From NCBI GenBank assembly GCA_008632985.1, contig QPGO01000019.1, positions 124,001 through 188,000 on the forward strand: a stretch of DNA of 64,000 nucleotides, read 5' to 3'. This document shows, piece after piece, positions 1-64,000 of the stretch. Position 1 is the first letter of the stretch, and each line of letters starts with the position of its first letter. This DNA is from Psammoneis japonica. Lineage: Eukaryota. Made by a program: the position numbers and the translations under genes. Under the pieces are notes generated by a model, which was not told the DNA's origin, did no database searches, and saw only the letters and a program-made list of their open reading frames with translations.

Positions 1-855
1 GTCATGCTGCACGTGCCTGCTGTGAAAAGCATGTGAGAAGAACAAGAAAAGGACAAGAAGGTCAGCCAGACTCTGTTGTGCAAAAAAGTGGCTGTGCACA
101 CAGTTGTGAAGATTTGAAACTCCAAAAATGTGGGCAAAGGCATGAGGACAAGTTGAAGGATGTCACTCATGAAAGAAAAAGAAATGATGATTCAACAATC
201 GGTGAGTCAGAAGAAGAACCTTGGTTGAGGACCATTGCTGGGGTGGCACACATGTGCGAGAGCACTGCGCATGTTCTTCCAGAGGCAGAGGAGCTTCTTT
301 TTTGTTGGCATTGTCCATTGTTCACACACACACAACAACAACTTCAGTGGCCCCTTCTCTGCACACCTCACAGTGTATTTCTTTGCTCTTTGCAATGGAT
401 TCAGGCCATTGTTGAGCCGCAAGAGTCAATTCTTCAACCGGACGAGATGTTGCAAAGGCACCACCACCGCTTGTTTGCGGACCAGCACACTTTCGCCTCC
501 GAACGGACAAGAGACAGACACACCTTGGTCTTCGTTGGTACCGCGTACCGTATCCGCCATGGCGGGCATGCATGGCAGCTAATAATCTTTATCTTTAATT
601 ACACAATAAATTTCTTCTTTCAAAAGAAAAACGCTTTATCATTTCAAGTTTTTGAGACACTAGAGAGAGCCAGGTCTTGTGTCACGAAAGAGGGTCGGCC
701 TCTTCCAATCGTATCGTGGTTGGCGTTCAAACAGAGTAGAGAATTCAAAACACATGGATCAAGAATAGTCCTGTGACGCGTTATAGCATTGACCCTCGTC
801 ACGGAGGTCGGTCGTTCTTCAAGCTACTTTCTCAGTTCTCTCAATCTCTTGTTCA

Positions 856-1848
856 TCATTGAGAAAGCATTGCTTTTCGTATCTTTTGTTTCAATAAAGG
901 TTTACCAATCATCTGCAAAACCTTTTCTGGCAACTTTGACTTTGTTTGATCCCAAATATCCTTGGCGATATCCGACGTGGACATTTGAGTGGGCATGTCA
1001 AACATGTTGATTTGATAGTCGGGTTTCAATGCCAACATTTTCTCACGATGAAAGGACGCAACTTGTTTGTAGTATTCTCGAAAGTCGTCCTTGTCTTTCG
1101 CCTTCTGACGATTGTATTTTGTAAAAAGAGTGGAACATTTCTCTTGCGGATCACCCTGTTGCATTCGCTCGAGCCAATAGTCATAATCCAAGGCATGCCG
1201 CGCATTATCCTTCAACAGCGTGACGGCTCCGTGATTCTTCATGCGGCTCTCTACCCACTCATCAATGCCTCGGTCTGTAAAGACAAGAATTGGCTTGCCA
1301 CCACGCTGCCTTTTGATCACGTCTAACATAAAGGGCACCATGTAGGGATAGGGCGTATCATTGACGGCCATAATGCCACTCGTGACAACCTGTTCTACGT
1401 GACGTCTTAGACTTGTTAGTATTTCAATTCCCTCCGCAAAGGTACAATTGTCACTTGTGAAGCAATGCTGACAAGCACCATGATCTTGCATGACTAGAGC
1501 TTGTGCCTTTGCTCCCTCTAGTATTTCTTCATTCAATTGTTTCCCTCTTAGGGGGTAGACGCAACCGCCTTGAAAGTGCACCGACGGTATCCCAAGCTGA
1601 CAAAACGCACTGTGCAACGTCTTTGTTCCGGTAGTGCCTTGTCCAGTTCCGATATAAAAGGGAACATATGGCAAGGAATTATCATTGCTTGTTGTACCAC
1701 GGTGATGGTTTACCTCTTTTTGAGTAGACGCATCAATGCTGTTCTTGTTCTCGTTGTAGGCGGCCTTGTTATTTGCGAGAAAAATCCCGGCGAGCAAACA
1801 ACACAACCCAGTCTTTATTAGCTTGTTCTTTATCTGTTTCAATGGCAT
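856..1848 (-). CDS. Sulfotransferase-like / P-loop fold protein with N-terminal membrane anchor
   Basis: Within ORF 856..2031. Probable start is MPLKQIKNKLIKTGLCCLLAGIFLANN (ATG at 1848), a hydrophobic anchor. Motif YIGTGQGTTGTKTLHSAFCQLGIPSVH and the later D-T-P and R...W..S motifs resemble sulfotransferase-family PAPS-binding loops. Normal TA and Tyr content. Confidence 0.65.
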   Translation of the reverse strand: MPLKQIKNKLIKTGLCCLLAGIFLANNKAAYNENKNSIDASTQKEVNHHRGTTSNDNSLPYVPFYIGTGQGTTGTKTLHSAFCQLGIPSVHFQGGCVYPLRGKQLNEEILEGAKAQALVMQDHGACQHCFTSDNCTFAEGIEILTSLRRHVEQVVTSGIMAVNDTPYPYMVPFMLDVIKRQRGGKPILVFTDRGIDEWVESRMKNHGAVTLLKDNARHALDYDYWLERMQQGDPQEKCSTLFTKYNRQKAKDKDDFREYYKQVASFHREKMLALKPDYQINMFDMPTQMSTSDIAKDIWDQTKSKLPEKVLQMIGKPLLKQKIRKAMLSQ

Positions 1849-2267
1849 TTTTGAGAAAGAACTGTATCCTTTAGGAGGAGATGGGGTGTATGTATTTTCA
1901 ATTTCGCTGCAGGATGAGGGATTGGAACACCGGTAAGGTTTACCACATCGCACATCGCACAACATCCAGAATACGGTAATGAAGTGAGGTAGGTCAGCAG
2001 TCATTGTGTGGACCAAAAAAGAGGCATTCAACGCATGCTACTTAGTCGTAATGTCCGTTCAACGGACAATATGGCGATTTTGTGACCGTGCGAGTACAGT
2101 ATGTACATACATACGAGATCGTGTAGAAAATTACGACACGGCGCGCCAAAAAAAACTGCGGCCTGTGCGTGGTGCGTTGCGGGGCTTTGGTGCGTGTTCT
2201 GCCGTCTGCAGTTGCCCTGTGTTGGAAACTAGAGTACAGTACACGGTATGGTACAACAACAGAAGCA

Positions 2268-2432
2268 ATGAGTGCATCATCAGAACAAGACAACGTAAAC
2301 TCTCGCACCATGGAAGACAAGTCAGTAGCATCCTTGAAGGTGTCAAAAGATGATTCCAAGACGAGCGGGGAGAAAACGACAGCCGAGAAGAAAGAACAGT
2401 CAGTGGTAGAGCAACCTCCTTCTGTTGCTATT

Positions 2433-2465
<33 letters not shown>

Positions 2466-3129
2466 AAAAAGCACCGGCTCAAGAGAAGAAGCATACTGCT
2501 ACCGCTGGTATTACACTTAGAGACGATGGTACTACTGTATTAGACCTGGCGGCTGCATGGTACAAGCCTGGTGATCGTTTTGAGGTGCAGTGGGAAATTG
2601 TCAATAGCGAAGATCCGTCCAAGAATGTCACAAGGTGGTGGGGTGCCACGCTGTTGCCTTATGACGGTCGTGTCGTGTCGGGAGAAGGCGATTCACGAGT
2701 TCTTGCCGTTCGCACTCTTGAGTACGATGCATACCCAGAGGGTGGCTTTCCGGAATCATCAAAGGAAGACGTTGTGGTTCTGGCCGACACGATGCTGCAA
2801 CTAGAAACCGAACAGGAGTTGCCATATCGTAGAGAAGCAAGCGGCGACTTTGAGAACACGACTCTTTGTGGACAAGAAGAAGTGCGCACTGTTTTAGACT
2901 CGGTCGTGTCAAGTACACTCGCCAAGTCGGGAGCGGAGTTTGGGCACTGGATGCGGCGCAACAAGCGTATGTTGCCGACCGTGTCGTCAAGGACAAGGAA
3001 AAACTGTTGGAGGCATTCTCCAAGCACATTGACGAATCTGAAGGTAGGGTCGTCTTTACGGCCGATCTTGTGCAACAGATCATGGCTGAGACCTTTGGTC
3101 AAGCCGCGAAAAAGAGGAGAATGGCATGA
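2268..3129 (+). CDS. Hypothetical protein, apparently one gene split by two single-base homopolymer frameshifts (~2470 and ~2943)
   Basis: MSASSEQ...AAAAAAAAK joins APAQEKK...PGDRFEVQWEI...WWGATLLPYDGR...YDAYPEGGFPE if one A is added in aaaaa. It then joins ALDAAQQAYVADRVVKDKEKLL...KKRRMA* if one G is added in ggg. Confidence 0.6.
2437..2465 (+). repeat. (GCT)n microsatellite encoding poly-Ala
   Basis: ctgctgctgctgctgctgctgctgctgct read directly. Confidence 0.85.
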
Positions 3130-3861
3130 GCATTCTTTGTCAAAGTATGTATGTTATGGAGTTGATTGTTGTATGGACGAAGAATCATTGCGTCGCAGCA
3201 GAAAAGTATCCGTGATTTCTTTAGTGTTTCTGTCGGCTCTTTCTCCTGCTCATTTGCCCGACTAGCTCGACGACTGACTCACCGGCCAGACAAGATGCGA
3301 GTGTGTGTGAGAAATGCGTGTTGATGCCATCAGATCCGACAATGAACTCGGCGTAGAGAAGTATGTAAACGAACGGTCGAGCGTACCGGTACTACCGTAA
3401 CTGTGGGGCCAACATTATGCTGAAAAACAAGAACGCAACGTTACTAATTCTTCTTTTTGCCCGCCGCTCCCTCTTGGATTGGGTGCGCTGTGACAGATAG
3501 AACAGAGATGAAAAGGAAAACGGGCATTTCCCTCAATCTACAGAATTCGTCTGATCTACAGGATACAACAGTACAAACTCATACTTATACTCAAACATTA
3601 CCTACGCGACTACGAGTAAGCCAGTACTAGATAGTACGAAAGGTACGCAGTATGATACGATGTCAGGGGCAATATGAAGGGCAATAAAAAATTGTTATCA
3701 AGGTGCGAATGAGGGTTTTGTTCAAGACTTGAGAGGCGAATTTCAAATATTGTGCGGGGTTTGTTCATTCACTTTTTTTCCTTTCTTGGACTCGATCTGA
3801 GTCGCAATACTCCTCATAAAGCCAATCGAACATTGACTGACTAGGACGTTCATTCGCAACG

Positions 3862-6606
3862 ATGTTTGCCAGTAGAGCAGTTCTTCTCCTGCTCGCTGCA
3901 GCTTTTGCTCCGCAGAGGAGCGAAGCCCAACAGGTACGGACGGATGAATCGAGTGTACTTTGTTTTGGAGTGCTTTGTTCTTGCTTCCTTTTTGATTTCT
4001 AACCGGATTTCTCCAAATAAATCCGTTGTACAAAGGCAGTAGATGACTACGCTCTGGAAGAACTTCTTTTTCTCGGCGATCTCCAGCGGGAACTTGGTAC
4101 CAACATGGGCATCCCGGGAATCGTGGAAAATGCCGTGTGCATGAATGATGCTGCTATGGAACCTGGGCTTACATGTACCTCCCAAGCTGTCGATCTAGCA
4201 TCGGCTATCCCACCCACAAATGTTACGGGATGCAACATGGAAGGAGATGATGTCAGTTTCATCTTGCAATTCCAGCTAGACATAAATGCAGGTCAACGCT
4301 TCGACGTTGGCATTTGGTTTTCAGAAACGGGTACGAGCGCCCAAACAGGAGTCTGCACCGTGGTGAATCTTCCATGGGGGCAGGCACCGACTTACGTTGA
4401 CCTGGACATGACGAACAACCCTTTTCCAGGAGGCGGCGGAAGTGCCCCTCCATCCAACATACAAGATACGTGCGGAGACCTTGACAAAAGTGCTCAGACG
4501 TTCCCTGTCTCGCTGACCATCCCCCTGACGGTAAAATGCGTGGATCTAGTTGGTAATGATCGAATGTTAGACGTACCGTACTGCACCAGCTGGAGGACAT
4601 CAGGAACGACTAAGAATACCCTATGCACATCCCCTCTTGAGACTTTTCCTCTTGAAAAAAGCATGTGCAGATGCGAAATGTTAACGCTCCCCATCATGGT
4701 ACCAGGCACGCCGAGTCCCACGCCATCTCCTACCCCGAGTCCGACGCCGTCCCCTACACCAGCGCCAACGCCGTCTCCAACCCCTGCTCCTACTCCGAGT
4801 CCGACGCCGTCTCCAACTCCTGCTCCGACCCCGAGTCCGACGCCGTCTCCAACCCCTGCTCCTACGCCTAGTCCGACGCCATCTCCAACTCCAGCTCCTA
4901 CCCCGAGTCCGACGCCGTCCCCTACGCCTAGTCCGACGCCATCTCCAACTCCAGCTCCTACTCCGAGTCCGACGCCGTCCCCTACACCAGCGCCAACGCC
5001 GTCTCCAACCCCGGCTCCTACTCCGAGTCCAACGCCGTCCCCTACACCAGCGCCAACGCCATCTCCCACCCCTGCTCCTACTCCGAGTCCGACACCGTCC
5101 CCTACACCAGCGCCAACGCCATCTCCAACCCCTGCTCCTACTCCGAGTCCGACGCCGTCTCCAACTCCTGCTCCTACCCCGAGTCCGACGCCGTCCCCTA
5201 CACCAGCGCCAACGCCGTCACCCACTGTGCGGAAGGGTGCTTGCTGCCCACTAGCTGGATCCAACAGGGTTTGCTTCAAGGGAACTGAAGAAGAATGTCT
5301 TTCAAATTATGGACTCTGGCAAGGAAACGGCGTGACGTGCGAGGACGTAGATTGTCCGACATCACCTCCTACAAGCTCTCCTACCGAAAGCCCTACCATG
5401 GCTCCAACTACCCCGGCTCCGACAGCAGCTCCAACGACCCCTGCTCCTACCAGAGCTCCTACACTGCCACCGACGAAAGTTGATCAGAGTCCAGGAGCAT
5501 GCTGCACCTTGTTTGATGGATGCAAGTTTCTTTCTCAGGAAACGTGCGCTTTGGGTGGTGGTACATTTACAAAACCAAACCAAAAGTGCAAGGACACTGA
5601 ATGCCCCAACAAGGGAGCTTGCTGCTTGGAGGATGGATGCAGTAAAACTTTCAAGAAGGAGTGTACCAACCAAGGAGGCGAGTTCAAGGGATTTGGCGTG
5701 CCGTGTGAACCTGGTTTGTGCCCGACCAAACCGCCAACGCCAGCTCCAACCACGGCTAGGCCTACCATGCAACCCACCATCACTCCTCCCCCGACTGGAG
5801 CATGCTGCGATGTCGAGAAGGATGAATGTGAGCAGACCACGGAAGAAGATTGTGACACGGGCGTATTCTTAGGACTTGGAGTCAAGTGTAAGCCGGGCAT
5901 TTGTCCCACAAGGACTTCTCCCGGAGCGTGTTGCCTCAAATCTGGAGAATGCCGTTTCTGGTCTCAACGGACGTGCGCTACAAACGGAAACTTCTTCTTG
6001 GGTCCTGGTACTTCCTGTAAGAATGTGGTGTGCCCAGTCAAGACTCCAAGCCCTACCCCTACTCCTGCCAAGAAACCGCTTGGTGCCTGCTGCTTTGACA
6101 GTGGTCGTTGCCTCAACCTCATTCCTGCCGTGTGCAGGAAGAAGTACGGCAAGTTCATCGCCATTGGTACCATGTGCAAGGATGATAACACCTGTCCCAT
6201 TGGGCGCAGCGGCAAGCCCGGTGCGTGTTGTCTTGTTAAGAAAAGGCAGTGCAGGACTCTTCCTGAGAAGAAATGCAAAAAGAAGGGTGGGCATTTTGGT
6301 GGTGAAGGTGCCAAGTGTAGCAAGAAAACGTGCCCTGCCGCCTATGGTGCCTGTTGCTTGCCAAATGGAAATTGTGCCGTGTTGAAGAAGACTGCTTGTG
6401 TCAAGAAGAAGCATGGAAAGTTTGTCGGATTCGGTACCAAGTGTAAGAAGAAAACCTGCGCCTCCAAACCCGGTGCCTGTTGCTGGAAGAATGGCAAGTG
6501 CATGGTGCTCAAACAGTCCAAGTGCTACACGCGCGGAGGAAAATTCGTGGGAGCCGGTGTCAAGTGCGGCAAGAACACGTGCCCCAAGAGTCCTGATTAC
6601 AAGTAG
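3862..6606 (+). CDS. Secreted Cys-rich protein: signal peptide, N-terminal Cys domain, PTPS/PTPA mucin-like tract, about 9 GACC-x-C repeats becoming Lys-rich (copy 1, intact). Exons 3862-3933 and 4036-6606
   Basis: Exon 1 encodes [24 protein letters not shown]. Intron gtacgg...ctaac...aag spans 3934-4035. Exon 2 [27 protein letters not shown] is in frame with the 833-aa ORF. Repeats follow GACC...C...C...GG.F.G.G..C...CP. Confidence 0.85.
4708..5226 (+). repeat. Coding 12-bp-unit tandem repeat (TPSP/TPAP)
   Basis: Repeated ccgagtccgacg / ccgtctccaacc / ccagcgccaacg units translating to PTPSPTPA. Confidence 0.9.
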
Positions 6607-6959
6607 CTTGCACCCCGATTACCGGTGGTGAAAAACTTGGCTGAAGTGTCAAGTTCAGGGGTGGAGAAGAACTTGAAGAGAAATCTCGGGTTGATTTTGT
6701 TGAGCTTGTTTGTCAGTGTGCATATTTTGCCGAATCCGTCGACTGTAGTGCATGATAAAAGAAATAAGTTGTTTGATTCGTCATCGATTGCACTTTTACC
6801 GTGAACCCCGGGTGAGTGAGCGAACACCGTTCTTACTGTAAACGTTGTTTGCGCTAGTCGGAATGCCACTCATGCAGATTGTTCACTGGTTCCAGACCAT
6901 TTTCACAAGTTCAGTGAACTGCCGGAACTTATGGACATCATTGTCTCTGATGGCACCAT

Positions 6960-7660
6960 CGAGACCATCAGGCAATGACTGTCTGGAGGCACAGGACTTG
7001 GCAGATCTGATGCTGACACAGCATTGAAATGGCTTCTCTGTCATGGAAAGGTCAGCGGATTGCTCAGAGAAGCACTGTGCATGTTTGTGAGTTGGTTGGC
7101 AAATGAGTCACCCCCATGGGCTGCCTGCTGTGCACTCATGGTGAAGCGACTCATCATGCCAGACAAAAATCTGGGCATCCTTCCAGTCAGCACAGCAGGG
7201 GAGGTTTGGCATTGAGCCGTGGCCAAAGCCATTCTCCTGGTTGCTGGAGCAAAGACCAAGGAAGCTTGGGGTGCCAGTCAGCCATGCCCCAGACTGGAAG
7301 CAGGCATCGAGGGTGCCATCCATGCATGAGCATGCTCTGGGAGTGACACAAATTCAAAGATGACTGTGGGTTTCTTTTTGTTGATGCCTCCAACAGGTTC
7401 AATGAAGATGGACACCTTTGGCCATCCAGTGCCTTGTTCAACAGTCACAAGTGCTGGAGCATCCTGATCATCCATGGAAACTTTAGAGCAGCCCTCATTT
7501 TGTTCACAGAGGTGTTCATGCAGGGCAGCCCACTTGGTGTGGCAGTGCATGGGCTGGGACTTTTTCCACTGGTCTGTTGCTTGAGTGAGCACTTTAAAGA
7601 CACACCCACCCCTCAGCGCACCAATGACTCAGCAGTGGCTGAAAAATTCAACACCTCATG
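6960..7660 (+). mobile_element. Degenerate CRE/SLACS-like non-LTR retrotransposon reverse transcriptase fragment
   Basis: Across frames: LANESPPWAACCALMVKRLIMPDK.LGILPV..GEVW, LEAGIEGAIHA, and MQGSPLGVAVHGLGLFPL (a QGDPL-like RT motif). Many stops and frameshifts, TA-depleted. Confidence 0.6.
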
Positions 7661-8057
7661 GGATTTTTCTTGGGGGGTCCCAAGACAAAGGATCCAAGCA
7701 TGGATTCAGAGTGCCAGCCTGTGGACAAATCCAAGAATGTCCCGGCAGCCCCAGAACACAACCTGAAAATGCCAAGACTCATGACCTCACAAAGGCCCTT
7801 TGGGGCATGGAGTTTTGAATCCATGGCACTGCCAAGTTGTGAGTTTCCATCCACAGCAGGTCTTGCCACCAGAAATTCATTGCAGCTGGAACAGACAAAA
7901 CTCTAAACCAAGCAAGGAGGAACCCAGGAGTGACTTGAATCCAAGGTTGGTTTGGGTCATTGTGTCAATTTCTCCTGTCAGGGTGGTGCTCATCACACAA
8001 AATCAACCTGGCTTGCCTCTTGGGCTCTTTCTCAAATTCAACCCCCCCCCCCCCCCC

Positions 8058-8227
8058 NNNNNNNNNNNNNNNNNNNNNNNNNNNNNNNNNNNNNNNNNNN
8101 NNNNNNNNNNNNNNNNNNNNNNNNNNNNNNNNNNNNNNNNNNNNNNNNNNNNNNNNNNNNNNNNNNNNNNNNNNNNNNNNNNNNNNNNNNNNNNNNNNNN
8201 NNNNNNNNNNNNNNNNNNNNNNNNNNN
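8058..8227. other. Assembly gap (N run) preceded by poly-C
   Basis: Run of n characters. Confidence 0.99.
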
Positions 8228-11039
8228 TCGTGTGTCATGACATTGGCGCTGCTGTTGTCATTCTTGTGAGCCAAGTGGCTCAAAAGCAAATTGCATCACA
8301 CATCCCAAGCAGAGCTGAGAGCACACACAATTGTGCGCAACAAACTAGAATCTTGGTCAAATCCTGTCAAGTTGCTGAAGGAGACAGAGTCCTCATCATC
8401 AAAAATTGTCCAAAAGCTCCCATGGGTTCCAAATGATGAGTCAGTGTTGCTCAAATGAGATGCCTTGTTGCTGGCTTCAGAGGTGCTGCTGCTCCCACAT
8501 TGCTGCTGCTGCACCTGTCAGGGTCAAAAACTCAGCTGCCAAAGAGAGAGTTGCCATTGTTCATGAACCAGCTCCTCTTGCCTTGATCTGTCAACTCCTT
8601 CATCTCCAACTCATCACAGTCAGCCACAACCTTGCAACAAGTTGTGCGCTTGTGTTCCTCATCTTGCTTGTTCTGAGCTGTGTGATTTGTTGCCACTCTT
8701 GCTCTGTCACAGGCCTGACCCACTCTTCATTGGCGCAGAAGTTGGTTTGCTTGGCAATCCACTCCAAGTCATCAGCCATGAAAAAGAAAAAATGAGTCAA
8801 CAAGAGAAGTCAACAAGAGATTTGCAGGCACCAGCTTTGCAGCCCAAGAGGGTCCACAAGCACCTCCTCTGCCAGGGCTTGCATGAGAGTCAGACCACCA
8901 AGGTTCCCAGTCAGAGGCTCCCTCATTTTCCCAACCCCAGCTGGGGCAGGGGCCTCTCCAGCTCAGAGTTCATTGTGGCAGCTCTGTTTTCTTTCTCTTG
9001 GCAGCCCAAACATCAGAAAGCAGCTCCATTCCCAGGCTTTTGTCCACAAACTTGAAGAGACAATTGTCATTCACAACATCAGCTTGCACCTTGGTGTTGA
9101 CAATTGAAGAGTGAGCTTTGGGAAGCACCTCCCTCTCTTTGATCTGGCACCAAATTTCTCCCAAGCTGAAACCCACAACTTGGAACATCTTGGCATTCAG
9201 GGCACAGGATTTGCAGCACTCAACTCTGTCTTCCTTGGGTCACAAAAGCACTTCAGCCCTGTGGGCATGGACAAGGTCATGCAGTGGGTGTCTTCAGTCA
9301 GATGGAACATGCACTCACAATCACCTCCCTTGCCTTCCCATGCCACCAGGATTCCAACCTTAGAGCCAACAAAGAGTTTCCCACTCCAGTGGCAAGCATG
9401 TCTCTGTGCTTGCCTTCAGTTCTCTTGACACTGCCATTGAGGATGCTGATTTGGAGTCCTGGGTGGCTCCTGCAGCCACCAGTTTACCTCCAGTGCCATC
9501 AGAAATTTGTGACCATTTTGCCTGTCACTTCTTTTGCACTGAAATGAGGTGAGCTTCCACATTGGCTGCACTTGCATCCATTTGCAGGAGACTGGCCCTT
9601 TCCCAACATTTGTCTGCTGAAAACCATTTTCTCTCTTGATCATTTGTGCAAGCTCACCAGCACCATGCAAATGACCTTTTCCTGCACTGCAATCCTCTCA
9701 GAGTGTCTTGACAAGAAAGTTGCAGCAAGGGAGATGTCCAGGCAGACAAGGCTCTCTCAGCCAATGAGAACAAAAATGTCAAGCAGAAGACTGCCAATGC
9801 AATTTTGAGGGTGCTGCTGTCAATGCATCTAAACCACATGTTGAGCCAAACAAAACCACAACAACCACTGGTTCAACTGGTGATGCACTTGTCTGTTGCA
9901 TGTCGTGCATGCACTGCTCTCTGCTCTGGCTTAGATTTGACAGTGCTGGCCTCATTGTGGAAGGCACTGCTGTGTCTGTCACCATTCAGCCCAGCTTGCA
10001 CAGTGCAAAACATCTGTTGAGCAACAAATGACAATGCAGCAGACAACACCACAACTTGCTTTGATGCTGAAACAAAGCTCAGCTGCCAGCTGCATGTTTT
10101 TTGCCCCCATTCACCCCCCCCCCCATCTGCAATCAAAGCCTCTCTCAAACACAGTGCATGTTTCCAAACATTTTTTCCAAACAAATGAAGAGAGATTGTC
10201 ATTGGTGCACATCCTCAGAATTCCCATGCAGTGAGGATTTGCATCATGCTCAATGATTGGTTCAGCCTGAGTCAAGTTGTCCCTGTCAAGTTTGTCAGGA
10301 ACATTTCCAGGGGACCAAGTGAAATCAGGAGTGTCAGGGATTGTTGACTGTGCTCTGCATGTTGGTGTGCTGGCACTGCGACATGTTGTTGGAGGGAGAA
10401 ACATCAATGGTCACAAGGCAATCACTTGTTCTTGCAACTCTTGCAGTTGTGACAGGCCCAGAAGCATCTTGCTGGTTGCACCATCACTGTTCTGCCAAGA
10501 CAGTGAGTGGCTGAGCAAGCTTGTCCTTCAGCTGGATTTGCTTGTTCCAAGGCCACTCAGCTGGAAAAACCAGCAACTGCCACCATCCCAAACACCCACA
10601 AATTGTTTCCATCGTGCATCAACCAAGCCTTTTGGGGTGCTGTCTTTGGCCAGTCAGCTGCCACTGCAGCTCTGTTTCTCTCCAGAAATTTCTCCTGAGA
10701 GTGCCTCATGACAGCAGGCATGGAATGAGCATTTGACAGGTGGCTTGCCTTTGGGTTCCAGGCCAATTTTGTGCACAATCCTTCAATGTAAATGTGTGAC
10801 ATCAACAACTGCTTCTTTGTGCTGACAATGAAGGAGTTGTTTTAATCTTGTTGTCTCTGACAACCTTGTCAACTGCCTTTTTTACAACACACTGTCCCCC
10901 ATTTTTTCATTGTCCTGGTCTCCTTTTGTGCCCCTGTCCATTGGGTTTGAGCAAGCTCAGCCTGCACTGCCTCCATGCAAAGCCAATTGCACAGTCAATG
11001 GCAAGCAGAACACCATGCATTTCCATGTGGATGAACTGT

Positions 11040-12000
11040 TGGCAAGCCATGTGAGCCTGAAAGCAAGCGATGACTTTCAAGCTGGCTGAACAAGATGCAT
11101 GGGAGCTGTGGCAAAGTTGTTGCAACATGAGGGAAGAAGCATGACTGCCTTGGCATGACCCTGGACTTCAGACACAAAGGCAAGGTGGGGGTCAATGCAA
11201 CCAACCACATTCACAAGATGATCCATCAAATCCCCAAGCCAAGGAAATCAAGAGTGTGGACACTGCCATGATGCTGTCTGGAGAGAACCCATTTGATGCC
11301 GGTGGCACAACATTGCTGGCCAACAAAGCAAAGACATTCCATGCATGGGTGGCCAAAAGACTGTTTGTGTCCAAGAGAGGCCACATGAATGCCCACCCCC
11401 CACTGTTGCCCCCAACCATTGCAGCATTGTTCACATGAGTCAGAGAACCAGCCAACAAGGATTGGGAAAAGCCATCCCATTGTGTCAAGCACCTGAACAG
11501 GACACCACATTGAGCGCAAAAGACCTCTCCAAGCAATCAAGCAGCATGTGGGCACATCATCATTTGCAGCACATCCTGATTTTAAGAGCTGTGTGGGAGA
11601 ATTTGTGACCATGGGCAATGGAGCAGTGCAAGCACAACGTTGAAACAGCACAAGCTTGACACACAAAGCAGCACAGAGGCTGAACTTGCAGGAATCAACA
11701 ACGCAATGACCATGATGCTGTGGATCAAGTTGTTCATGAAGCACCAAGGCCACCCAATTGTCAAGAACATCTTGTGCCAGGACAGCAAGAGTGACACACA
11801 AATGAAAACAGATGGGTGCAGGAGTGCTGGAAAGCAGCCCAGAGCACTCAACATTTGGCATTTCTTTGTTGCCAATTAGATCAAGAATGGCAACTTCAAA
11901 GTGCAGCACTGTCCAACCAATGGCATGCTGTTTGGAGACATCACAACCAAGCCATTGCAGGGCAAGAAATTTTAAAAGTTTGAACAAGCTGTTGAGGGCT
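11040..12000 (+). mobile_element. Ty1/Copia relic (RT C-terminus and RNase H)
   Basis: GKKHDCLGMTLDF (HDYLGM-like), FHAWVAKRLFVSKR, KLDTQSSTEAEL, ILCQDSKS, LNIWHFF and TKPLQGKKF motifs typical of Copia pol. Confidence 0.75.
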
Positions 12001-14064
12001 GTTGGCTTCAAGCACAACAGGAGCATTTCCTGTTTGTGGTGTCAGACACAAATTCTAATGCATGTGGGTGAAAGATCCCTGCAACCCGGACAATGTCATG
12101 AACCACAGGGTTCAATCAGTCACAGTTTGTCCCATCATTGTTTTGTTCATCAGTGCAGCCATTGCCATGATGTCATTGATCATGAACAAGCCCAGCAACA
12201 ATGAGCACAATGTGCCACATTGTTTGATGATGCAGAGGTGGCCAAGGCATTGCCAGGGCAAGCAAGGAAGACTGAAAGATGTGATGGCTGAGAGAAGACA
12301 AGAAATTCAAGATGATGATTTCAACAGATGAGATGAGTCAACAATGGTTCAGGACAAACCAGTGTGTTTTAACTCAAGACCCGCGCCTCTGCCATGACAT
12401 GTTGGATGTGCACACATCTGCTGAAAAGCTGGAGATTGAAAGGGAAGGGAAGAATTGTCCATGCACAAGAGAAGAGTCAACATTGTTGACAACCACATGG
12501 CACAAACTGTGGATGAAGGGGTGCTGCTTGATGTGGGATGTGTGCAAGATTGCCAAAGCATGGAATCCCAAAGCACTTGAGCATGTGCCCACTGCTGGGC
12601 TGATGATGTTCTCCCTCCACAATGTCTGAGTGTGTCATCTGAAATCAAAGACTGTGGTGTTGAGGCACACAAGACCAAAGAATTTTGACAAATTGTTGGG
12701 TCTTAAGGCTGAAGACAAGACACAACATGTTGTCATTTCTTCAGAGAACATGACCATTGCAACAAGTGTGCAGACAAAACAGATGTCACAGGATTGTTGG
12801 GCAACAAGCTGCAGTTTACTTGCCCTGGACAGATGTGCTGTCAACAGCTCACCAAGTCTGTCAACAGTCAGTTGTCCTCCTGCCTGTGGCGTGGACAAAC
12901 TTGGGGTTTGTGGTCACCTCATGCTGCATCTCAACCTGCTTGCTTTCCCAGAGGAGAAGTGAGTCAATGCTCAATTGTGCAAGCTGTTGATGTTGTTCTT
13001 TGTGATGCCACAAAGATGGCGTCATTCTTCCAACATGCAATTGACCAAGCAAGGCCCAAGAGTGAGGAAACTTGCCACAGAATGAAGTTTTTTGATTTGA
13101 TTTGATTCCTGATGTGGTCAATGGCTGGATTGAAGACCTGATTGCTGGCCCACACAGCGCAGTTGCAAAAGAGAGGACTGGCCATGCTCATGTGGAACAT
13201 TTTGGAGAGCATGCACAAGGCATTGCATGATTGTTCAATGGCACATTTGACTGCTCCAATGTTGGATGGTTTGCCCATTTGTGCACTTGTGAATTGAAGG
13301 ATGTCAGCACCAACAAAGCAGCCAATGTGGCTGGTGACATTGGCCAATGTGCCACAGGGGTTGCAGCCAAGCCTCCTGGATGTTTGGCATCCTGGTGTCA
13401 CATTGATGATGACAGCAGCAGCAGTGTTGCAGCCAGAGCACAGAAGACCCAGAAAATGGAGATCACACAAGAAATCCAGACAGTCTGAAGAAAAGACATT
13501 CAACTCCTGCCATGGCATGCTTGATGTTTTGTTGCAAGAACAAATTTGCTGTCACTCAATCCTTTGTCATTTCATCTCACTTTTGGTGTGAATCATTTGA
13601 TTTGTGCAATTTGTCAGTTTCAGCATTGCAGCAGGTGCCCATTGTTGCATGAGTTTGCATTGATGTCTTTGACAACATCAGAGCACCCATTGCAGTGATC
13701 CAGACCACCTTTCTCACAGCAATTTTTTTAATCTGTCACAGTGCAAAATTCTGTTGTTTCAAACCTTGACAGTTGTGCAGCTGGCAACAACATGTCAACT
13801 GTGACAGATGAACATTTTTGTGCCATGGGATCAGACCCTCCCTCCCCATGAGGAAAACATGTTTCACCATGAAGCAGGGGCATGTTTTCCATGTGAGAGT
13901 GCCCACCCTCTGTCCCTGCAAAACCTGCAAATTAAAGTCATTTGCATTGCACCATGAACATTCCACTTTGTTGTTTGCATTTAAGTTGAATGATGCTGAT
14001 GGAGACAATGCCCCAGAGTTTGCAGCAGCAGTTGCAGCTCACTTTCTTGAAGTGCCACTGCTGG

Positions 14065-14535
14065 CAGCCACCTTGTTCATTGCCAAAAAAGTGCAGAAAA
14101 CGTTGTGAGAGTGCAGTGTGGATGAACTGACACTGCCAACAGGAACGGCAACATGGGCTTGCCAGCGCATCCAGCACCGCACTGATTCTGGAGCAGGCGA
14201 GTTTGTGGCAGGAGCTGCTGTTCCATCATTTGAATTGCTGCTGCTCTGTTCCACATCATTCATTGTCAAAAAGAGCAGAACATGTTGTGAGAGCACAACA
14301 CAGATGAACCAACACAACCCACAGGAATGGCAACATGGACTCACCAGTGCATCCAGCACGCTGATTCTAGAGCAGGCAAGTTTGCAGCAGCAGAAGTGCT
14401 GTTGCTCTGATCCACCTTGTTCATTGCCAAAAAGTGCAGAGCACATTGTGAGAGCACAATGCAGATGAGCCAACATGAGCCACAACACACACTTGCCAGT
14501 GCATTGGTGCATCCAGTGCCGCTGATTCTGGAGCA
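14065..14535 (+). repeat. Degenerate tandem repeat, about 3 units of ~170 bp
   Basis: Recurrent ccaccttgttcattgccaaaaagtgcaga...ttgtgagag...gcatccag...ctgattctggagca. Confidence 0.55.
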
Positions 14536-16500
14536 ACGTGGATGCCGGTGCATGTGAGCAAGCAAAAAAACATCTTAAGTGCCACAGAATGCACTTGCTG
14601 GAACAGCCATGGGAGCAAGCACCACCTGCATGTGCGCCACACTGCACAAGACACTGCATGAATGACAAAGTCATGTGACAATGACTGGGTTTGCCCCGCA
14701 CCTCCTGTGCTGAGAGCTGCAGGAACAAGCACCACCTGCAGTCTTTCTGGATCTGGATTTGGAAATTGGAGAAGGCAGGTGCATTGTTGGCAAGCACATC
14801 AAAAACCAATGAACCTCTCTCTTTGCACATGCCTTGCTTGAACAGTGTCATTTGTGGCAACTCATGATGATTCTGGGTGCAAAACTCTGGCATGCGTGAT
14901 CATGCCAATGCTGCAGAAAAGCAAGTTTGTGATGTGCATGCACACAACACACAACAACACACCAGCAGCTCAGCATTCTGGATGCAGCAGATTTGTGACA
15001 GCACACTCGCGATCACGAAACTCAAGCTGTGCCTGAATCAAAACCCATCTTGACCAACCAGAAGGACAACAGGTTTCACCACACATTGAGCTGCTGTCAT
15101 CGGCCAATGGGGTGAAGTCTTTTGTCACCATGGCCAGTTGTCAATTTGCAGATTTGCAACCACACACAGGATCCACGTGAATCACAACAGCGCACACTCT
15201 CGTTTTTCAAACTTTGGGGAGAGGGTGCACTGTTGTGAAGTGTGCAGAAAATTGCGCATGTAAAAAACACTCTGAAAATGCCATGGACCAACGGGCTGCA
15301 CAAATCTGGGAAACATGAAGAAAAATGAAGGTGGGTCACATGCGTGTGCGAAGTGCTGCATGTGCAGCAGACTGCACACGTGCGAAGACACATGCACATG
15401 AGTGAGGAGGACAAAGTTAAAACCATGTTTGAGTTGATTGCAATCAAAAGGAAACCAAACCATGCGCAAAAAAATGGATTTTGATCCCCAATTAAATTGA
15501 ACACTGCACGCATTTGATTGAAGCTTGTGCAAGAAAAGTGAAGGAGACATCAGATGAAATGCAAAAAACAGCTGCATTTTGTTGAGCACTTTTGCTGGCA
15601 TTTTTTAAATTCTGCTTGTTAACAATTTTAAAAATGCACATTAAAAAATTTACAAAGGAAAGTGGAAACCACCACATTGTGGCCTCTGATGAACCCACAG
15701 TCATCACAGACTGCCAAGGCAAGTGCATTGAGTGGCACAGGAAGCCCAACTGGATTCCTCTTTTGGTGCCCTTGACTTATCAGCTCAACATTTCTGTTCA
15801 AGAATTGCGTGATTTTCACAGATGCACATCCAGGTTTTTCCCAGTTTTTGCCACAGGTTCCTTTCTGTTTTGGCCTCCAGTTTTGGGTGTTTTGCCATGG
15901 CAAAGCATGACAACAATGATGGCCAAAATTTGCTGAAAAAAGTGGGGGTGTTGAGCACCACCTTTTGGAATCCCATCATGTTGGCATTGTGTGGCACACA
16001 TTTCAGGTGCCAGTGCTTGACAGCCCCACTTGCATTGTGACAAAATTGCCGAGGACATGTTGTTGTAGCTGGCTGATTTTTTCTTCTGCTGTGCCATGCA
16101 AAATCACAACCCTTTTGCAAAAATCCATGGCCTTTTTGTGTGGAGCTGCAAACCTTTTTTATTTCATCACTCACTTGCTTGACAAGTGAGTTGTGAGTGC
16201 TTTTCTTTGTGACAATTGCAGACAACAAAGAAGCAGATGTTGCAAGAGTCAACTCAAAAATTGAAAATGCACTCATGCTGCATCTCAGCAAGCAAAGGAC
16301 AACCCATCCAAAATGGCTCACAGAGAAGAAACAGGAAACCAGGTTGCAAGTGAGCTGCTGGTTCAAAGAAAATTGACAACCAAGCCCTGCCAAGCACAGG
16401 CAGTTTGCAACCACAGCCATTTTACAACTGGAGCTGCTTGCATCAATTTTTCAGTGCCCAAAAATGTGAAATGTGTTCTTGAGGGCAGGTTCAAAACAAT

Positions 16501-16990
16501 CTTGCTGTCAACACCCACCCCTCTCAATGAAAAATGCACCCCACACAGCAGCTGAAGTGCAAGATCAGCACACCCTGCAGAGAGGAAGACAGCTGTTGTT
16601 GAAGTGTCAGAGGACACAAAAAGAAACACTTGCTGTCAACACCCACCCCTCTCAATGAAAAATGCACCCCACATTGCAGCTGAAGTGCAAGATCAGCACA
16701 CCCTGTGGAGAGGAAGACAGCTGTTGTTGAAGCGTCAGAGGACACAAAAAGAAACACCAAGGAAAACCAAATGTTTGTTCAATGACAATGTGGTGGCATG
16801 CACACACACATTTGGGTCTGAACACCCAGTGGTGCAAGGGTGACCTCCATCCTGTCCACCTCCTTGACACCCCTTTCCTCAATGACAAATGCGCCCCGCA
16901 TTGTGGCTGAAATGCAAGATGAACACACCTTGCAGAGAGCAAGACAGCTGTTGTTGAAGCATCGCAGAGGGCACAAAAAGAAACACTGAG
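16501..16990 (+). repeat. 128-bp tandem repeat (two close copies plus one diverged)
   Basis: cttgctgtcaacacccacccctctcaatgaaaaatgcacccc...ggacacaaaaagaaaca at 16501 and 16629, with a diverged copy at ~16865-16990. Confidence 0.8.
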
Positions 16991-18377
16991 AAAAACCAAA
17001 TGTTGCCAAATGAATGACATGATGCAGCACTGTGCACACACACCTTTGGGATGATTCGTCATTTTGTCACAAGCAATGGTTGCCTGTTCAATGTCCCACA
17101 CACTTCAAAGTGAGCAAGGAGTTCCTTGGACACAGGGCTGATTTACAAACATGGGAGTCACAAGAGATTGCACACCTGTTGTCATGGCAATTGCAGCAAT
17201 TTCATCAGCACACATTTCTCTGCTTTACAGGAAAACAAAAAAGGGCACCCCAAAACAACTCAACTCACCTGTTGCGAAAAATGCAGCCAAAACAAGCAGC
17301 AGTGGTTGTGCCAGAGATTGTGTCAAGTTGTCAAGATTTGCTTCTTGCTGGTGCTTGTTCAACACATCTTTCAACTCTTCCAATGGATTGGTGGTCATGT
17401 GTGGAGCTCTCAGCACCCTCAGCAATGGATGAAGAGGGGGTGGCACCATGAGTGAAAAAGCAAGAAAAGGAGACACAATGGTGAAGTGAGAAACAAGGAT
17501 GAGATTGTTAAAAAATTGTTGCAAGAACACTGTCTTCAGACAGCACCAGTTTCTCAATGAAAATGTCATAAAAAACATGAGGGCAGGGTGGCAACAGCAG
17601 CATTGTCCAAGCCAAATGTCCAAAAGAAAACTGAGCAAAAATGTGGGAGACACATCTGCAAGGGCTGGAGAGGCAAAAAGAGTTTGGAAAGCAGATGCAC
17701 AAGCAAAAGAAGAATGAGCAAGGATGCCAAACAATTTGGCAAAGTTTGGTTAAAAGGGTTGTGGAAATGAACAGACAAACAAGAGAGCACACAAGAAACT
17801 GCGGTCAAGGAGGTGCAAGTGGAGGAAAATGAAAAAACACCAATGACTTTGATGCCCAACCCATGGAACCACAGGCAGATGTTTTTAATTTCTTGTGCTT
17901 GGCAAGGAGCCACATTTGCAAGTGAATGAACCAATTGGCAAGTGCAGGACAAAACAAACAAGCAACAAAGTTGCATCTGGTGCTGGAGTCCAGTGTGGAA
18001 AAAGGTGGCTGTGTGGGCAAGAAGATTTGTGCAGGGGCGCCGCTGGGATGTGAAGGTGCAAAACCTGTGCAGAGCATGCGCAGCACACCAGCACCACTGC
18101 CCGCATCAAATGCAGTGAGACCCAAATTGCGGCCCAGCTGGCGCATCAGAAAATGGGACCCAACCCTGCATGGCCAATGCAGGATGGACCTGCATGGCTC
18201 AGCTGGGCTTGATCCAAATTGTTCCCCCTCAAATGTGTCACCAGCACAAACTTCTTGGCTCTTGGCAATGTCACTGGATCAGACAGCAAGCTCCAACACT
18301 TGTGCAGCACCCTGCTGTGCTGCAGCAGCTGCTGCACAGTGTGCAGAGAAGCCAGCAACCAAGCAAATGGTTGAGCA

Positions 18378-19144
18378 CAGGTGAGACTCCATGTGACATC
18401 AAGCCCACAGAATTCTGCATGCAAGCTCAGAGAACAAGAGTTCACAACAAACAAACAAACAAGTTTGCAGGGCATTTGCACCTGTCCACACTTGAAATTT
18501 TTGAACATCCACCCACCCTGCACAATTCTTGCTGTGAGGTGATTGCAGAACAAAGGGGTGAAGGTGAGATCATTTGATTTTTCAGGATTTCCACCATGCT
18601 TTTAGTTTGTCAAATTTAAGGTTGCACTCAGTCATCAAAGCCCCTGCAAGCAACCTCCATTTGATGGCAAAATGTCGCACCAATGCCGAGCTCAGTTTTT
18701 TGACCATTGTTTGTTTGATGCACTCAATTGCCAAACAATTGAGAGTTTGTCCGGGGGGACTTTCCTTGCACACTCATGTTCACAACAGTGCAATTTCTGA
18801 CAGCACATGAAAAATGTCGTTGTCTTTGTTGGCATGGAGCGGCAATTTGTTGTGCAAATTGCAGTCAACTGCACAGCCACTGTCTGCCCAACATTGCACT
18901 GCTGTGCACAACTTCTGCACATGCCTTGAGAAGTTCAAGAATTGCACAGAAGAAAAAATGTAAAAAGTTGTTGAATGGACAACAGCCCAACAACTGCACT
19001 GCAAAATGATGCAAAAATCCAATGAAGTCATGCAGAAACATGCTTGCGCAACATGAGGCACAATCCAAAAAATGTCAATGTCACAGTTCAGTGGTGCAAG
19101 GTCCCACCCACCTGCTGTTCCAGTGGCTGGAGCTGGAGCATGTC
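18378..19144 (+). mobile_element. Longer degenerate member of the MITE family seen at 45691 and 58953
   Basis: Left end caggtgagactccatgtgacat...cccacagaattc and right end tgtcacagttcagtggtgcaaggtcccacc...ggagctgga match the ends of the other copies. Confidence 0.6.
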
Positions 19145-19206
19145 CACAGTTGCAAAAATTAAGTCACAAGTTGGGCCACAATGTGCGTTGCATTTTCACA
19201 CAACAT

Positions 19207-22200
19207 GCACCTTCAGGTTTGCCAGGCACTGAGTCAAGTGTCCAGATTGCAGATTGCAATTTGACATTTGTCACTGACTCTTGTTTTGGTCATGCTTCAT
19301 TGATTTGTGACCATTTCTCTTGAGTTCTCTTGTCAAACATCAAGCACATTGCTTTGCAACAATTTGAGTTAAGAGTCAAAAGAAGAGTGCTTTGGAGGAC
19401 AAGACTTCTGCAGCTCTTGACATGAAAATGCAATCACATGAACAATGGTTGTTGTGGTTTGGACCAATTGCTCTCATTGTTGACAACAGTTGTGGAGGTT
19501 TTGATCAAGATTGGGTTGCTGCCAAATGCCCTCCCTCCCTTATGAGGATGCAGGAGGGCCCATTGCTCAGAACATTGCCACGGCCATTGCAAGCCTCACA
19601 AATCCTGCTTGGCTTGCTGTTGGTCAATGGAAGTTTGTCATCAACTCTTGGCTTTCCAAACAAGTTGTTGCCTTGTTTGTGTCCTTGTCCACCACCCCAA
19701 AGGAAGAGTCCAAGCAAGATTTCAACCCTCAGGTTGGAAATGGTCCTCAAGTGCCCTCCAGTGTCCAACAAAAAACCTGCAAGGACACTGCTCTGCTCAA
19801 TGATCTGTCAGACCCTTTTGTCCCTCACTCCCACACTCAACCGGATGAGCCATCTGGCAAAGTCTTGGAACAGATTGTCAGATGAATGCAAGGAGACCTT
19901 GATCAGCTTTCCTGCAAGAATTCATCCTGGCACAACCTGCTGTGCCAAGAGATTGAGAAAAACACACACCTGGAGACATGTGTCTCAGATGTTGAATTGG
20001 CCACTCCAAGCTCTGATGCAGATGCCCTCCCCTGGATTGATCATGTCCAAGAAGCTCAAATTTGAGTGGTTGACTCACCAGCTCTGCAAGTTCAAGCAAA
20101 GGGTGAGGATCCTGCTTGTGACCTTCACTCATTGAAGTGCAAAGTGGGTGCTCTTGAGAGTCAAGCATCAGTTGGCTGTGGTGTCTCAGCACATGGAGTC
20201 TCCTTCAATGCCCCCTTGGAGATTGGGTCTTGGCTCTGCCCAACCAAGAACTTGGCAGCTGTGTTCCATGATGCTGTGTCCTTGTCACACTCCATTGGGG
20301 CAATGACTTCCTCTCACAAGAGTGCTCTTGCAATGATGAAAGTGCAGCAAGATGTTAAAATTTCTTGTGACATGGAAGCAAGGGCAATTGCTTCTTTTCA
20401 GACCAGCCTTTCTTGGATTCTCTTTGATGCTTCTGTGGAAGGAGACACAGTGGAAGACTCCCAATGTTTGTCCACCCAGTTGAAGAAGTGCTCTTCAATT
20501 GGCACACTGATGGTGGCATTTTGGGTGTGTCACAACAAATCTCAAGGGGTGCAATTGAAGTCCAAAACTGTGTGACTTTCCATGTGCTCTGGTTGAGTCA
20601 GGGCATGCTCAAAGATTCCTTGAACTTTGTGCGCTGCATTTTTCAGCTCATCAAGTTGGCACAACTTCTGCATCTTTTCTCCCGGTCACTCTTTTCTCCT
20701 GGTCACTGTGGAAGCAAGAAAGAACCTGAGAGAGAGTTTTGTCAGGATGACCCCTTCACACATGGGAAGGGGTCAATCATTGGACATTGCAGTCAGTCAA
20801 GTTGTCTTTTGATGCGGCTTTGCTCAACACATCTCCACTCACCAACATCCCTTGCCCCCTCTGATTGCATCATTTCTCACTGCTCTGCAGGTCTTTGTTG
20901 CCCCATCTGAGATTCATGACATTTTGCTCCCCATGACCTCTCCTCTGCATGGAGTCACTGCATGTCTCACAAGAGGTTCAGGGGGGAAGGTTGCCACCTG
21001 TGTTGCTCCTGTCACACCTGGGCTGCAGACAGAGGAAACAAGCTTCAGTTGAACAGGGTCCATCATCCTGAGCAACCCTCCAACTCCTTTGTAAACCCCA
21101 CAGCCCCTCTGCATTTTGAGGTGGCACAATGTTCTCTTGAAAATGTGCAGCCATGCTGGATGAGCTCATCAAATGCTTCTCATCCTTGGCCTCTTCCAGT
21201 CTCTGATGTGCCTGTCCTTGCTCCGTTGGTGTTTTTAAAAGGAAAGATGACAGCTGGGTTGTCAACATTGGTGGAACAAAGTGGATCCCCCCCCGATTGG
21301 AAATCTTCAACTGGTGGCTTGTGTTTGGACTTGGAACGTTGTGGTGCCACTTTGGACATGCATCAAATTTCTCATGCAGGCATCTTCATGGATCAGTGTG
21401 CAGTTGCCTGCCAAGGGCGACCCTTGCTCTCAGTTCTCTGAGGAAGACAGTCACCCTCGTGACAATTTGAACAATGACCTTGCACATGCCACTCTTCACA
21501 CAAAAACTGACCAGCAAGTGGGAGATGCCACACTGTGTTGTGCATCCCATTTTTGCTGGGTGTGGGAACCAAGCAGTGTGAGCAATGCTTTGGTGGCCAC
21601 TGAGGCAGACAACACTGGAGTGGGCACTTTGTTGTGGGCAGTTGGTGGACATGGCATTGAACTTGAGCATGCTGGAGATGTCATTCAGACATGTTTTCTG
21701 CTTGGTCATTGGAGGAAGCATGTTCTTTGTGACCTTTGATGGTTTTTGGTCCCAGTCTTGTGCACCAACCTTTCCAGTGGAGTTTCAACATGATCCAGAT
21801 GCTGTGTGCAATGTTTTCCCTTGGATTGTTTGAGCATCCTGGCAGGAGTGGTTGGATGGCAGCAGAGTCTTTTGGTGGCAATGGCCATCACTCTGGAGGA
21901 GAAGTGAAGCTCATGATGGGGGGCAGGCATGTTGCACGTCTTTTCCTCCTTGGCAATCCACACCTTGATGGGTTGAACCTGTGAGTGACCCCAAGTGTGA
22001 TCACCTGGTGGCAAAGTTGGGCACTCTGATTCACAGATGACATGTTGCCCCATTCTCTTGTGAGCTTGGTGCTCCACACATGGATTGTGGACTTCCACTT
22101 CCTTCTTTGTGGCACCCAAGGGCAGTGATGACATTTGGGTGGTGTGGAGAGACACTGAAATGGGGTCAATCCTGCCCTTTTCACCCCAAAGTTTTTCATG

Positions 22201-25200
22201 CCTGTCCCAGATGCATTTTTCCAATGATTGCCTCCTGGAGCATGTGTGGGCAACATGGACTGTGATGAGACATTCAACAAGTGGTGCACGCATCCCTTGG
22301 AATGTCAGCATGCTGGTGTCCATCACTTTCCAGACTGGCTGGCCCAACATTTGGGTGCTGTTTCATCCTTCTGTCATTGGGAGCATCTTCTCTTTGGATG
22401 GAGCCCTTCTTCTTCATTGGCCATTTGCATGGCACAGCGAGCCTTGGAGCTCATCAAGGGTGATTGGCATGACATGGTGCATCTCCCACTCCATTTTTCC
22501 AGAGTTCACATGAACTTGCCCATGTCCGCAGGTTGTGATCCAGCCCCACCTTTTCTTGCCAAGTGTCAGCATGGTGGACACATTGCTGCTGATGTTTTTT
22601 TCCTTTCAGATGACAGTTGACCTTTTGGTCCTGATGAGGGGTTGGCTTTGGCTGCAGTTCATGCTGCATCTGCTGGCACTCAATGATGTCTGGGCATTCA
22701 GGACAATGTGCTTCAAAAATGGCACAGCACTGGTCAGCATCCTGGTGCTTGGGCTGGCACTTGTGTTCATGCTGTTCAAAGTCTGGATCAGAAATTTGTC
22801 TCACAAGCAAAATGGGAAAAGTCAAAAGTCTCTCAAGCCTGGATTGTGGGTTTTGTGTTCAAAGATCAACTTTTGCCTCATGTGGAGTTTTGCTCATGTG
22901 GGTTGGTTTTCTTTGTCATGTTGCCTTGACAACCCATGATCACAAGCCACCATGTGTGAAAGGCATTTGCCTTTCCCTCAATTCTTGGCACCCTGATTTC
23001 ACCTGACTGGGAGACAGATGCTGACAAGGACAATCCCCCACTTGTTGATGACCACTTGTTGATGACAAGGGCGATGTTCTCCTGCTTGAGTCTGCCAACC
23101 AACAAAGTGGAGGTGGAGGAACCAGAATGTGTTTCACCCATGCCTTGCCTCAAGTGTGATGTCAGTGCATCATTGTCTTCTTTCAACTTCCTTGCCTTGA
23201 TCATGGTCCTCTTGCACCAGGTTTTGGGTGTTTGCTCCATTGCACATGGTTTTGCAGATGCCTCTGGCATGGATTTTGGTGGCACTCTGTGATCTCCCTC
23301 ATCACATGGAAGCAATCCTCAACAACTTGCACTGGAAGTGGCCCACATGGTTTCTGGTGCACCCAGCTGTTAGAAAAATTGTCCAGCTGCTGCAAATTCT
23401 GCAATTTGGTCAAACACATGAGGCACATGGTGGAAAAGGGAAAGCTGACTGGCAAAGAGGTGTGGACAGCCACAGACAATGGGGTTGCTGAAAATGCTTT
23501 CTGCTCAGGCTCTTCACAAAACCCCAAGCTGTTTGAGCTCATGCTGGAGCTTCAACAGCAGATGGTGGTGCAAGTGGATTCTGTGCTTTGTGTTGTCCAT
23601 GTGGCAGGTCTCTGAATGACAAAGGAAGCAATGGATGGGCTCTCAAGGGGCAATGTGACACCCAAAGCCGTGACAGACTTGTCAAGTGCTCATGCATCTT
23701 TGGGCACCCCCCCCTTGTCCCAGTTCCCTGTGTCACTTTGGCTGCAATCTTGGTTGTGCACTGATTTCCAGGTTGCCACCCCTGAACACTGGCTCCAAGA
23801 GGCACAACAAGCCCTGGAATGTGAGTGCCTCTTGCCTTCCAAGACTTGGGTCTGGGATGTGCCACCTGCTTTGGAGTCACATGCTCTTGAAGAATTGGCT
23901 GGTGCACCACTGAAGGGTCATGATGTGCTCCAACAGGTGTGGGTTTGATCCCATGACTCCTGGAGCCTTCCTGGTTTTGTTGTTTTGTTTGTTCTGTTGA
24001 TTTTCACTTTGTCCTTCCATTGAGATGCCCAGAATGGCCAGAGTGCATGTTTGAACCTCTGATTGTTGGTGTCCATTTCCCTCTTTCTTTTAAAATGTGG
24101 GCCCTTGGAGTGGAAATGAGCCCCATTTTTGGTGGTGTTCACATGCGTGATGTCAAAGGTGTGCAAAACTGATCACACACTGGGGCATGATCATTTGCAG
24201 CAATTTGGGAATGCAGCTCTGTGGATCCAGGACATGCCAGATCACATGGTGTCCAGCACATCATCAGGCACCAACTGCCACAAGTTTCTTGGTGTGGCTT
24301 GCAACCAATCCGGTCACAGCAGGTGAATCCATTGTCAACCCAGAAGATGAAAGGCGATTCTTGGAAGCTTGTCCTGGAGATCATCTGGTTTGTCCCTTTG
24401 TGCTCAACAAATGTTCTTTGTTCTCATTGTTCAAACAGCTCCCAACTGATGATGATGCTCAAGGCAATGCCTTTGCACTGGATCACATGCAACATGCCAA
24501 CTTAGATGCCTTCCAGCTGGAGCAGGGAGCCAGAGACAGTCTCAGCAAATCTCCACTCTTTCAAGAAACAAACTCTTCTTGGCGAGGACTTGGGTTTTTG
24601 CATGTTTGACTTGCTTGGTCCATGTGAGTCTTTTGCAACTGACATGGGTCTTGCACAAATCAAATCTCCCTGGTTGCCACAAGGAGAAACAATTTTTTTG
24701 TCTGCACACAAGGCTTGAGGGATCCACACAAACATGTTTTTTGCTTCAGAAAAGGGCCTTCCAGAGCCTTTGGCAGCTTGGACTGACAAGAAACACGTGG
24801 TTGTTTGGAAGAAACCCAACTGACTCTGTGTGGTGCACTGCATTTGCCAAAGGTCTAGAGCATCATCTGGGCCAACAAGTTGAATGTGACATGGCTGTTT
24901 CCATTGAAGGTCATGACAGAATTTCTGGAGATGGCCAAAGGAGTGAGATGCAGCTGTCACAGAGGAGATTTGGATGATCAGAAAACCACGGCATTGTGGG
25001 CTTGCTGTTTTCTCATTGCATTCTGTCACAATTTGCAAGGATGGGAAGTCATGAAGGCCACTCAAAACAAGTTGAAGCATCAGATTGTTGTGGAAGAACA
25101 AGCAGCATCCAGGAACACTGTTGCTCACCCAGGTGTCTCTTTGTGTGGTTGGCTTGAATGTTGTGGAAATGCTCAAGTGTGATTGTCAGCTCTGCTCATT

Positions 25201-26895
25201 CTGTGCCTGCTGCCTGCTTTGGGTTCAAAGATTGCCATCTTTGCATGGTCAGATTCCCCCTGTTTTGGACTGGTCATTCCAGAGACATGATGGGTCATGC
25301 ATGAATGTGACAGACTTCAATGACATCTTCTTCAGACATTTGTTGAGAGTGCAGTCACTGCATTCACACATTGTCTTGGAGAACATGGATGAATTAGAAG
25401 CACGTGGATTGGCAAGGTCCTTGTGATGGGGTGCTGCTGCACGGGCTCAGAATGCAGAGGTTCTTGAACCAGACGTCAACTGGGTTGATCATTGGGGCAC
25501 TGGCATGGAGTTTGTGGTTGAGGGTCCAATGCAAGTGGCACATTCCAAGTGCCCACAGAAGTTGGAATCATTTTTAAGATTTTTCCAGGTGCTGCAATCT
25601 TTGAGGTTCTGCTTTGGTGCTTGAGTGGACAGGTGCCAAGCAGGAGCAGTGGATGCCATCCAAGCAGTTGCTGGCTCTTGGTTGGGAATGGGTGGGTTCA
25701 AATTGTTGAACAAAAGTGGGGGCTGTGATGCCACAGATGCAAGAAGGGTGTCATGGCCAGCGGTTTGTGTTTGGACCTGGTTGGTTGCATCTCAGGCTGT
25801 TGAGCAACTCCGTTGCTCTTTCTTGCTGTTGCATTGGCTGGAGCAACAGATGCTCATGATTGGCAGTCATGTGGCATGGCCCAGCTTCTGTTTGAATTGC
25901 AAGCTCCTGATTTTGATGCGTCTGCACAAATGAACCTGAAGGGGCTTCCAGTGTTGCTGGGGGCCAAATTTCTGACCAGGGTTTGTCAACCATCAGAGGG
26001 CTGCACCGCCATTGTCAAATGGAAGTGTCAGCATGTGTTCAAATGTCCAGTGGTCTGAGATTTAGAAATGAGACAAAGATCTAATCTGTGCCTTCAGGTT
26101 CACCAGACACTGAGTCCAGTGTCCAGATCATGGGTTGTGATTGGACATTTGTCGCCGACTCTTGTTTTGTTGGTCACACTTCATCAACTTGTGACCATTT
26201 CTCTCAAGCTCTCTTGTCAAACATGAAGCACATCACTTTGCAACAATTTGAGTCTAGAATGGAAAGGAGAGCACTTTTGAGAATGTGACTTCTGCGGCTC
26301 TTGACATGTGCAAACACAATCGTGTGAACAATGTTTGCAGTGGTTCAGATTGATTGCTTGCGCTGTTGACAACAGCTGTGGAGGTTTGGATCAAAATTTT
26401 TGTTCAGTGATTGTCTTGCTTCTTGTTGCCAAAACACTTGCATGCTCTCCTTCCTTTTCACTCTGACATCGTCTCATGAAAAGTTGTGCCTTTGAAACTT
26501 CGGCCATTTTTTCTTTCACTCCCACCCACCTGGTTGTGAGTCCATGGATGAAAGGGTGTCCTGGCCAGTGGCTCACACACACTTGACCTCGTTGGTTGCA
26601 TCTCAAGCTGTTTGGCAATTCTGTTGCTCTTTCTTGCCATTGCATTGGCTGGAGCAACAGGTGCTTGTGACTGGCAGTCATGCGGCATGGGCCCGGCTTC
26701 CGTTTGAATCGCGAGCTCCTGATTTTGACACGTGCCCACACAACCAAATCCAAAGGGGGTTCTGGACTTGCTGGGGGCCAAATTTCTGGCCAGGGTTTGT
26801 CAGGCTCACACCACCATTGTTCAGCAGAAGTGTCAGTGTGCATTGAAATGTCAGCGGTCTGACATTTGCAGCAGAAATGAAACGAGGAACCAGAA
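19207..26895 (+). mobile_element. Ngaro/PAT-like tyrosine-recombinase retrotransposon (DIRS order), degenerate, with split direct repeats A1-ORFs-B1-A2-B2
   Basis: A1 ~19207-19508 matches A2 ~26088-26394. B1 ~25740-26080 matches B2 ~26545-26895. RT motifs SFFVAPKGSDDIW, IAADVFFLSDD and LGIQD...PGAWAG. RNase H motifs GFADASGMDFG, TDNGVAE and HVAG...DGLSRG. YR-region motifs GDHLVCPF...HANLDAF and RSL.WGA..A. Confidence 0.75.
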
Positions 26896-27224
26896 CAGAC
26901 ATCAAAAATAAAAGGGACATTTCCCCGCAAACGACATGTGAACAAAAGGTCTAACTTGTCTGTCCTGCTGCAGGACGCAACAGCCAGTTCAGCAATGAAA
27001 CATGTAAAAAGAAAAGATCAGTGCGGTGTTGCGGGCAATGAAGGGCAACAAGGTGCATGGGAGTGACATTTGTTTCTCCTTTTTAAACGTGTTTTGCTGT
27101 GCAGCACTCTTGGCAAACATTCGTCAGCTTCTTGATTTTTGGCGTTTAGCGTTGCAATTGTTGCAGTGCACGAGACTTTCATTGACCACTCAGTGGTTGG
27201 TGATTGCAGACTTTTTCGTGTCGG

Positions 27225-27278
27225 TCCGGCAGTCGGGGGGTCGGGCAGTCGGGCAGTCGGGGGGTCGGGCAGTCGGGT
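27225..27278 (+). repeat. GGCAGTCG/GGGGGTCG 8-bp tandem repeat
   Basis: ggcagtcggggggtcgggcagtcgggcagtcggggggtcgggcagtcggg read directly. Confidence 0.8.
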
Positions 27279-27959
27279 TGTCCGTCTGAATTTGAAAGTG
27301 TGTCCCTCGGATTTTGGAACGGGATGGGTTGTTTGGTGCAGATGAATTCTTCGGATTCATGGAATGATCATTGAAGACATGAGAGGTCGTGGGGACATCC
27401 TAAAAAATTGATAAATTCCCTGCGACGGGTGCGTGGCACGGTTTTTCAGGAGAGCTCGAAAGTCATCAAAAATTGGGATTGCCAGCGTGGCATGTTGAAA
27501 AATGCACTCAGATGCAAACAAAGACAATTTGTCGTGAATTCTACACGAAACAGTCACATTTGGGAAAACATGTCGAACAACAAGTGAGTTTGTGCGATGC
27601 GCTGTTATGGCGATAAATTGGAAAAAAAAAAGAGTGTCCGTGCACCTCGCTGCAGCCCCAAAAATGGCATGAGACATCAAATGTGACGGTCATCCGCGTC
27701 ACCGGTGCGGTGGCCACACCACTCAGCCGCCACAATGCCGGCCCCGGCGGTGGGGCCCTGCGCACGTGCAGGCAATGCAGCATGCAACGGCACACACCCA
27801 CACCCACAAAGAAAGACAAGTGGTCAATGCTCCCCGCAGGCCTGGTCTTTCGGCGAATTGCGGCATTTGAGTCCCACTTTGTTTGGAGAGATCTCTCAAT
27901 CTCGGCAAGTCTCATAAAGCCAATCGAACATTGACTGACTGGGATGTTCATTCGCAACA

Positions 27960-30485
27960 ATGTTTGCCAGCAGAGCAGTTCTTCTCCTGCTCGCTGCAGC
28001 TTTTGCTCCGCAGAGGAGCGAAGCCCAACAGGTGCAGACGGATGAATCGAGCTCACTTTGTTTTGGAGTGCTTTGTTCTTGCTTCCTTTTTGATTTCTAA
28101 CTGGATTTTTCCAAATGAATCCATTGCACAAAGGCAGCAGATGACTGCGCTCTGGAAGAACTTCTTTTTCTTGGCAATCTCCAGCGGGAACTTGGCACCG
28201 ACATGGGCATCCCGGGAATCGTGGAAAATGCCGTGTGCATGAATGATGCTGCCATGGAACCTGGGCTTGCATGCACCTCCCAAGCTGTCGATCTAGCATC
28301 GGCTCTCCCACCCACAAATGTTGCGGGCTGCATCATGGAAGGAGATGATGTCAGTTTCCTTTTGCACTTCCAGCTCAACACAAATTCAGGTCAACGCTTC
28401 GACGTTGGCATTTGGTTTTCAGAAATGGGTGCAAGCGCCCAAACAGGCGAATGCACTGTGGTGAATCTTCCATGGGGGCAGGCACCAACTTACATTGGCT
28501 TGGATGTGACGAGCAACCCTTTTCCAGGAGGCAGCGGAAGTGCCCCTCCATTCAACATACAAGATGCGTGCGGAGACCTTGACAAAAGTGCTCAGACATT
28601 CCCTGTCTTGCTGACCATCCCCTTGACGGTGAAATGCGTCGATCTAGTTGGCAATGATCGAATGTTAGATGCACCGCACTGCACCAGCTGGAGGACTTCA
28701 GGAATGACTGAGAATGCCCCATGCACATCTCCTCTTGAAACTTTTCCTCTTGAAAAAAGCATGTGCAAATGCAACGTGTTAATGCTCCCCATCATGGTGC
28801 CAGGCACGCCGAGTCCCACGCCATCCCCTGCCCCGAGTCCGACGCCATCTCCAACTCCAGCTCCTGCCCTGAGTCCAACGCCATCTCCAACCCCTGCTCC
28901 TGCGCCCAGTCCGACGCCATCTCCAACTCCAGCTCCTGCTCCGAGTCCGATGCCGTCCCCCACACCAGCGCCAATGCCGTCTCCAACCCCTGCTCCTGCT
29001 CCAAGCCCGATGCCGTCTCCAACGCCTGCTCCTGCTCCGAGTCCGACGCCGTCCCCTGCACCAGCGCCAACACCGTCACCCACTGTGCGGAAGGGTGCTT
29101 GCTGCCCTCTAGCTGGATCCAACAGGGTTTGCTTCAAGGGAGCTGAAGAAGAATGTCTTTCAAATTACGGACTCTGGCAAGGGAACAGCGTGACGTGCAA
29201 GGACGTAGATTGTCCGACATCACCTCCTGCAAGCTCTCCTGCCGAAAGCCCCACCATGGCTCCAACTGACCCGGCTCCGACAGCAGCTCCAACGACCCCT
29301 GCTCCTGCCAGAGCTCCCACACTGCCACCGATGAAAGTTGATCAGAGTCCAGGAGCATGCTGCACCTTGTTTGATGGATGCAAGTTTCTTTCTCAGGAAA
29401 CGTGCGCTTTGGGTGGTGGTGCATTTACAAAACCAAACCAAAAGTGCAAGGACACTGAATGCCCCAACAAGGGAGCTTGCTGCTTGGAGGATGGATGCAG
29501 CAAAACTTTCAAGAAGGAGTGCACCAACCAAGGAGGCAAGTTCAAGGGATTTGGCATGCCGTGTGAACCTGGTTTGTGCCCGACCAAACCACCAACTCCG
29601 GCTCCTGGCACCGCAGCACCTACGCAGAAACCCACCGTTGCTCCTCCTCCGACTGGAGCATGCTGTGATGTTGAGGATGATAAATGTGAGCAAACCACAG
29701 AAGAAGATTGTGACACGGGAGCATTCTTGGGGCTTGGAGTCAAGTGCAAGCCGGGTGTTTGTCCCACAAGGACTTCTCCAGGAGCCTGCTGCCTCAAATC
29801 TGGAGAATGCCGTTTCTGGTCTCAACGGACATGCGCTGCAAATGGAAACTTCTTCTTGGGTCCTGGTGCTTCCTGCAAGAATGTGGTGTGCCCAGGCAAG
29901 ACTCCAAGCCCTGCCCCTGCTCCGGTCAAGAAACCGATTGGAGCCTGCTGTTTTGAAAGTGGTCTTTGCCGCAACCTCATGCCTGCCGTGTGCAGGAAGA
30001 AGCATGGCAAGTTCATCGGTGAAGGTGCCATGTGTGCGAAGGACAACCGCTGTCCGGTTGGACAATGCGGCAAGCCCGGTGCGTGTTGTCTTGTGAAGAA
30101 AAGGCAGTGCAGGACTCTCCCTGAGAAGAAGTGCAAAAAGAAGGGTGGACATTTTGGTGGTGAAGGTGCCAAGTGTAGCATGAAAACGTGCCCTGCCGCA
30201 CATGGTGCCTGTTGCTTGCCAAATGGAAATTGTGCTGTGTTGAAGAAGACTGCTTGCGTCAAGAAGAAGCAGGGAAAGTTTGTCGGATTTGGCACCAAGT
30301 GTAAGAAGAAAACCTGCGCCTCCAAACCCGGTGCCTGTTGCTGGAAGAATGGCAAGTGCATGATGTTCAAACAGTCCAAGTGCCACACGCGTGGAGGAAA
30401 ATTCGTGGGAGCCGGTGTCAAGTGCGGCAAGAACACATGCCCCAAGAGCCCTGATCACAAATGGTTTGTGTTGAGTGTGAGATGA
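27960..30485 (+). pseudogene. Copy 2 of the secreted GACC-repeat gene. ORF open but TpA/CpG-hypermutated. Exons 27960-28031 and 28134-30485
   Basis: Collinear with 3862-6606, including upstream sequence and intron. Numerous TA->TG/CA and CG->TG/CA changes. Intron donor gtacgg->gtgcag. Stop TAG->TGG with read-through WFVLSVR. Expression is unknown. Confidence 0.8.
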
Positions 30486-32230
30486 TGTACACATCTTTTG
30501 TCATTTGCTTGCAATGCAATGAGCAACTCATTTTATCTTCATCCATTCAACCAATTGTGCCTTTGTTCTTGCATTGAGAAACATTCTGTTGCTTGCAGTC
30601 CTCAACATCAGATGGTGGGGGCAGTGGATGCAGAGGGAAAATGTCAGAGACGTGCGACACCGCTGATGAAACCAAGCCCGGTTCATGCAGAGCATGTCTT
30701 TTAACGCAGCGGTCTAGTTGCTGCACACATTTGACTTTGACAAAAAGCCTCCCATCCTGCTGCCAGGTTTTTGAGCTGTCTCCAAACTGTCTGTTCAATT
30801 GCTGCAAGAACAAAGACTGTCAAAAATGTGGCAAATCAAGACATGAAAGCAAGGAGCTTCTTGCTTGCTTGTCCCAGTTTCACTGCCAATGACAAGTCTG
30901 ACTTCAGCCACACGAGAGTGGCAAATCCAGCATTGAGCAACCATTGCTCCAAAAACAAAGTGCTCAGGTGTCACAATGTTCCAAACAAGAACATCTCAAC
31001 TGAGGACTGGAACGCTGAAACAACGGCCACAATGGAACGAGGTGCCAACTCTTTGCTGAAGGCAGTGGTGCCATGCTCTTCAGGAAAAGAGACTCTGTTC
31101 TTTTCAAGAAATTTTGCAGCAATTGATGCTCTGTTGCCCAACCCAAATGACCCAGATTCAGACTTGCAAGAAGAAGAGGTGCTGCTTCACAACAAGGGCA
31201 CTTGTTCTTTTCTGACTGACGTGGCTCTCAAGAGTCATTTTGCAACTCCAGCACAACTCCAATCAATGGACATCCATGGTCAGGGCATTGTCGGCAATTA
31301 AATCAAGATTGCACTCACAGAACTTGGCTGTGCAAAACAATGCTGTTGATTGTGCCTTGCAAAAGTTTTGCATGAAATCTCTTGCATCATTGCAGGCCAC
31401 AGGCACCAGGCACCAGGCACCAAACTGGGCGACAAGGGAAAAAATGCTCGCCATTTCCAAAGTGCCCTTTTTCTTGACTGTCAAAGTGTTTGACACACAC
31501 TTTGGTCTTCAACACAAAGTTGTTTGCCTGAACAACACTGTGGTGGATTTGTCCCAAATGTCATTGATGATGCTTGGCTTTGCGTCAGGAAGCTGAGTGG
31601 GACCCAAAAGCTCTGTGACATGTGACTTGTGCCACAACTCATGATGTCCAATTGTCCACCCTCAATGAAGTTCACACAACAACCAATGGATGTGCAGGAC
31701 ATCAAGCACCAGTGCTCTCTTGTTGTGAAACCTTTTAAATCTCTTGCACAAGAGCTCCCACTGTGGGAGACAGCACAGTGCCGTCAATGGCATCCAGCAA
31801 TGCACCGCCATTGGAGCTGTCAAGTGCGCCTGTTTGGACGCTGTCAGATGCCCCTTTGGAAGCCCCAGGTGTGGAGGACAGCACAGCAGCATGCTGTCAG
31901 AAACTCCAATTCATCCACCAATTTCATGGCTCCATCTGCATTGCCCCTCTGTTGTGACAATCCTTGATGCGCTGCTCAGTTGTTGTGGCCCACAACTCAG
32001 AATCTTCTGCAGAAAACCCTGAAAGTCAAACCAACAAAAATCATGAGTGATCCATTTTTTGCTTTTTGGAAGTTTTGCAGAGGAGTCTGCACCCACAGCA
32101 ACATGCCAGCAATTGCAGCCTCGCTGACAATGAACAAATTGCAATGACAAGAAAAACAAAGCACGCTTTTTGATGGTGCTTTCTCCGACATTCAATCTTG
32201 GTGTTGGCACATTGGCCAGTGCTTCAACAC

Positions 32231-32399
32231 TCACAGACTGCCAGCATTGGGACAATCCAGCAGACATCTGGGACAGATGACAATCGCGCACTGGATGAGA
32301 AAAAAAGGGAGCAAAAGAGAGATCATCGGATCTCTCCATGCTGTCTGTGCCAGTCTGTCTGACACAAGGGAGTGCACTCCCCATCTCGGATGTCTGCCA
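32231..32399 (-). repeat. 3' LTR of Copia element
   Basis: Direct repeat of 39153-39321, adjacent to the polypurine tract. Confidence 0.9.
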
Positions 32400-35300
32400 C
32401 CCTCCCCTGATGAGCAATGCAATGCTCATCAAGAAAGAAAGAGATGATCCAAATAAAAAAGAGGATCAGAACAGCAGAACAAAAAAGAGGACCAGAAAAG
32501 AAAACTCACCAAAGACTTGATCCGCAAACACGATGACAATCAACGGCAGTGTTCCATCAAATGGCGGGCATGGCGGGAGTGAAGCATCCAACCCACAGCC
32601 TTGGTTAGTGCGTCAGCAGGGTCAATGACACCCGGAATGTGTCAAGTGACAATTTTGCCTGTGTCACACCAGTCTTGGATTGCAAAATGTTGAACATCAA
32701 TGTGGTGGGATTGCCCCGCAGGCACCTTGTCATCGACCATCTGGATGGCAGAGGAGCCGTCAATGTGCGAGGGAGCAGGATCTTGTTGGGAAAAACCCAG
32801 CTCTTCAAGGACCACACAGAGGCACAGAGTTTGCTTTGCACCAATGACAGCTGCAAGAAATTCAGCTTCTGTGGAGCTGGTGGCCGCAGTTGTCTGCGCA
32901 CGGCAACAGCAATCAGCTGCAGCACCAGCAAGGACATGTGCACACCCGGCAGCAGACCGCCGATGCCAAAGTTCATTGGCATGTGCTGCATCAACAAAGC
33001 CAAGAAGTTGGAAAAGACCATCAGCACAAGGAAAGTCAGGAAGGGATGGATCATCCTCAAGCCACTCAAAGGCACGAGGAGGTGAACCTGGATCCCGCTT
33101 GGTCTTCTCATGCGTCAACCCCCAATGCTTGGTGTGGCACAAATGCTTGGCCATGCGCTTGAGAGACCCACAATGAATTTCAGCCAGAGCCTTGGAGAAC
33201 TTGGACAAGGTGACAACAGGAAGACCGACATCCAAGCAGCAACACGAACAAGCAAAGACCAGCTCACCCAAGACAGAATGACAAGAGAAAAGCCCTGGGA
33301 TTCAGAGAGAGTGCCACACTCGGGAGCACCTTTTCTGCTGGACCTTCAGCAGCACACAAATCTGCAATGCAATCAACCGGCACAGGCGCAGCCTTGAAAT
33401 CAGTGTCACATTCGCAGCAGGAGCATCCCATCCATGAGTCTTGAAGACACGATCGAGGCAACTTGCAACATTGATCGCAATCAAGTCATCATTCTGGATG
33501 ACATCAATGCCACTGAATTCAGCAACCAAACCCAAATGCTTGACTGGGGGGGTGTCTTGATTCTCCATCTGGAGGGCCTTTCCAATGTGGTCACAGATCT
33601 CTTTTGCAATCTTCTCCAAGGGACAAGCAAGTGCAAAATCATCAACTTGACAGAGCAATTGGACCTTGACACCATCATGTTCACCAGAGCAGATGCACTT
33701 GTCATGAGCAGCATTTTGGAAGAGAAGTTTTGCACCCAAGAGAGTCGAATTTATGTGCTTTTCCCACAGGACACCAGCTTCAGGATGGCCTTGGAGGGCA
33801 TGCTTGAGCAAAAGAATGCAATGGCGGGGCACTTTCTTGCCAAAATGACTTTCATGCCACATGCAGCACATGCATCATCAACAGCAACAAACACTGGTTG
33901 TGAAGGTGTTCCACACAAGACGAATGCGTGGAGGTCAGTTTGTGCAATGCTGGCACAGCCGACTTGGATTCATCTCCACATTGTCCAGAATGACATTGTC
34001 CATCTGGCTTTGCCATGCAATCCCAATGTGGACACATGACATTTGCTCCAGGGGGACGCGGTTGTGGAGGACCATGCGTGCCAAGTGCACAAAATTGGCC
34101 CAGTTGATGCTTCTCTCCTTCCTCCCATTCCGGCCATGTGTCAAGTTCATGGAGCTTGGCACGGGTGAGATGGTCAAGGGCAGCTTCTTCCGGAGTGAGA
34201 GCACAGGAACCAATTGCATGAAGATGGGCACAAAAGACATCCATTGGAATGGCCTCATCAGAGAAATCATCTTTGGGGTGGAGAAGAGCTGCAATGGATC
34301 AGACATCCTCCAAGGTGAGCTCGAGCACATGGGAGTCATCTTCCATTGAGTCTGGATCAAACAACTCCACTTCCTCAAATGCTTTGTTAAGAGTTCGGGA
34401 GTCCAGATGTCTTTCCGGTGCAAAATCAATCTCAAAAGTTGGAATCTCATCACGAAAGACCCACAACAGTGTGTCTTCAGCATCTTGTGGTGCAAAGACT
34501 TCCTGCTTGTTGACAGAGACAATGCATGCACCCATGAGCTTTTTTCAAGCAGCGCAAAGGGATGAGAGTGATGAGGCCGCAGGATTGCGCTGCTTGATTT
34601 CTGAGATGCAGACATGATCTTAAAGCACACTGGGAGAAGCCAAATCTGCAGGTGGGGTCCTTGGGAGGACATTTCATGGTGCAAGCAACAGTCTTGGCAA
34701 ATGGGTTTGATGAAGAAGCAAACTCAGGGACAGTTGTGCCCTGTGTTTCAGCCGGAAAAGGCTGACCATTTTCCACATGTTGCAAATGGGTGGCATTGGG
34801 AGGAAGTTGATCCAAAAACAGGTCATTCACACCCTCATCACACCGCACATGCTTGACTGTCTTGACCTTGTCAATCTCAGGATCCCACCAAAGAACATTC
34901 TTCAAGGTGTTTGGGAGACACCCAAGGAATGCGCATTTCTTCAAATTTGTCCAGAACGTTGCAAATGGGTGGCATTTGGAGGAAGTTGACCCAAAAACAG
35001 GTCATTGGCACCCTCATCACAACACACATGCTTGGCCATCTTGACCTTGTCAGTCTCAGGATCCCACCAAAGAACATTCTTCAAGGTGTTCGGGAGACAC
35101 CCAAGGAATGCGCATTTCTTCAAATTTGTCCAGAACGTGGCAGAACAAACAGCAGATCATCTGGCGACACTCGACATCCAAAAGTCTTCAAAGCAGCAAA
35201 ATTCTTGATCTTTCCAGTGACAAGGGCAATGGGGGATGCATCTTGATCTTTTGCAGGAGTGGCATTCTTGACACGGAGGTGATGGCAAAAAGCACAAGGC

Positions 35301-38300
35301 CAGAATCTGATTGGGAGGTTGGCAATGATTAAAATCGCACAAATCGGGTTCTCGACATTCAAACATGATGAGCGTTCAACAGGGCCACATTGGTTGGATG
35401 CACCAGTGCCAGAAGGACACATGTCATGCTGGAATTCTTGTTCAAAGAGGTCACAAACTTTGGGGCTCTTGTGCAATTCCCCACCTTGATCCAAGGTTGC
35501 ATGTTTGTCATGACAATTTGGCGAGTGTCGATCCAAGAATTGGCAAATCCACTTGAGAGGACTGGCTCAAGAGACCCGCGCAACACCATGAAGCGTGTGT
35601 GTTTTATGATCATGGACAGTGATCCAACACGTTTCACCATCACAACCAAGACAGTCAGACTTGCAGTCTTCATTCTTGGAAGCCTGACCAGCAAAAGCAA
35701 AATCCACAGCAAGGCCTTGTGTTGGGTCCAGCGGGCATCTTGACTTGCTTTGCCTGAATGCACGTGGGACAAGCACCAAGGACCGGGTTGGCATGCCTGA
35801 ACTTGGGGACTCCTTTGATGTGCTTGTGAGCGTTGCACAAGCAATGATTGCTGGGATGTCCAAGGCAGTGGTGCCATGGGAGATGTTCAGTCTCAACTTT
35901 GAGAGAGCGGGCCAGAGCATGAGTGGGCAACTGTGGCAATGTGTGTGCAACAGAATTGCGTTTCATTGAAAACAACTCAGCATCCATCATTGGGGGGTCA
36001 GATGGAGTTTGTTGAACATTGACACAGAAGACAGCACGTTGGCATGCACCGTCAATGTCACCAACCAATGTCGGGTCAGGTGCTGAGTGTGCTGTGCAGA
36101 CATCAGTCTTGGACGGGGAATCAGAGGCTGTGCAAAGACCTTTCCATGCCAGAGGATGCCATGGACAACTGCCTCTTTGGTGTCAGTCAAAGCAGCACAT
36201 TGGCACAGGTCTTCTCAAGAAGCTCGGAGCGAATGACCTGAGGTTTAAAACCAGAAGCCCACGCAAAATCACGTTCATCAATCAAGGTGGAATGCAGGCT
36301 TGGATGGCAAAAGGTGTGCACAAGAAGAAAGCAGTCAGCATTCTCTGCGGGTGCTTGTAAATGACCAAAGCCATGAGGAGCCATGTCAGAGCTTTCAGCA
36401 GCAGAGAGCATCTTCAAAGGACAGGGATTGTCCGGTCCAAATGGGGTGCAAGCATGGAGAAGGTTCCATTCTCCTGCACAGAACACCCAAGCACCAGCAT
36501 CAATCTGTGCACGGTGTGACATTGAATCATGGAGCACATGATTGAAAGGGACAATGGGAGTGTTCAATGATTCAAAAGTTGCAGGTGATTTTGGTGGATA
36601 AAAAATCAGAGAGACACACACTGCACTCAATGGCAACAAGTGCTGGCTGGCAGTCATGTTGAGGTGCTCAAAGTCTTGATCTTGGTCAGTGGACAGAGGG
36701 TCATCAAAATCTTGTGCAGGAGGTTCATGAAGAATGGGTTCCCTCCCCTGATTAATGTCATCAGGGTCATCATCCGGAATTGTCTTGACATCCGGAGTGC
36801 TGGCCTTCATCGGATCCAAAAGAAGGTTTGCAAATGACACACATGAAAGAGGTGGTTCAGCGGAAGGCAACGAGTTGGTTAGACCCTCTTTTGCAGTTGC
36901 CCCACTTGCAGGAGTTGATTTTGGATTGGAGAGAGATGGGTGGCATTGTTTGTCCGAACGCAACAATGGCCCCAGGAAAAATCCTTCTTGGGCTTCTCAG
37001 ACTTGAGTGCATCTCAAGCATGCTGATCGCATTGAAGGAATTGGAAGAACCAGATCAGGTGAGTGTGCAAGCACTCAGCATTGTTCAACACTGGGCACTC
37101 ATGAAACAAGTGACCATCGCCACAGACAACACATGGGCAAGTCTGTGCAGCAGCAGGTGATGACTCAATCCTGCAGATGCAAGCCTTGCAAACACCATGC
37201 AGTGCTTGTGCTTCATCATCCAGAGGGATTTCCACAGCAGCAAGTTCATTTGCAAAATGCTCCATGACATCCACAGGTTCTTCCGCAGGAGGAGAATTGG
37301 TTTCTGTTGGAGTCTCTTCTTCAACAACTGGAGGTGGAATCAGACGATTCGTCTTCAGGCAGCAAGTCCAGACCTCGAACAGGAGCTGCAAGAGAAGGGT
37401 TTGCCGGGGGACAAGGAATCTGATTATGGAGACAATGTGGAGGACACTTGGGAGGGTCCTTGACACACAGATCAGGGCTGTCCGGTTCCTTGAGTGTCAC
37501 ACTGATGGTCTTGACAATCTTCTTCTGGGCAAACTTGTGTTGCTTGTTCTTGTCTTCCCAAGCATTCACTGTTTTGCAGTGTGGATGCTCTCCATGCCGG
37601 GCATTGCCAAGAAAAATGTCCAGCTCACCAGGATCATCAAGGGATGCATCAACATTGGAGATGATTGCCTGCAGTTGAAGGCAGTCTCGGAAAAGAGCAC
37701 AGCAACTAAGAATTGTGAGGTTGTTTTGGTGGGGGCAGCTCTTGATTAATTCACACGGACGCTTCATCCAAATTGGCAGGACATCAAAGAGGATCATCTT
37801 GAGGGCAGCATGTCCATCTCCATGGCACTGACAAACAATGTCAGGATGCTTGGAGTTGGCTGGAAAGATTCCAACCTTCTGAATGCACTGGAAGACAGTC
37901 AACTTCATCCGGTCAAGTGGTGCTCGCATCCGAAGTGGCAGGTCATCTGCAGGATCATTGCCACTCGTGAAGCCCCAATTTCTGCCATCCTTGATAAAAC
38001 ACCAGAGGGGGTGCATGCACGTGCCACAAGCCGAGGCTTGTTGGGTTGCTGCAGTGTGCCATGCACGGATTCCTTGAGGAGAGATGTTGTCACAAGCAAG
38101 AGGGTCGTGAAGAAAAGACTTGGCATCCCAGTCAGTGCAACAGACAAAGAGAGAACCATCAGCAAGCATGAGATGCTCTGCACCATCTTCACAGTGAAGA
38201 TTTCCAGACTTGCAGGGCACCAGTGACTTCCCTGACACCACTTTCCCGGCTTCCTTGTGTTGACAGCAAGCTGGTGCAACCTTTGGAAGTCCTTTTGGGT

Positions 38301-39152
38301 CAAAGGTGCACACAGCACTGGCGGCAGTTGAGGAAGAAGCCACAGTGGTGGCAGTCATGGCAGAAGGTGCAGAAGATGGTGCAGGAGGGGTGACCAGGCA
38401 AATGAGTGGCCAAGGCCTCGGCAAAGTCTTCAGGAGCAGCACCTGCAGTGGGAGCCGGTGGAGGTGCAGAGCTTGAGGTTTGAGATGACTTTGAATGTGG
38501 AACATTGGACACATCGTCCCAACATGCAAAAGATGGAAAAAGGAACACAGTCTCAACACAGAACGTCATGGTGTCATGGCCATCTGAAATTGCTTTGATC
38601 ACAGCCTTCTGAAGATTGGCGAGGTTTGGACAAATCAGAGAAGCTTCAGGAGTGGCCACAAAGAGAGGAGCTTCATCCACAATCAGACCAATCTGTGTGA
38701 GATCTTCAGTCAGTGCAGCCTTGGGGGTGATGAGGTCTTGAACAATCTTGTGACAGAGAGCAGCAACAGCATCACTCTTGAGGCCTTGAGGAGTGAATCC
38801 ATCCAGAATTTCTTCAGGAGCAGGCATCTTGTTAGAATGAAGGACGTTCAGGCAATGATGGGCATCAGGCAAGTGATGCTGAGGGTTAAATTCAACCAGT
38901 GTCGACTTGATCTTGGTCAAATCGACAGCATTTGGGGTTTTGTTCTTGCCATCATTGTGCGAAAAAAAATCAAATTCCCATGCCAAGCTCTGGTGTGTGT
39001 TCTACGGTGGTCGTTTGATCACAAATCAAGAGGTGAAAAAACAGCTGCAACAATGATGATGATTTCAACAAAGAAAAATCACCAAACCACACAGCGGGCG
39101 TTGCAGCGGATCGGCACAGAGGAAGACAAACGGCACACTGCTGCTCATGACC

Positions 39153-39321
39153 TTGCAGACTGCTGGCATCAGGACAATCCAACAGATGTCTGGGACAGAT
39201 GACAATCGTGTGCTAGATGAGAAAGAAAGTGGGCAAAAGAGAGATCATCGGATCTCTCCGTGCTGTCTGTGCTGGTCTGTCTGACACAAGGGAGTGCACT
39301 CCCCATCTCGGATGTCTGTCA
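39153..39321 (-). repeat. 5' LTR of Copia element
   Basis: Direct repeat of 32231-32399, followed on the minus strand by a PBS-like sequence and gag. Confidence 0.9.
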
Positions 39322-39860
39322 AACACTGGCGCGTGGTTTTCAGAAACAGGTTCGAGCACCCAAACAGGAGAGTCTGCACTGTGGTGGACCATTGGCACCA
39401 TGCACAAGAATGACAATGCATGTCCAATTGAGCTTTGCAGCATGCCCAGCGAATCATGCTGCTCAGTTGAAAAAAGGCGGTGCAGAGCTCTTGAGGAGAA
39501 GAAGCGCATCAAGAAGGGCGGGCATTTTGCTGGCAAAGGTGTCAAGCACAGCAAGAAATTGTGCCCGGCCACCTGTGGTGCACACTGCTTGCCCAAAAGA
39601 TCATGTGCCATGTTGAAGAAAAACACTCATGCAAAGAAGAAGCACACGGAATTTTTTTTTTTAATTTGGCAAAAGAGCAAGTGCAAGAAGAAGTCTTGCA
39701 CCTCCCTGGGCCTGGGTGCCTGTTGCTGTTCCGGAAGAATGGCAACAAGCATGCACAATGTTGAAAGGCTGCAAGTGCTGCAAACACAGAGGAGCATTTG
39801 TTGGAGCTGGCATCAAGTGCCACAAAAAGCCTGCCCCAAGATCTCTGATCCCAAGCAGCC
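39322..39860 (+). pseudogene. Copy 3 (fragmentary) of the GACC-repeat gene, split by the Copia insertion
   Basis: Joining 32214-32230 to 39327 gives GQCFNTGAWFSETG (copy 1: [14 protein letters not shown]). It then jumps to IGTMHKNDNACPI...KKGGHFAGKG...CPATCGAHCLP...GACC...GAGIKC.KKPAP. Confidence 0.75.
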
Positions 39861-40743
39861 ACACCCCAATTGAGAGGTGCAGAGAAGACCTTTTGAAGAA
39901 AATTCTCAGGTTGGCTTTGTTGAGATTGTTTGTCATGTGCGCACAATTTTGCCAAGTCAGTCAACAACAGCGCATGGCAAAAAATTGAGCTGCATGATTG
40001 GCTCTTCACAAGCTGCACTTTTTGCCATGAAGATTGGAAAATGGGGTGAGTGAGTGCATGCCATTTGTGTGTTGTTGTGCTCACAGCAACAAAAGAAACA
40101 AAAGCAATTGCTGCACTCATTTCAAAGGCAGGGCGTTCAAAACTCACAATGCTGCTCTGGCCATTGCTCATTTTTCCAGCTTTCCTTTCTTGTTTGTCAA
40201 CCCTCTTGTGATGACCACATTGTGCCAGCTTCAGTTTGCATCTGTGAGAAAAGTGCCCAGGGGATCCTTGGCTTGTGACACGGTGCTGTAACAACAGACC
40301 CCATTGCATTGACTCATGTGTAGCTGGACTGCAGATCGAAAGAATTTAGTTCAAAAGATGTGACAGTCATGGTCATAGGACAACATGAAAATTTCTCTCC
40401 TGTAACGAAAAGTTTAACGCTTTTCTCTTTGCTTCTTCTACTATTTTTCCTTATGTATATTTCGAGTAATCTGTCTCTCTGACATGGTGAATGCCAGTAT
40501 CGCCCATCATTCACATTCGACTATTTATATGTGAATGAAAATTTGGGTGGATAACACAGTCTTTGTTTTAGATGTCCGGTATTCAATTTTATATTCAGAT
40601 CGCAAGATGTATCAAGGTCTTTTTTCGGCCCCACAAGTCATTCAAAATGCCATTTTCTTGTCGGAACAGGTTACGCAACTTACGCACACGCACAACAAAT
40701 ACCGATAAAACACTTCTTTCTCCGCACTTACGCAGTGTTCACA

Positions 40744-42430
40744 ATGGGTTTCTTAGCAACAACGACCCTCGCTGCTTGCCTTTGCGCAACACCAGTTTTT
40801 GCTACACCTGCTTATCCAGAAGGATGGGCTTCCCCTCAACCAGATGGATTTTCAACGGGGCAAATGGAGCTTCTCGTGGGTAAGTGCGCTGCAATCACAG
40901 AACCATATGCTATACACTTTTTGCGGGTTCTAACACTGACAACCACCACCACATCCGTTTCAACAAAAAGGAACGCCCGAATATCATTTTAGCGTGGCAC
41001 AGGTTCCGGATGGGTTCTTCACAACAATTCGATCTCTTGATGGCTGGGTTACCTATGCTGACCTTGATGACACAGGTGCTCTCACTCCTACGGAATTTGT
41101 TGTCGGTCGAGACGATCCTCCAGTGACCAGTTTAATGCTGGTTGAGGAAGAATCCGTTCGCAACAAAAAATGTTTAGAGAGTGATTATTGTTCTTGGAAG
41201 CTCAATCATGCTACACCGCAGCCAAGACACGTAACTGGAACGGTGAAGAATCTTGTCATCCCGATTCAGTTTAGTAATCATGATGACCGTTTGTTGATTT
41301 CCGAAAAGGATCTAGAAGACGACTTGTTTAACGATGTCGACTTGTCAGTTCAAGATTACTTTTCTGTGCAATCTCAAGACCAGTTCAAGCTTGTTTCGGT
41401 CGTGGCACCGTGGGTCAAGATATCCATGACAGAGGCTGAGTGTGCCAATGGCAAGAGCGGCCTTTCCAACAAGATTCACGAGTGTCTAGAGGAAGCCATG
41501 GACTTGGTGGGTGAACACGTTGATTTTGATGACTTTGATGAGGACGGTGATGGTATGATTGATGCTCTTACGTTTGTTCACAGTGGCTACGGCGCCGAGT
41601 ACGGAGGAGACGATGAGGACTATTCCTACTACACGGACCGAATCTGGAGCCATTCTTGGGAGCTACCGCAAAAGTCCAACGTGCCGTATGCCCTCTTCTC
41701 TGCCTTTCATGGCACTTATAATGGACACATTTCTCGGGTCGGTGTGCCCGTCCATGAGATTGGTGCCATGTTGGGCGCTCCCACGACCTATGGTGACTTT
41801 CCTGGTTTTGGTCTCGGATCGTACGATTCCATGGCCTATCCTTTTGGCTTTGATGGAACAGAATACCACCCGGGAAACATGAGTCCTTACACCAAGATTC
41901 ACATGGGATGGGGGGACGTTATCGAGATTGATGAACCAGGCACCTTTACGGCTGTTGTCGAAAGCGGCACTATTTTCAAAATCACAAAGGGATTCCCGTC
42001 TGGTGAATACTTGTTGATTGAAAACCGCCAATCTGAAGGCTACGACGACGGGATTCGACAAGGAGGAATCGCCATTTATCACGTGGATGAGGCTGCTGGA
42101 TCACAAGCCGGCCATCCCGAGCAACCCGACTACCCTTACAATGGCAAGCACTACCGCGTCGCCTTGCTGCAGGCCGATGGGCGCTTTGACTTGGAACGAT
42201 ATGAAGACGCTGGTGACTCAACGGATCTCTTTCATGGAACAGAGATAAGTGGAGTTGGACCCAATGGACCCATTGTTTCACCAGAAGCCTTAGCGGAACA
42301 TTCCGACGAGTATCCCAACACTATGGCCTATCAAGGTGGACAAATTGAGAATGGTCAATTGACCATTTTCAACATCTCCCCGTCCGATCAAGAAATGACG
42401 TTTGAAGTTACTTGGGATACAGGGAATTGA
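40744..42430 (+). CDS. Secreted M6 (immune inhibitor A-like) metalloprotease homologue with degenerate zinc motif. Exons 40744-40879 and 40971-42430
   Basis: Signal peptide MGFLATTTLAACLCATPVFA. Intron gtaagt...ctaac...aag at 40880-40970. Motifs NLVIPIQFSNH, SVQDYF..QS, FDEDGDGMIDA..FVHSGYGAE, IWSHSW, HEIGAMLGAP, EYLLIENRQ and GIAIYHVDE. Confidence 0.88.
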
Positions 42431-45400
42431 GGACAGTCTTCAACTGTTTTCATTATTTGTTACATTGTATTAATTGCATTTTAAGGTAGAAATCTGGGCC
42501 AATATTTATTAGCTAGTGAAATGTTTTGGCGGGAGTGGCGGAGCAACCGACTTTTCGCGGGCACGCATGCGCACGCGAGATCGACGATTCCATCGACCAT
42601 CGATTGTGAGGTGCAACAGACCAACCATGCAGAAGCATGTTGTCAAAACAATTTGATCAAGGAGCGAAAAATTCTGTTTTCAAATGTGCAGTGGAAATCT
42701 GATTTTGCTTGCAGAGTCCTTGTGTGATGGGTTTGGAAAATCAAAGCACTGCAGACCATGTAAAATGCACTGGTCGTGCCAAACACTTCTTGATGCAAGA
42801 TTGTCAGGAAACAGCTGGAAGAGCATGGCACAAGCCAGGGGCCACAACACTGATTGCATTGGAGAAAGGGTTTGATTTAAATGTACAAATTGATGATGCT
42901 GTCCACGGACAAACAATCGTGCAGGGTTTCTCAATTTTGCCTGAGTTGCCAACATGCGGCAAGCTCAGGTTTGGCAACTCGGCTCTGTGATGAGCTGCAA
43001 CAAGACAATGTCTCTCCATGATAAAACTGCTTTCTAGGGACAACTCCATTTGCAAGCATTGTCATTTTTCCTGTTTCCCAATCAAAAGAAGAGTGTCTGG
43101 CAGAATGCTGTCAAAAGGACTGCAAAATGTGAGGTGGCAAGTCAAAGGAGTTTCCTTGCAAGTCTCAAAAGACTGCTGTGACACCACTCAGTCTGTCCTG
43201 GACCATGGTGCACTCTTGTTGTTAAACAACAACAGACAAAGCAAAGTCACATTCAATTGAATGAGCTTGGTTTTTTCTCTTCAGAAGTTGACTTCATTGT
43301 TGAGATCCAGGAGAAGCTCTCTGCCGGCAAAGCCAGCTGGTTGGAGCTCGAATGTCTGGGCATGTGCACACTTCTTTTGCACTGTCTCACCCAGCACCAG
43401 CTGCTCCAATGCTTCATTGGAATCCTGAGTGATGAGATCATGCAGAACAATGATGGCACCAAGCACAAAAACAAGAGTCATTGTCATTGTGGAATTTGCA
43501 AATGCCAAAAAACGCAAACGCTCTTGTCCAAAAACTTTGCTGCTCAGTTGCTGCCAACAAGCACCACGTGGCTCTGTCGCCAAGGGTGGAGTCATGTGTT
43601 GCAGAATGTTTTTTTGTTGAGATGATGAGATTTTTTTTGCTCACATCAAAGGGGCTTGCTTTTGAAAGCTGTCAAATGCGCAGCATCCTCTGGACTCAGT
43701 TTTGTGTCTTGTGGTGCTCTCAACTTGTTGAGGCAGGTAAAACAGAGGAAAAAGTGCAAAAGCACCCTGTTCAAGGGGGGGGGAGCATTGTTTGTTTGCT
43801 GCCAATCATTTTTTTTCTTTGACGCACTTCACGTGGCTTTCAAATGTGTGAAATCAACTCGTCCTCATGGCACAAACTGAGCAGTCAGCAACAGCAGTCC
43901 TCCTCATGCTCACAGTGGAGCACTGCTGCAAGTGGAGTAAAGTGAAAAAAGTGTGTCACAAGTGTGTCAAGTGTGTCAGTGCACCATGCCCTCATGTGGG
44001 CTCTGCACACAAACTGCACCCGGGTGACACACACTCGTTCACTCATGGGTGACACACTCAAAAACACAAGGGTGAGCCCGTCGCACAAAAACAAAAACAA
44101 AAACGTTTTTTGTTTTTGTGACACACACGACGGCCTCATTGTTGAACAAAAACAAAAACACCCCTTGCATGCATTTCTGCACCAAACCACGCATGTGCGG
44201 AGCCACGCGCTGACAACACTGGCTCCAGACGACCGCAACAAACAAAAGGGGCAAGACACACAATGGCGTGTTTGAATCCATTTTGTGCCGGCAATTTTCA
44301 ATCAATCATGACACAAGTCAATGCAGTCAATGCTGTTGATTGAATGTCATCTGTGGCATAAAAGACAAGGTGAAACATGGTGGCTCATGTGCAGAATGCC
44401 AGTGCAACAGATCGGTGTTGTCAAAAAAGTGCTGCTCTTGTGTCATGTCATCACAAGTGCGAATCACAAGGCGACCAGAGTGATGGCCAAGGCAAAATTA
44501 GGACCTTGTGTGGCTGACAAAAATGTGGCGGATTGATTGGTCACGTTCTTTCCTCCCCTCCACACATCTCATGTGCAGAACACAGCTGATCGTTTCATCA
44601 AGCTTGTGTTGTGTGGTCACAAATGCAAGCCACAAGGCATCCATGGTAAAGGCCAAGGCCACAGTGGAACCGTGTGTGACCAATGTTGAGATGGAGAGTT
44701 TAATGGAAAAGCTTGTTCCTCCCAATTCCACCAGAAGGGGCCGCATTGCGTCGATGTGTCGATGCATCAGTCATGGTCGTCGCTGGCAGTGGATTTGCAC
44801 ATGGCAAGACACGCAGCTGCGTTTTTGTGTGAGCTTTTTTATTTCCACAAAAACGTGGTGTTGTTTTTGTTCACGAGTGCTCGTGAACAAAAACGAAAGT
44901 CTCAGTCGAGCGAGTCAATGTGCAGTTGAATGGGTCAAATGTGTTTTTGTTTTTGTGTGACGACAAGGGAGGGGCTGACACACTTGCAGTGCTGACACAC
45001 TTGTTTGCCAATTTGAATTGCCCCTGACACACTTATTTGCCAATTTCCACAGCCCCCTTGCCAGCACAAAAACAGGTGGAATGCACAAAAATCATGACCA
45101 AATTGATGGCGGAAAAGGGAAAAGTGTGTTGCACAGTGCGATGTCATGCACCAACATCCACGCAACCAGAATTGGATTTGAGTTTTATGTTTAATCCCGC
45201 AGATGTCCCCAGCACTGACCACGTGGATTTCTGCACTGTGCATTGAATCCACACCTTTTCGTACGTGCAGTGTGACGCCGAACCACAAAACATCGAAATG
45301 GCAAATCGACGCCGACCAACAGGTGCTTCATTTCTTCCGCAACCAACTCTTTCTCTCCCCTTGTTTCTGCTCTTCACCAAAACTTGCCAAAAACTCTGGC

Positions 45401-45690
45401 GACATGAAGAATTTAACAGCACTCGTTTTTCTTTTGTGTCTGCCAAATTGTGCCCAGAAAACTGTTTCTGCAGGACTCTGGCACAGATTTTGTGTAGAAA
45501 AATTGTGCGCAAAATGTTGACACACTTGATGACACACTCAATGACACACTTTTTTCCCTTTCCCCCTGCAAGTGGCATGAGCTCTGCTGGCTAGAGAGCA
45601 CTCCCATGGATTGCAACATGTTTTGGCTGGTGCACAGACAGATTTCTACGTGATTTCCATGCACCTCGTAAGAATCACGCAGCGGCAACA

Positions 45691-46087
45691 GACGGGTTCC
45701 AATCCCAGGTGGGACTCCATGTGACATTGGGCCCACAGAATTCCACGTGCAAGCTCCACAGCAAATTCATTGAACAATGAAAACATCAATGATTGCCAAC
45801 AGAAAAAGAGGCAATTTTACAAACGTGTCTCCTCCTTCACACTTGCAGTGCATCAATGACAGCATGCATGGGTGTGTTCTGCAGACATTGAAGAACATGC
45901 CCAGTGCATTTTTGTTGTCACAAATGTTGAAAATAGAAAGCCTTTGGCTTCGCAAAACAGGAAGCATGAAACAATTTTGTAGAATGTCACATGCAGCCAT
46001 CTACGTGCACGACATGCGGCGCGATCCAAAAAACCATTGATGTCACAGTTCAGTGGCGCAAGGTCCCACCTGGAGCTGGAATGCGTC
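45691..46087 (+). mobile_element. MITE / non-autonomous DNA transposon with 4-bp TSD (AACA)
   Basis: Imperfect TIRs GACGGGTTCCAATCCCAGGTGGGAC ... GTCCCACCTGGAGCTGGAATGCGTC. AACA on both flanks. Homologous to 58953-59239. Confidence 0.8.
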
Positions 46088-47921
46088 AACAGCACAAAAC
46101 GTCTGCCCTCCACCCCAATGGTGGCTCCCGCCTGTTTCATGAGGCTCGATTCTTGTGCTTTTGAACTTCATTCAGCACCACATCTGTGCACTCACCACCA
46201 GTCCAAAACACACGAGTGCATCTCCTTCAACTGGAAAGTTGATTGACAGAAGAGTCAAGAAACATCTCTTTCAGAACTTTTGCTCTGTTGACTGCAGGAA
46301 CACCAGCACAATGTGAAGTGTGACGAATCGGGAAACTTGGGTCAAGTCGTCTGCACGGCCAGATTGAAGTCAAAAGGAGGTCCGCAAGAAAATAAAACAA
46401 AGAAAGAGCTGAGAGAGTTGTGACAAAACTTTGAAAAGATGCCTGCTCGATTCCAAGCCAAAGGTGACTTGATGCAAAAAATCAATGCTGCTCATGGCAT
46501 GGAGTGAGCTGAGCAACAAAACCCCGGCCAATCGCACTCGCGCGACACTTTGCAACTCCAACAAGAATGAAGCCCTCCCAACAGCATCTGAACAGTTCCC
46601 GTGGGAGTGATGTTTCTGTCACAAATCTTCTCTGAATCAAACACTGCCAGCACAACCACATGCATGTCCTTTTCCCACCTGCAAATGCTCCTTGAAACCA
46701 ACTGATCCACCACAAATGACGTTGTTGCAACCTGCAAAGATGTTCTCCAAGAGATTGATGTTGTTTGAGCTCCTGATGATGCCATGTTTTCCGGGTTGTC
46801 AAATGGATCAGGGTGTCCATGATGTTGTTGGATGCAGAGAGGTCTTCAAGGAATTTCTTGGAAGGCCACCCAGTTTGCCAGAGAACTCACACACCGTGTT
46901 GACAAATGATCCATGAACACCACTGCTTGCATCATCAACACATTCCATGAAGTGAAGCATGAAGCCCTTTTGTGGGGAAGAATCTGCGTGCAGACTGAGA
47001 AACAAACAGATGAGTGCCGGGCGCTGTCATCTGTTGGAAACACAGCAACCCCACAAGCCGCGACATCCAGAGCTTGCCTCAATCACCGCAAAGAAGTCCC
47101 ACACATCATCACCTCTCATCTGTGTTAATTGTCAAATGAATGATTCACAGGTCAAGGGATGAGAGGAAGGAAACAACAACAAACTCGACGAAACATGCCG
47201 GAATGATGACAACAGCAGCAGACTCACACACCGAAGGAATCGAAATCGATGTTCTTGCGCGGAGCAGCACTTGTCAAAATTGAGTCAACATGCAATGGTG
47301 CCACAGACAAATGTCAACAACATCCTGAGTGACTCACCTTGTGAAAAACGGTGACAACGACGGTGGACGCGACACAAATTCGCCATGGTGGCTGCACAAA
47401 TTCTGTGCAGAATTTTTCGTTTTTGTGCCAGGATCCAAAAAAATCGCACGTTGCAATTTTTTTAAGCTGTGCCAGCCAGCCTGGCACAGCGACATGTTGC
47501 GATCCGTGGGAGGTCTTCTCCTTCTCTCTTTCGCACCACTTGCAGACCTCCCAGTTGGGAGCGGCTAGAGCAGAGAGGAGAGGGAGCACAAACAACAAAT
47601 GAGCACGGCAACGCACGAGGAAGGAAAATCTCAGTCACGAGCGTTGAAATTCCATCTTGAGAAACGCAAGAAAAAACTCTCGGAGTTCGTTCGGATTTCC
47701 GTTGAGATCGCGTTCGCGTTCGCGAGCTTTTGAAAAATTCATGGCGCTCAACCTTTTTTTCCAACCGCGACTGACCAATGACCAACGACCACCGTCGACA
47801 ACGACAACCAACCAACAGCAACTTGTGGGTTCTTGTTGTTTGCCATTTGACCCATTGTCCATGCAATCAACGGCTGCAGTTGTTGTGCGTCGTGCTGCAG
47901 TCGCCGCAACATCTTTTTCGC

Positions 47922-50900
47922 ATGTTCCGAAGGCTTTCCGCCGGCCTTCAGGATTCTCAGGAACTTGCAGCAGAAGTCAAACCAATCTCCTCTTCGTCTT
48001 TTTCACGGCGGTCAAGCTCGGTGGGCGAGATTACCTTGGACCAGCTGAGGCTTGGCACTCTTCCACTTTTTGGTCGCGATGAGGAGATTTCTCATCTGCT
48101 CGAGGCTTGCCAAGATGTGGTCTCACAAGGGCAGACCAACGTTTGTGGGATTGTTGGACCACTGCGCCACTCGTCACCAAAAGAGCTCCCCGTAGAGGGG
48201 TGTTGATCGTTTTGCAATTTATTCAGTGGAACTGCTGAGTTGGCAGTGATGCGCGAGGTGCGCGCAGAATCATCGGAATTGTGGATATTCTCACACTCCC
48301 CAGCGGACGGATCACGGATGGATGTTCAAGGTGAAGGAACTGGAGTGGTCTGGACGTAAGTAACTGAGTCTTGAAGATGATTCGATGTAAGCGTGTGCTT
48401 GATGTGGTGCGTGCCACGTGATGTCAGCGTTGTGACGTTTGACGTTCTGAATGTTGTCTTGTTGAAGATTGAGCTCTTCCCCGCGGTGCAGACATGCGTG
48501 CGAGTAGGGGAGGATCAGCTTTTCGAGATGAGCGAGCGTGCTGAAGGATCTGAAAGTTGGGAATCGAACCCTTGGCCTCCAACGTTATATTGCAACCAAG
48601 TGGGATTATTGGACCACTGCGCCACTCGTCACCAAAAGAGCTCCCCGTAGAGGGGTGTTGATCGTTTTGCAATTTATTCAGTGGAACTGCTGAGTTGGCA
48701 GTGATGCGCGAGGTGCGCGCAGAATCATCGGAATTGTGGATATTCTCACAACGTTGTGTTCCTGTCTGGATACACCGGGGTGAGAGAAATGGAGATGTGT
48801 TTCCGACAATCCTTCCTACATTGTTTATTTTCTCTGTCACACAACTGACAATTCTGTTCGATATGATTTTTCAGGTTGGAAAAACTGCTATTGTCCAACA
48901 ATTTCAAAAACGTAGAAAGAGCACGCGCGTTGGAGAGGAAAAGCAAAGCCTGTGCGCCTCTGGGAAATTCGACCTTCATGCCCGTGTCGAGCCCTACACA
49001 GCGTTCATTTCGGCTTTCACTTCACTCTGTAATGACATTCTCTCGTTTAAAACGGGTCGTCAAGACAGGCTTCAACGAATGAAACGAGGTATTCAAGATT
49101 ATGTTGGAGAGGAGGTAAATTGGATGCGGGGGATCGTCTGCTGTACTTGCACTTTGAGAATCACTCAATTTTTCTGTCAAACTTGGTGTAATCTACAGGC
49201 TCCTCTTCTATCAGACCTTACTCCTAATTTGTACCAGATTCTGGAGATACCCCGTGCAAGTGTCAACTATAATAGAGAAAGTGAAGAACTCGGTTGTAGT
49301 CGAGATAAAAATCGATTCAACTATATCCTTCGCCAGTTCGTTCGTTCTGTCTGTGGATTTTGCACCGTGGTGCTATTCTTGGATGATTTACAGTGGGCGG
49401 ACGCAGCGTCACTGGAGCTTTTAAAGCTGCTATTGCATGATTCTGAATTGAGCAACTTGCTAGTGGTGGGATGCTACAGATCGAACGAAGTGCCAGAGGC
49501 TCATCCGCTGAGATCAATGATTCAAAGCTTAGGCGGAAAAAGCAGCAACGCAAAAGAGGACTCAAGGATTAAGATGAGAACAAGCGAAATCTCGGCTCTA
49601 AATGTTGATGCAATACATTCTCTCGTTTCTTATGTTTTGCGGTCAGACTCGACAAAGACGTACAATCGTTCTGTCATTGTCTACGAGAAGACACTTGGAA
49701 ACGTATTCTTTGCCGTGCAATATCTCAAGATGCTGAAAGACGAAAATTTGCTGACATTTAATCTCGGTAGGCTTTCCTGGTCGTGGGATGTGGAAACCAT
49801 TCGTAAAAGCACCACAGTTGCTGACAATGTGGCTGACATTGTACGAAACAAAATGATGAGCCTTCCTCCCAAGGTCACACACATATTGCAGTTGGCTTCA
49901 TGCCTCGGATCGAAGTTTACCGGTTCTACCATCAAGCTTGGGTCCGATGCTGTATTAAACGTTGAAATCAACGATGGTGTGAAATACCGGAATGCGGAGG
50001 ACTGCGCGTCCTCTTCTGGTATTGTGAGTCTCGAGGACTATTCTTCGGAAGAATGTCTACGTCTTTGCGTCGCTGAGGGTCTTCTGGAAGACTCCACGGC
50101 TCAGAATGAAAACGAAGATGTATATAGGTTTGTTCACGATCAGATACAGGCAGCGGCGTATGCGTTGATCCCTGAAGCTGAACGGGAGCATCTCCAGGTG
50201 CATATCGGAGAGGCCCTCGTCACCAACCTAGCGGAAAGCGCGTTGAACAAGGTTCTATTTGTTACTGTCGACTTGTTGAACAGCGGTAGAGGACTCATCA
50301 CTTGTAAAGAAAAGCAAATCTCACTAGCAAGGCTGAACTTGATGGCTGGGAAGCGTGCGATTGAATCATCTGCGTTCGTTTCCGCGTCTACCTACCTTGG
50401 GAAAGGCATACGCTTGCTGGGCAAAGATCACTGGCAGACGAATTACCAGTTGAGTCTGAATCTTTTTAATGTTATCATCAAAGCGGACTATTGTATTGGA
50501 AAGTTCGATGAAGTGCATGGATACATTGGCGAGGTTTTGAAACAGGAGGAAAGACCTATCATCGAGAAGGTCGATGCCTATTCAATGCTCGTGGAGTCTC
50601 TTGGAACCCAGGAAAGAATACAAGACGCGATCAAGATGTCTGTCAAGGTTCTTGCAAAATTGAGAGCCCATTTTAATCTCAGATTTGTAACAGCGTCTAC
50701 CATATCCGAGATGATTTTAAAACAAAGCGCATGTTGAAAAGCTGCCCGTTACACACGTTGTCAGACCTGCCGGTGATGAAGGACAAGTGTAGGATTAAAG
50801 CGATGCGAATCATGAACAGATGTTGCACCTATGCCTTTGCTTCAAAACCAGAGCTTATGCCGTTGTTGATATTCAAAATGATGCAATGGTCGGTGCAGTA

Positions 50901-51984
50901 CGGAGTTTGTCAGTATTCAACGACCGCGTTTGCCTTATACGGTATCCTACTCGTAGCAATTTTCGGAGATCAAAAGTCTGCTCAGGAGATCGGAAAAGTC
51001 GCTTTGATTCTCTCGGATAAGCTTGAAGCGCGGGAAACGCGTTCAGCGACAGTTGCGTATGTCAACGCATGTTTGAGCCACTGGATCGCACCTCTTCATG
51101 ACAGTCGGGACCAGTTTCTCAGCGGCTACAACGTGGGATTGCACACCGGTGACATTGAAAACGCGATGCTCTGTGCAATGAATTATTGCCATGCATGCTT
51201 TGAAACGGGGAAGCAACTCACGGAAGTCGAAGCGGATCTCCGAGCTTTTACCAAACAAATGGAGGAATACAACCAGGCTCTAATTCTGAACGTGACTCGT
51301 GTTTTCTTGCAAGCTGTGCTGAATCTTCTTGGCCAGTCAGAAGATCCTACTGTGCTAACCGGCGAAGCAATGAACCAAGACGAATTGTTGGACCATTGCG
51401 CCACTACAAGAAATGTTCAAAACAGAGACGGAACAAGAGCCATTCACATTGAATTAGTTTTTATGTTCGGAGACTACGAGCAGGCGGCAAAGATCGCTCT
51501 TGAGTTAAGAAAGCTTGGGACTACTAACCCAGCCACCTATCTCCTTCGGAGGTTTGCTTTGTTTGGAGGTCTAGCATATTTTGCCATGACGCGTAGTAAC
51601 AGGTTCAGACCAAAGTGGAGGAGACGAGCTTTACGCACCATGAAGAAGGTGAAAAAGTGGGTTCGCAAAGGAAATGCAAACTGCGTTCACATCTATCAGC
51701 TGCTCGAGGCAGAGTCGTTTGCACTAGCAGGCAAAATCGAGAAAGCCAAGAAGGGCTACGATCTGGCAATTGCTTCCGCCGCTCGCAACGGTAGTCTCCG
51801 AGATAGAGCATTGGCCAATGAACGTGCTGGGGAGATGTTTCTTGAGACAGATGAATTTTTGGCCGCAGACTATTTACAGTCGGCTCATCAGCTTTACCTC
51901 GATTGGGAAGCTCATGAAAAGGCCGCGCACCTCAGCCGCAAACACCCTTTGTTAGTTTGCAAGGATCAGGGGCAAACGCACTGA
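47922..51984 (+). pseudogene. AAA_16/STAND-like ATPase plus helical-repeat protein (resembling the ATPase module of bacterial multi-domain sensor kinases), interrupted by a TRIM and one frameshift
   Basis: LFGRDEE. Removing the insertion gives NVVFLSGYTG|VGKT (Walker A, intron 48780-48874). Further motifs SGKFD, PY, LFLDDLQWAD..SL, GCYRSNEV, KTLGNVFF, ASCLG, YRFVHDQIQAAAY and ALANERAG. Probable intron 49115-49198. Frameshift at ~50720. Confidence 0.8.
48144..48750 (-). mobile_element. TRIM (terminal-repeat retrotransposon in miniature), 607 bp, young
   Basis: 152-bp LTRs at 48144-48295 and 48599-48750 (TGTGGG...CTCACA). 5-bp TSD ACGTT at 48139-43 and 48751-55. Minus-strand PBS-like TGGTTGCAA next to the right LTR and GGGGAG PPT next to the left LTR. 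About 300 bp non-coding core. Confidence 0.92.
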
Positions 51985-54900
51985 GCGCGTCGAAAGTTGC
52001 TCTTTTTTCATCTCCAGAGAGCAACTGCGCGGGCTTGCTCTAAGAGTGCGACTAGAAAGCAGGCTTTAGGATTTTTAAGCCAACATCAACATGCTACAAA
52101 TAAAGTGGAGAGCACAGCCTCTCGTGCTCTAAATCTAGTCGCCGAGCAGCTTCTTGCGATGCCCGCCACTGAACTCGAGCAAAAAGTTGAAAACCACCCT
52201 CTGATCTACAGAGTTGGAATCTCTCCGGAGGCAAAACGCACCAACTGTAACAATCTCTAAGTCAGCTCAAATGACAACACCTGTACGTACTTTGTTATAA
52301 TTGCAATCAAAATGCACCCTGCACCTCTGTCACCAACAGGAAATGCAGTGCATTGCAGCAGCGTGCTTTCTCCTGGAGACTGCAAGATCGGACGTGAAAG
52401 GGAGAGCTCTGCTGAGCCACCAATTCAGACACCCACCCTGAGAGACGTCACTTGATCAGCTTTACACTCCACTGGGCCTTCACACTGATGAGGGAAGTGG
52501 CCAGCTGGACAGCAGCATGTTGTTGCAAGTGAGCTCTGCTGCTGGTCTTGCCTTTCTGTGGATGAACAAAGTCTTGGATGGAGCAAAGAACAATGAATCC
52601 CTTCTTGCTGTCATGATCATTGTGAAAAAAGAACCATGGACAAAGCCAAGTGTCATGAAGAACACCCAAAGAACAACCACTGGACAAGACCTCTGGCATG
52701 AGGTCAGATTCATCAAACTTCATTTGGCCCCTGTGAGCCAGCAGCAGTGCAAGGAGGCAGCATTGAGCCAGCTCATCTTGTTGTCACAAAACATCTTCCA
52801 AGTTGGAGGCAAAACACAGAACCAAGAAACAAAACTGCTGATCATGCTTGTGCCAGCCTGGGAGACAAGAGCACAGTGTGAGCAATGTTTTGCTGCTGCA
52901 GCAAGATGTGTTGCCTGACCTTGGCATTGGGACATTGCTGAAGCAAGTTGCAGCATGTTTTTGTCACCACATTTTTGTTGCTGTTGACTGGCCATAAACT
53001 TGGCCAAACACCTGCCAAATTTGATTTGCCATTTTTCTCCTTTTTCCCCAACTCTCATGACACCCACACAACAACTTCATGCGCGGTCAGGTGTGCAGGG
53101 ATTTTTGTGCAACAGCACCAAGTCTGGAGTGCTGTTGATGTTCTTGTGACTGTCACCTGCTCAGCTGTCTCTGCAGCATTGGGGCTCTGTTTCCACGACT
53201 TTGGCATCTTCCAAAGTTGCAAAAATGCTGCACATGCCAAGTCAACATCAGGTGACACACCAGCAGCTGCAGATGCTGTCTGTTGCAAGACAAGTGCATG
53301 GTGGGATTGGCAAGTCCCACCCAAGAGTGGAACTTCTGATGTGCACACTCTCTGCACACATGGTGCTGAGGGCATGCGACACAGAAGAAGTGCCACAAAA
53401 ATGGGGCTGCTTGACTGACCTGCACAATGTGCCACATGCCAGACAGCAGAAAAAGCACTGCAAAAGCATTGTTGCTCGACCAAGAGTGACACAATGGGCC
53501 AACTTTTCCCAAAGCCACAAATGTCGGTCACACAAACAACTCCTGTCCTGTGGAACATGATGATGAGTGCAGCAGGGCCCCAGGGTCTAAAGAATGATGT
53601 GGTTGGGTCAGACCATTAGAATTCAACACATGCAAAATGTTGTTGATGTGTTTGTGTTTGCACTCAAGGATTTGAGAATGATTTTACATCCATTTAGAAA
53701 TTAAGAAGTGCGTGGATTGTCTGTGGCCTCACCCGCACAGCCTCCAGGCAGCCTCGTTGCCAAAAAAAAAAGCTTTGAGAAGCACATGGATCTCACATGT
53801 CACAAACAACAAACAATGATGACAATCCACCGCCGTTGCACAACAAGTGCCATGAGATTGGCAAGAGCAGTTTTCCTTTCAATGGCTCCAGCTGCTGCAG
53901 TTGCTTGTGCTGCACTTGTTGGCTTGTTGGCTGCAAGGAGCAAATTGCAACACCATGAGCTGGTGCAGACAAAAATCACACCTTCAAAACAAGCAACACA
54001 ACAATGAAGCCATGACATCATTGATCCAAAACAATCTCATCACAGAATGCACCTCACAGCAAAGTCCTCAAAAATTGAGCAAGTGTGAATGATCTGCAGA
54101 TGCTGCCTGTGTCAAGAGACAAATTTTTGTTGTTGCACATTGGAAAAGCTGGAGGTGGCACATTTCAAGACAGAACAAGTTACGTGTGGTGGGTTAAAAT
54201 CAATGAATGACATCTGACTCCCTGCATCAAGTGCTTGGTGTCCAGCATGGTTGGCATTGTTGTTTGTCACTGCCATTTGAGATCCATTGATCACTTTGTT
54301 TTGGCATTTTGCTGGCAAGACCTTGTCCTCTGCAATCCACATGACAATGATTGCAAACTGGGTTGTCCAGCAGGCAGTTGTGACAGGCATTGTCAGAATC
54401 ATTCTCATGTGCATGCTGAGCAGGAAATTGTTTTTGACAAGTGTGAGCAAAATGCAAACCTCTTGGCAGAAGCCCTTTGCAATGACTCCACTGCGGCAAA
54501 CACCAGGATGGATTTGAAACAAATTCAGCACACTCAATTTTCCACTGAGGATTGGCTGGGAATGGACTTGTGGAAAACTGCTGCACCATCCATTGTGCCA
54601 ATTGTGCTGGAGGAGAATTTTGACCATTGTGCCCAGATTGATGATGCTGTTCATTGGATCCACAATTGTGCAAAATTCTTCAATGCATCTGACTTTGCTT
54701 TGTGACAAGCCAATGTTGTTCAAATGGATTGCAAGCAGCAGATGAACAATGCACCTCACACATCCCTGTTGAGACTTCATTCTTCTGTTGCAGTCAACAA
54801 GTGTCATGCTCCTCTGTCACCCAAGGGTGATGGATGTCTTGCACAGTTCGCTGCACAGATTGTGAGATTTTGCAAGACTTCTAGGAACTGGCATGCAAGA

Positions 54901-56583
54901 CTGATGTTTGTCGATTGGCAATCCAGCCCATCTTTTCACGTCTGGCATCCCTGTTGGCGTGATGATGGAAGAAGCTCAAGCAATGCATTTCTTGCACAAG
55001 TCAGTGGACATTCAATCAAAATTAATGGAGGACTTGTGAGAGCAAGTGCGGTGCACATTGGCCAAGTCATGAGAACAAGGTTGGTTCACGGAGCGGGCTG
55101 TGCCGGGGAGAAGGAGTGGTCGCTTGGGATGGCCGCAGCAGAAGTGAACTTTTTGTGAACATGTCTGGATGGCTCACACAATGAGGGCATTCTTGGTGAT
55201 CACCATCATTGGCTGATGCTGACTTTCTCTCTGGCAGAAGTCACGCCGTCTCTCCTGCAGCAGTGCAGTCCAACAGAAGGGTTCGATTCACAAGAAAACA
55301 AGAAACCACATCTCCCTTTCAGAATGTGATGCAGAAGGACACACGACAGTCAATGCAGGCACAACACATGTCAACTCTTTTTCTGAGTGCATCCTTTAGA
55401 ATGACTGCAAGCCAGTGGAAGGCTCCATGACTGCCACACAGCCCAGCAAGTTGGAGCCAGCTGGGGTGGCACCTCATGCAATGCAGGTGCAACAGAGAAG
55501 ATCTTTCCCATGAAACATTCTCATCACTCTTGTGCTGGTTGGGCTTTCACGTCCCCCAGTTTCTCTCAATGATGATTGAAATGGCTGCGATTTTTCCAAA
55601 ATTTTCCTGCCATGATCTTTTCATGCCAAAATCATGTTTGCTGCATGTGTGTGTCATCTTTCATCTTGAATCCTTGCACACAGCCACTCTTGGCATTTGT
55701 GTGACAAAGGCACTTTCTCTTTCATTTTGCTCCAGCACAGTTGTTCATCCCATCAGCACTTGCGTTCCTTCAAGCATGAGGGTGGAGAACTCATCTTTGA
55801 CAAAGTGCCACACATCAAAGAGCAAGAAATGCCCAGAGTGATGCTGTGTTGATGGCCCCAGCATGTGGGCAATGAGAACAGCTTGTGAATTTTCATGCTG
55901 ATGATGATCAAAAATTCAAAAATGGAGGCTGTGAAAGCAAAACCATGTGAGATGCGGTGGATGGCCAGATGACTGTGCCCTGACTCAGATGTGGACCCGT
56001 GGGTCCTGCGCCTTGACTTGAATCCCAATGGACTCAAGCTGCTGTGTCATTGCTGTGGATGACCTGGCACTCTTGGCTTGACATCTGTTGCACTGACCAA
56101 GGGAATCTCAGCACAGTCTGCATGCAAGTGTGGCAACACTGGTGACAACATTTGTGCATGGAATCCAGGCAGTCGAGGTCAGTTGACTGGGTGAGCAACA
56201 AAAGACAGGAGTTCTTGCTTCTGTTTTCACAACTCACATGCAATTCAACCCAGAAGTTTTTGCTGTTTGATTTTGCACTTTCTTTGACAAAAAAATTTGT
56301 TTGAGTGCCGCAATTTTGCAGCCCAGAAAAAGTCAAATGCAATTGTTTTTTTTCTTGCACATTTGACAGCAACGTCTTCATGAGGGCCACTGTGATGTCA
56401 TCCTGTTGCGTTGTGAGCAACATCATGGGCTGCCAAATGGCATCATCATCCAACACAATGGCACTGCCACACTTCATGGAATCATCATCATCAACAACCT
56501 GGCATCAAGAAGCTTCTTGAAAGGATGTTGCACAATGTGTCTGCATTGCTCAAGATGTTTCATGTTTTTGTCATCGTCCATTG

Positions 56584-56876
56584 TGTGACATCATCAGCCG
56601 TCTCAACCAATCAGCACTCAGGGAATCACTTCCTGGCAAGAACAAACATCTGACCAATCAGCATTCAGGAAATCAATCCTGGCATCAGAAATCAAATCCA
56701 GTGGCTGCCCATGATTCTGCAACAATTCTGTGACATCATCAGCCATCTCAACCAATCAGCACGTTCAGGGAATCACTTCCCCCAGCAATGAACGTCTCAA
56801 CCAATCAGCATTCAGGGAATCCATCCCAGCATTGGAAGTCAAAGCCAGTGCCTGCACGTGATTCTATGACAATCTG
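56584..56876 (+). repeat. ~146-bp tandem duplication with four CCAATCAGCA motifs
   Basis: tgtgacatcatcagcc.tctcaaccaatcagcac...ccaatcagcattcagg repeated at ~56584 and ~56729. Confidence 0.7.
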
Positions 56877-58952
56877 CACTGAGACCTGTGCCGGGTTAGA
56901 TTCCAGAAATCTGGAAAACGCCACCTCTGAGTGTCAACCCGGCATGATTCCACATTTTTTTTTGTGGTTCTCAACCTGGCAATGGATCGTGATTGCCAAG
57001 TCACATGATTGCCGCCTGCCTGTTCTGCACAACGGAAAACAGCTGTGGCCATTTACACATTCATTTCTGCAGGATTTCTGAGCAAAACAAATGACTGACA
57101 GAGTCTGCATGGACACCATGGGAAAGCACCAAGCATCACACTGGAATCTGATCCTCTGCTTGGAATCACCTCCAGCATGCTCCGTGCTCAGAGGTGATTC
57201 CTCAGCAAATTCCTGATTCTGGATGTGTGCTGGGGCTCTTTTTTGTCCCTGCCCTTGCTGTGCATCATGCACAATGCACACACGAGATTCCAAAAATTGC
57301 CCAAAATTGCTGACGTGCATTGCGGGCAATGTGTGTGATGTGTTTTTTGGCACAACTTTGTCACTTGACTTGTCTCTTCAAGCATTGCAGTCATTAAATC
57401 CCAACATGTCCTTGTCATCTAAGATGCTTGATGCACTTCATGCTGTTTTTCGGGGTTTGATTGGCTCATCTTGTTCTCTGATGATTGCTTTCTTGACTGC
57501 CACTCAGAAAGCATGCAACGACACATGCAAATGAGGCGCAAAAATTTCTGACCCCATTTTGTTGTTGAGAAGCACTCCCAGGTGAAGTGAGCAAAATCTG
57601 GATGATGACAATGATTTTGCACATAAAAAAGATGCAGAAACCTGCTGAGTGCATCACCCACAGTGCACATGTGCAGAAGCCATGCAAGTTCAGTGCTTGC
57701 ATGTCCGCTTTCCTGTGAAGGGTTGAACTTGGCTCTTTTTGGCCTTCAGGGAGGAACATCCTCTGTGTCCACTGCAAGATTCATGCCACCACTCTTGCTC
57801 AACCTCCACAGTGAAAAAGCACAAGAAGTCTGAGTTGGTGTGCATCATGCATGATGCATGCAATTCAGGGAGTGGGGTTGTTAAAAACAGAAGCAAACAA
57901 TGTGCGCAACAAGCTGTGATGACAACAATGACGTTGTTGGACCGTGCTGTCATTGCTCAAGTTTAGCTCAGAAGTTGTGACTTCAAAGAGCAATGAAGAC
58001 AAGCTGACGCCAAAGGACAACAAGATTGAGACTCTTTGACACCAGCATCATCAACACAGGCAACAAAGAACACAAGTCAACCTGTGTTTTGTGCCTCATT
58101 TGTTGACACTCACTTCTTTCCTGATTCCTGAGAACTAAACACAGCATGCACTGTGCAATGTCAGTGTCGCTGTCTCTAATGTGCAGGCCATTGTGTGGTT
58201 GCATGCCCTTGGAAACTGAAGAGTGATGGCGCAAACGGAGTCGAAGCACACTGACAGGATTTGAACAAGATTTTAGCTTGTCACACATGGTTGTGTGTGC
58301 TTTTAGTTGCACGCGCAACGCGCGCGATGTAGTTTGCTTTCGAGCCACACGGCTCACAAGAACCATGACAGCAGTGCCGACATCATGATCCAGTCTTTCG
58401 GCTCCTGTACGGTCTCTGCACAGAGACTCATCTGCTGTTTAGACAGCAGCAAGGAGTTGTTGTTTTCTTCCACCCAGCCATCTTCATTTCCTGACAGATT
58501 GACAGTCTCGGCTCAACGCTCACCTTTTGAGCCATCATCATCGTCGCTGTGTGGAGAAAATCAACGACGCGGACCGTTGCCAGTGGAAGCACACACCTGC
58601 CTTCTTCGCTGCTGCATGTTGGATTGGACATGTGCGTTTAGATTCATCCAATGCATGCAATCGCTGGATGTGTTCATTTGGCTGATGTTTGTTTGGTCAG
58701 ATGTTTCCGAATTCTCAGGCTTCTGAGATTCCGGATTCCTCACAGTGGATGCTGCTCCCATCGACAGACAGACCGACATGTCTGCTCGCGTTCACACACA
58801 CACAATGCTGTCACCCGACTCTGGTCCTGCTGCAAGCACACTGAGTCTGTTGCTGCCTGTCTGCACCAGATTGCTGGTCTTCTACAGTTCTGCAAGGTCC
58901 ACAAGGACAACTGTGAGAGGAAGTGATTCGTGAATCTGGTCTGCGTTGGGGC

Positions 58953-59239
58953 AACGCGTTCCAGCTCCAGGTGGGACCTCGCAGCACTGAACTGTGACAT
59001 CAATGGTTTTTTGGATCGTGCCGCATGTCGCACACATGGATGGCTGCGTGTGACATTCTACGAAATTGTTTCACACTTCCCATTTTGCGAAGCCAAAGGC
59101 TTTCTATTTTCAACATTTGTGACAATGAAAATGCGCTGGGCATGTCCTTTAATGTCTGTAGAACACCAATGCAGAGCTCGCACACAGAATTCTACGGGCC
59201 CAATGTCACACGGAGTCCCACCTGGGATTGGAACCCATC
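58953..59239 (-). mobile_element. MITE, internally deleted inverted copy of 45691-46087, 4-bp TSD (GGGC)
   Basis: Same TIRs and subterminal sequence in reverse orientation. GGGC on both flanks (58949-52 and 59240-43). Confidence 0.8.
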
Positions 59240-59636
59240 GGGCGAGGGTGCTTTTCCCACGTTTGTTCGTCCCTCCACAGTGCCAATTGTGGCCGGCCTG
59301 ATCGGGTTGTCCAACCGACACAAAACAAGAAAGGTTTGGGGGTCTTGTCCACCTCTGGCCAGCTTGTCAACAGGGATTTTTAACCCATTGCTCCGCTCTC
59401 AAGCAACCCAAAGCGTCGCCAGCTGCAGGTTCGGATGTGCCGGCACAACTCTGCGGACCAGATGGGAAGCTCAGCAATTAACTACAAACGGGACAGCACA
59501 ACCCGGCGGCTTCTGACTTGCAAGATAGTTCAAGTTTTCAAGTCAAGTTTCAAGTCAAGTTTCAAGCTATTTCAAGTCTACTCTCCTGCTCCAGTCTGCT
59601 CTCCAACTCTAGTCCCGGCACCCAATCAGTTGCACC

Positions 59637-62600
59637 ATGGTTTTCACCAGACAGCAACAAACCAATGGCTTTGATCACATCTCAGGCACTGTTCTGAATC
59701 AAGCCGCAGACAGTCCGTTGCGCTCCACCCTCAGCATTGATGGCACTGATTTGTGCCAGGATCTCTTCACGTTTACTCCGCTGCAGCTTGATGCCCCAGT
59801 TTACAACAACGGCACCAATCAAATGCCTTTGCCCCATGGCTGCAAAGCACAAATTGCTGCTTTGATTAGTTTGTGCACAGTTAAAGCACGCGGCGGCGCT
59901 GATGTTGGCAACAACCCTGCTTTGTTTGCACATGAAGAGTTCACCAACTGTCATCTCAGCCCCAAGCACGCAGCATCCCTCTCCATGGGCACGGCGCCTT
60001 CTGCTCCTGCTCCTGGTTTGTTGCCTCCAAAACCATGTGACCCCACACGTGACTTCAAGCGAGGCATCAAACGTGACCCACTCACCTTTGCAACTCTCAA
60101 GTCAGACAAGCAGTGGCACACGTGGCACACCTCCATCGTCGCACAGACCCGCTCTCAGGATGTCGATCGCATCCTCAACTTGACATGCAAGCCCAACACA
60201 GCTGAGGACAAGGCCTTGTTTGCCAAACAACAGAAGCACATGTTCACCGCAGTTGAATGCATCTTGCAAAATGACAAGGGCAAGGCACTCGTTCGTGAAC
60301 ATGTTGGCTCCTCTGATGCCCAAGCGGTGCATCACGAACTTTCCAAGTACGCCCTTGCATCCACTCGTGCATCCCTGGAGTCCTCAAGCCTTCTCACATG
60401 CCCACCTCTACTCACCTTGGTGATGGCACTTGGAAAAGCTCCACCCATGCCTTCATGCTCCACTGGCAGGACCAGCTTCGCAAGTACGAAGCTCTCATCC
60501 CCGACACGGATCATTTTTTGGATGGTCAGAAACGCGTCATGCTCGAGAACGCTGTTCACCCTGTTGAAGAACTCAGTTTGGTAAAGAATCAAGCCGATCA
60601 GTTTCGCACACAAAACGGCACGGGTCTTTCTTGTGAGCAGTGTTGTGGGCTCCTGCTTTCTGCAGCAGCACAGTGCGACAGCACTTTCAACCCCAAGACA
60701 GCCCCACGCGCTCCCCACCGCGCCGTCTACAAACATGACCCAACTCCTGATGACCCTGACGATGACGTATCCCATGACATTGACAGTGACGTTGACGTCC
60801 TTCAGGCTTGTGCTGCTCAGACTCGTGGCAACTCCCTCACCAGGGAACAATGGTGTTGCATCCCGCCGGACCACCAGCGCATCTGGGACACCTTGCCTCA
60901 GTCCACCAAGGCCATCATCCTTGGTTCACGCACTGCCCATGCCGGCAATTGTCATGACTCAACGGCCGTCAATCTCCACGACCTCCATCTTGGCAGCGAT
61001 GGTGATGCAAACTTGTCAGCCAATGCTCATGACCTCGCGTCCGCCCGTGAACCACCTGACGTTGCCGCCGACCCAGCCAATGCCAACCCCATCCTGGCTC
61101 ACCTCACCAAGCGCAAGCCTTTGCCACCTGGTGATCTACAACATCTTCTCATGCCCGAAAGGCCCCCTTTGGCCGCTCTGGCAAGAACGCCATGCTGAAA
61201 GATCAATGGCCACACTTGCCGTTGCACTGACAATCACAATGTCATCTGCTCTGCCTCGACTCATGCATCAACTCGCAAGGGCGCTCTCATGGATCGTGGT
61301 GCAAATGGTGGCATCACCGGTGATGATGTTCATGTCATCAATTGCACTGGTCGTCAGGTTGATGTACAAGGCATTGACAACCACCAGCTTGTCGACATTC
61401 CCATTGTCACTGCAGGTGGTGTCATTCACATGCAGTGCAGATCCGTCATCGCCATCCTTCACCAGTGCACTTGCACTGGCAAGGGTAAGACCATCCATTC
61501 TTGCGGCCAACTTGAGTGGCACAAACATGATGTGAACGACAGGTCCATCAAGGTGCCCAACGGTCTGCAACGCATCACCACCATCGATGGCTGCATCACC
61601 CCCATCAACATCAAGGGTGGCCTTCCGTGCATTGCCACATGACCACACTCCCTCATGTTGTCCTTGCTGGCGATGACACCTGGGACCCGTCTGTCCTCAA
61701 TCACCAGTTCACTGATGATGAAACATGGTGCGATGCCCATGTCCGACCTCCAAGACAACCCGACCACCAACCTGTTTGATGAGTTTGGCAACTGTCGTCA
61801 CCGCCACATTGTCAACAACGCCATGCTCACTGATTCTGTCCTGGATGACCACCTCCTGCCAACGTCCGACTTCTTCCATGAATGCCATGAGTGCAAGATC
61901 AATGCCAAAGATCCCAACTGTGAGTCTCTGCGCCCCTGTTTTGGCTTCCTCCCAAAGGACACCATTCGCCACACCTTTGACTGCACGACACAGTGCGCCC
62001 GCATGCCTGCCAGCACACACCTGAAAAAGGCGTGCAAGTCTCCCAACCCGGCTCTCAATGTCCACCGGCACAATGAACCCGTCGCCACCAACACGGTGCA
62101 CTCTGACACACCCGCCATCAACTCCTGCTGCGTCAGTGCACAGCTCTTTGTCAGCACGGAATCTCTTGTCACCGATGTCTGCGGCAGATGACATCCACAA
62201 CAGTGCTCAGGTTGAGATCAGCAACAAGGTCCTTGGCATCCTTCGTGCCCTCTTCATCTCTAGTTGGCAAAGCGAGCCTCACCACCAGCACCAGAACTTT
62301 GCTGAGCACCGCTGCCAGACTGTGAAAACCATGGCCAACACAATCATGAATCGCTTTGGATCTCCCGCACACACCTGGCTCCTCGCCCTCATGCATGTGT
62401 GCTTTGTGCTTGACCACACTGTGTCTGCCAAGCTACACCGGTGTACCCCCACTGAGGTGCTGTCCGGTTCTACCCCTGACATCAGCCCGCTCCTTCGCTT
62501 TCAATGGTGGGAACCCATGTGCTGCCACCTGGATGATTCTGACTGGCTGTCAGAATCTCGCAAACTTTGTGGTCACTTCATTGGCATTGCCAAACATGTT

Positions 62601-64000
62601 GGTCATCAAATGATGTTCAAGATTCTCTCTGACGACACTCAGAAAATCATTTGTTGTTCCAATGTCCGCTCCGCCCATGACCCGTCTACTCTGAACCTCG
62701 TCTTGACCCTCCTGAAAAAGGATCTGCTGAACCCATTGTCAAATCCCGACATGAGTCTCCGGATTCAATGGCTTCACCAGATGGGGAGACGATCAGGATG
62801 CCCAAAATGCCAGTCTTCAACCCCGAGGATGTCATCGGACGCACCTTCCTCATGAATCCGCAAGAGGACAGACAATGTCACAGAGCCCACATTGTCAAAG
62901 CTGTTGAAGACCATGATTGGGAAATTGGAGACAACCCTGAACTAGTCAAGTTCATTTGCTCTGTCAACAATGACAAATGTGAGGAAGTTCTTGCCTGCAA
63001 TGACATCATGCACCACATTGAGCAAGAAGACAAGGATTCTACCCTCTGGAAGTTCCGACTCATTGTCTCTCACGAAGGACCATTGAGACCTCACTGCCCA
63101 TCTTGGAAAGGCTCAAGCTACAACATCATGCTTGAATGGGAGAATGGGGGGATAACATCTGAACCCCTTGCCATCATTGCCAAGGATGATCCCGTCACCT
63201 GTGCCATTTGTGCACCCGAACACGGCTTGCTTGGCAAGACCGAAGGCTGGAAACGTTTCCGGACCATAGCTCGACGCCAGAAGAAGCTGTTCCGCATGGC
63301 CAACCAAGCCAAGCTGTGCTCCTTTCATGCCGCACCACGACACAAGCACAGATTCAAAGTGCCCCGGGACTACAAGCATGCCTTGGCTCTCAATGAACGC
63401 AATGACAACCGCAAGTGGGGAGATGCAACGGACCTCGAGATGACTCAGCTTGATGAATGCGAGGTCTTCCATGACTGTGGACACTGCAAGGACTCCAGTG
63501 CTCCGCCAGGATACAAGAAGATCAAGGTGCACCTCGTCTGTGACGTCAAACACAACAGATGGCACAAAGCACGCCTTGTCGCTGATGGGCACCTCACGGA
63601 CGCACACGTTGACAGTGTCTGCTCTGGGGCAGTGTCCCTCCGTGGCCTGCAAATGACATGTTCTTCCTGGCAGAACTCAATGACCTAGAGACCTGGGCGA
63701 CCGACATTGGGAATGCCCATCTTGAAGCCACCACTGAGGAGAAGCTGTACATTGTGGCAGGCCCGAATTTGGCAAGTTCGAATGACACATCCTTGTCATC
63801 CACAAGGCTTTGTACAGACTCTGCAGCTCCAGCCTCAGGTGGCATGAACGCTTTGCCAATTGCTTGCGCAATGAGGGCTTCTTCCCATGCCGCGCCGAAC
63901 CCGACATCTGGTTGCACAGGAATGGCAATCACTGCAAACACGTGGCAGCATACGTGGACGACCCAGCTTTCGCCATGAAGGACCCACAGGCTTTTGCGGA
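59637..64000 (+). mobile_element. Ty1/Copia (CoDi-type) gag-pol, degenerate, running off the window end
   Basis: Gag DFKRGIKRDP...LQNDKGKALVR. Protease LMDRGANGG. Integrase EPVATNTVHSDTPA and QSEPHHQHQNFAE. WKGSSYNIMLEWENG segment. RT KIKVHLVCDVKH..HKARLVADGHLT and DIGNAHLEA. TCAAG-rich leader at 59530-59580. The 5' LTR was not delimited and may lie at ~58720-59410, containing the MITE. Confidence 0.88.

Follow-up and report, generated by a model that had tools for sequence, protein, structure and literature searches.

What selects the targets of a TpA mutator is unsettled in the sole published report of one, and the window analysed here (the whole stretch of 64,000 nt from Psammoneis japonica contig QPGO01000019.1) provides natural contrasts by which repetition and position can be told apart: twin genes of which one is mutated and one intact, unique DNA that is mutated, an element left unmutated despite its many copies, and a border that runs through one LTR and one gene (Table 1). 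Does a sequence here lose its TA steps because it is repeated, or because of where it lies? We think it likely that a mutator working at the DNA level acts on TpA in bounded chromosome stretches, and that position, not repetition, sets the fate of a sequence. A sequence-only reading of this DNA had proposed targeting by domain rather than by pairing; its preference for position stands, but not its exclusive either/or, as the DIM-2 branch of RIP (discussed below) illustrates.

Table 1. Features of the 64-kb window, with positions counted from its first letter (o/e, observed over expected).
Feature	Position	Strand	Description
Spared island 1	539..6855		sulfotransferase-like gene (minus strand), second ORF and copy 1; TA o/e 0.63; PF17784 match
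Copy 1	3862..6606	+	intact two-exon gene, intron 3934-4035 (GT..AG); TA spared
RT ORF fragment	6826..7652	+	starts mid-protein; tblastn match from 6826/6835
Assembly gap	8058-8227		170 N, between copies 1 and 2; 16-C run also within 8042-8227
Copy 2 upstream flank	26900..27912		TA 10 vs 63 expected; CG 55 vs 63
Copy 2	27913..30464	+	hypermutated paralog; intron kept; stop TAG now TGG
Copy 2 downstream flank	30465..31767		TA-poor; single-copy contig depth
Copy 3	39327..40060	+	decayed paralog fragment including part of the 3' flank
Spared island 2	40289..42514		surrounds M6 metalloprotease gene; homologs carry PF05547
STAND/AAA ATPase gene, unique 5' part	47567..48144	+	TA erased, CG intact
Young TRIM-like insert	48145..48750	-	two direct repeats of 151 bp (48145-48295, 48600-48750); target duplication of 5 bp; terminal motifs suggest strand and class
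STAND/AAA remainder and 3' flank	48751..52298	+	spared; AAA_16 match

Copy 1 probably encodes a secreted protein of 880 aa, rich in Pro/Thr and Cys, which matched no Pfam family and to whose N-terminal domain an Atlas search gave no named family. The two copies match over 3813-6610 and 27911-30468, at an offset of 24,098 bp in the 5' part that falls to 23,858 bp past a Pro/Thr repeat, which is shorter in copy 2. The homology is limited to the gene, the flanks of copy 2 being unrelated to copy 1. Prior to hypermutation the copies were about 96% alike, and the background differences between them (pS 0.099, pN 0.030) were under purifying selection. The 2.6-kb duplicate 24 kb away of the earlier reading is right as to the match, but the twin is an older paralog and not a fresh duplicate, and the distance depends on a scaffold join because the run of N lies between the copies.

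Across 2450 aligned columns, from which 339 bp of ambiguous tandem repeat were excluded, the copies differ by 204 substitutions, among which the changes at TA are one-sided. Changes from TA in copy 1 to TG or CA in copy 2 number 55, against 1 in reverse; changes from CG to TG or CA number 40, against 7 in reverse; all other changes come to 101. Copy 1 thus keeps its TpA steps while its twin is depleted, just as the first reading had it: 54 of 73 aligned TA steps are TG (28) or CA (26) in copy 2. With the strands collapsed, A>G occurred at 55/146 sites after T and 28/1011 after other bases, while C>T exceeds background at CpG only (40/248, vs 28/1045 elsewhere). The loss is even along copy 2 (14/19, 11/16, 12/16, 10/12 and 7/10 in successive parts), and six of its eight Tyr are now His or Cys. 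Because both strands are equally affected and copy 2 retains its intron, the change occurred at the DNA level; RNA editing of a retrocopy is ruled out on the same grounds. The non-homologous flanks of copy 2 are as heavily depleted as its body, with 4 TA vs 47 expected at 30465-31105 and 2 vs 49 at 31101-31767, where the corresponding contigs (30407-31105 and 31083-32315) have depths of 66 and 60.6. Copy 3 retains 0 of 16 copy-1 TA and 0 of 25 CG, at 67% identity and in a less certain alignment. Separately, five CA-versus-TG double differences between copies 1 and 2 fall at third codon positions, with 3.5 expected from background; these could be mutations in copy 1.

Near-complete TA loss spans 80% of the window. 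There are 215 TA where 3358 are expected in 51,181 nt of depleted DNA (o/e 0.064) and 497 where 849 are expected in 12,649 nt of islands (o/e 0.585), the segments having been drawn from the same TA data as the counts; GC content is about equal in the two states. Change points fall at 538, 6930, 40288, 42514, 48192 and 52298, with support intervals 43-180 bp wide (6839-7019 for the one at 6930, where the last dense TA is at 6855), and a two-state HMM places the same six borders, the 48.2-kb one more widely (48124-48557). The sharp collapses of TA noticed from the sequence at six places are thus genuine steps, and in this one window the hypermutation is confined to regions, with the islands spared. 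Pfam searches of 118 of the 154 listed stop-free frames (at least 120 aa) gave five matches, namely sulfotransferase, RVT_2, GAG-pre-integrase, AAA_16 and a weak DUF6213, and left most of 8-27 kb and 52-64 kb without annotation. The depleted DNA includes retroelement remains. Repeats that fall entirely within a domain are TA-poor in both members; one such pair (32234/39156) shows five CA-versus-TG double differences in 166 bp.

We then compared separately assembled contigs, over 29100-49099, from a run that may be the window's own source sample. Copy 2 has a summed contig depth of 600-650 vs about 60 for unique DNA; such depth is not a copy number, and copies less than 85% alike or lost partners escape detection. 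It nevertheless indicates a family of about ten similar copies, so that, with the decayed third copy in the window, the single duplicate pair of the earlier reading is a real pair within a larger set. Among the best-supported 40 of 1319 difference rows, 10 sites have TA in copy 1, and at these 78-100% of the family depth reads TA. At another site, 30252, TA makes up 69% of the family depth where copies 1 and 2 each read TG; a single mutation event common to the two could account for this. Four depleted stretches have a depth of about 60: 31101-31767, 39772-40288 (0 TA vs 37 expected), 42515-43773 (7 vs 93) and 47567-48144. It is mostly these hits at single-copy depth, together with multicopy DNA left unhit and a border within an LTR and a gene, that support position over duplication.

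Suppose, however, that paired repeats seed heterochromatin, that the mutator hits repeats along with the single-copy DNA adjacent to or between them, and that active genes resist. Unique depleted stretches near repeats would be expected of such a homology-triggered, spreading process too, and those found here all adjoin repeats, lying within a few kb of them; most of the depleted DNA of 31.8-39.8 kb and 43.8-47.5 kb is multicopy by depth. There is also precedent: in two reports (10.1101/344036, PMC12543289), single-copy linkers flanked by repeats are mutated through the DIM-2/DIM-5/HP1 pathway. We nonetheless consider this account unlikely. The paralogs of copies 1 and 2, about ten of them, mostly read TA at the sites listed, the tandem repeat of copy 1 keeps 18 TA vs 14 expected, and in Bigelowiella natans a 186-kb hypermutated region is single copy according to the preprint (10.64898/2026.01.13.699255). 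The TRIM-like insert may also speak against it, since the 304-bp spacer between its 99% identical repeats keeps 6 TA vs 18 expected, where depleted DNA would have near zero, although these repeats are short (151 bp) and young.

This insert interrupts the STAND coding sequence directly before the Walker A motif, and the two sides of the gene have fared differently. In the 5' part, where 47919-48140 is homologous to ATPase N-termini (best E 3.5e-7), there is 1 TA vs 34.9 expected and 41 CG vs 37.3 expected. Its uniqueness rests on one 608-bp contig (47567-48174, depth 61.2) because the depth bins include adjoining repeats. As this DNA lost TA yet kept CG, TA does not simply disappear along with CpG, which argues against CpG methylation alone as the definition of the target. 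A fixed ratio of TA to CG loss was considered and rejected: the 3.5 of copy 2 predicts about 18 CG in 47600-48144, where 41 are seen (P 1e-6, or 0.01 at the most lenient TA bound). The remainder of the gene (48873-51984) has 124 TA vs 223 expected, an o/e of 0.56. It keeps TA over 3.1 kb although selection there should be weak, the gene being interrupted and, in the assembly sequence, changing frame relative to homologs at 50716/50719; an undisrupted allele may exist elsewhere, or the frame change may be a sequencing error. No RNA run was listed for copy 1, one run (X2) sharing only 0.06 of its sequence words, and the X2 contigs listed leave 48751-49099 of the STAND remainder uncovered; neither blank says anything about expression.

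The insert itself is multicopy (summed depth 742 at 48356) and keeps TA except for a step at the domain edge. A single difference separates its repeats (TA at 48607, TG at 48152), and the left repeat keeps TA at 48193, 48220 and 48286, so that the border lies inside the left repeat, a placement that depends on this one substitution. Because one LTR has a change absent from its twin, mutation came after insertion. A tRNA-like barrier within the insert found no support, with no tRNA gene and no Rfam match; a single B-box-like motif match (48560-48570) was equalled in 15 of 100 shuffles.

Might the mutator instead be directed at elements, through small RNAs against transposon or foreign DNA, or might elements arrive already mutated, so that sharp borders are merely insertion junctions? 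The ~6870 border does coincide with the start of the RT fragment, which appears to be a 5'-truncated non-LTR element, and whose first ~30 bp retain TA while the remainder is depleted. The fragment (6862) gave no Pfam match, no word-based search match and only a weak Atlas lead; a full HMMER search found 767 relatives at E<=0.001, and of ten tested, five carry RVT_1, two of them above the curated cut-off. Opposite 33 homolog Tyr the fragment shows 15 His, 4 Cys and no Tyr. This border is thus an element junction and says little by itself. Use of sharp borders as evidence, as in the sequence-only reading, accordingly carries little weight at ~6870 and holds at 40.29 and 42.51 kb, where depth is single-copy on either side: one contig (39295-43973, depth 59.8) covers both borders. 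Authors of the B. natans preprint do propose targeting of foreign sequence, possibly RNA-guided, in its available text (10.64898/2026.01.13.699255). Here, however, retroelement remains and host-type genes alike are mutated (copy 2 with its intron and own flanks, and the 5' part of the STAND gene), and one mobile element, with an LTR change that postdates its insertion, is spared despite being multicopy. We regard direction by elements as very unlikely.

The third alternative is that RIP-like pairing hit both copies, and that lineages with a damaged copy 1 were purged or regained an intact one from the homologous chromosome, haplotype selection making the islands. Genes do occur in all three islands. 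Copy 1 (3815-6606) has 85 TA steps, 7 of them outside coding sequence and 67 open to synonymous change, and the changes in copy 2 were blind to coding effect (17/56 synonymous vs 34/78 nonsynonymous opportunities, p=0.15). The neutral-site T|A fraction of copy 1 is 53/142, or 36/121 without the tandem repeat, close to or inside the span seen in the other genes of the islands (0.28-0.41) and at four M6 homolog loci from elsewhere (0.31-0.38); that of copy 2 is 5/102. Neutral TA in copy 1 is therefore at the level of other intact genes, as the first reading predicted of its synonymous and intronic sites. This excludes no more than site-by-site selection, since a burst of mutation with selection on whole haplotypes would keep neutral TAs too. 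Against it, the 3.1-kb remainder of an interrupted gene keeps TA where the 5' part lost it, each gene should be under weaker selection where the family has about ten members, DNA at single-copy depth was mutated, and the chemistry differs from that of RIP; we find this account scarcely probable. An artefact of assembly or base composition, for which one could cite the gap and C run at 8042-8227, has next to no probability, as separate contigs reproduce both states across two borders (5 other letters in 4681, and 2 gaps), Tyr-to-His/Cys and stop-to-Trp changes set the direction, and GC is about the same in both states.

We return, then, to position as the likely determinant. The mutator would replace the A of TpA by G, whichever strand it lies on, giving TG or CA. 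Inside a stretch everything would be mutated, whether repeated or unique, transposon or host gene, and outside it everything would be spared, whatever its number of similar copies. Copy 2 would be a once-working paralog that came to lie within such a stretch, copy 1 having stayed outside. The stretches may be silent chromatin that starts from transposons and spreads up to an active gene with its promoter; an adenine deaminase working on DNA may be the agent. The accompanying loss of CpG probably proceeds independently and more slowly, through decay of methylated C. More tentatively, and with rather less confidence than half, we envisage a chromatin-guided diatom DNA adenine editor shared with a distant rhizarian alga, whose domains creep from transposon blocks into unique host genes, erasing TpA faster than and ahead of CpG, and end at borders that young insertions or active transcription units hold to within ~100 bp. 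The result would be an irreversible, heritable position effect, able to prune gene families without homology sensing.

RIP is premeiotic and depends on RID or DIM-2, and the mutation due to RID is mostly confined to repeated sequence. As in the Psammoneis pattern, both strands of repeat-rich DNA are hypermutated by transitions in a specific context, and transposons and gene duplicates are destroyed. RID acts from C:G to T:A on both copies of a duplication, and >80% identity over >400 bp suffices for linked repeats, as far as the available texts go (PMC4592977, PMC1805685). Copies 1 and 2 pass that level (PMC1805685, in part), their linkage crossing the N gap, yet here A:T becomes G:C at TpA (55/146 sites), only the copy within the domain is mutated (55 vs 1), and mutation reaches into non-homologous flanks and into DNA of single-copy depth. 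The DIM-2/DIM-5 branch in Neurospora also mutates single-copy DNA, between repeats, by way of heterochromatin, a route that would be putative in Psammoneis; but it is triggered by pairing of closely linked repeats and is C-to-T (10.1101/344036, PMC12543289), whereas the spacer of the TRIM-like insert appears spared between linked repeats that are almost identical, if short and young.

Among diatoms, Phaeodactylum tricornutum has transposon-rich DNA with DNMT5a-dependent CG methylation, H3K9me2/3 and H3K27me3, according to the portion available (PMC9998398). Methylation of this kind would explain CpG decay and could supply a domain mark, but decay of methyl-C cannot turn TA into TG or CA, and 47567-48144 lost TA without losing CG. 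Among the literature matches listed, whose coverage excludes most subscription papers, there was no diatom report of TpA hypermutation. Four of 738 overlapping 1-kb windows in a metagenome scan of 53 M6-alignment loci had a TA o/e below 0.2, all of them from a single locus of 71% GC that is rich in CG, unlike the Psammoneis pattern; these loci are short or probably mostly bacterial, and give no gauge of taxonomic range.

The TpA signature itself is not new, as it is already in a 2026 preprint on B. natans (Mettrop et al., bioRxiv 10.64898/2026.01.13.699255), the available text of which describes hypermutation of TpA to TpG/CpA on both strands of integrated viral DNA. In mutation-accumulation lines of that alga it appeared in a silent region present as one copy, at a rate raised ~1000-fold and in some clonal lines only, with an ADAT2-like deaminase as candidate; the words "CpG" and "diatom" do not occur in the main text. 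Common to that alga and Psammoneis, as far as that text goes, are action on both strands, confinement to regions, hits on single-copy DNA, and transposon-related sequences within TpA-poor DNA. B. natans is a rhizarian with viral inserts, partial depletion (Rho 0.45) and measured rates; in Psammoneis, known from sequence only, depletion reaches an o/e of 0.064, mutation extends to paralogous host genes and to a section of one more host gene, borders are placed within 200 bp and CpG is lost alongside. If position rules, this would be a genome defence with a logic unlike that of RIP, one that can destroy silent or transposon-adjacent host genes, and its borders would be exact places to seek the chromatin mark. 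A natural A-to-G editor of DNA with regional targeting would, if true, also be of interest to the base-editing field.

Homology between copies 1 and 2, two paralogs, begins about 50 bp 5' of the start codon and ends at the stop codon; we compared them over 2450 columns, with 339 bp of tandem repeat excluded. The 73 aligned TA steps of copy 1 are TA in copy 2 at 15 sites, TG at 28 and CA at 26, while only one of copy 2's own 16 TA steps is TG in copy 1. This confirms the claim of the sequence-only reading that copy 1 keeps its TpAs while a similar duplicate lost them (54 of 73 TA to TG or CA, against 1 in reverse). We assign the direction TA to TG or CA because the stop codon TAG of copy 1 is TGG in copy 2, six of eight tyrosines are histidine or cysteine in copy 2, and other family members carry TA, judged by contig depth; at the 10 sites with TA in copy 1 among the best 40 of 1319 difference rows by support, 78-100% of the depth is TA. 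The changes favor TAC (39/67) over TAG (10/42), TAA (4/24) and TAT (2/13). Forty of the 124 CG steps changed to TG or CA, with 7 changes in the opposite direction, and 101 differences (4.1% of columns) are unrelated to either step.

Background differences indicate purifying selection (pS 0.099, pN 0.030, crude counts), and the TA changes are blind to coding effect, hitting 17 of 56 synonymous opportunities and 34 of 78 that are nonsynonymous (p=0.15), as are the CG changes; from this we conclude that copy 2 is a once-working paralog with its own flanks that was overwritten later. TA loss in copy 2 is even over the gene's length and extends into both non-homologous flanks. Copy 1 is separated from copies 2 and 3 by a 170-N gap that follows a 16-C run (8042-8227), a scaffold join of uncertain reliability. 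The family (4021-6606 in copy 1) has about ten members, probably secreted, which carry Pro/Thr repeats as well as recurrent Gly-Ala-Cys-Cys modules; the copy 1 protein matched no Pfam family, and a role in adhesion or in a matrix is a guess. Near 5740-5790 and 6160-6210 copies 1 and 2 show clusters of differences that look like exchange with other paralogs.

Features of the window discussed in the text
Feature	Position	Description
Copy 1	3862-6606	intact
Copy 2	27913-30464	hypermutated
Copia-type element	32234-39321	decayed; RVT_2 and GAG-pre-integrase matches under cut-off; flanked by two 166-bp repeats, 89% alike; adjoins copy 3 remains
Copy 3	39327-40060	third family member, more decayed
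M6 island	40289-42514	metalloprotease gene
STAND 5' part	47567-48144	one contig, depth 61.2
TRIM-like element	48145-48750	young; two 151-bp repeats; 5-bp target duplication; inserted in the STAND gene's coding DNA, immediately 5' of Walker A

Depleted DNA makes up about 80% of the window (51,181 nt), with 215 TpA against 3358 expected and 965 CpG against 3035 expected. The three spared islands, 12,649 nt together, are ordinary (TA 497 of 849 expected, CG 673 of 734), and GC content is alike in both kinds of DNA. TTAA, CTAA and CTAG survive best window-wide; in depleted DNA TTAA stands at 0.72 of its island density, and ATAT, ATAC and ATAG are nearly absent. The abrupt collapse of TA reported from sequence alone at six places is borne out: all six borders are true steps, whose support intervals span 43-180 bp, close to the limit imposed by TA spacing. 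One TA-poor block, 58230-64000 (TA o/e 0.15), is only partly depleted in CG (0.61) and has long overlapping open frames without clear Pfam match; it may be a more recently mutated element or gene. The host is probably a diatom, since diatoms supply the top named relatives of the M6 protease encoded here (their labels start with Syned, Gra and Striat, taken by us as araphid pennate genera) and also figure among the named relatives of the STAND/AAA ATPase gene.

To separate repetition from position, contigs of sequencing run X1, possibly the window's own source sample, were aligned to window 29100-49099 at 85% likeness, their depth being a rough guide only. Unique DNA has a depth of about 60. 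The body of copy 2 reaches 600-650, or roughly ten paralogs; its downstream flank, at 60-66, is also mutated. A single contig of depth 59.8 over 39295-43973 spans both M6 island borders, with 5 differing letters in 4681 and 2 gaps; elsewhere, 31083-32315 differs at 6 of 1233 letters. Bin depth is 60-65 over 39772-43773, so no further contig 85% alike aligned there, and this DNA at single-copy depth has TA at 0 against 37 expected (39772-40288) and 7 against 93 (42515-43773). Repeat pairs inside one domain are TA-poor in both members. At 45108-46441 summed depth is 20,000-33,000, against 60 for unique DNA; this is a short high-copy element, and 58954-59239 holds an inverted relative.

The TRIM-like element, multicopy with a depth of 742 at 48356, is nevertheless spared, and the adjoining 5' part of the STAND gene has 1 TA against 35 expected. 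A unique segment mutated beside a spared repeat is the opposite of what pairing predicts, and here the preference of the sequence-only reading for domains over pairing holds. Its appeal to sharp borders fares less well at ~6870: from ~6826-6835 onward the sequence codes for the mid-portion of a reverse-transcriptase ORF, and homology to copy 3's flank fades there. This border is thus an insertion junction, or sits some 30-100 bp inside the insertion, and taken by itself does not tell domain targeting from element targeting. The two repeats of the TRIM-like element differ at a single site, TA at 48607 and TG at 48152, and both retain the TA steps 48193, 48220 and 48286; this one substitution suggests a domain edge inside the left repeat, younger than the insertion. 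A variant of the element with small indels occurs in runs X1 and X2, and its tRNA-like inner motif has a B-box-like match (48560-48570) that is not significant.

We consider it fairly likely that a DNA adenine mutator specific for TpA acts in this genome, and that it would change TpA throughout bounded, probably silent chromatin domains. Islands extend past stop codons by 249 bp (copy 1), 318 bp (sulfotransferase) and 314 bp (STAND), and the M6 coding sequence has ~450 bp of island DNA on its upstream side and 84 bp on its downstream side. A contig of run X2, which has no record as RNA, matches 40970-42484 without differences, begins at the intron acceptor, and has 172 remaining letters that fully account for bin depth (10.2 predicted, 10.2 seen); we infer a spliced M6 transcript, and expression in this one island fits protection by transcription.

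TA and CG loss are decoupled in the STAND 5' part, where CG is intact (41 against 37 expected); at the TA-to-CG loss ratio seen in copy 2, 3.5, about 18 would be predicted. Shorter TA-free, CG-intact fringes, 418-538 (P 0.035) and 42515-42610 (P 0.089), agree with this, though weakly. The TA mutator appears to extend further or act faster than CpG decay, which would fit methylation of transposon DNA, as a Phaeodactylum report describes (PMC9998398).

The strongest alternative is heterochromatin seeded by homology and then spreading, the route described for RIP's DIM-2 branch (10.1101/344036, PMC12543289); it shares domain-wide execution with a domain-bound adenine mutator and differs in the trigger. 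As to the agent, a deaminase is the candidate proposed in a B. natans preprint (10.64898/2026.01.13.699255), and an error-prone polymerase or modified base is possible instead. Selection on whole haplotypes does not explain well the spared but disrupted STAND gene, whose 3.1-kb remainder, severed from its start, has TA o/e 0.56 and which is a better control here than copy 1; a frame change at 50716/50719, at an A run, is a true lesion or a sequencing error. Site-by-site selection is excluded, as copy 1's neutral-site TA is at the level of other intact genes. Of its 85 TA steps, 67 are free to change with no effect on the protein and a further 7 lie in noncoding DNA. At synonymous codon junctions the share of T|A is 53 of 142 in copy 1, or 36 of 121 once the tandem repeat is left out, compared with 5 of 102 in copy 2; it ranges over 0.28-0.41 in the other genes of the islands and 0.31-0.38 in the four external M6 loci that are closest. 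The proposed synonymous-site check therefore finds neutral TAs undepleted, although it separates protection only from site-by-site selection, not from selection on whole haplotypes, a limit absent from the sequence-only reading. Possible hidden hits on copy 1, as CA-versus-TG doubles at third positions, number 5 against 3.5 expected from background, and site 30252 is TG in both copies and TA in 69% of family depth.

In mode of action the process resembles genome-defence hypermutators. The testable features that define RIP (PMC4592977, PMC1805685), namely its chemistry, mutation of both copies and confinement to the repeat, were not found here. No diatom report of TpA hypermutation was found in the literature searched. 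The window's TpA signature is that of the B. natans preprint, in which the largest target is a silent, single-copy region; the signature is thus already known, and the targeting controls are what this window adds.

Follow-up and report, generated by a model that had tools for sequence, protein, structure and literature searches.

Near-absence of TpA from repeat-rich domains of a 64-kb window and a candidate TpA-directed transition process acting on integrated DNA

By what process can a dinucleotide vanish from tens of kilobases of DNA and persist in the adjacent genes? An earlier note on this DNA had reported TpA to be almost absent over ~33 kb, with further such intervals at 1-520, 42530-48150 and 52310-64000 and normal TA in the gene islands, and dinucleotide counts over the window (the whole stretch analysed, 64,000 bases) bear out each of these observations. 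Pooled over the four TA-poor domains (1-520, 6931-40288, 42530-48150 and 52310-64000), which make up 51,020 of the 63,830 non-N bases (about 80% of the window), the observed/expected ratio (O/E) of TA is 0.064 (214 TA), versus 0.586 (499 TA) in the gene islands (12,708 bases). The main domain, 6931-40288, has 112 TA in its 33,188 non-N bases, where 1283 would be expected at the island O/E, a deficit for which the Poisson probability underflows; its O/E values are 0.051 for TA, 0.231 for CG, 1.76 for TG and 1.78 for CA. The depletion is continuous: TA stays at 0.00-0.15 in every kilobase of 7001-40000, with TG at 1.35-2.26 and CA at 1.19-2.22, whereas the islands have a per-kb TA O/E of 0.34-0.76. 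The TG and CA excess is likewise far greater in the domains (pooled O/E 1.77 and 1.74, vs 1.23 and 1.12 in the islands), and CG is at 0.316 vs 0.918; GC content is 0.487 in the domains and 0.482 in the islands.

The depletion is restricted to bounded regions with sharp edges, resolved in this window to 32-75 bases. The left boundary of the main domain lies at 6856-6930 (TA sites at 6834, 6839 and 6855, then 6930, 7484 and 7595), ~250 bases 3' of the stop codon of the gene here termed copy A; the right boundary lies at 40289-40320 (TA sites at 39662 and 40289, then 40321, 40347, 40376 and onwards). The limits of 6870 and 40300 proposed earlier agree with these gaps in TA sites (6855/6930 and 40289/40321). 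The domain at 1-520 is truncated where the window begins; successive 250-base bins have 0 and 1 TA, and at least 10 thereafter. The second, at 42530-48150, was delimited by per-kb O/E and TA-site counts and begins less than 50 bases beyond a contig of sequencing run X2 that covers an M6 metalloprotease gene; the third, at 52310-64000, is cut by the window end and has a TA O/E of 0.03-0.27 per kb over 53001-64000. At 8060-8227 the main domain is interrupted by an assembly gap, a run of N (the window has 170 N in all) that follows a poly-C run. Parts of the domain (26000-26600 and 30808-32009) are single-copy when copies of at least 90% likeness are considered, with a word depth of about 60-78; hence, the status of a repeat is not true today of the whole domain.

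The direction and specificity of the change can be read from a duplicated host gene. Copy A (3813-6778, + strand; self-BLAST) retains an intact ORF of 861 aa at 4021-6606 and a TA O/E of 0.55-0.76, and serves as the unmutated reference; copy B (27911-30468, + strand; ORF 28119-30485) is its paralog inside the main domain. The retained ORF and gene-typical TA O/E of copy A set the polarity as A to B. In their alignment (3813-6610 vs 27911-30468; 2558 columns with 215 mismatches), the 76 TA sites of copy A appear in copy B as TG in 30 cases and as CA in 27, with 15 unchanged; in the reverse direction a single TA of copy B stands opposite a TG in copy A. The transitions are essentially confined to TpA: A>G is seen at 31/76 adenines after T vs 21/550 after A, C or G (5/198, 11/179 and 5/173, respectively), and T>C at 27/76 thymines before A vs 8/493 elsewhere. 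Both strands are used equally (30 TG vs 27 CA), and a runs test (z = +1.5) indicates independent sites. Of the tyrosine codons of copy A, five read His, one Cys and two Tyr in copy B. A C stands 3' of the changed A at 40/57 sites, as against 22/57 when the opposite, unchanged strand is read (Fisher p 0.0013), which hints at a preference for TAC, drawn from 57 sites in a single Pro/Thr-rich gene. Copy B is affected along with its upstream and downstream flanks, and the paralog 21 kb away is untouched. The protein of copy A is Pro/Thr/Cys-rich with internal repeats, and tandem repeats occur at 4708-5219. A third copy, copy C (39334-39999, + strand; 67% identity to 6161-6778 and 69% to 30094-30460), is strongly decayed, corresponds to the 3' portion of the gene and sits at the right edge of the main domain.

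We regard it as highly probable that a heritable, local A:T to G:C transition process targets TpA and rewrites repeats and duplicates in DNA, with a candidate enzyme as its agent. TpA would be converted to TpG or CpA by an A to G change on either strand of the palindromic step, at a rate that we estimate to be tens of times that of other substitutions. Since TpA is palindromic, adenine and thymine look alike as the attacked base in sequence. The best-surviving alternative accordingly places the lesion on thymine: a TET/JBP-type enzyme, or some other route, might modify T at TpA to a 5-hydroxymethyluracil-like base that mispairs or is mis-repaired to yield T to C. Dinoflagellates carry a 5-hydroxymethyluracil-like base preferentially at TpA and TpC; T to C on one strand is A to G on the other, so that all the above counts fit equally, and a TAC context reads GTA on the complementary strand. 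However, 5-hydroxymethyluracil pairs with A, and we know of no case in which it gives rise to near-quantitative T to C change; moreover, the authors of a preprint on Bigelowiella natans, discussed below, favour, as a proposal, an ADAT2-like adenine deamination (Mettrop et al., 10.64898/2026.01.13.699255). We therefore hold a thymine target to be unlikely.

A second, slower decay, of CpG to TpG/CpA, occurs in the same domains and is separable from the loss of TpA. The reduction of CpG described in the earlier note holds for the domains as a whole but not uniformly: per-kb CpG O/E is 0.02-0.19 at 7-26 kb (0.33 at 15-16 kb) and 0.2-0.9 at 26-40 kb, and at 47-48 kb in the second domain it is nearly normal (0.99) while TA is at 0.05. 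Of the TA sites, 75% have changed to TG/CA in copy B, vs 32% of the CG sites (44/136 CG changed from A to B, vs 7 in reverse). The converse is seen in relatives: a metagenome relative, L061, has CG at 0.05 and TA at 0.70, and L067 and L040 have also lost CpG without TA loss; between L065 and L078, CpG is the main class of difference (20 of 49 mismatches exchange CG for TG/CA). Deamination of 5-methylcytosine in methylated transposons likewise turns CpG into TpG/CpA and converges on the same TG/CA excess, and the excess of such changes in the silent copy B may be read as a feature of this decay. This covers the CpG half only: the TpA loss is faster, occurs also where CpG is intact and is absent from the CpG-poor L061. 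The co-location of the two losses could also suggest error-prone patch repair, in which the T:G mismatches left by deaminated 5-methylcytosine call in mismatch repair, whose polymerase-eta-type enzyme causes A to G at WA motifs, among which polymerase eta favours TA. Such mutagenesis is expected at both TA and AA, but is seen at TA: AA is spared in copy B (5/198 vs 31/76), and AA O/E is 1.19 in the domains vs 1.17 in the islands. Further, in copy B and at 47-48 kb TA has been lost earlier and to a greater extent than CpG, and the three relatives named above lose CpG without losing TA. On these grounds error-prone repair was rejected as very improbable.

The timing of the TpA-directed transitions is given by a Copia-like LTR retrotransposon on the - strand of the main domain. 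Its two LTRs, at 32234-32399 and 39156-39321, form a 166-base direct repeat of 89% identity, 6.9 kb apart, with the identical six bases AACACT outside each copy. Of the 18 positions at which they differ, 10 make up five CA<>TG doublets. As the two LTRs of one element carry different CA/TG outcomes, the change postdates integration and took place in DNA. The same signature is general: in the 3113 aligned columns contributed by the repeat pairs of TA-poor DNA taken together, from HSPs that in part overlap, there are 81 CA<>TG doublets vs 18 other adjacent double transitions combined. This decides against editing at the RNA level, whereby an ADAR-like enzyme would act on double-stranded retroelement RNA, followed by reverse transcription and integration. 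Its attractions are the presence of Copia-like elements and the preference of ADAR for U before the edited A (Mettrop et al., 10.64898/2026.01.13.699255), but changes made before integration would be common to both LTRs. Also against it are the host gene duplicate affected together with both flanks, and the erasure of whole domains of 5-33 kb and mixed content, with edges unrelated to single elements. Moreover, conversion of ~95% of sites is, to our knowledge, beyond the reach of ADAR. We give this route, rejected on the LTR test, a slighter chance still than error-prone repair.

Protein-level traces of the process are found in the retroelement remnants. Between the LTRs lie decayed Copia-like coding remnants (32582-36182, - strand; Pfam, and tblastn over 32582-33817) with matches to RVT_2 (33305-33874, E 2.5e-05) and gag_pre-integrs (35673-36182, E 8e-05), both short of the Pfam cut-offs. 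A less decayed Copia-like polyprotein (59637-64000, + strand; tblastn to residues 1-1532 of the homolog P0127) is cut by the window end and has 3668 homologs. The earlier suggestion that conserved tyrosines of transposable elements appear here as Cys or His proved well founded. The motif HDCLGM is at 11140-11157 (+ strand, read in translation), in a decayed Copia-type remnant whose surrounding ORFs gave no Pfam match; DIGNAHLE is at 63703-63726 (+ strand), where the intact relatives P0128 and P0139 have DIGNAYLE. In the eight columns with Tyr in at least 60% of 41 homologs, the window polyprotein has Cys in four, His in one, Trp in one and Tyr in two, and its Cys content is 4.2% vs 0.9% in the homologs. 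Most of the main domain is without a recognisable transposable element or viral gene: Pfam scans of 25 and then 147 ORFs gave three weak matches there (RVT_2, gag_pre-integrs and a chance-level TrAA12, of which two are Copia-type), and a tblastn search of the window with 15 full-length Copia polyproteins found the segments at 32582-33817 and 59637-63998 only. Among the 147 ORFs no viral family was matched; decay can hide such families.

The sequencing evidence comes from a single sample, of which three runs supplied contigs. Contigs of a ~60x accurate-read run match the TA-poor stretches with 0-6 differences, at ~60x word depth with no bubbles and no TA at the erased sites; this run may be the assembly's source sample. 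Two of the 80 related loci from metagenomes are TA-free (O/E 0.02 and 0.06), and Tyr-free homologs number three among the 150 matches listed, from ENA and Logan. The fallback offered in the earlier note, of a modified base at TpA misread by sequencer or assembler, i.e. a non-heritable mark, can draw on the draft assembly with its gap and on an agreeing run that may be the assembly's own source, but has next to no chance of being right: each site of an ancestral TA has settled on one outcome, TG or CA (30:27), where a symmetric palindromic mark would give conflicting reads between strands, the fixed outcomes differ among repeat copies and between the LTRs, tyrosines have become Cys or His in coding DNA, the ~60x contigs reproduce the sequence, and TA-free relatives are present in assemblies from other projects. 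A native composition of foreign DNA was also rejected, as the paralog, LTR and protein tests show mutation in place.

How might the proposed TpA-directed process work? The domains would be silent intergenic DNA rich in repeats and duplicates, their silent chromatin being suggested by the co-located CpG loss. Genes and short flanks are spared, while a paralog of a spared gene is hit inside the domain; hence, targeting would be by domain state (silencing or chromatin) and not by homology alone. The agent may be an adenine deaminase acting in a 5'-T-A context, with hypoxanthine as the product, read as G. A plausible model is an ADAT2/TadA-type deaminase turned on DNA: the natural substrate of these enzymes, A34, is, so far as is known, always preceded by U33, and of the present observations the T-A(-C) context alone accords with this U33-A34 substrate. 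The role would be genome defence: all Tyr codons would be lost, among them that of the YxDD motif in reverse transcriptase, and TATA- and AATAAA-type signals would also be destroyed, though, unlike in RIP, no stop codons would be created. The genome-defence mutator on transposon chromatin envisaged in the earlier note thus survives in that the change is heritable, local, TpA-directed and on repeats (paralog and LTR tests); it needs amending in that the targets extend beyond transposable elements and the CpG decay is separate.

The earlier note's further statement, that no characterised pathway converts TpA to TpG/CpA, has been overtaken by a 2026 preprint that measured such mutations de novo in the chlorarachniophyte B. 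natans. The text of this preprint reports: 230 of 231 single-nucleotide mutations in two hypermutable regions of mutation-accumulation lines to be A to G or T to C, all of those on TpA; a long-term footprint of TpA-depleted, CpA+TpG-enriched clusters, in which reverse-transcriptase domains, DDE domains and unannotated ORFs are over-represented; and foreign DNA, whether of integrated viruses (NCLDV, virophage) or of other origin, as the targets (Mettrop et al., 10.64898/2026.01.13.699255). Our window shares the local action with a huge contrast to the remainder, the restriction of transitions to TpA and the same footprint; it thus appears to be a second instance of the same kind of process, far more advanced. 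It differs in several respects from what the preprint describes: the depletion is deeper (O/E 0.05 over 33 kb vs a rho of 0.45 for the hypermutable NCLDV insert of B. natans, with a cluster cut-off of 0.43); the targets that can be recognised comprise LTR retrotransposons and a host gene duplicate, with no viral gene among them; the host is probably a stramenopile rather than a rhizarian; and strong CpG decay is co-located, which goes without mention in the abstract, Results and Discussion of the preprint.

Fungal RIP likewise produces transitions in repeated or duplicated DNA in a dinucleotide context, inactivates transposable elements and leaves sharply bounded aberrant blocks. Its direction, however, is the opposite, as the earlier note had recognised: RIP turns CpA into TpA by a C to T change and leaves AT-rich DNA with stop codons, whereas here TpA is destroyed (57 TA to TG/CA vs 1 in reverse), the GC content is 0.49 and neither TAA nor TAG can arise. 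RIP also mutates both members of a duplication, whereas copy A is intact, and in distinction to RIP there are no strand-coordinated runs; it was therefore rejected. APOBEC3 (on retroviral cDNA) and ADAR (on double-stranded RNA) also change bases in a dinucleotide context against selfish or viral nucleic acid, as a putative deamination would here, and ADAR shares the 5'-U/T preference; however, they act on single-stranded cDNA or RNA, before integration and with a strand bias of G to A or A to G, in contrast to the post-integration change of both strands over whole domains. A literature search, with subscription journals and bioRxiv supplements outside its range, found TpA to TpG/CpA erasure described neither in diatoms nor elsewhere save in the B. 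natans preprint; the 'hypermutation' of a SPLASH preprint concerns, in the text available, immunoglobulins.

TpA-removing mutation of silent DNA was thus novel until that account of one chlorarachniophyte, and the window would widen its scope to retrotransposons and duplicated host genes besides viral inserts. The natural experiments that it holds (mutated and unmutated paralogs, an LTR pair and sharp edges beside expressed genes) fix the specificity and direction of the change, its timing and its relative rate with no bench work, and define the demands on a candidate enzyme; an enzyme of such specificity would be of interest to base-editing research. There are practical consequences too: annotation of transposable elements and viruses fails in TpA-erased DNA because tyrosines are missing and Pfam matches are lost, and dinucleotide-based binning and gene finding are misled by it. 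A bolder reading, which we put forward tentatively and with considerable doubt, is that a chromatin-guided DNA adenine deaminase might be a genome defence widespread, and perhaps ancient, among stramenopiles, alveolates and rhizarians (the SAR clade), found in both diatoms and chlorarachniophytes, that ran to completion over most of the intergenic DNA here and whose TAC preference would betray descent from deaminases of the tRNA anticodon loop (U33-A34). If so, nature would here possess an 'A-to-G base editor' that works on double-stranded DNA and is specific to one dinucleotide; by erasing every TpA it would do away with all Tyr codons, with TATA and AATAAA signals and with two of the three stop codons, and it would leave expressed genes untouched even with a paralog 21 kb away rewritten.

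The host is probably a diatom, as judged from relatives of three window genes at 30-52% identity, all named ones of which are diatoms; the phenomenon would then reach a second supergroup and a main ocean primary producer. The island at 48662-51984 (+ strand) encodes an AAA_16 ATPase (48662-50737; PF13191, E 5.9e-16) and a further ORF (50677-51984); all named eukaryotic relatives here are diatoms, and an Atlas look-up of the ATPase gave family-level leads only. A gene with a Sulfotransfer_4 domain (856-2037, - strand; PF17784, E 3.6e-05; TA O/E 0.66) gave no match in a homolog search at E 1e-10, and a tRNA scan of the window found none. Run X3 had no match to the window. Run X2, a single small run and uninformative on expression, has among its listed pieces none on TA-poor DNA except short, mismatched ones at 27.3-31.1 kb. 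It behaves like a transcript library, as one of its contigs joins 40707-40878 to 40970-42484, with the one GT..AG intron (40879-40969) of the M6 metalloprotease gene (40707-42484, + strand; PF05547, E 2.5e-10) spliced out. The genes of the window are intron-poor.

The window is divided into four TpA-poor domains, at 1-520, 6931-40288 (the main domain), 42530-48150 and 52310-64000, and the gene islands between them. Pooled, these domains (51,020 of 63,830 non-N bases) have 214 TA dinucleotides, an observed/expected ratio (O/E) of 0.064, with CG at 0.316, TG at 1.77 and CA at 1.74, whereas the islands (12,708 non-N bases) have 499, an O/E of 0.586, with CG at 0.918, TG at 1.23 and CA at 1.12. 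This bears out the near-absence of TpA with an excess of TG and CA described in the earlier note, and the two motifs quoted there are present (HDCLGM at 11140, DIGNAHLE at 63703). Per kilobase, TA O/E is 0.00-0.15 throughout 7001-40000 (TG 1.35-2.26, CA 1.19-2.22) and 0.34-0.76 in the islands; the main domain has 112 TA against 1283 expected at the island ratio. GC content is near-equal, 0.487 in the domains and 0.482 in the islands. Both edges of the main domain are abrupt: on the left, TA sites at 6834, 6839 and 6855 are followed by 6930 and then 7484; on the right, 39662 and 40289 are followed by 40321, 40347 and 40376. Within TpA-poor DNA, a poly-C run (8040-8227 region) directly precedes an assembly gap, so that the assembly breaks at a homopolymer, and there are two-copy tandem duplications at 34779-35142, 16501-16757 and 56580-56865 (units of 179, 128 and 147 bases, 82-96% identical).

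The window supplies unusually clean internal controls for the TpA process. Self-BLAST pairs an island gene, copy A (3813-6610), with copy B (27911-30468) in the main domain at 88-90% identity, and finds a third, decayed copy C at 39334-39999; the family is multi-copy, the summed word depth being ~270-470 over copy B against ~60 in unique DNA. The plus-strand copy A ORF (4021-6606, matching copy B at 28119-30485) encodes 861 residues, with 152 P, 117 T and 65 C, tandem repeats of 12-60 bases and C-terminal Cys-patterned modules; it matched no Pfam family and may be secreted or part of the cell wall. Because the copy A ORF is intact and its TA content is that of the window's other genes, copy B is the altered one. 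Their 2558 aligned columns contain 215 mismatches. Counted as single mismatches, TA in A has become TG in B 31 times and CA 27 times (as whole dinucleotides, 30 TG and 27 CA), and in the opposite direction one TA of B aligns with TG of A; CG in A is CA or TG in B 44 times against 7 for the reverse; there are 50 other transitions and 55 transversions. Thus, 57 of copy A's 76 TA steps are TG or CA in copy B and 15 are kept. From A to B, T>C affects 27/76 T before A against 8/493 elsewhere, and A>G affects 31/76 A after T, 11/179 after C and 5/173 after G. By rough arithmetic, copy B has lost 75% of its TA steps, 32% of its CG steps and ~2% of other sites by transition. TG and CA outcomes are balanced (30:27) and do not cluster by strand (35 runs, expectation 29.4, z +1.5), which suggests that duplex DNA was hit many times, independently and on either strand.

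The favoured explanation is an enzymatic deamination in which adenine preceded by T would be converted, on either strand, to hypoxanthine, and the latter fixed as G during replication. The tRNA adenosine deaminases TadA and ADAT2/3 target A34, which is preceded by a near-universal U33. An adenine deaminase as the agent is a tentative proposal, to which we give somewhat less than an even chance; an ADAT2-like DNA activity has been proposed for Bigelowiella natans by Mettrop et al. (bioRxiv 10.64898/2026.01.13.699255). The base after the changed A is C in 40/57 events against 22/57 when those sites are read on the strand that did not change (Fisher p 0.0013), a hint of a TAC context preference that comes from 57 events in one Pro/Thr-rich gene by an unpaired test. 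Among the residual TA of the domains, TAC/GTA is scarce (0.19; islands 0.33) and TAA/TTA abundant (0.48; islands 0.21). Attack on T at TpA by a 5hmU-type route is also possible: TpA is palindromic, so that sequence alone has no power to separate A from T. Polymerase-eta-type mutagenesis at WA is unlikely, as AA is untouched (A>G in 5/198 after A against the 31/76 after T).

The timing of the change can be read from repeat pairs. A 166-base direct repeat (32234-32399 and 39156-39321) flanks minus-strand Copia-like coding remnants (RVT_2 and gag_pre-integrs, neither of which reaches its Pfam cut-off, with a tblastn match at 32582-33817), and AACACT adjoins the outer side of each copy, resembling a target-site duplication; the pair is probably the two LTRs of one element. 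The LTRs of one element are identical at insertion. These two differ at 18 positions, 10 of which form five CA<>TG doublets; this is what an ancestral TA (or CG) turning into CA in one and TG in the other would leave. All repeat pairs within TpA-poor DNA, taken together (3113 alignment columns, 503 mismatches; HSPs overlap in part), show 81 CA<>TG doublets against 18 for all other adjacent double transitions combined. The TpA change occurs after integration, at the DNA level. RNA editing before reverse transcription is incompatible with this doublet pattern between LTRs and repeat pairs and is rejected.

By the genetic code, the loss of TpA eliminates every Tyr codon, including that for the Y of the YxDD motif of reverse transcriptase, and TAA and TAG cannot form; as these stops cannot arise, long open frames persist in decayed DNA. 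Copy A's Tyr codons are His (5), Cys (1) and Tyr (2) in copy B, and its TAG stop is TGG. The ORF at 62681-63685, a member of a large Copia-like family with 3668 library proteins at E <= 0.001, was aligned with 41 homologs, selected among 150 listed because they span most of the query. At the eight columns with Tyr in at least 60% of these 41, the window has Cys in 4, His in 1, Trp in 1 and Tyr in 2, and conserved residues other than Tyr are mostly retained. Its Cys content is 4.2% against 0.9% in the homologs, His 6.0% against 3.3% and Tyr 1.2% against 3.6%; motifs change from CAxYAK to CAICAP, EYxTF to ECEVF and SVYSG to SVCSG, and the window's forms of YxDD are ECVDD, ACVDD, CHIDD and CHLDD. 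TpA erasure also removes TATA and AATAAA words, and a gene finder would predict many false genes in such DNA. Long stop-free frames run on both strands of the TpA-poor DNA, with 163 ORFs of at least 90 residues overlapping 6870-40300; stop-free frames are listed for 5869-6618 and, as many ORFs, in 6931-40288.

The alternative raised at the outset, a sequencing artefact, is rejected on the different fixed outcomes in repeat copies and on TA-free relatives in other assemblies. Three of the 150 listed homologs (P0142, P0246, P0274; from Logan and ENA assemblies) are Tyr-free, with 3.6-4.2% Cys, and 2 of 80 metagenome loci encoding relatives, L065 and L078, are at TA O/E 0.02 and 0.06, the other 78 being at 0.31-1.00. 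L065 and L078, on differently prefixed contigs, are 95.8% identical, with CpG O/E of 0.43-0.44; their 49 differing positions include 20 CG<>TG/CA, 6 in three CA<>TG doublets and 3 TA<>TG/CA, a spectrum that places TpA erasure earlier and CpG decay as ongoing. Contigs of one sequencing run, X1 (word depth ~60), match TpA-poor stretches with 0-6 differences, a weak support since X1 may be the assembly's own source. At 26-44 kb there are 2020 X1 contigs at >=90% likeness, with summed depth into the thousands, so that much of the main domain is high-copy in the genome; 26000-26600 and 30808-32009 are single-copy at this likeness (depth 62-78). Differences of X1 contigs from the window are A>G at 42, C>T at 48, G>A at 45 and T>C at 31 places, with transversion classes at 2-7 each; they include TG->CA doublets at 32174-32175 and 37921-37922 and CG<>TG/CA changes at 32122, 39646, 40017 and 43679, and so bear the same pyrimidine-purine step signature. 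They may be alleles or, at 37921, near-identical repeat copies.

TpA erasure and CpG decay are separable processes. At 47-48 kb of the window, CG O/E is 0.99 and TA O/E 0.05; conversely, the metagenome locus L061 is CpG-poor (0.05) and retains TpA (0.70). The Copia-like loci L061, L067, L040, L002, L009 and L014 have CpG O/E of 0.05-0.25 and ordinary TA of 0.49-0.70; presumably, methylation of such elements occurs in their hosts and the TpA process does not.

With the paralog spectrum, the LTR pair and the Tyr replacements by Cys or His, the mutator idea of the earlier note is supported in kind, and we hold with high confidence that the process is real, heritable, DNA-level and TpA-specific. 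It is of the same kind as one first described in 2026, which makes the statement that no such pathway had been characterised outdated: our literature search for TpA->TpG/CpA erasure found Mettrop et al. (bioRxiv 10.64898/2026.01.13.699255) as the sole relevant work. In that preprint, the mutation rate of two viral regions integrated in B. natans is ~1000x that of the remaining genome; of the 231 single-nucleotide mutations in these regions, 230 are A->G or T->C, all 230 at TpA, and 124 clusters in the genome are TpA-depleted and enriched in CpA+TpG. The mutational signature is the same; the window differs in its host (probably a diatom, not B. natans), in the depth of erasure, in the targets that can be recognised (a duplicated host gene besides LTR retroelements) and in showing CpG decay alongside. 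The functional analogue, fungal RIP, has the opposite chemistry, and is rejected as the identity of the process because the direction of change is opposite and because RIP mutates both duplicates, whereas copy A is untouched here.

The window is eukaryotic DNA, and its islands have long, intron-poor ORFs: a Sulfotransfer_4 gene, the 861-residue Pro/Thr/Cys-rich repeat protein, an M6 metalloprotease and an AAA_16 ATPase. One contig of a second run, X2, joins 40707-40878 to 40970-42484 and omits 91 bases with a GT start and an AG end; it hence represents spliced M6 mRNA. No database protein at 90% identity or above was found. Every named eukaryotic relative of the M6 and AAA_16 proteins is a diatom (Asterionellopsis glacialis, Synedropsis, Proboscia, Cylindrotheca, Seminavis, Attheya, Bacillariaceae; 30-49% identity), and the host is, by these relatives, probably a diatom without a public proteome in that database.

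Transposons are methylated in diatoms. The co-located CpG loss suggests that the TpA-poor domains are methylated, silent DNA. They stop ~50-500 bases from gene ends: the left edge of the main domain lies ~250 bases beyond the copy A stop codon, its right edge ~400 bases upstream of the start of the M6 X2 contig, and the 42530 domain starts <50 bases past the end of that contig. Homology alone does not account for the targeting, copy A being spared and copies B and C hit; from the domain edges and the CpG loss, we infer targeting by silencing state. At one domain edge, upstream of and overlapping the AAA_16 ORF start, lies a 151-base direct repeat (48145-48295 and 48600-48750; 99.3% identical), whose sole difference is a TA<>TG/CA change.

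Follow-up and report, generated by a model that had tools for sequence, protein, structure and literature searches.

One copy of a duplicated gene in the 64-kb window (the whole stretch of DNA analyzed here) has lost most of its TpA dinucleotides to TpG or CpA, and the same depletion, at a TpA rho of 0–0.2, extends over about 80% of the window, with sharp borders around intact genes. We consider it likely that, taken as a whole, this copy (copy 2) was hit by a region-targeted, dinucleotide-specific hypermutation acting in a silenced, transposon-rich compartment. The case is built on the pattern of the changes, their polarity, their dependence on the flanking bases, the absence of selection on the TA-type changes and the regional extent of the loss.

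Results

Architecture of the gene pair

The two copies were delimited by self-BLAST and alignment, both on the forward strand: copy 1, the unmutated reference copy, at 3813..6610, and copy 2, the hypermutated copy, at 27911..30468. Copy 1 consists of exon 1 (3862–3933), an intron (3934–4035) and exon 2 (4036–6606) and encodes 880 aa; copy 2 consists of exon 1 (27960–28031), an intron (28032–28133) and exon 2 (28134–30485), with an open frame of 808 aa. The gene encodes a secreted protein, which in copy 1 comprises a signal peptide, an N-terminal domain of 225 aa, a linker of PT repeats and about 11 repeats rich in Cys. A Pfam search with the copy 1 protein, N-terminal domain included, found no family.

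The copies are 88–90% identical, and their central PT-repeat arrays differ in length; this array (copy 1 4710–5197) was excluded from every substitution count. The edges of the duplication are sharp, from 49 bp 5' of the ATG to 4 bp 3' of the stop, and copy 2 retained the intron and the 49-bp 5' flank, both of them mutated. The original prediction had reported that the stop TAG (6604–6606) was TGG in copy 2 and that the intron donor GTACGG was GTGCAG, and both changes are present; the loss of the stop leads to read-through, with a new end at a TGA 7 codons on. The composition of copy 1 (TpA rho 0.58, CpG rho 0.80) was similar to that of the neighboring genes, and copy 2 showed a TpA rho of 0.12 and a CpG rho of 0.55.

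A third, older paralogue fragment, covering Cys-rich repeats, was detected by tblastn at 39382..39844 on the forward strand. It shared 56% amino acid identity with copy 1 residues 731–821 and 74% identity at the DNA level (6161–6389 versus 39389–39620). This fragment was dropped as an outgroup because it is itself located in a depleted zone.

Substitution spectrum from copy 1 to copy 2

Across the 2302 aligned core columns the copies differed at 188 positions, by a transition at 136 and by a transversion at 52. Only 15 of the 68 TpA of copy 1 were kept in copy 2, the others having become TG (24), CA (25) or something else (4), and none CG. Conversely, 15 of the 16 TpA of copy 2 were common to both copies and a single one corresponded to TG in copy 1, which gives an asymmetry of 49 versus 1 (binomial p = 9e-14). 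The predicted enrichment of the differences at TpA was recovered by dinucleotide tabulation: A had changed to G at 25 of 68 positions after T versus 18 of the 516 remaining A (Fisher p = 7e-15), and T to C at 25 of 68 positions before A versus 6 of the 456 remaining T (Fisher p = 3e-19). Both strands were hit, as had been proposed, and the outcome was random from site to site (24 TG versus 25 CA; 30 runs versus 25.5 expected), with no strand runs. All of the codon and dinucleotide examples quoted in that prediction were found in the alignment, and the 8 Tyr codons of the aligned part had become His (5) or Cys (1) or were kept (2).

Furthermore, 37 of the 109 CpG of copy 1 appeared as TG (17) or CA (20) in copy 2, with 5 differences in the reverse direction (37 versus 5, binomial p = 4e-7). 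C had changed to T at 17 of 109 positions before G versus 15 of the 485 remaining C (p = 5e-6).

The TA-type coding changes in copy 2 look neutral: 16 were synonymous and 29 non-synonymous (n = 45), where neutrality predicts a synonymous fraction of 0.418 (p = 0.45). The other coding substitutions (n = 91), 44 synonymous and 47 non-synonymous where 0.257 would be synonymous under neutrality (p = 3e-6), show purifying selection. This synonymous excess agrees with the earlier suggestion that copy 2 was an already diverged paralogue.

Polarity of the changes

Three independent tests agreed in identifying copy 2 as the mutated one. Since no DNA-level outgroup was found, the outgroup polarization was carried out at the protein level, with homologues of 31–49% identity. 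The N-terminal domain has 12 TA-type sites at which the amino acid changes; there, the residues of 143 outgroup homologues matched copy 1 272 times and copy 2 42 times. The well-conserved columns (T145, Y182, L196, V180, and T46) all agreed with copy 1, and conserved residues were replaced in copy 2 (D122G, Y182H, L196P, T145A, and A85S). At 5 of the 12 sites the copy 2 residue was slightly commoner among the outgroups (in at most 13 of 143), these being variable columns in which neither residue held a majority.

The N-terminal domain of copy 1 had 378 homologues at E ≤ 1e-3, the cluster names of its relatives being Mesostigma and bacterial MAGs. For a different host gene of the window the best named relatives were diatoms, at about 30% identity; this link to diatoms comes from one gene family and is weak. 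Among the best 120 of the 2114 matches obtained with copy 1, none aligned to the N-terminal domain; the C-terminal matches were PT-rich stretches of 43–75 aa. A metagenome scan with the N-terminal domain found no relative.

The place of each copy provided another test. TpA rho was 0.03–0.16 in the non-homologous flanks of copy 2 versus 0.54–0.72 in the flanks of copy 1, showing that TpA loss tracks genomic place and not gene lineage. Together with the outgroup residues, these depleted flanks uphold the predicted direction, with TA of copy 1 changed to TG/CA in copy 2. Additionally, nine repeat pairs within the depleted zones contained 47 sites at which one copy had CA and the other TG, which represent 94 of the 183 transitions in these pairs. 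From an ancestral TA or CG, such a site needs just a single hit in each copy.

Regional compartments of the window

The borders of the depletion were placed at 539, 6930, 40289, 42514, 48193 and 52298 from composition and TpA positions, which are not a measured rate, and are precise to a few hundred bases. Normal-composition island 1 (539..6930) holds a sulfotransferase-like gene (856–2037, reverse strand), an ORF at 2468–3265 and copy 1; the sulfotransferase-like ORF had no match at E ≤ 1e-5. It is followed by a TpA-depleted zone of 33 kb (6931..40288, defined by composition) that includes copy 2. The CpG rho in this zone was about 0.05 (0.0–0.2) at 7–26 kb, 0.4–1.0 across copy 2 and about 0.3 at 30.5–40 kb.

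A peptidase M6-like gene lies in island 2 (40289..42514). Here a spliced contig from sequencing run X2 spans 40707–42484 and omits a 91-nt GT..AG intron (40879–40969), and this run is therefore RNA-like. Within the 19-kb stretch examined with X2, which has copy 1 outside it, copy 2 was represented by one 41-nt piece of the PT-repeat, which says nothing about its expression. A look-up of sequencing runs listed a single DNA run containing the stretch and no RNA run for copy 2.

The next depleted zone defined by composition (42515..48192) includes a segment, 47001–48000, with a TpA rho of 0.03–0.06 while the CpG rho was 0.84–1.12, that is, TpA loss without CpG loss. Island 3 (48193..52298) contains an AAA_16 ATPase gene and the following ORF, and a last depleted zone (52299..64000; TpA rho 0–0.27, CpG rho 0–0.8) reaches the end of the window. 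Every 500-bp bin low in CpG was also low in TpA. The mass balance was close, with a loss of 76.0 TA+CG per kb versus a gain of 77.6 TG+CA per kb, and no dinucleotide beyond these four shifted by more than 9.1 per kb. Rfam and tRNA searches found no family and no tRNA, and no identical or near-identical protein was present in a collection of 5.8 billion proteins.

Transposon and other targets

The affected DNA includes the host gene duplicate (copy 2) and a degraded Ty1/copia-type retrotransposon on the reverse strand (32206..39318), inside the depleted zone. Its putative LTRs lie at 32206–32399 and 39150–39318 and differ by 5–6 CA-versus-TG double differences. The RVT_2 (33305–33874) and gag_pre-integrase (35673–36182) domains of this element both score under the Pfam cut-offs. 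In the 121 of 154 ORFs of at least 120 aa that were scanned, these two weak copia matches and no viral family were found.

Flanking-base rule

The process is context-dependent: ATAC, ATAT and GTAC are erased and TTAA survives. Of 133 TpA surviving in the depleted zones, 48 were TTAA, versus 19 of 494 in the normal zones, and these TTAA were dispersed across the depleted zones. ATAC/GTAT and ATAT were absent from the survivors, and GTAC was found once. The gene pair followed the same rule, with 35 of 39 TpA converted in the absence of protective flanks versus 14 of the 25 that had T immediately 5', A immediately 3' or the context CTAG (Fisher p = 0.003). In contrast to this TpA rule, the context effect at CpG was weak. 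The original prediction did not include the CpG component, the window-wide extent or the flanking-base rule.

Read support for the assembled sequence

Contigs of run X1 (about 59x word depth) differed from the window at 2 positions in the 3203 nt of 24000–27202, and they contained copy-1-type and copy-2-type letters alike. X1 is not fully independent, since it may derive from the sample used for the assembly. The window was distinguished from X1 by three insertions of a single base (35165, 39823, and 42906), and 8 of the 18 differences outside copy 2 were CG-versus-TG/CA sites. Such insertions and differences are typical of residual long-read errors or alleles; the 8 sites may give a hint, though only a hint, of methylation at the remaining CpG. 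An X1 joint between 27846 and 31402, which would correspond to a form without copy 2, was left unused; its shorter side has 21 letters and it adjoins a simple repeat.

Discussion

Proposed mechanism and alternatives

In the mechanism proposed here, copy 2 would have arisen by a DNA-level duplication that carried along the intron and the 49-bp 5' flank, would have diverged for some time under purifying selection, and would later have been located in a silenced, transposon-rich compartment exposed to hypermutation. The main process would convert TpA to TpG or CpA, that is, A to G on either strand, working site by site on both strands. Its hierarchy of flanking bases would be one in which RTAY (ATAC, ATAT, GTAC) is erased, a 5' T or a 3' A slows the reaction and TTAA is nearly immune. 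This process would have removed 49 of the 68 TpA in copy 2 and about 92% of those in the oldest zones. A second, partly separable process would turn CpG into TpG/CpA, most simply by 5-methylcytosine decay, with a footprint inside that of the first; 37 of the 109 CpG of copy 2 would have been removed in this way. The intact genes, copy 1 among them, were spared and the borders are sharp, and hence targeting would follow place or chromatin state and not duplication as such. Silencing may be the targeting signal, and the CpG loss may reflect methylation. TpA and CpG loss are decoupled in places (47–48 kb), so the two signatures may share only the target compartment. The enzyme responsible could deaminate adenine to inosine at TpA, as has been proposed for Bigelowiella natans, or oxidize thymine at TpA. 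The activity of the hypermutation, its timing and its targeting signal are suggested by base composition alone.

Several readings compete with region-targeted hypermutation of copy 2. The classical signature of fungal RIP (repeat-induced point mutation) is CpA>TpA, and a RIP-like C>T change at CpA/TpG could have created the TpA, premature-looking codons and the TAG stop of copy 1 from an ancestral copy 2. The raw differences are symmetric and TGG>TAG is a typical RIP stop; nevertheless, this reversal of polarity is almost inconceivable, since the conserved columns of the outgroups agree with copy 1, whose TpA level equals that of the neighboring unrelated genes, while that of copy 2 equals that of its own unrelated flanks. 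RIP would also have mutated both duplicates and not left one spared, the CA-versus-TG double differences of the repeat pairs require a TA or CG ancestor, and the CpG asymmetry would demand a change from TG/CA to CG, for which there is no known process. It is extremely improbable that the pattern is an artefact in which a long-read assembly miscalled the modified bases of heterochromatin (5mC at CpG, a modified T or A at TpA). The three single-base insertions and the 8 of 18 CG-versus-TG/CA differences would fit such miscalls, but the X1 contigs at about 59x match the depleted sequence almost exactly (24000–27202), and miscalls explain neither the decay of the copia domains under the Pfam cut-offs nor why each site consistently reads as CA or as TG. 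Viruses and phages are known to avoid TpA and CpG under selection, and both dinucleotides might have been purged here because they are read by a nuclease, a restriction-like system or UpA RNA decay. Against this very improbable reading, the zones consist, on both strands, of non-coding or degraded DNA, the TA-type changes in copy 2 alter conserved residues with no synonymous excess, and dinucleotide loss and gain balance one for one.

Other readings retain the hypermutation of copy 2 and differ in its biochemistry. A single enzyme might cause both losses, either by deaminating A as well as C or, as a dioxygenase, by attacking the 5-methylpyrimidines T and 5mC at palindromic pyrimidine-purine steps. 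TpA and CpG are both self-complementary YpR steps that end as TG/CA, all of the low-CpG 500-bp bins are also low in TpA, and amphioxus ADAT2 has been reported to edit A and C in DNA (cited in Mettrop et al., 2026; bioRxiv 10.64898/2026.01.13.699255). We regard this version as unlikely, because the ratio of the losses varies from both near zero at 7–26 kb to TpA gone with CpG at 0.84–1.12 at 47001–48000, the CpG context effect is weak compared with the TpA rule, and the B. natans lines presented only TpA changes (Mettrop et al., 2026). A different chemistry is also rather unlikely: a TET/JBP-type enzyme could oxidize the T of TpA to 5-hydroxymethyl- or 5-formyluracil, which would mispair with G and result in T>C, and by sequence A>G on one strand is indistinguishable from T>C on the other. 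Precedents exist in the 5-hydroxymethyluracil of dinoflagellates, found preferentially at TpA, and in 5-formyluracil, which is mutagenic towards T>C. However, the candidate put forward in the preprint is an ADAT2-like deaminase (Mettrop et al., 2026). RNA hyperediting followed by retrocopying does not fit, since copy 2 keeps the intron and the 49-bp 5' flank, both mutated, and its unrelated flanks are depleted too.

Relation to known systems

Region-targeted hypermutation of copy 2 resembles fungal RIP, a genome-defence-like process in which dinucleotide-specific transitions degrade transposons and can strike duplicated genes. Dinucleotide-specific transition hypermutation on transposons is common to both, as is the use of a duplicate pair as a read-out. 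The chemistry and direction are opposite, as RIP makes TpA from CpA and here TpA is destroyed, and the host is not a fungus. RIP is homology-dependent and mutates both duplicates, whereas only one was hit here, copy 1 showing just 1 TA-type and 5 CG-type reverse differences; targeting was therefore not by homology. The CpG>TpG/CpA changes in transposon-rich DNA, with a CpG rho down to 0.0–0.1, are like those of methylation-driven CpG decay, which nevertheless covers only the second, smaller class, and TpA loss reaches beyond the CpG-poor sub-zones. ADAR hyperediting and APOBEC DNA editing of retroelements share the clustered transitions, a 5'-neighbor preference (a 5' U in A-to-I hyperediting of the ADAR type) and the aim at repeats or foreign sequence. 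Their substrates are RNA or single-stranded intermediates of replication, and the runs that they produce are strand-coordinated; in the present case the changes reach into the intron, the 5' flank and unrelated flanking DNA, and the strand outcome was random at each site.

A full-text literature search found a single paper describing TpA>TpG/CpA hypermutation, a preprint on mutation-accumulation lines of the chlorarachniophyte B. natans in which 230 of 231 mutations were A>G or T>C (Mettrop et al., 2026; bioRxiv 10.64898/2026.01.13.699255). The A>G/T>C mutations were all at TpA and in two integrated viral regions; the affected regions were TpA-poor, CpA+TpG-rich and transposon-related, and a defence-like role was proposed. 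TpA>TpG and TpA>CpA changes on both strands and in discrete regions are common to B. natans and to the present window. The differences lie in the degree of depletion (rho 0.45 in the NCLDV region versus 0–0.1 here) and its reach (here about 80% of a 64-kb window), in the targets (integrated viral DNA versus a duplicated host gene and a copia element, with no viral domain found in the ORFs scanned) and in the spectrum, almost purely AT>GC there and with 37 CpG>TpG/CpA as well in copy 2 here. The word CpG is absent from that paper, which also presents no tri- or tetranucleotide analysis such as the tetranucleotide rule described here, although Table S2 or Fig. 2B may contain one (Mettrop et al., 2026). 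Additionally, the effect in B. natans was measured as mutations in lines, and here it was read from composition. The present window extends what was described for that organism by the loss of CpG, by targets that are a transposon and a gene duplicate, and by the tetranucleotide rule.

Significance

The gene pair offers an internal control, one gene with a spared and a hit copy, and with it a polarized spectrum free of selection. The window presents a saturated end state in which TAA/TAG stops and Tyr codons have been erased over evolutionary time at a constant GC content. Since stop codons are rare in the depleted zones, annotation there should be expected to yield spurious long ORFs and pseudogenes that look intact, of which copy 2 is an example. 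The flanking-base rule is a testable fingerprint against which any candidate deaminase or dioxygenase can be compared, and it can serve as a key for searching other genomes.

With these results a second, unrelated host is added for TpA-specific A:T>G:C DNA hypermutation. Only tentatively do we suggest the broader possibility that a chromatin-targeted TpA base-editing defence, fastest at RTAY and with TTAA immune, operates in a second eukaryotic lineage, probably of diatoms or other ochrophytes and far from the chlorarachniophytes. It would act on a larger scale, with most intergenic and transposon DNA, together with silenced host gene duplicates, saturated and accompanied by CpG decay. If this is true, the defence would be widespread and ancient, a counterpart to fungal RIP that works by the opposite chemistry, and one enzyme family may act on both self-complementary YpR steps.

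Structure of the duplicated segment

The window was eukaryotic DNA with spliced genes; searches for tRNA genes and Rfam families found none. A 2.8-kb segment encoding a secreted protein occurred twice in the same orientation, and self-comparison and alignment placed the two at 3813-6610 (copy 1, encoding 880 aa) and 27911-30468 (copy 2, encoding 808 aa). The segment extended from 49 bp 5' of the ATG to 4 bp 3' of the copy 1 stop codon, with similarity ending sharply at both edges. Each copy comprised a 72-nt exon 1 (signal peptide) and a single long exon, separated by an intron of about 100 nt, the signal peptide being followed by a 225-aa N-terminal domain, a Pro/Thr repeat linker and about 11 Cys-rich repeats. 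The linker (copy 1 4710-5197) was of unequal length in the two copies and was excluded from every substitution count. The N-terminal domain (4036-4710) had no family in the Pfam scan; 378 homologues at E<=1e-3 (138 at E<=1e-10) were found among 1.84 billion representatives, including proteins of the green alga Mesostigma and of bacterial MAGs (Amphritea, Acidobacteriota). Downstream of copy 2 (30961-31516), three inverted 17-27-nt matches (74-88% complementary) to its Cys-repeat region suggest a further, heavily decayed fragment of this gene family.

Substitutions between the two copies

The copies differed by 188 substitutions in 2302 aligned columns (136 transitions and 52 transversions). 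As had been predicted, TpA in copy 1 was mostly replaced in copy 2: 49 of 68 sites were converted, 24 to TG and 25 to CA, while 15 were kept and 4 changed otherwise. The reverse case (TG or CA in copy 1 where copy 2 has the TpA or CpG) was seen once. None of the 68 became CpG; a TpA altered on one strand ceases to be a target. A second class, absent from the original prediction, was found at CpG: among 109 sites, 66 were kept, 17 became TG, 20 CA and 6 other dinucleotides, with 5 reverse cases (forward versus reverse, binomial p = 4e-7). The fraction changed was 77.9% for TpA and 39.4% for CpG, against 4.5-12% for the remaining dinucleotides and 18-26% for AC, GT and AT, which overlap TpA. The enrichment of TpA among the differences was evident for both bases, since A>G affected 25/68 A after T and 18/516 other A (Fisher p = 7e-15), and T>C affected 25/68 T before A and 6/456 other T (Fisher p = 3e-19).

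All the sequence examples quoted in the original prediction were recovered in the alignment. Five of eight Tyr codons had become His and one Cys, the TAG stop of copy 1 was TGG in copy 2, and the intron donor GTACGG was GTGCAG. The nearly equal numbers of TG and CA likewise agreed with the claim that both strands are struck. Their order along the gene was random (30 runs; 25.5 +/- 3.5 expected), which indicates many separate single-site events, not processive strand-specific bursts.

Coding TA-type changes (TpA to TG or CA) were 16 synonymous and 29 non-synonymous, at the neutral synonymous share of 0.418 computed over all 61 coding TpA (p = 0.45). The corresponding CG-type changes were 18 and 14 (0.455 expected), and the other 91 coding substitutions 44 and 47 (0.257 expected, p = 3e-6). 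These shares indicate ordinary divergence under purifying selection and a TpA wave blind to protein function. They fit the suggestion that copy 2 was an already diverged paralogue, probably a working one, before that wave. Copy 2 has lost family-conserved residues (D122G, 99 v 0 homologues; A85S, 117 v 13; Y182H; L196P) together with its stop codon. As the process destroys TAA and TAG stops and makes none, the uninterrupted frame of copy 2 argues only weakly for function.

Direction of change

Three independent lines identify copy 2 as the derived copy, as originally proposed. The outgroup alignment contained 143 N-domains with a match spanning at least 150 residues, from the 150 homologues listed. 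At the 12 amino-acid-altering TA-type sites these proteins shared the copy 1 residue 272 times and that of copy 2 42 times. Every well-conserved column agreed with copy 1 (T145, 72 v 9; Y182, 64 v 1; L196, 77 v 1; V180, 23 v 1; T46, 17 v 0); the five sites favouring copy 2 were all variable columns with at most 13/143 matches. Furthermore, rho(TpA) of the unrelated DNA was 0.54-0.72 around copy 1 and 0.03-0.16 around copy 2, so that TpA level tracks place, not gene lineage. Finally, nine repeat pairs in TpA-poor DNA, including putative copia LTRs, differed by 183 transitions and 47 transversions, with 47 sites at which one repeat had CA and the other TG. A TA or CG ancestor requires a single hit per copy at such sites, while any other ancestor requires two simultaneous hits. 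Because of these three lines, the reverse reading, in which copy 2 is ancestral and a RIP-like process created TpA in copy 1, was ruled out.

Extent and context of the depletion

The pair was a minor part of a far larger depletion pattern. Over the whole window, rho was 0.17 for TpA, 0.44 for CpG and 1.64 for TG/CA. Borders set by a 500-bp composition profile and individual TpA positions delimited three islands of ordinary TpA level, at 539-6930, 40289-42514 and 48193-52298, totalling 12.7 kb (20% of the window). Intact genes lay inside them, namely a sulfotransferase-like gene, copy 1, a peptidase M6-like gene and an AAA_16 ATPase. Outside, rho(TpA) was 0-0.27, and the borders were sharp to a few hundred bases. 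At the 5' edge of the third island lay a 151-bp direct repeat (48145-48295 and 48600-48750, 99.3% identical), one unit immediately preceding the AAA_16 ORF and the other at its beginning; the two units differ only by TA versus TG at one site.

Relative to normal DNA, strongly depleted DNA had lost 35.8 TA and 40.2 CG per kb and gained 47.2 CA and 30.4 TG, a loss of 76.0 against a gain of 77.6, with any other dinucleotide shifting by at most 9.1. Owing to this balance, G+C stayed constant at 45-50%. At 7000-40000 and 52500-64000, TAA and TAG were almost missing and, as a consequence, stop-to-stop ORFs of 120-414 aa were plentiful in all six frames; gene finders would over-predict genes in such DNA. 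An assembly gap of 170 N lay in a depleted zone (8058-8227).

A Pfam scan covered 121 of the 154 window ORFs of at least 120 aa, the other 33 being in normal islands or overlapping copy 2. Only RVT_2 (33305-33874) and gag_pre-integrase (35673-36182), both on the minus strand and below the Pfam cut-off, were detected in these 121 ORFs. Together with direct repeats of 163-195 bp (32206-32399 and 39150-39318, putative LTRs), they outline a decayed Ty1/copia element. Nothing was recognisable in the remaining depleted DNA.

The strongly depleted DNA retained 133 TpA over 40 kb, 48 of them in TTAA and scattered through all depleted zones, compared with 19/494 in TTAA in normal DNA. Survivors were fewest in ATAC/GTAT (0), ATAT (0), GTAC (1), ATAG/CTAT (2) and CTAC/GTAG (6), and intermediate with a single 5' T, a single 3' A or in CTAG. 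The gene pair followed the same flanking-base hierarchy, unprotected TpA being converted in 35/39 cases and those with 5' T, 3' A or CTAG in 14/25 (p = 0.003). Flanking context acted weakly on CpG.

Every CpG-poor bin was also TpA-poor. Nevertheless, the converse failed: at 47001-48000, rho(TpA) was 0.03-0.06 and rho(CpG) 0.84-1.12. Across the copy 2 span 78% of TpA and 39% of CpG were changed, and at 7-26 kb rho was near zero for both dinucleotides. A single dual-specificity enzyme could account for the shared zones, but the unequal losses, for example at 47001-48000, make it improbable. The pattern is better read as two processes with a common target compartment, the CpG loss being most simply attributable to cytosine methylation.

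Support from sequencing runs

Contigs of X1, the one DNA run in which this stretch was found (word depth about 59), reproduced the depleted sequence, with 2 differences in 3203 nt at 24000-27202 (X1 may share the assembly's own sample). Both copy-1 and copy-2 letters were carried, each at about single-copy depth (58.5 of 126.6 at 28253-28274, for example). Among 18 differences listed at 24000-43000 outside copy 2, 8 were CG versus TG/CA (the window having TG/CA at 5 and CG at 3) and 1 was TA versus TG; there were also 3 single-base insertions. The source of these differences is either polymorphism between CpG alleles or errors left in the assembly where CpG is modified.

Immediately 5' of copy 2, at 27224-27287, at least 6 units of an 8-bp motif (GTCGGGCA-like) are repeated in tandem and account for the locally high CpG. 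Word depth in X1 rose up to 8618 over 27170-27803, where contigs omitted 72-82 nt, indicating a high-copy or length-variable simple repeat. One X1 contig joined 27846 to 31402, omitting 3555 nt with all of copy 2; with a shorter side of 21 letters, it may reflect a form lacking copy 2 or a repeat artefact.

Additionally, a 1687-nt contig of a second run, X2, aligned to 40707-40878 and 40970-42484, skipping 91 nt (40879-40969) with GT..AG ends. The contig is a spliced peptidase M6-like transcript, and X2, listed as 'DNA?', is for that reason probably RNA. The transcript span almost coincided with the island at 40289-42514.

Discussion

The original finding is real and was correctly read, and it is wider-reaching than was stated. 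A full-text literature search yielded one relevant paper on TpA-type hypermutation (Mettrop et al., bioRxiv 10.64898/2026.01.13.699255), a recent preprint from which this kind of process is already known. It reports that two integrated viral regions received 231/302 mutations in mutation-accumulation lines of Bigelowiella natans, and that 230 of these 231 were A>G or T>C changes, every one at TpA; 124 TpA-poor, CpA+TpG-rich clusters were described and an ADAT2-like adenine deaminase was proposed (bioRxiv 10.64898/2026.01.13.699255). The defining TpA signature is common to both organisms. However, the depletion here differs in depth and extent, a retrotransposon and a duplicated host gene are targeted, and there are CpG decay and a tetranucleotide rule, whereas the text of that preprint mentions neither CpG nor tri- or tetranucleotides. 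The process also resembles fungal RIP in mirror image. It departs from the defining features of RIP, running in the opposite direction and striking only one duplicate copy.

The source of the window is not B. natans. For copy 1 and the AAA_16 protein, no identical or near-identical entry was found among 5.8 billion clusters (the best hits reached 59%, across 30% of the query, and 40%), and the best named relatives of the AAA_16 ATPase were diatom proteins (28-32% identity), a weak guide to the taxon. The enzyme, the targeting signal and the present-day activity of the process we infer from the DNA itself. These results extend the phenomenon to another lineage, and the polarised, selection-free spectrum with its sequence rule makes the mechanism testable.

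Follow-up and report, generated by a model that had tools for sequence, protein, structure and literature searches.

The Copia retrotransposon studied here has been stripped of nearly all of its TpA dinucleotides, and the explanation that we favor overall, with moderate confidence, is a host process that mutates TpA within silenced, transposon-rich blocks after insertion. The features on which this view builds are shown with high confidence: TpA is replaced by TpG or CpA, on both strands and after insertion, with specificity for TpA and a preference for a 3' pyrimidine, in a manner that is restricted to blocks and uncoupled from the loss of CpG. Two overlapping processes are at work, ordinary CpG decay and a faster one that is specific for TpA.

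The window that we analyzed is a 64-kb piece of a 91.4-Mb assembly; the named proteins most closely related to one of its host proteins come from diatoms (Attheya, Cyclostephanos, Seminavis). The element occupies positions 32231–39321 on the minus strand and possesses the direct LTRs, the target site duplication (TSD) and the order of integrase upstream of reverse transcriptase (RT; RVT_2) that define a Copia LTR retrotransposon. Its 5-bp TSD reads AACAC on the left (32226–32230) and on the right (39322–39326), and its two 169-bp LTRs, the 3' LTR at 32231–32399 and the 5' LTR at 39153–39321 (both minus strand), retain four CG each and either no TA (3' LTR) or a single TA (5' LTR). A polypurine-tract-like run, read from the sequence (32400–32408, minus strand), adjoins the 3' LTR. 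The LTR ends of the element are apparently non-canonical. The interior holds a GAG-pre-integrase fragment (35670–36182, minus strand), a tandem duplication of 2 × 179 nt (34779–35136; 94%), and an RT fragment of a broken copia pol (33302–33874, minus strand) in which Cys or His stands at conserved Tyr positions. The RVT_2 and gag_pre-integrase matches are both under the Pfam cut-offs; the element has 203 relatives at E ≤ 0.001, the named ones being diatom copia proteins, and its RT fragment is 45–49% identical to proteins named from Nitzschia inconspicua and Cylindrotheca fusiformis. The element thus resembles other diatom copia retrotransposons in its gag-pre-integrase to RT order and its 5-bp TSD, but differs from them in that all 30 RT copies retrieved from this genome are TA-stripped (observed/expected ratio, o/e, of 0.01–0.18). 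The element itself has kept 20 TA in 7091 nt (o/e 0.04; CG o/e 0.32), and 1-kb tiles within the genes of the window have a TA o/e of about 0.5–0.76.

The two LTRs align over 169 columns without gaps and differ at 20 of them, 19 times by a transition. As the earlier note had claimed, they differ chiefly by CA in one LTR facing TG in the other at the same position: six such reciprocal sites (32232, 32242, 32248, 32265, 32289, and 32351) make up 12 of the 20 mismatches, and when 20 transitions were placed randomly, six reciprocal sites arose in none of 200,000 trials, the maximum being five. Its second reading, ctgga facing a surviving ctaga, was borne out as well (TG versus TA at 32292, a TA-class site); seven mismatches of other kinds remain. 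An artefact of assembly or base calling is, like the RIP-type polarity considered below, a very improbable source of this pattern. The contigs of one public run, which may be the assembly's own source, show this stripped sequence too, with the left LTR covered to about 32284, and independent metagenome contigs carry the same pattern. What speaks for an artefact is that this single read set departs from the assembly in a few places of the TA/CG type, one of them a TG versus CA at 32174; a 1233-nt run contig covering 31083–32315 has six differences from the assembly, none listed at 32232–32265, two of the six being unlisted and possibly located at the contig ends.

The ancestral state of these sites can be read from 46 distinct LTR copies, a sample that leans to copies resembling the left LTR of the window (40 of 132 candidates were scored and 30 retrieved, with further copies taken from the retrieved elements). 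TA and CG are never both present at one LTR site; eight sites belong to the TA class and eight to the CG class, and at three others CA and TG occur without any TA and with a single CG at the most. Two reciprocal CA/TG sites, 32232–32233 (TA kept in 15 of 46 copies) and 32351–32352 (6 of 46), are TA-class with no CG in any copy, and so is the site with the surviving TA at 32292–32293 (24 of 46). The CA/TG site at 32242–32243 (CG kept in 26 of 45) and the TG/CA site at 32248–32249 (23 of 46) are CG-class, with no TA. At 32265–32266 (17 CA and 29 TG of 46) and 32289–32290 (22 CA and 21 TG of 46), neither dinucleotide survives. CG-class LTR sites retain CG in 33–80% of the copies, so that its absence from all 46 is improbable for a true CG site. 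Outside proteins have Tyr at 11 of 18 coding sites where only CA or TG is found at codon positions 1–2, and Arg at one; at CG-class coding sites they have Arg in 25 of 47 cases and Tyr in one (32 of 39 homologues were used for this comparison, Tyr-poor ones being excluded). From CG retention and from the Tyr residues facing CA/TG-only sites, we infer TA at 32265 and 32289. Since no unedited family member was found among the best 30 RT loci, all stripped to the degree given above (the best-scoring 30 of 88 matches, which were obtained by scoring 81 of 1054 candidates), ancestral TA at 32245, 32265, and 32289 is a deduction. The classification on an LTR consensus that had been proposed earlier therefore has a mixed outcome: the six reciprocal sites divide evenly into CG-class, TA-class and survivor-free sites, two of each, and the refuting result named in advance, CpG ancestry of every reciprocal site, did not materialize.

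The direction of the change is evident from coding sequences. At the Tyr positions of two outside copia proteins, the 30 RT loci and the window copy have Cys in 37–42%, His in 29–34% and Tyr in 4% of the cases, while Trp is retained at 90% in the same comparison; of 39 such positions in the window RT copy alone, 14 are occupied by Cys, 13 by His and none by Tyr. Over 99 sites, the outcomes were CA 675 times, TG 611 times and TA 73 times. A host gene within the window provides an internal reference. Its copy A (3813–6610, plus strand) encodes a Pro/Thr- and Cys-rich repeat protein with no Pfam match and has its TA intact, and its copy B (27911–30468, plus strand) lies inside the TA-stripped block. 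Other paralogues keep 23–25 of 32 TA of copy A, which identifies copy B as the derived copy. Copy B has TG or CA at 47 of copy A's 65 TA and still reads TA at 14; 35 of copy A's 112 CG are altered, and the loss of TA is greater than that of CG (p = 3.5e-8).

These data bear directly on the proposal that all reciprocal sites reflect plain 5mC decay at CpG, a process that likewise yields reciprocal CA/TG differences between LTRs on both strands. It accounts for the two CG-class sites and for the 28 of 115 LTR mismatches that fall on CG sites in the wider set of LTR pairs described below; many C5-methylase matches are present in the genome, and in Phaeodactylum tricornutum, CG methylation of transposons depends on DNMT5a (PMC9998398). 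As sole cause it is nonetheless refuted, leaving it only the slimmest chance and the role of a minor contributor, given that TA survivors are found at 32232, 32292, and 32351 where CG is absent, that Tyr was replaced by Cys or His, that TA is far more depleted in the element than CG, and that the two copies of the host gene differ more at TA than at CG. CpG decay in the gene copy is about 3.7 times slower per site (hazard 0.40 vs. 1.47), and across copies it is uncorrelated with TA loss. GC-biased conversion and selection were both rejected by reasoning, as neither would single out TpA in copies that are already dead.

Repeat-induced point mutation (RIP) of ascomycetes converts C to T at CpA, thereby making TA from CA, and destroys transposons through such transitions; long, similar duplicates trigger it, with changes in both copies, and it requires a RID methylase-like protein at the sexual stage. 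The pattern found here shares with it dinucleotide-specific transitions in genomic DNA and a distorted divergence of repeats, but its polarity is the opposite, TpA being lost rather than gained, and nine CA or TG sites are identical in all 46 LTR copies. Neither a gain of TpA nor long similar duplicates that were both changed were encountered. A chromodomain adjoins a C5-methylase match at one locus (L118), an arrangement that resembles diatom DNMT4 proteins; these may be related to RID, according to PMC9998398. This resemblance notwithstanding, a fungal-type RIP polarity has, along with the artefact discussed above, a negligible probability.

The timing of the TpA loss was assessed with ten elements whose TSD matched exactly (seven) or with one mismatch (three), four of 14 pairs without a matching TSD having been dropped. 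At sites changed in both LTRs, the two LTRs of an element agreed in 40 of 64 cases, compared with 329 of 538 between elements (p = 0.42). When all states at TA-class sites of the 14 pairs were considered, agreement was higher within elements (64 of 109) than between them (668 of 1417; p = 0.007); this excess disappears once only changed states are compared, and we read it as shared TA survival in elements of like exposure. TG and CA are about equally frequent within each copy and interleave along the sequence (18 of 46 neighbors are alike in the gene copy). Run tests revealed no long one-strand tracts; neighboring outcomes covary weakly (p = 0.014–0.018), which may reflect shared ancestry. In one of the 14 pairs, the TSD reads TTAAG/TCAAG. 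Independent paired LTRs, mixed outcomes within each copy and a changed TSD mean that the parental elements still had their TA, which was lost later, in the chromosome. The claims of the earlier note that genomic DNA was mutated on both strands after insertion, and that each ancestral TA or CG was resolved independently after integration, are thereby upheld.

Editing of an RNA or cDNA intermediate before insertion, by an ADAR- or APOBEC-type activity, is consequently excluded as the main cause and retains a vanishingly small probability. A>G after U is the 5' context of ADAR-type enzymes, which lends this alternative some appeal. TAG, the triplet favored by ADAR, is however disfavored here. Nor did we find the bias toward one strand, the sharing between LTRs or the limitation to transcripts that mark ADAR/APOBEC editing: the near-equal numbers of CA and TG, the independence of paired LTRs, and the changes in a TSD and in a host-gene copy all place the events on both strands of chromosomal DNA. 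The argument raised earlier against ADAR/APOBEC-type editing therefore holds for the RNA or cDNA intermediate, while a deaminase acting on integrated DNA is now the leading candidate mechanism. An ADAR-type 5' context is also argued in a preprint on Bigelowiella natans (bioRxiv 10.64898/2026.01.13.699255).

The sequence motif is well defined. In the gene copy, A>G changes occurred at 48 of 130 positions after T (37%), at 5 of 310 after A, 12 of 352 after C and 6 of 272 after G; A>G and T>C are hence confined to TpA, with 1.6–3.4% in other contexts. Relative to intact DNA, TA survivors amounted to 0.015, 0.088, and 0.313 where two, one or no strands read TA-pyrimidine, in a non-random set of 346 tiles of 1 kb chosen around elements and genes. 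TA followed by T was edited at just 2 of 11 sites in the gene copy, contrary to the TAT preference seen elsewhere; a context table from internal sites of the element, skewed to balanced sites, was left out of the motif estimate. Metagenome contigs added 35 related loci about 65% identical to the copies of this genome; a flanking gene of the metagenome organism is 81% identical to this genome's protein, and this organism is probably a diatom as well. An 82% identity filter was passed by 25 copies, 21 of which were distinct; in these 21, editing, sorted by the base 3' of TA, stood at 0.53 for C, 0.47 for T, 0.29 for G, and 0.20 for A, with the 5' base of small effect. The preferred motif is TA followed by a pyrimidine. 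The same 21 copies kept TA at 0.00–0.85 and CG at 0.44–0.75 without correlation between the two (rho −0.15, p = 0.52); the TpA process thus occurs in another species as well and is not tied to CpG decay.

Pol eta generates A>G changes at WA motifs on both strands. Error-prone copying of silenced DNA by such a polymerase during repair, for instance of deaminated 5mC, with G being put opposite T, would be in line with the low CpG content of stripped blocks (median CG o/e of 0.46 vs. 0.94). We judge this possibility as quite unlikely, as AA, the other WA motif, is cold in the gene copy when set against TA and reaches only 2.5% at the AA columns of the element, as TA loss does not follow CG loss across the 21 metagenome copies, and as transversions remain near 1%.

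The loss of TpA is regional. The element and copy B lie in an approximate TA-stripped block of roughly 33 kb (7001–40200), with a TA o/e of 0.00–0.15 per kb. Among the 346 tiles, 233 have a TA o/e below 0.15, 83 lie above 0.4 and only 30 are in between, and the borders of stripped blocks are sharp, within a few hundred bases. Mobile or foreign DNA is stripped and genes are spared. Most of 19 gene-family loci keep their TA, and those that are stripped (L091, L099, L100, and part of L101) have TA-poor surroundings. A tandem pair (L097/L098) that is 97.6% alike over 1607 nt keeps TA at an o/e of 0.5, with the proviso that these duplicates could be too young; copy A is intact and copy B stripped despite their being duplicates. 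This sparing of similar duplicates is a further difference from RIP and indicates that homology alone is no trigger. Position, which probably stands for chromatin state, predicts TA loss better than the possession of a similar copy. It is likely, then, that targeting follows chromatin state or position rather than copy-to-copy homology. Two other stripped contigs (C297 and C301) encode proteins with methylase, endonuclease, and RT matches; they were considered as potential viral inserts, but no viral family was found among their 24 open reading frames with Pfam.

We envisage that after insertion a host process would convert TpA to TpG, or to CpA when the same event befalls the other strand, in silenced blocks, and that every TpA site would be resolved independently until nearly none remain, with slower CpG decay alongside. 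The lesion could be the deamination of adenine to hypoxanthine, which replication reads as G, and the agent a TadA/ADAT2-type enzyme acting on silenced DNA. The transposons would probably end up dead, because Tyr codons become Cys or His codons and TAA and TAG stops are lost. A TadA/ADAT2-type deaminase would account for A becoming G, for the strict requirement of a preceding T and for the preference for a 3' pyrimidine, and we give adenine deamination by such an enzyme a slightly better than even chance. PMC8065034 describes TAC as the motif preferred by ABE7.10 and by its parent TadA; the substrate of TadA is tRNA and ABE is a product of engineering, whereas a DNA-acting diatom enzyme is a candidate only. 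The genome has TadA-like, ADAT2-like, dCMP-type, and RibD-type deaminase genes and two further ones, for which a role in this process is at most putative; those found resemble the usual housekeeping enzymes, and a Pfam scan of four fragments brought up no chromatin-reader domain. A search for A_deamin gave four matches at two loci. One deaminase (L085) is fused to a 2OG-Fe(II) oxygenase, a widespread combination with named diatom members and no evident connection to the TpA process.

TA is palindromic, and the sequence can consequently not show whether A or T carried the lesion. Thymine modification in repeats occurs in other protists. A thymine modified or oxidized at TpA in silent chromatin and pairing with G would yield T>C, and hence the same outcome, with the context readable as purine-T*-A. 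We nevertheless consider a thymine lesion unlikely, since the motif fits the TadA preference; a genome search for TET/JBP gave no match but had no positive control and is uninformative. Returning to adenine deamination, we put at even odds the broader proposition that a chromatin-guided DNA adenine deaminase serves as a diatom genome defense that erases TpA, best when a pyrimidine follows, from newly inserted transposons and whatever else lies in silenced blocks, independently of CpG decay and homology pairing.

In print, we came across a signature of this kind for a single alga, the distantly related B. natans; no diatom report of it was found in the literature searched, mostly without subscription papers. 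According to the 2026 preprint (bioRxiv 10.64898/2026.01.13.699255), TpA>TpG/CpA hypermutation affects two integrated virus regions of B. natans, with NCLDV and virophage DNA, acts on both strands of nuclear DNA, is regional and is uneven between lines or copies; TpA-poor coding sequences are enriched in reverse-transcriptase and DDE domains, and an ADAT2 homologue is proposed, without proof. To judge from sequence, the process described here appears to work like this hypermutation, sharing its restriction to TpA, both strands and blocks. B. natans is, however, a chlorarachniophyte rather than a diatom (stramenopile), and its targets are integrated viruses with a TA o/e of 0.45 in the virus region, whereas the loss described here is near saturation (0.04) and concerns a family of LTR retrotransposons as well as a copy of a host gene. 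The same source reports a directly measured rate about 1000-fold above background, active now in some lines only, whereas the gene copy gives an indirect estimate of no less than about 35-fold, and of several hundredfold with an LTR background of 0.5–1%. Timing fixed by LTR pairs and a measured 3' pyrimidine preference are provided here; the main text of the preprint does not contain the words 'diatom', 'LTR' or 'context'.

The uneven treatment of dinucleotides distorts LTR dating. In the ten TSD-matched pairs, raw divergence is 115 of 1689 (6.8%), and of these mismatches, TA-class or no-survivor sites hold 74, CG sites 28, and all other positions 13 (0.99% of 1310); in the window pair, divergence is 11.8% raw versus 5.3% without TA/CG sites. 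The inflation of LTR ages that had been anticipated is therefore real, about sevenfold in the ten pairs and about twofold in the window pair, ratios that are approximate since the copies under comparison also served to define the site classes. Affected transposons look older than their real age, LTR dating is biased in such genomes, and the loss of TAA and TAG stops leads to long, Tyr-free open frames that can pass as genes.

What is new here is the lineage, the retrotransposon and host-gene targets, the near saturation and the measured motif: the signature is extended to diatoms and to LTR retrotransposons, in which it is nearly complete after insertion. LTR pairs and gene copies reveal cleanly when the changes occur and which sequences are preferred, and they narrow the candidate enzymes. 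If the cause is a deaminase, it would edit adenine in DNA naturally, and its targeting system would be worth finding; and if the chromatin-guided defense proposed above is real, it would, together with B. natans, point to natural A-to-G editing of DNA that distant SAR lineages share.

The Copia element at 32231-39321 lies on the minus strand, and its sense-strand LTR terminus (32231-32233 and 39153-39155) appears to be AA rather than the usual CA, judging from those copies in which the terminal site still carries TA. Next to the 5' LTR, at 39148-39149 in the primer-binding region, 14 of the copies listed have CA and seven have TG, and TA occurs in none of them; this region presumably bears a likeness to the anticodon loop of the initiator tRNA. 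When we compared a public run with the assembly, CpG-type differences and one reciprocal TG/CA site were found, at positions 32122, 32174-32175, 36038 and 37757, and the aligned sequence of the run showed no second allele. The run may come from another isolate, or the differences may have arisen by recent mutation.

Reciprocal sites, at which one repeat copy carries CA and the other TG, are also present in other repeats of the window. Two direct repeats (19202-19512 and 26083-26398), spaced about 6.9 kb apart, differ by 64 mismatches and contain 15 such sites; they are probably the LTRs of a separate, second element. The 213-nt inverted repeats at 45874-46086 and 58954-59166 differ by 21 mismatches, with reciprocal CA/TG at four sites. 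At the end of the window, a tyrosine-poor open reading frame (62681-63688), for which a Pfam search returned zero matches, lies inside a TA-poor block and is probably a further decayed element. The Pro/Thr- and Cys-rich repeat protein is represented by three copies in the window (4021-6606, 28119-30485 and 39389-39999), likewise with zero Pfam matches, and by 36 matches in the genome.

Several loci of the assembly encode candidate methylases or deaminases. At L118 (G000:C34:42155-45664), a C5-methylase match has a chromodomain ORF immediately upstream, an arrangement resembling the chromodomain-bearing DNMT4 proteins that have been described in diatoms (PMC9998398). L085:313-1785 (G000:C79) encodes a 2OG-Fe(II) oxygenase fused with a TadA-like deaminase, a fusion whose full-length relatives are widespread, those with names being diatom. 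The loci L166-L175 (G000:C297, C301) hold several C5-methylase copies within TA-stripped blocks, near endonuclease and reverse transcriptase ORFs, and these methylases are possibly carried by mobile elements; despite the TA stripping, CG is mostly retained there (observed/expected about 0.7).

Five further copia proteins from public assemblies (P0051, P0057, P0084, P0067 and P0007) are low in tyrosine (0.5-1.6%) and high in cysteine (3.4-5.0%), a compositional skew hinting that the same TpA-erasing process might operate in further genomes.
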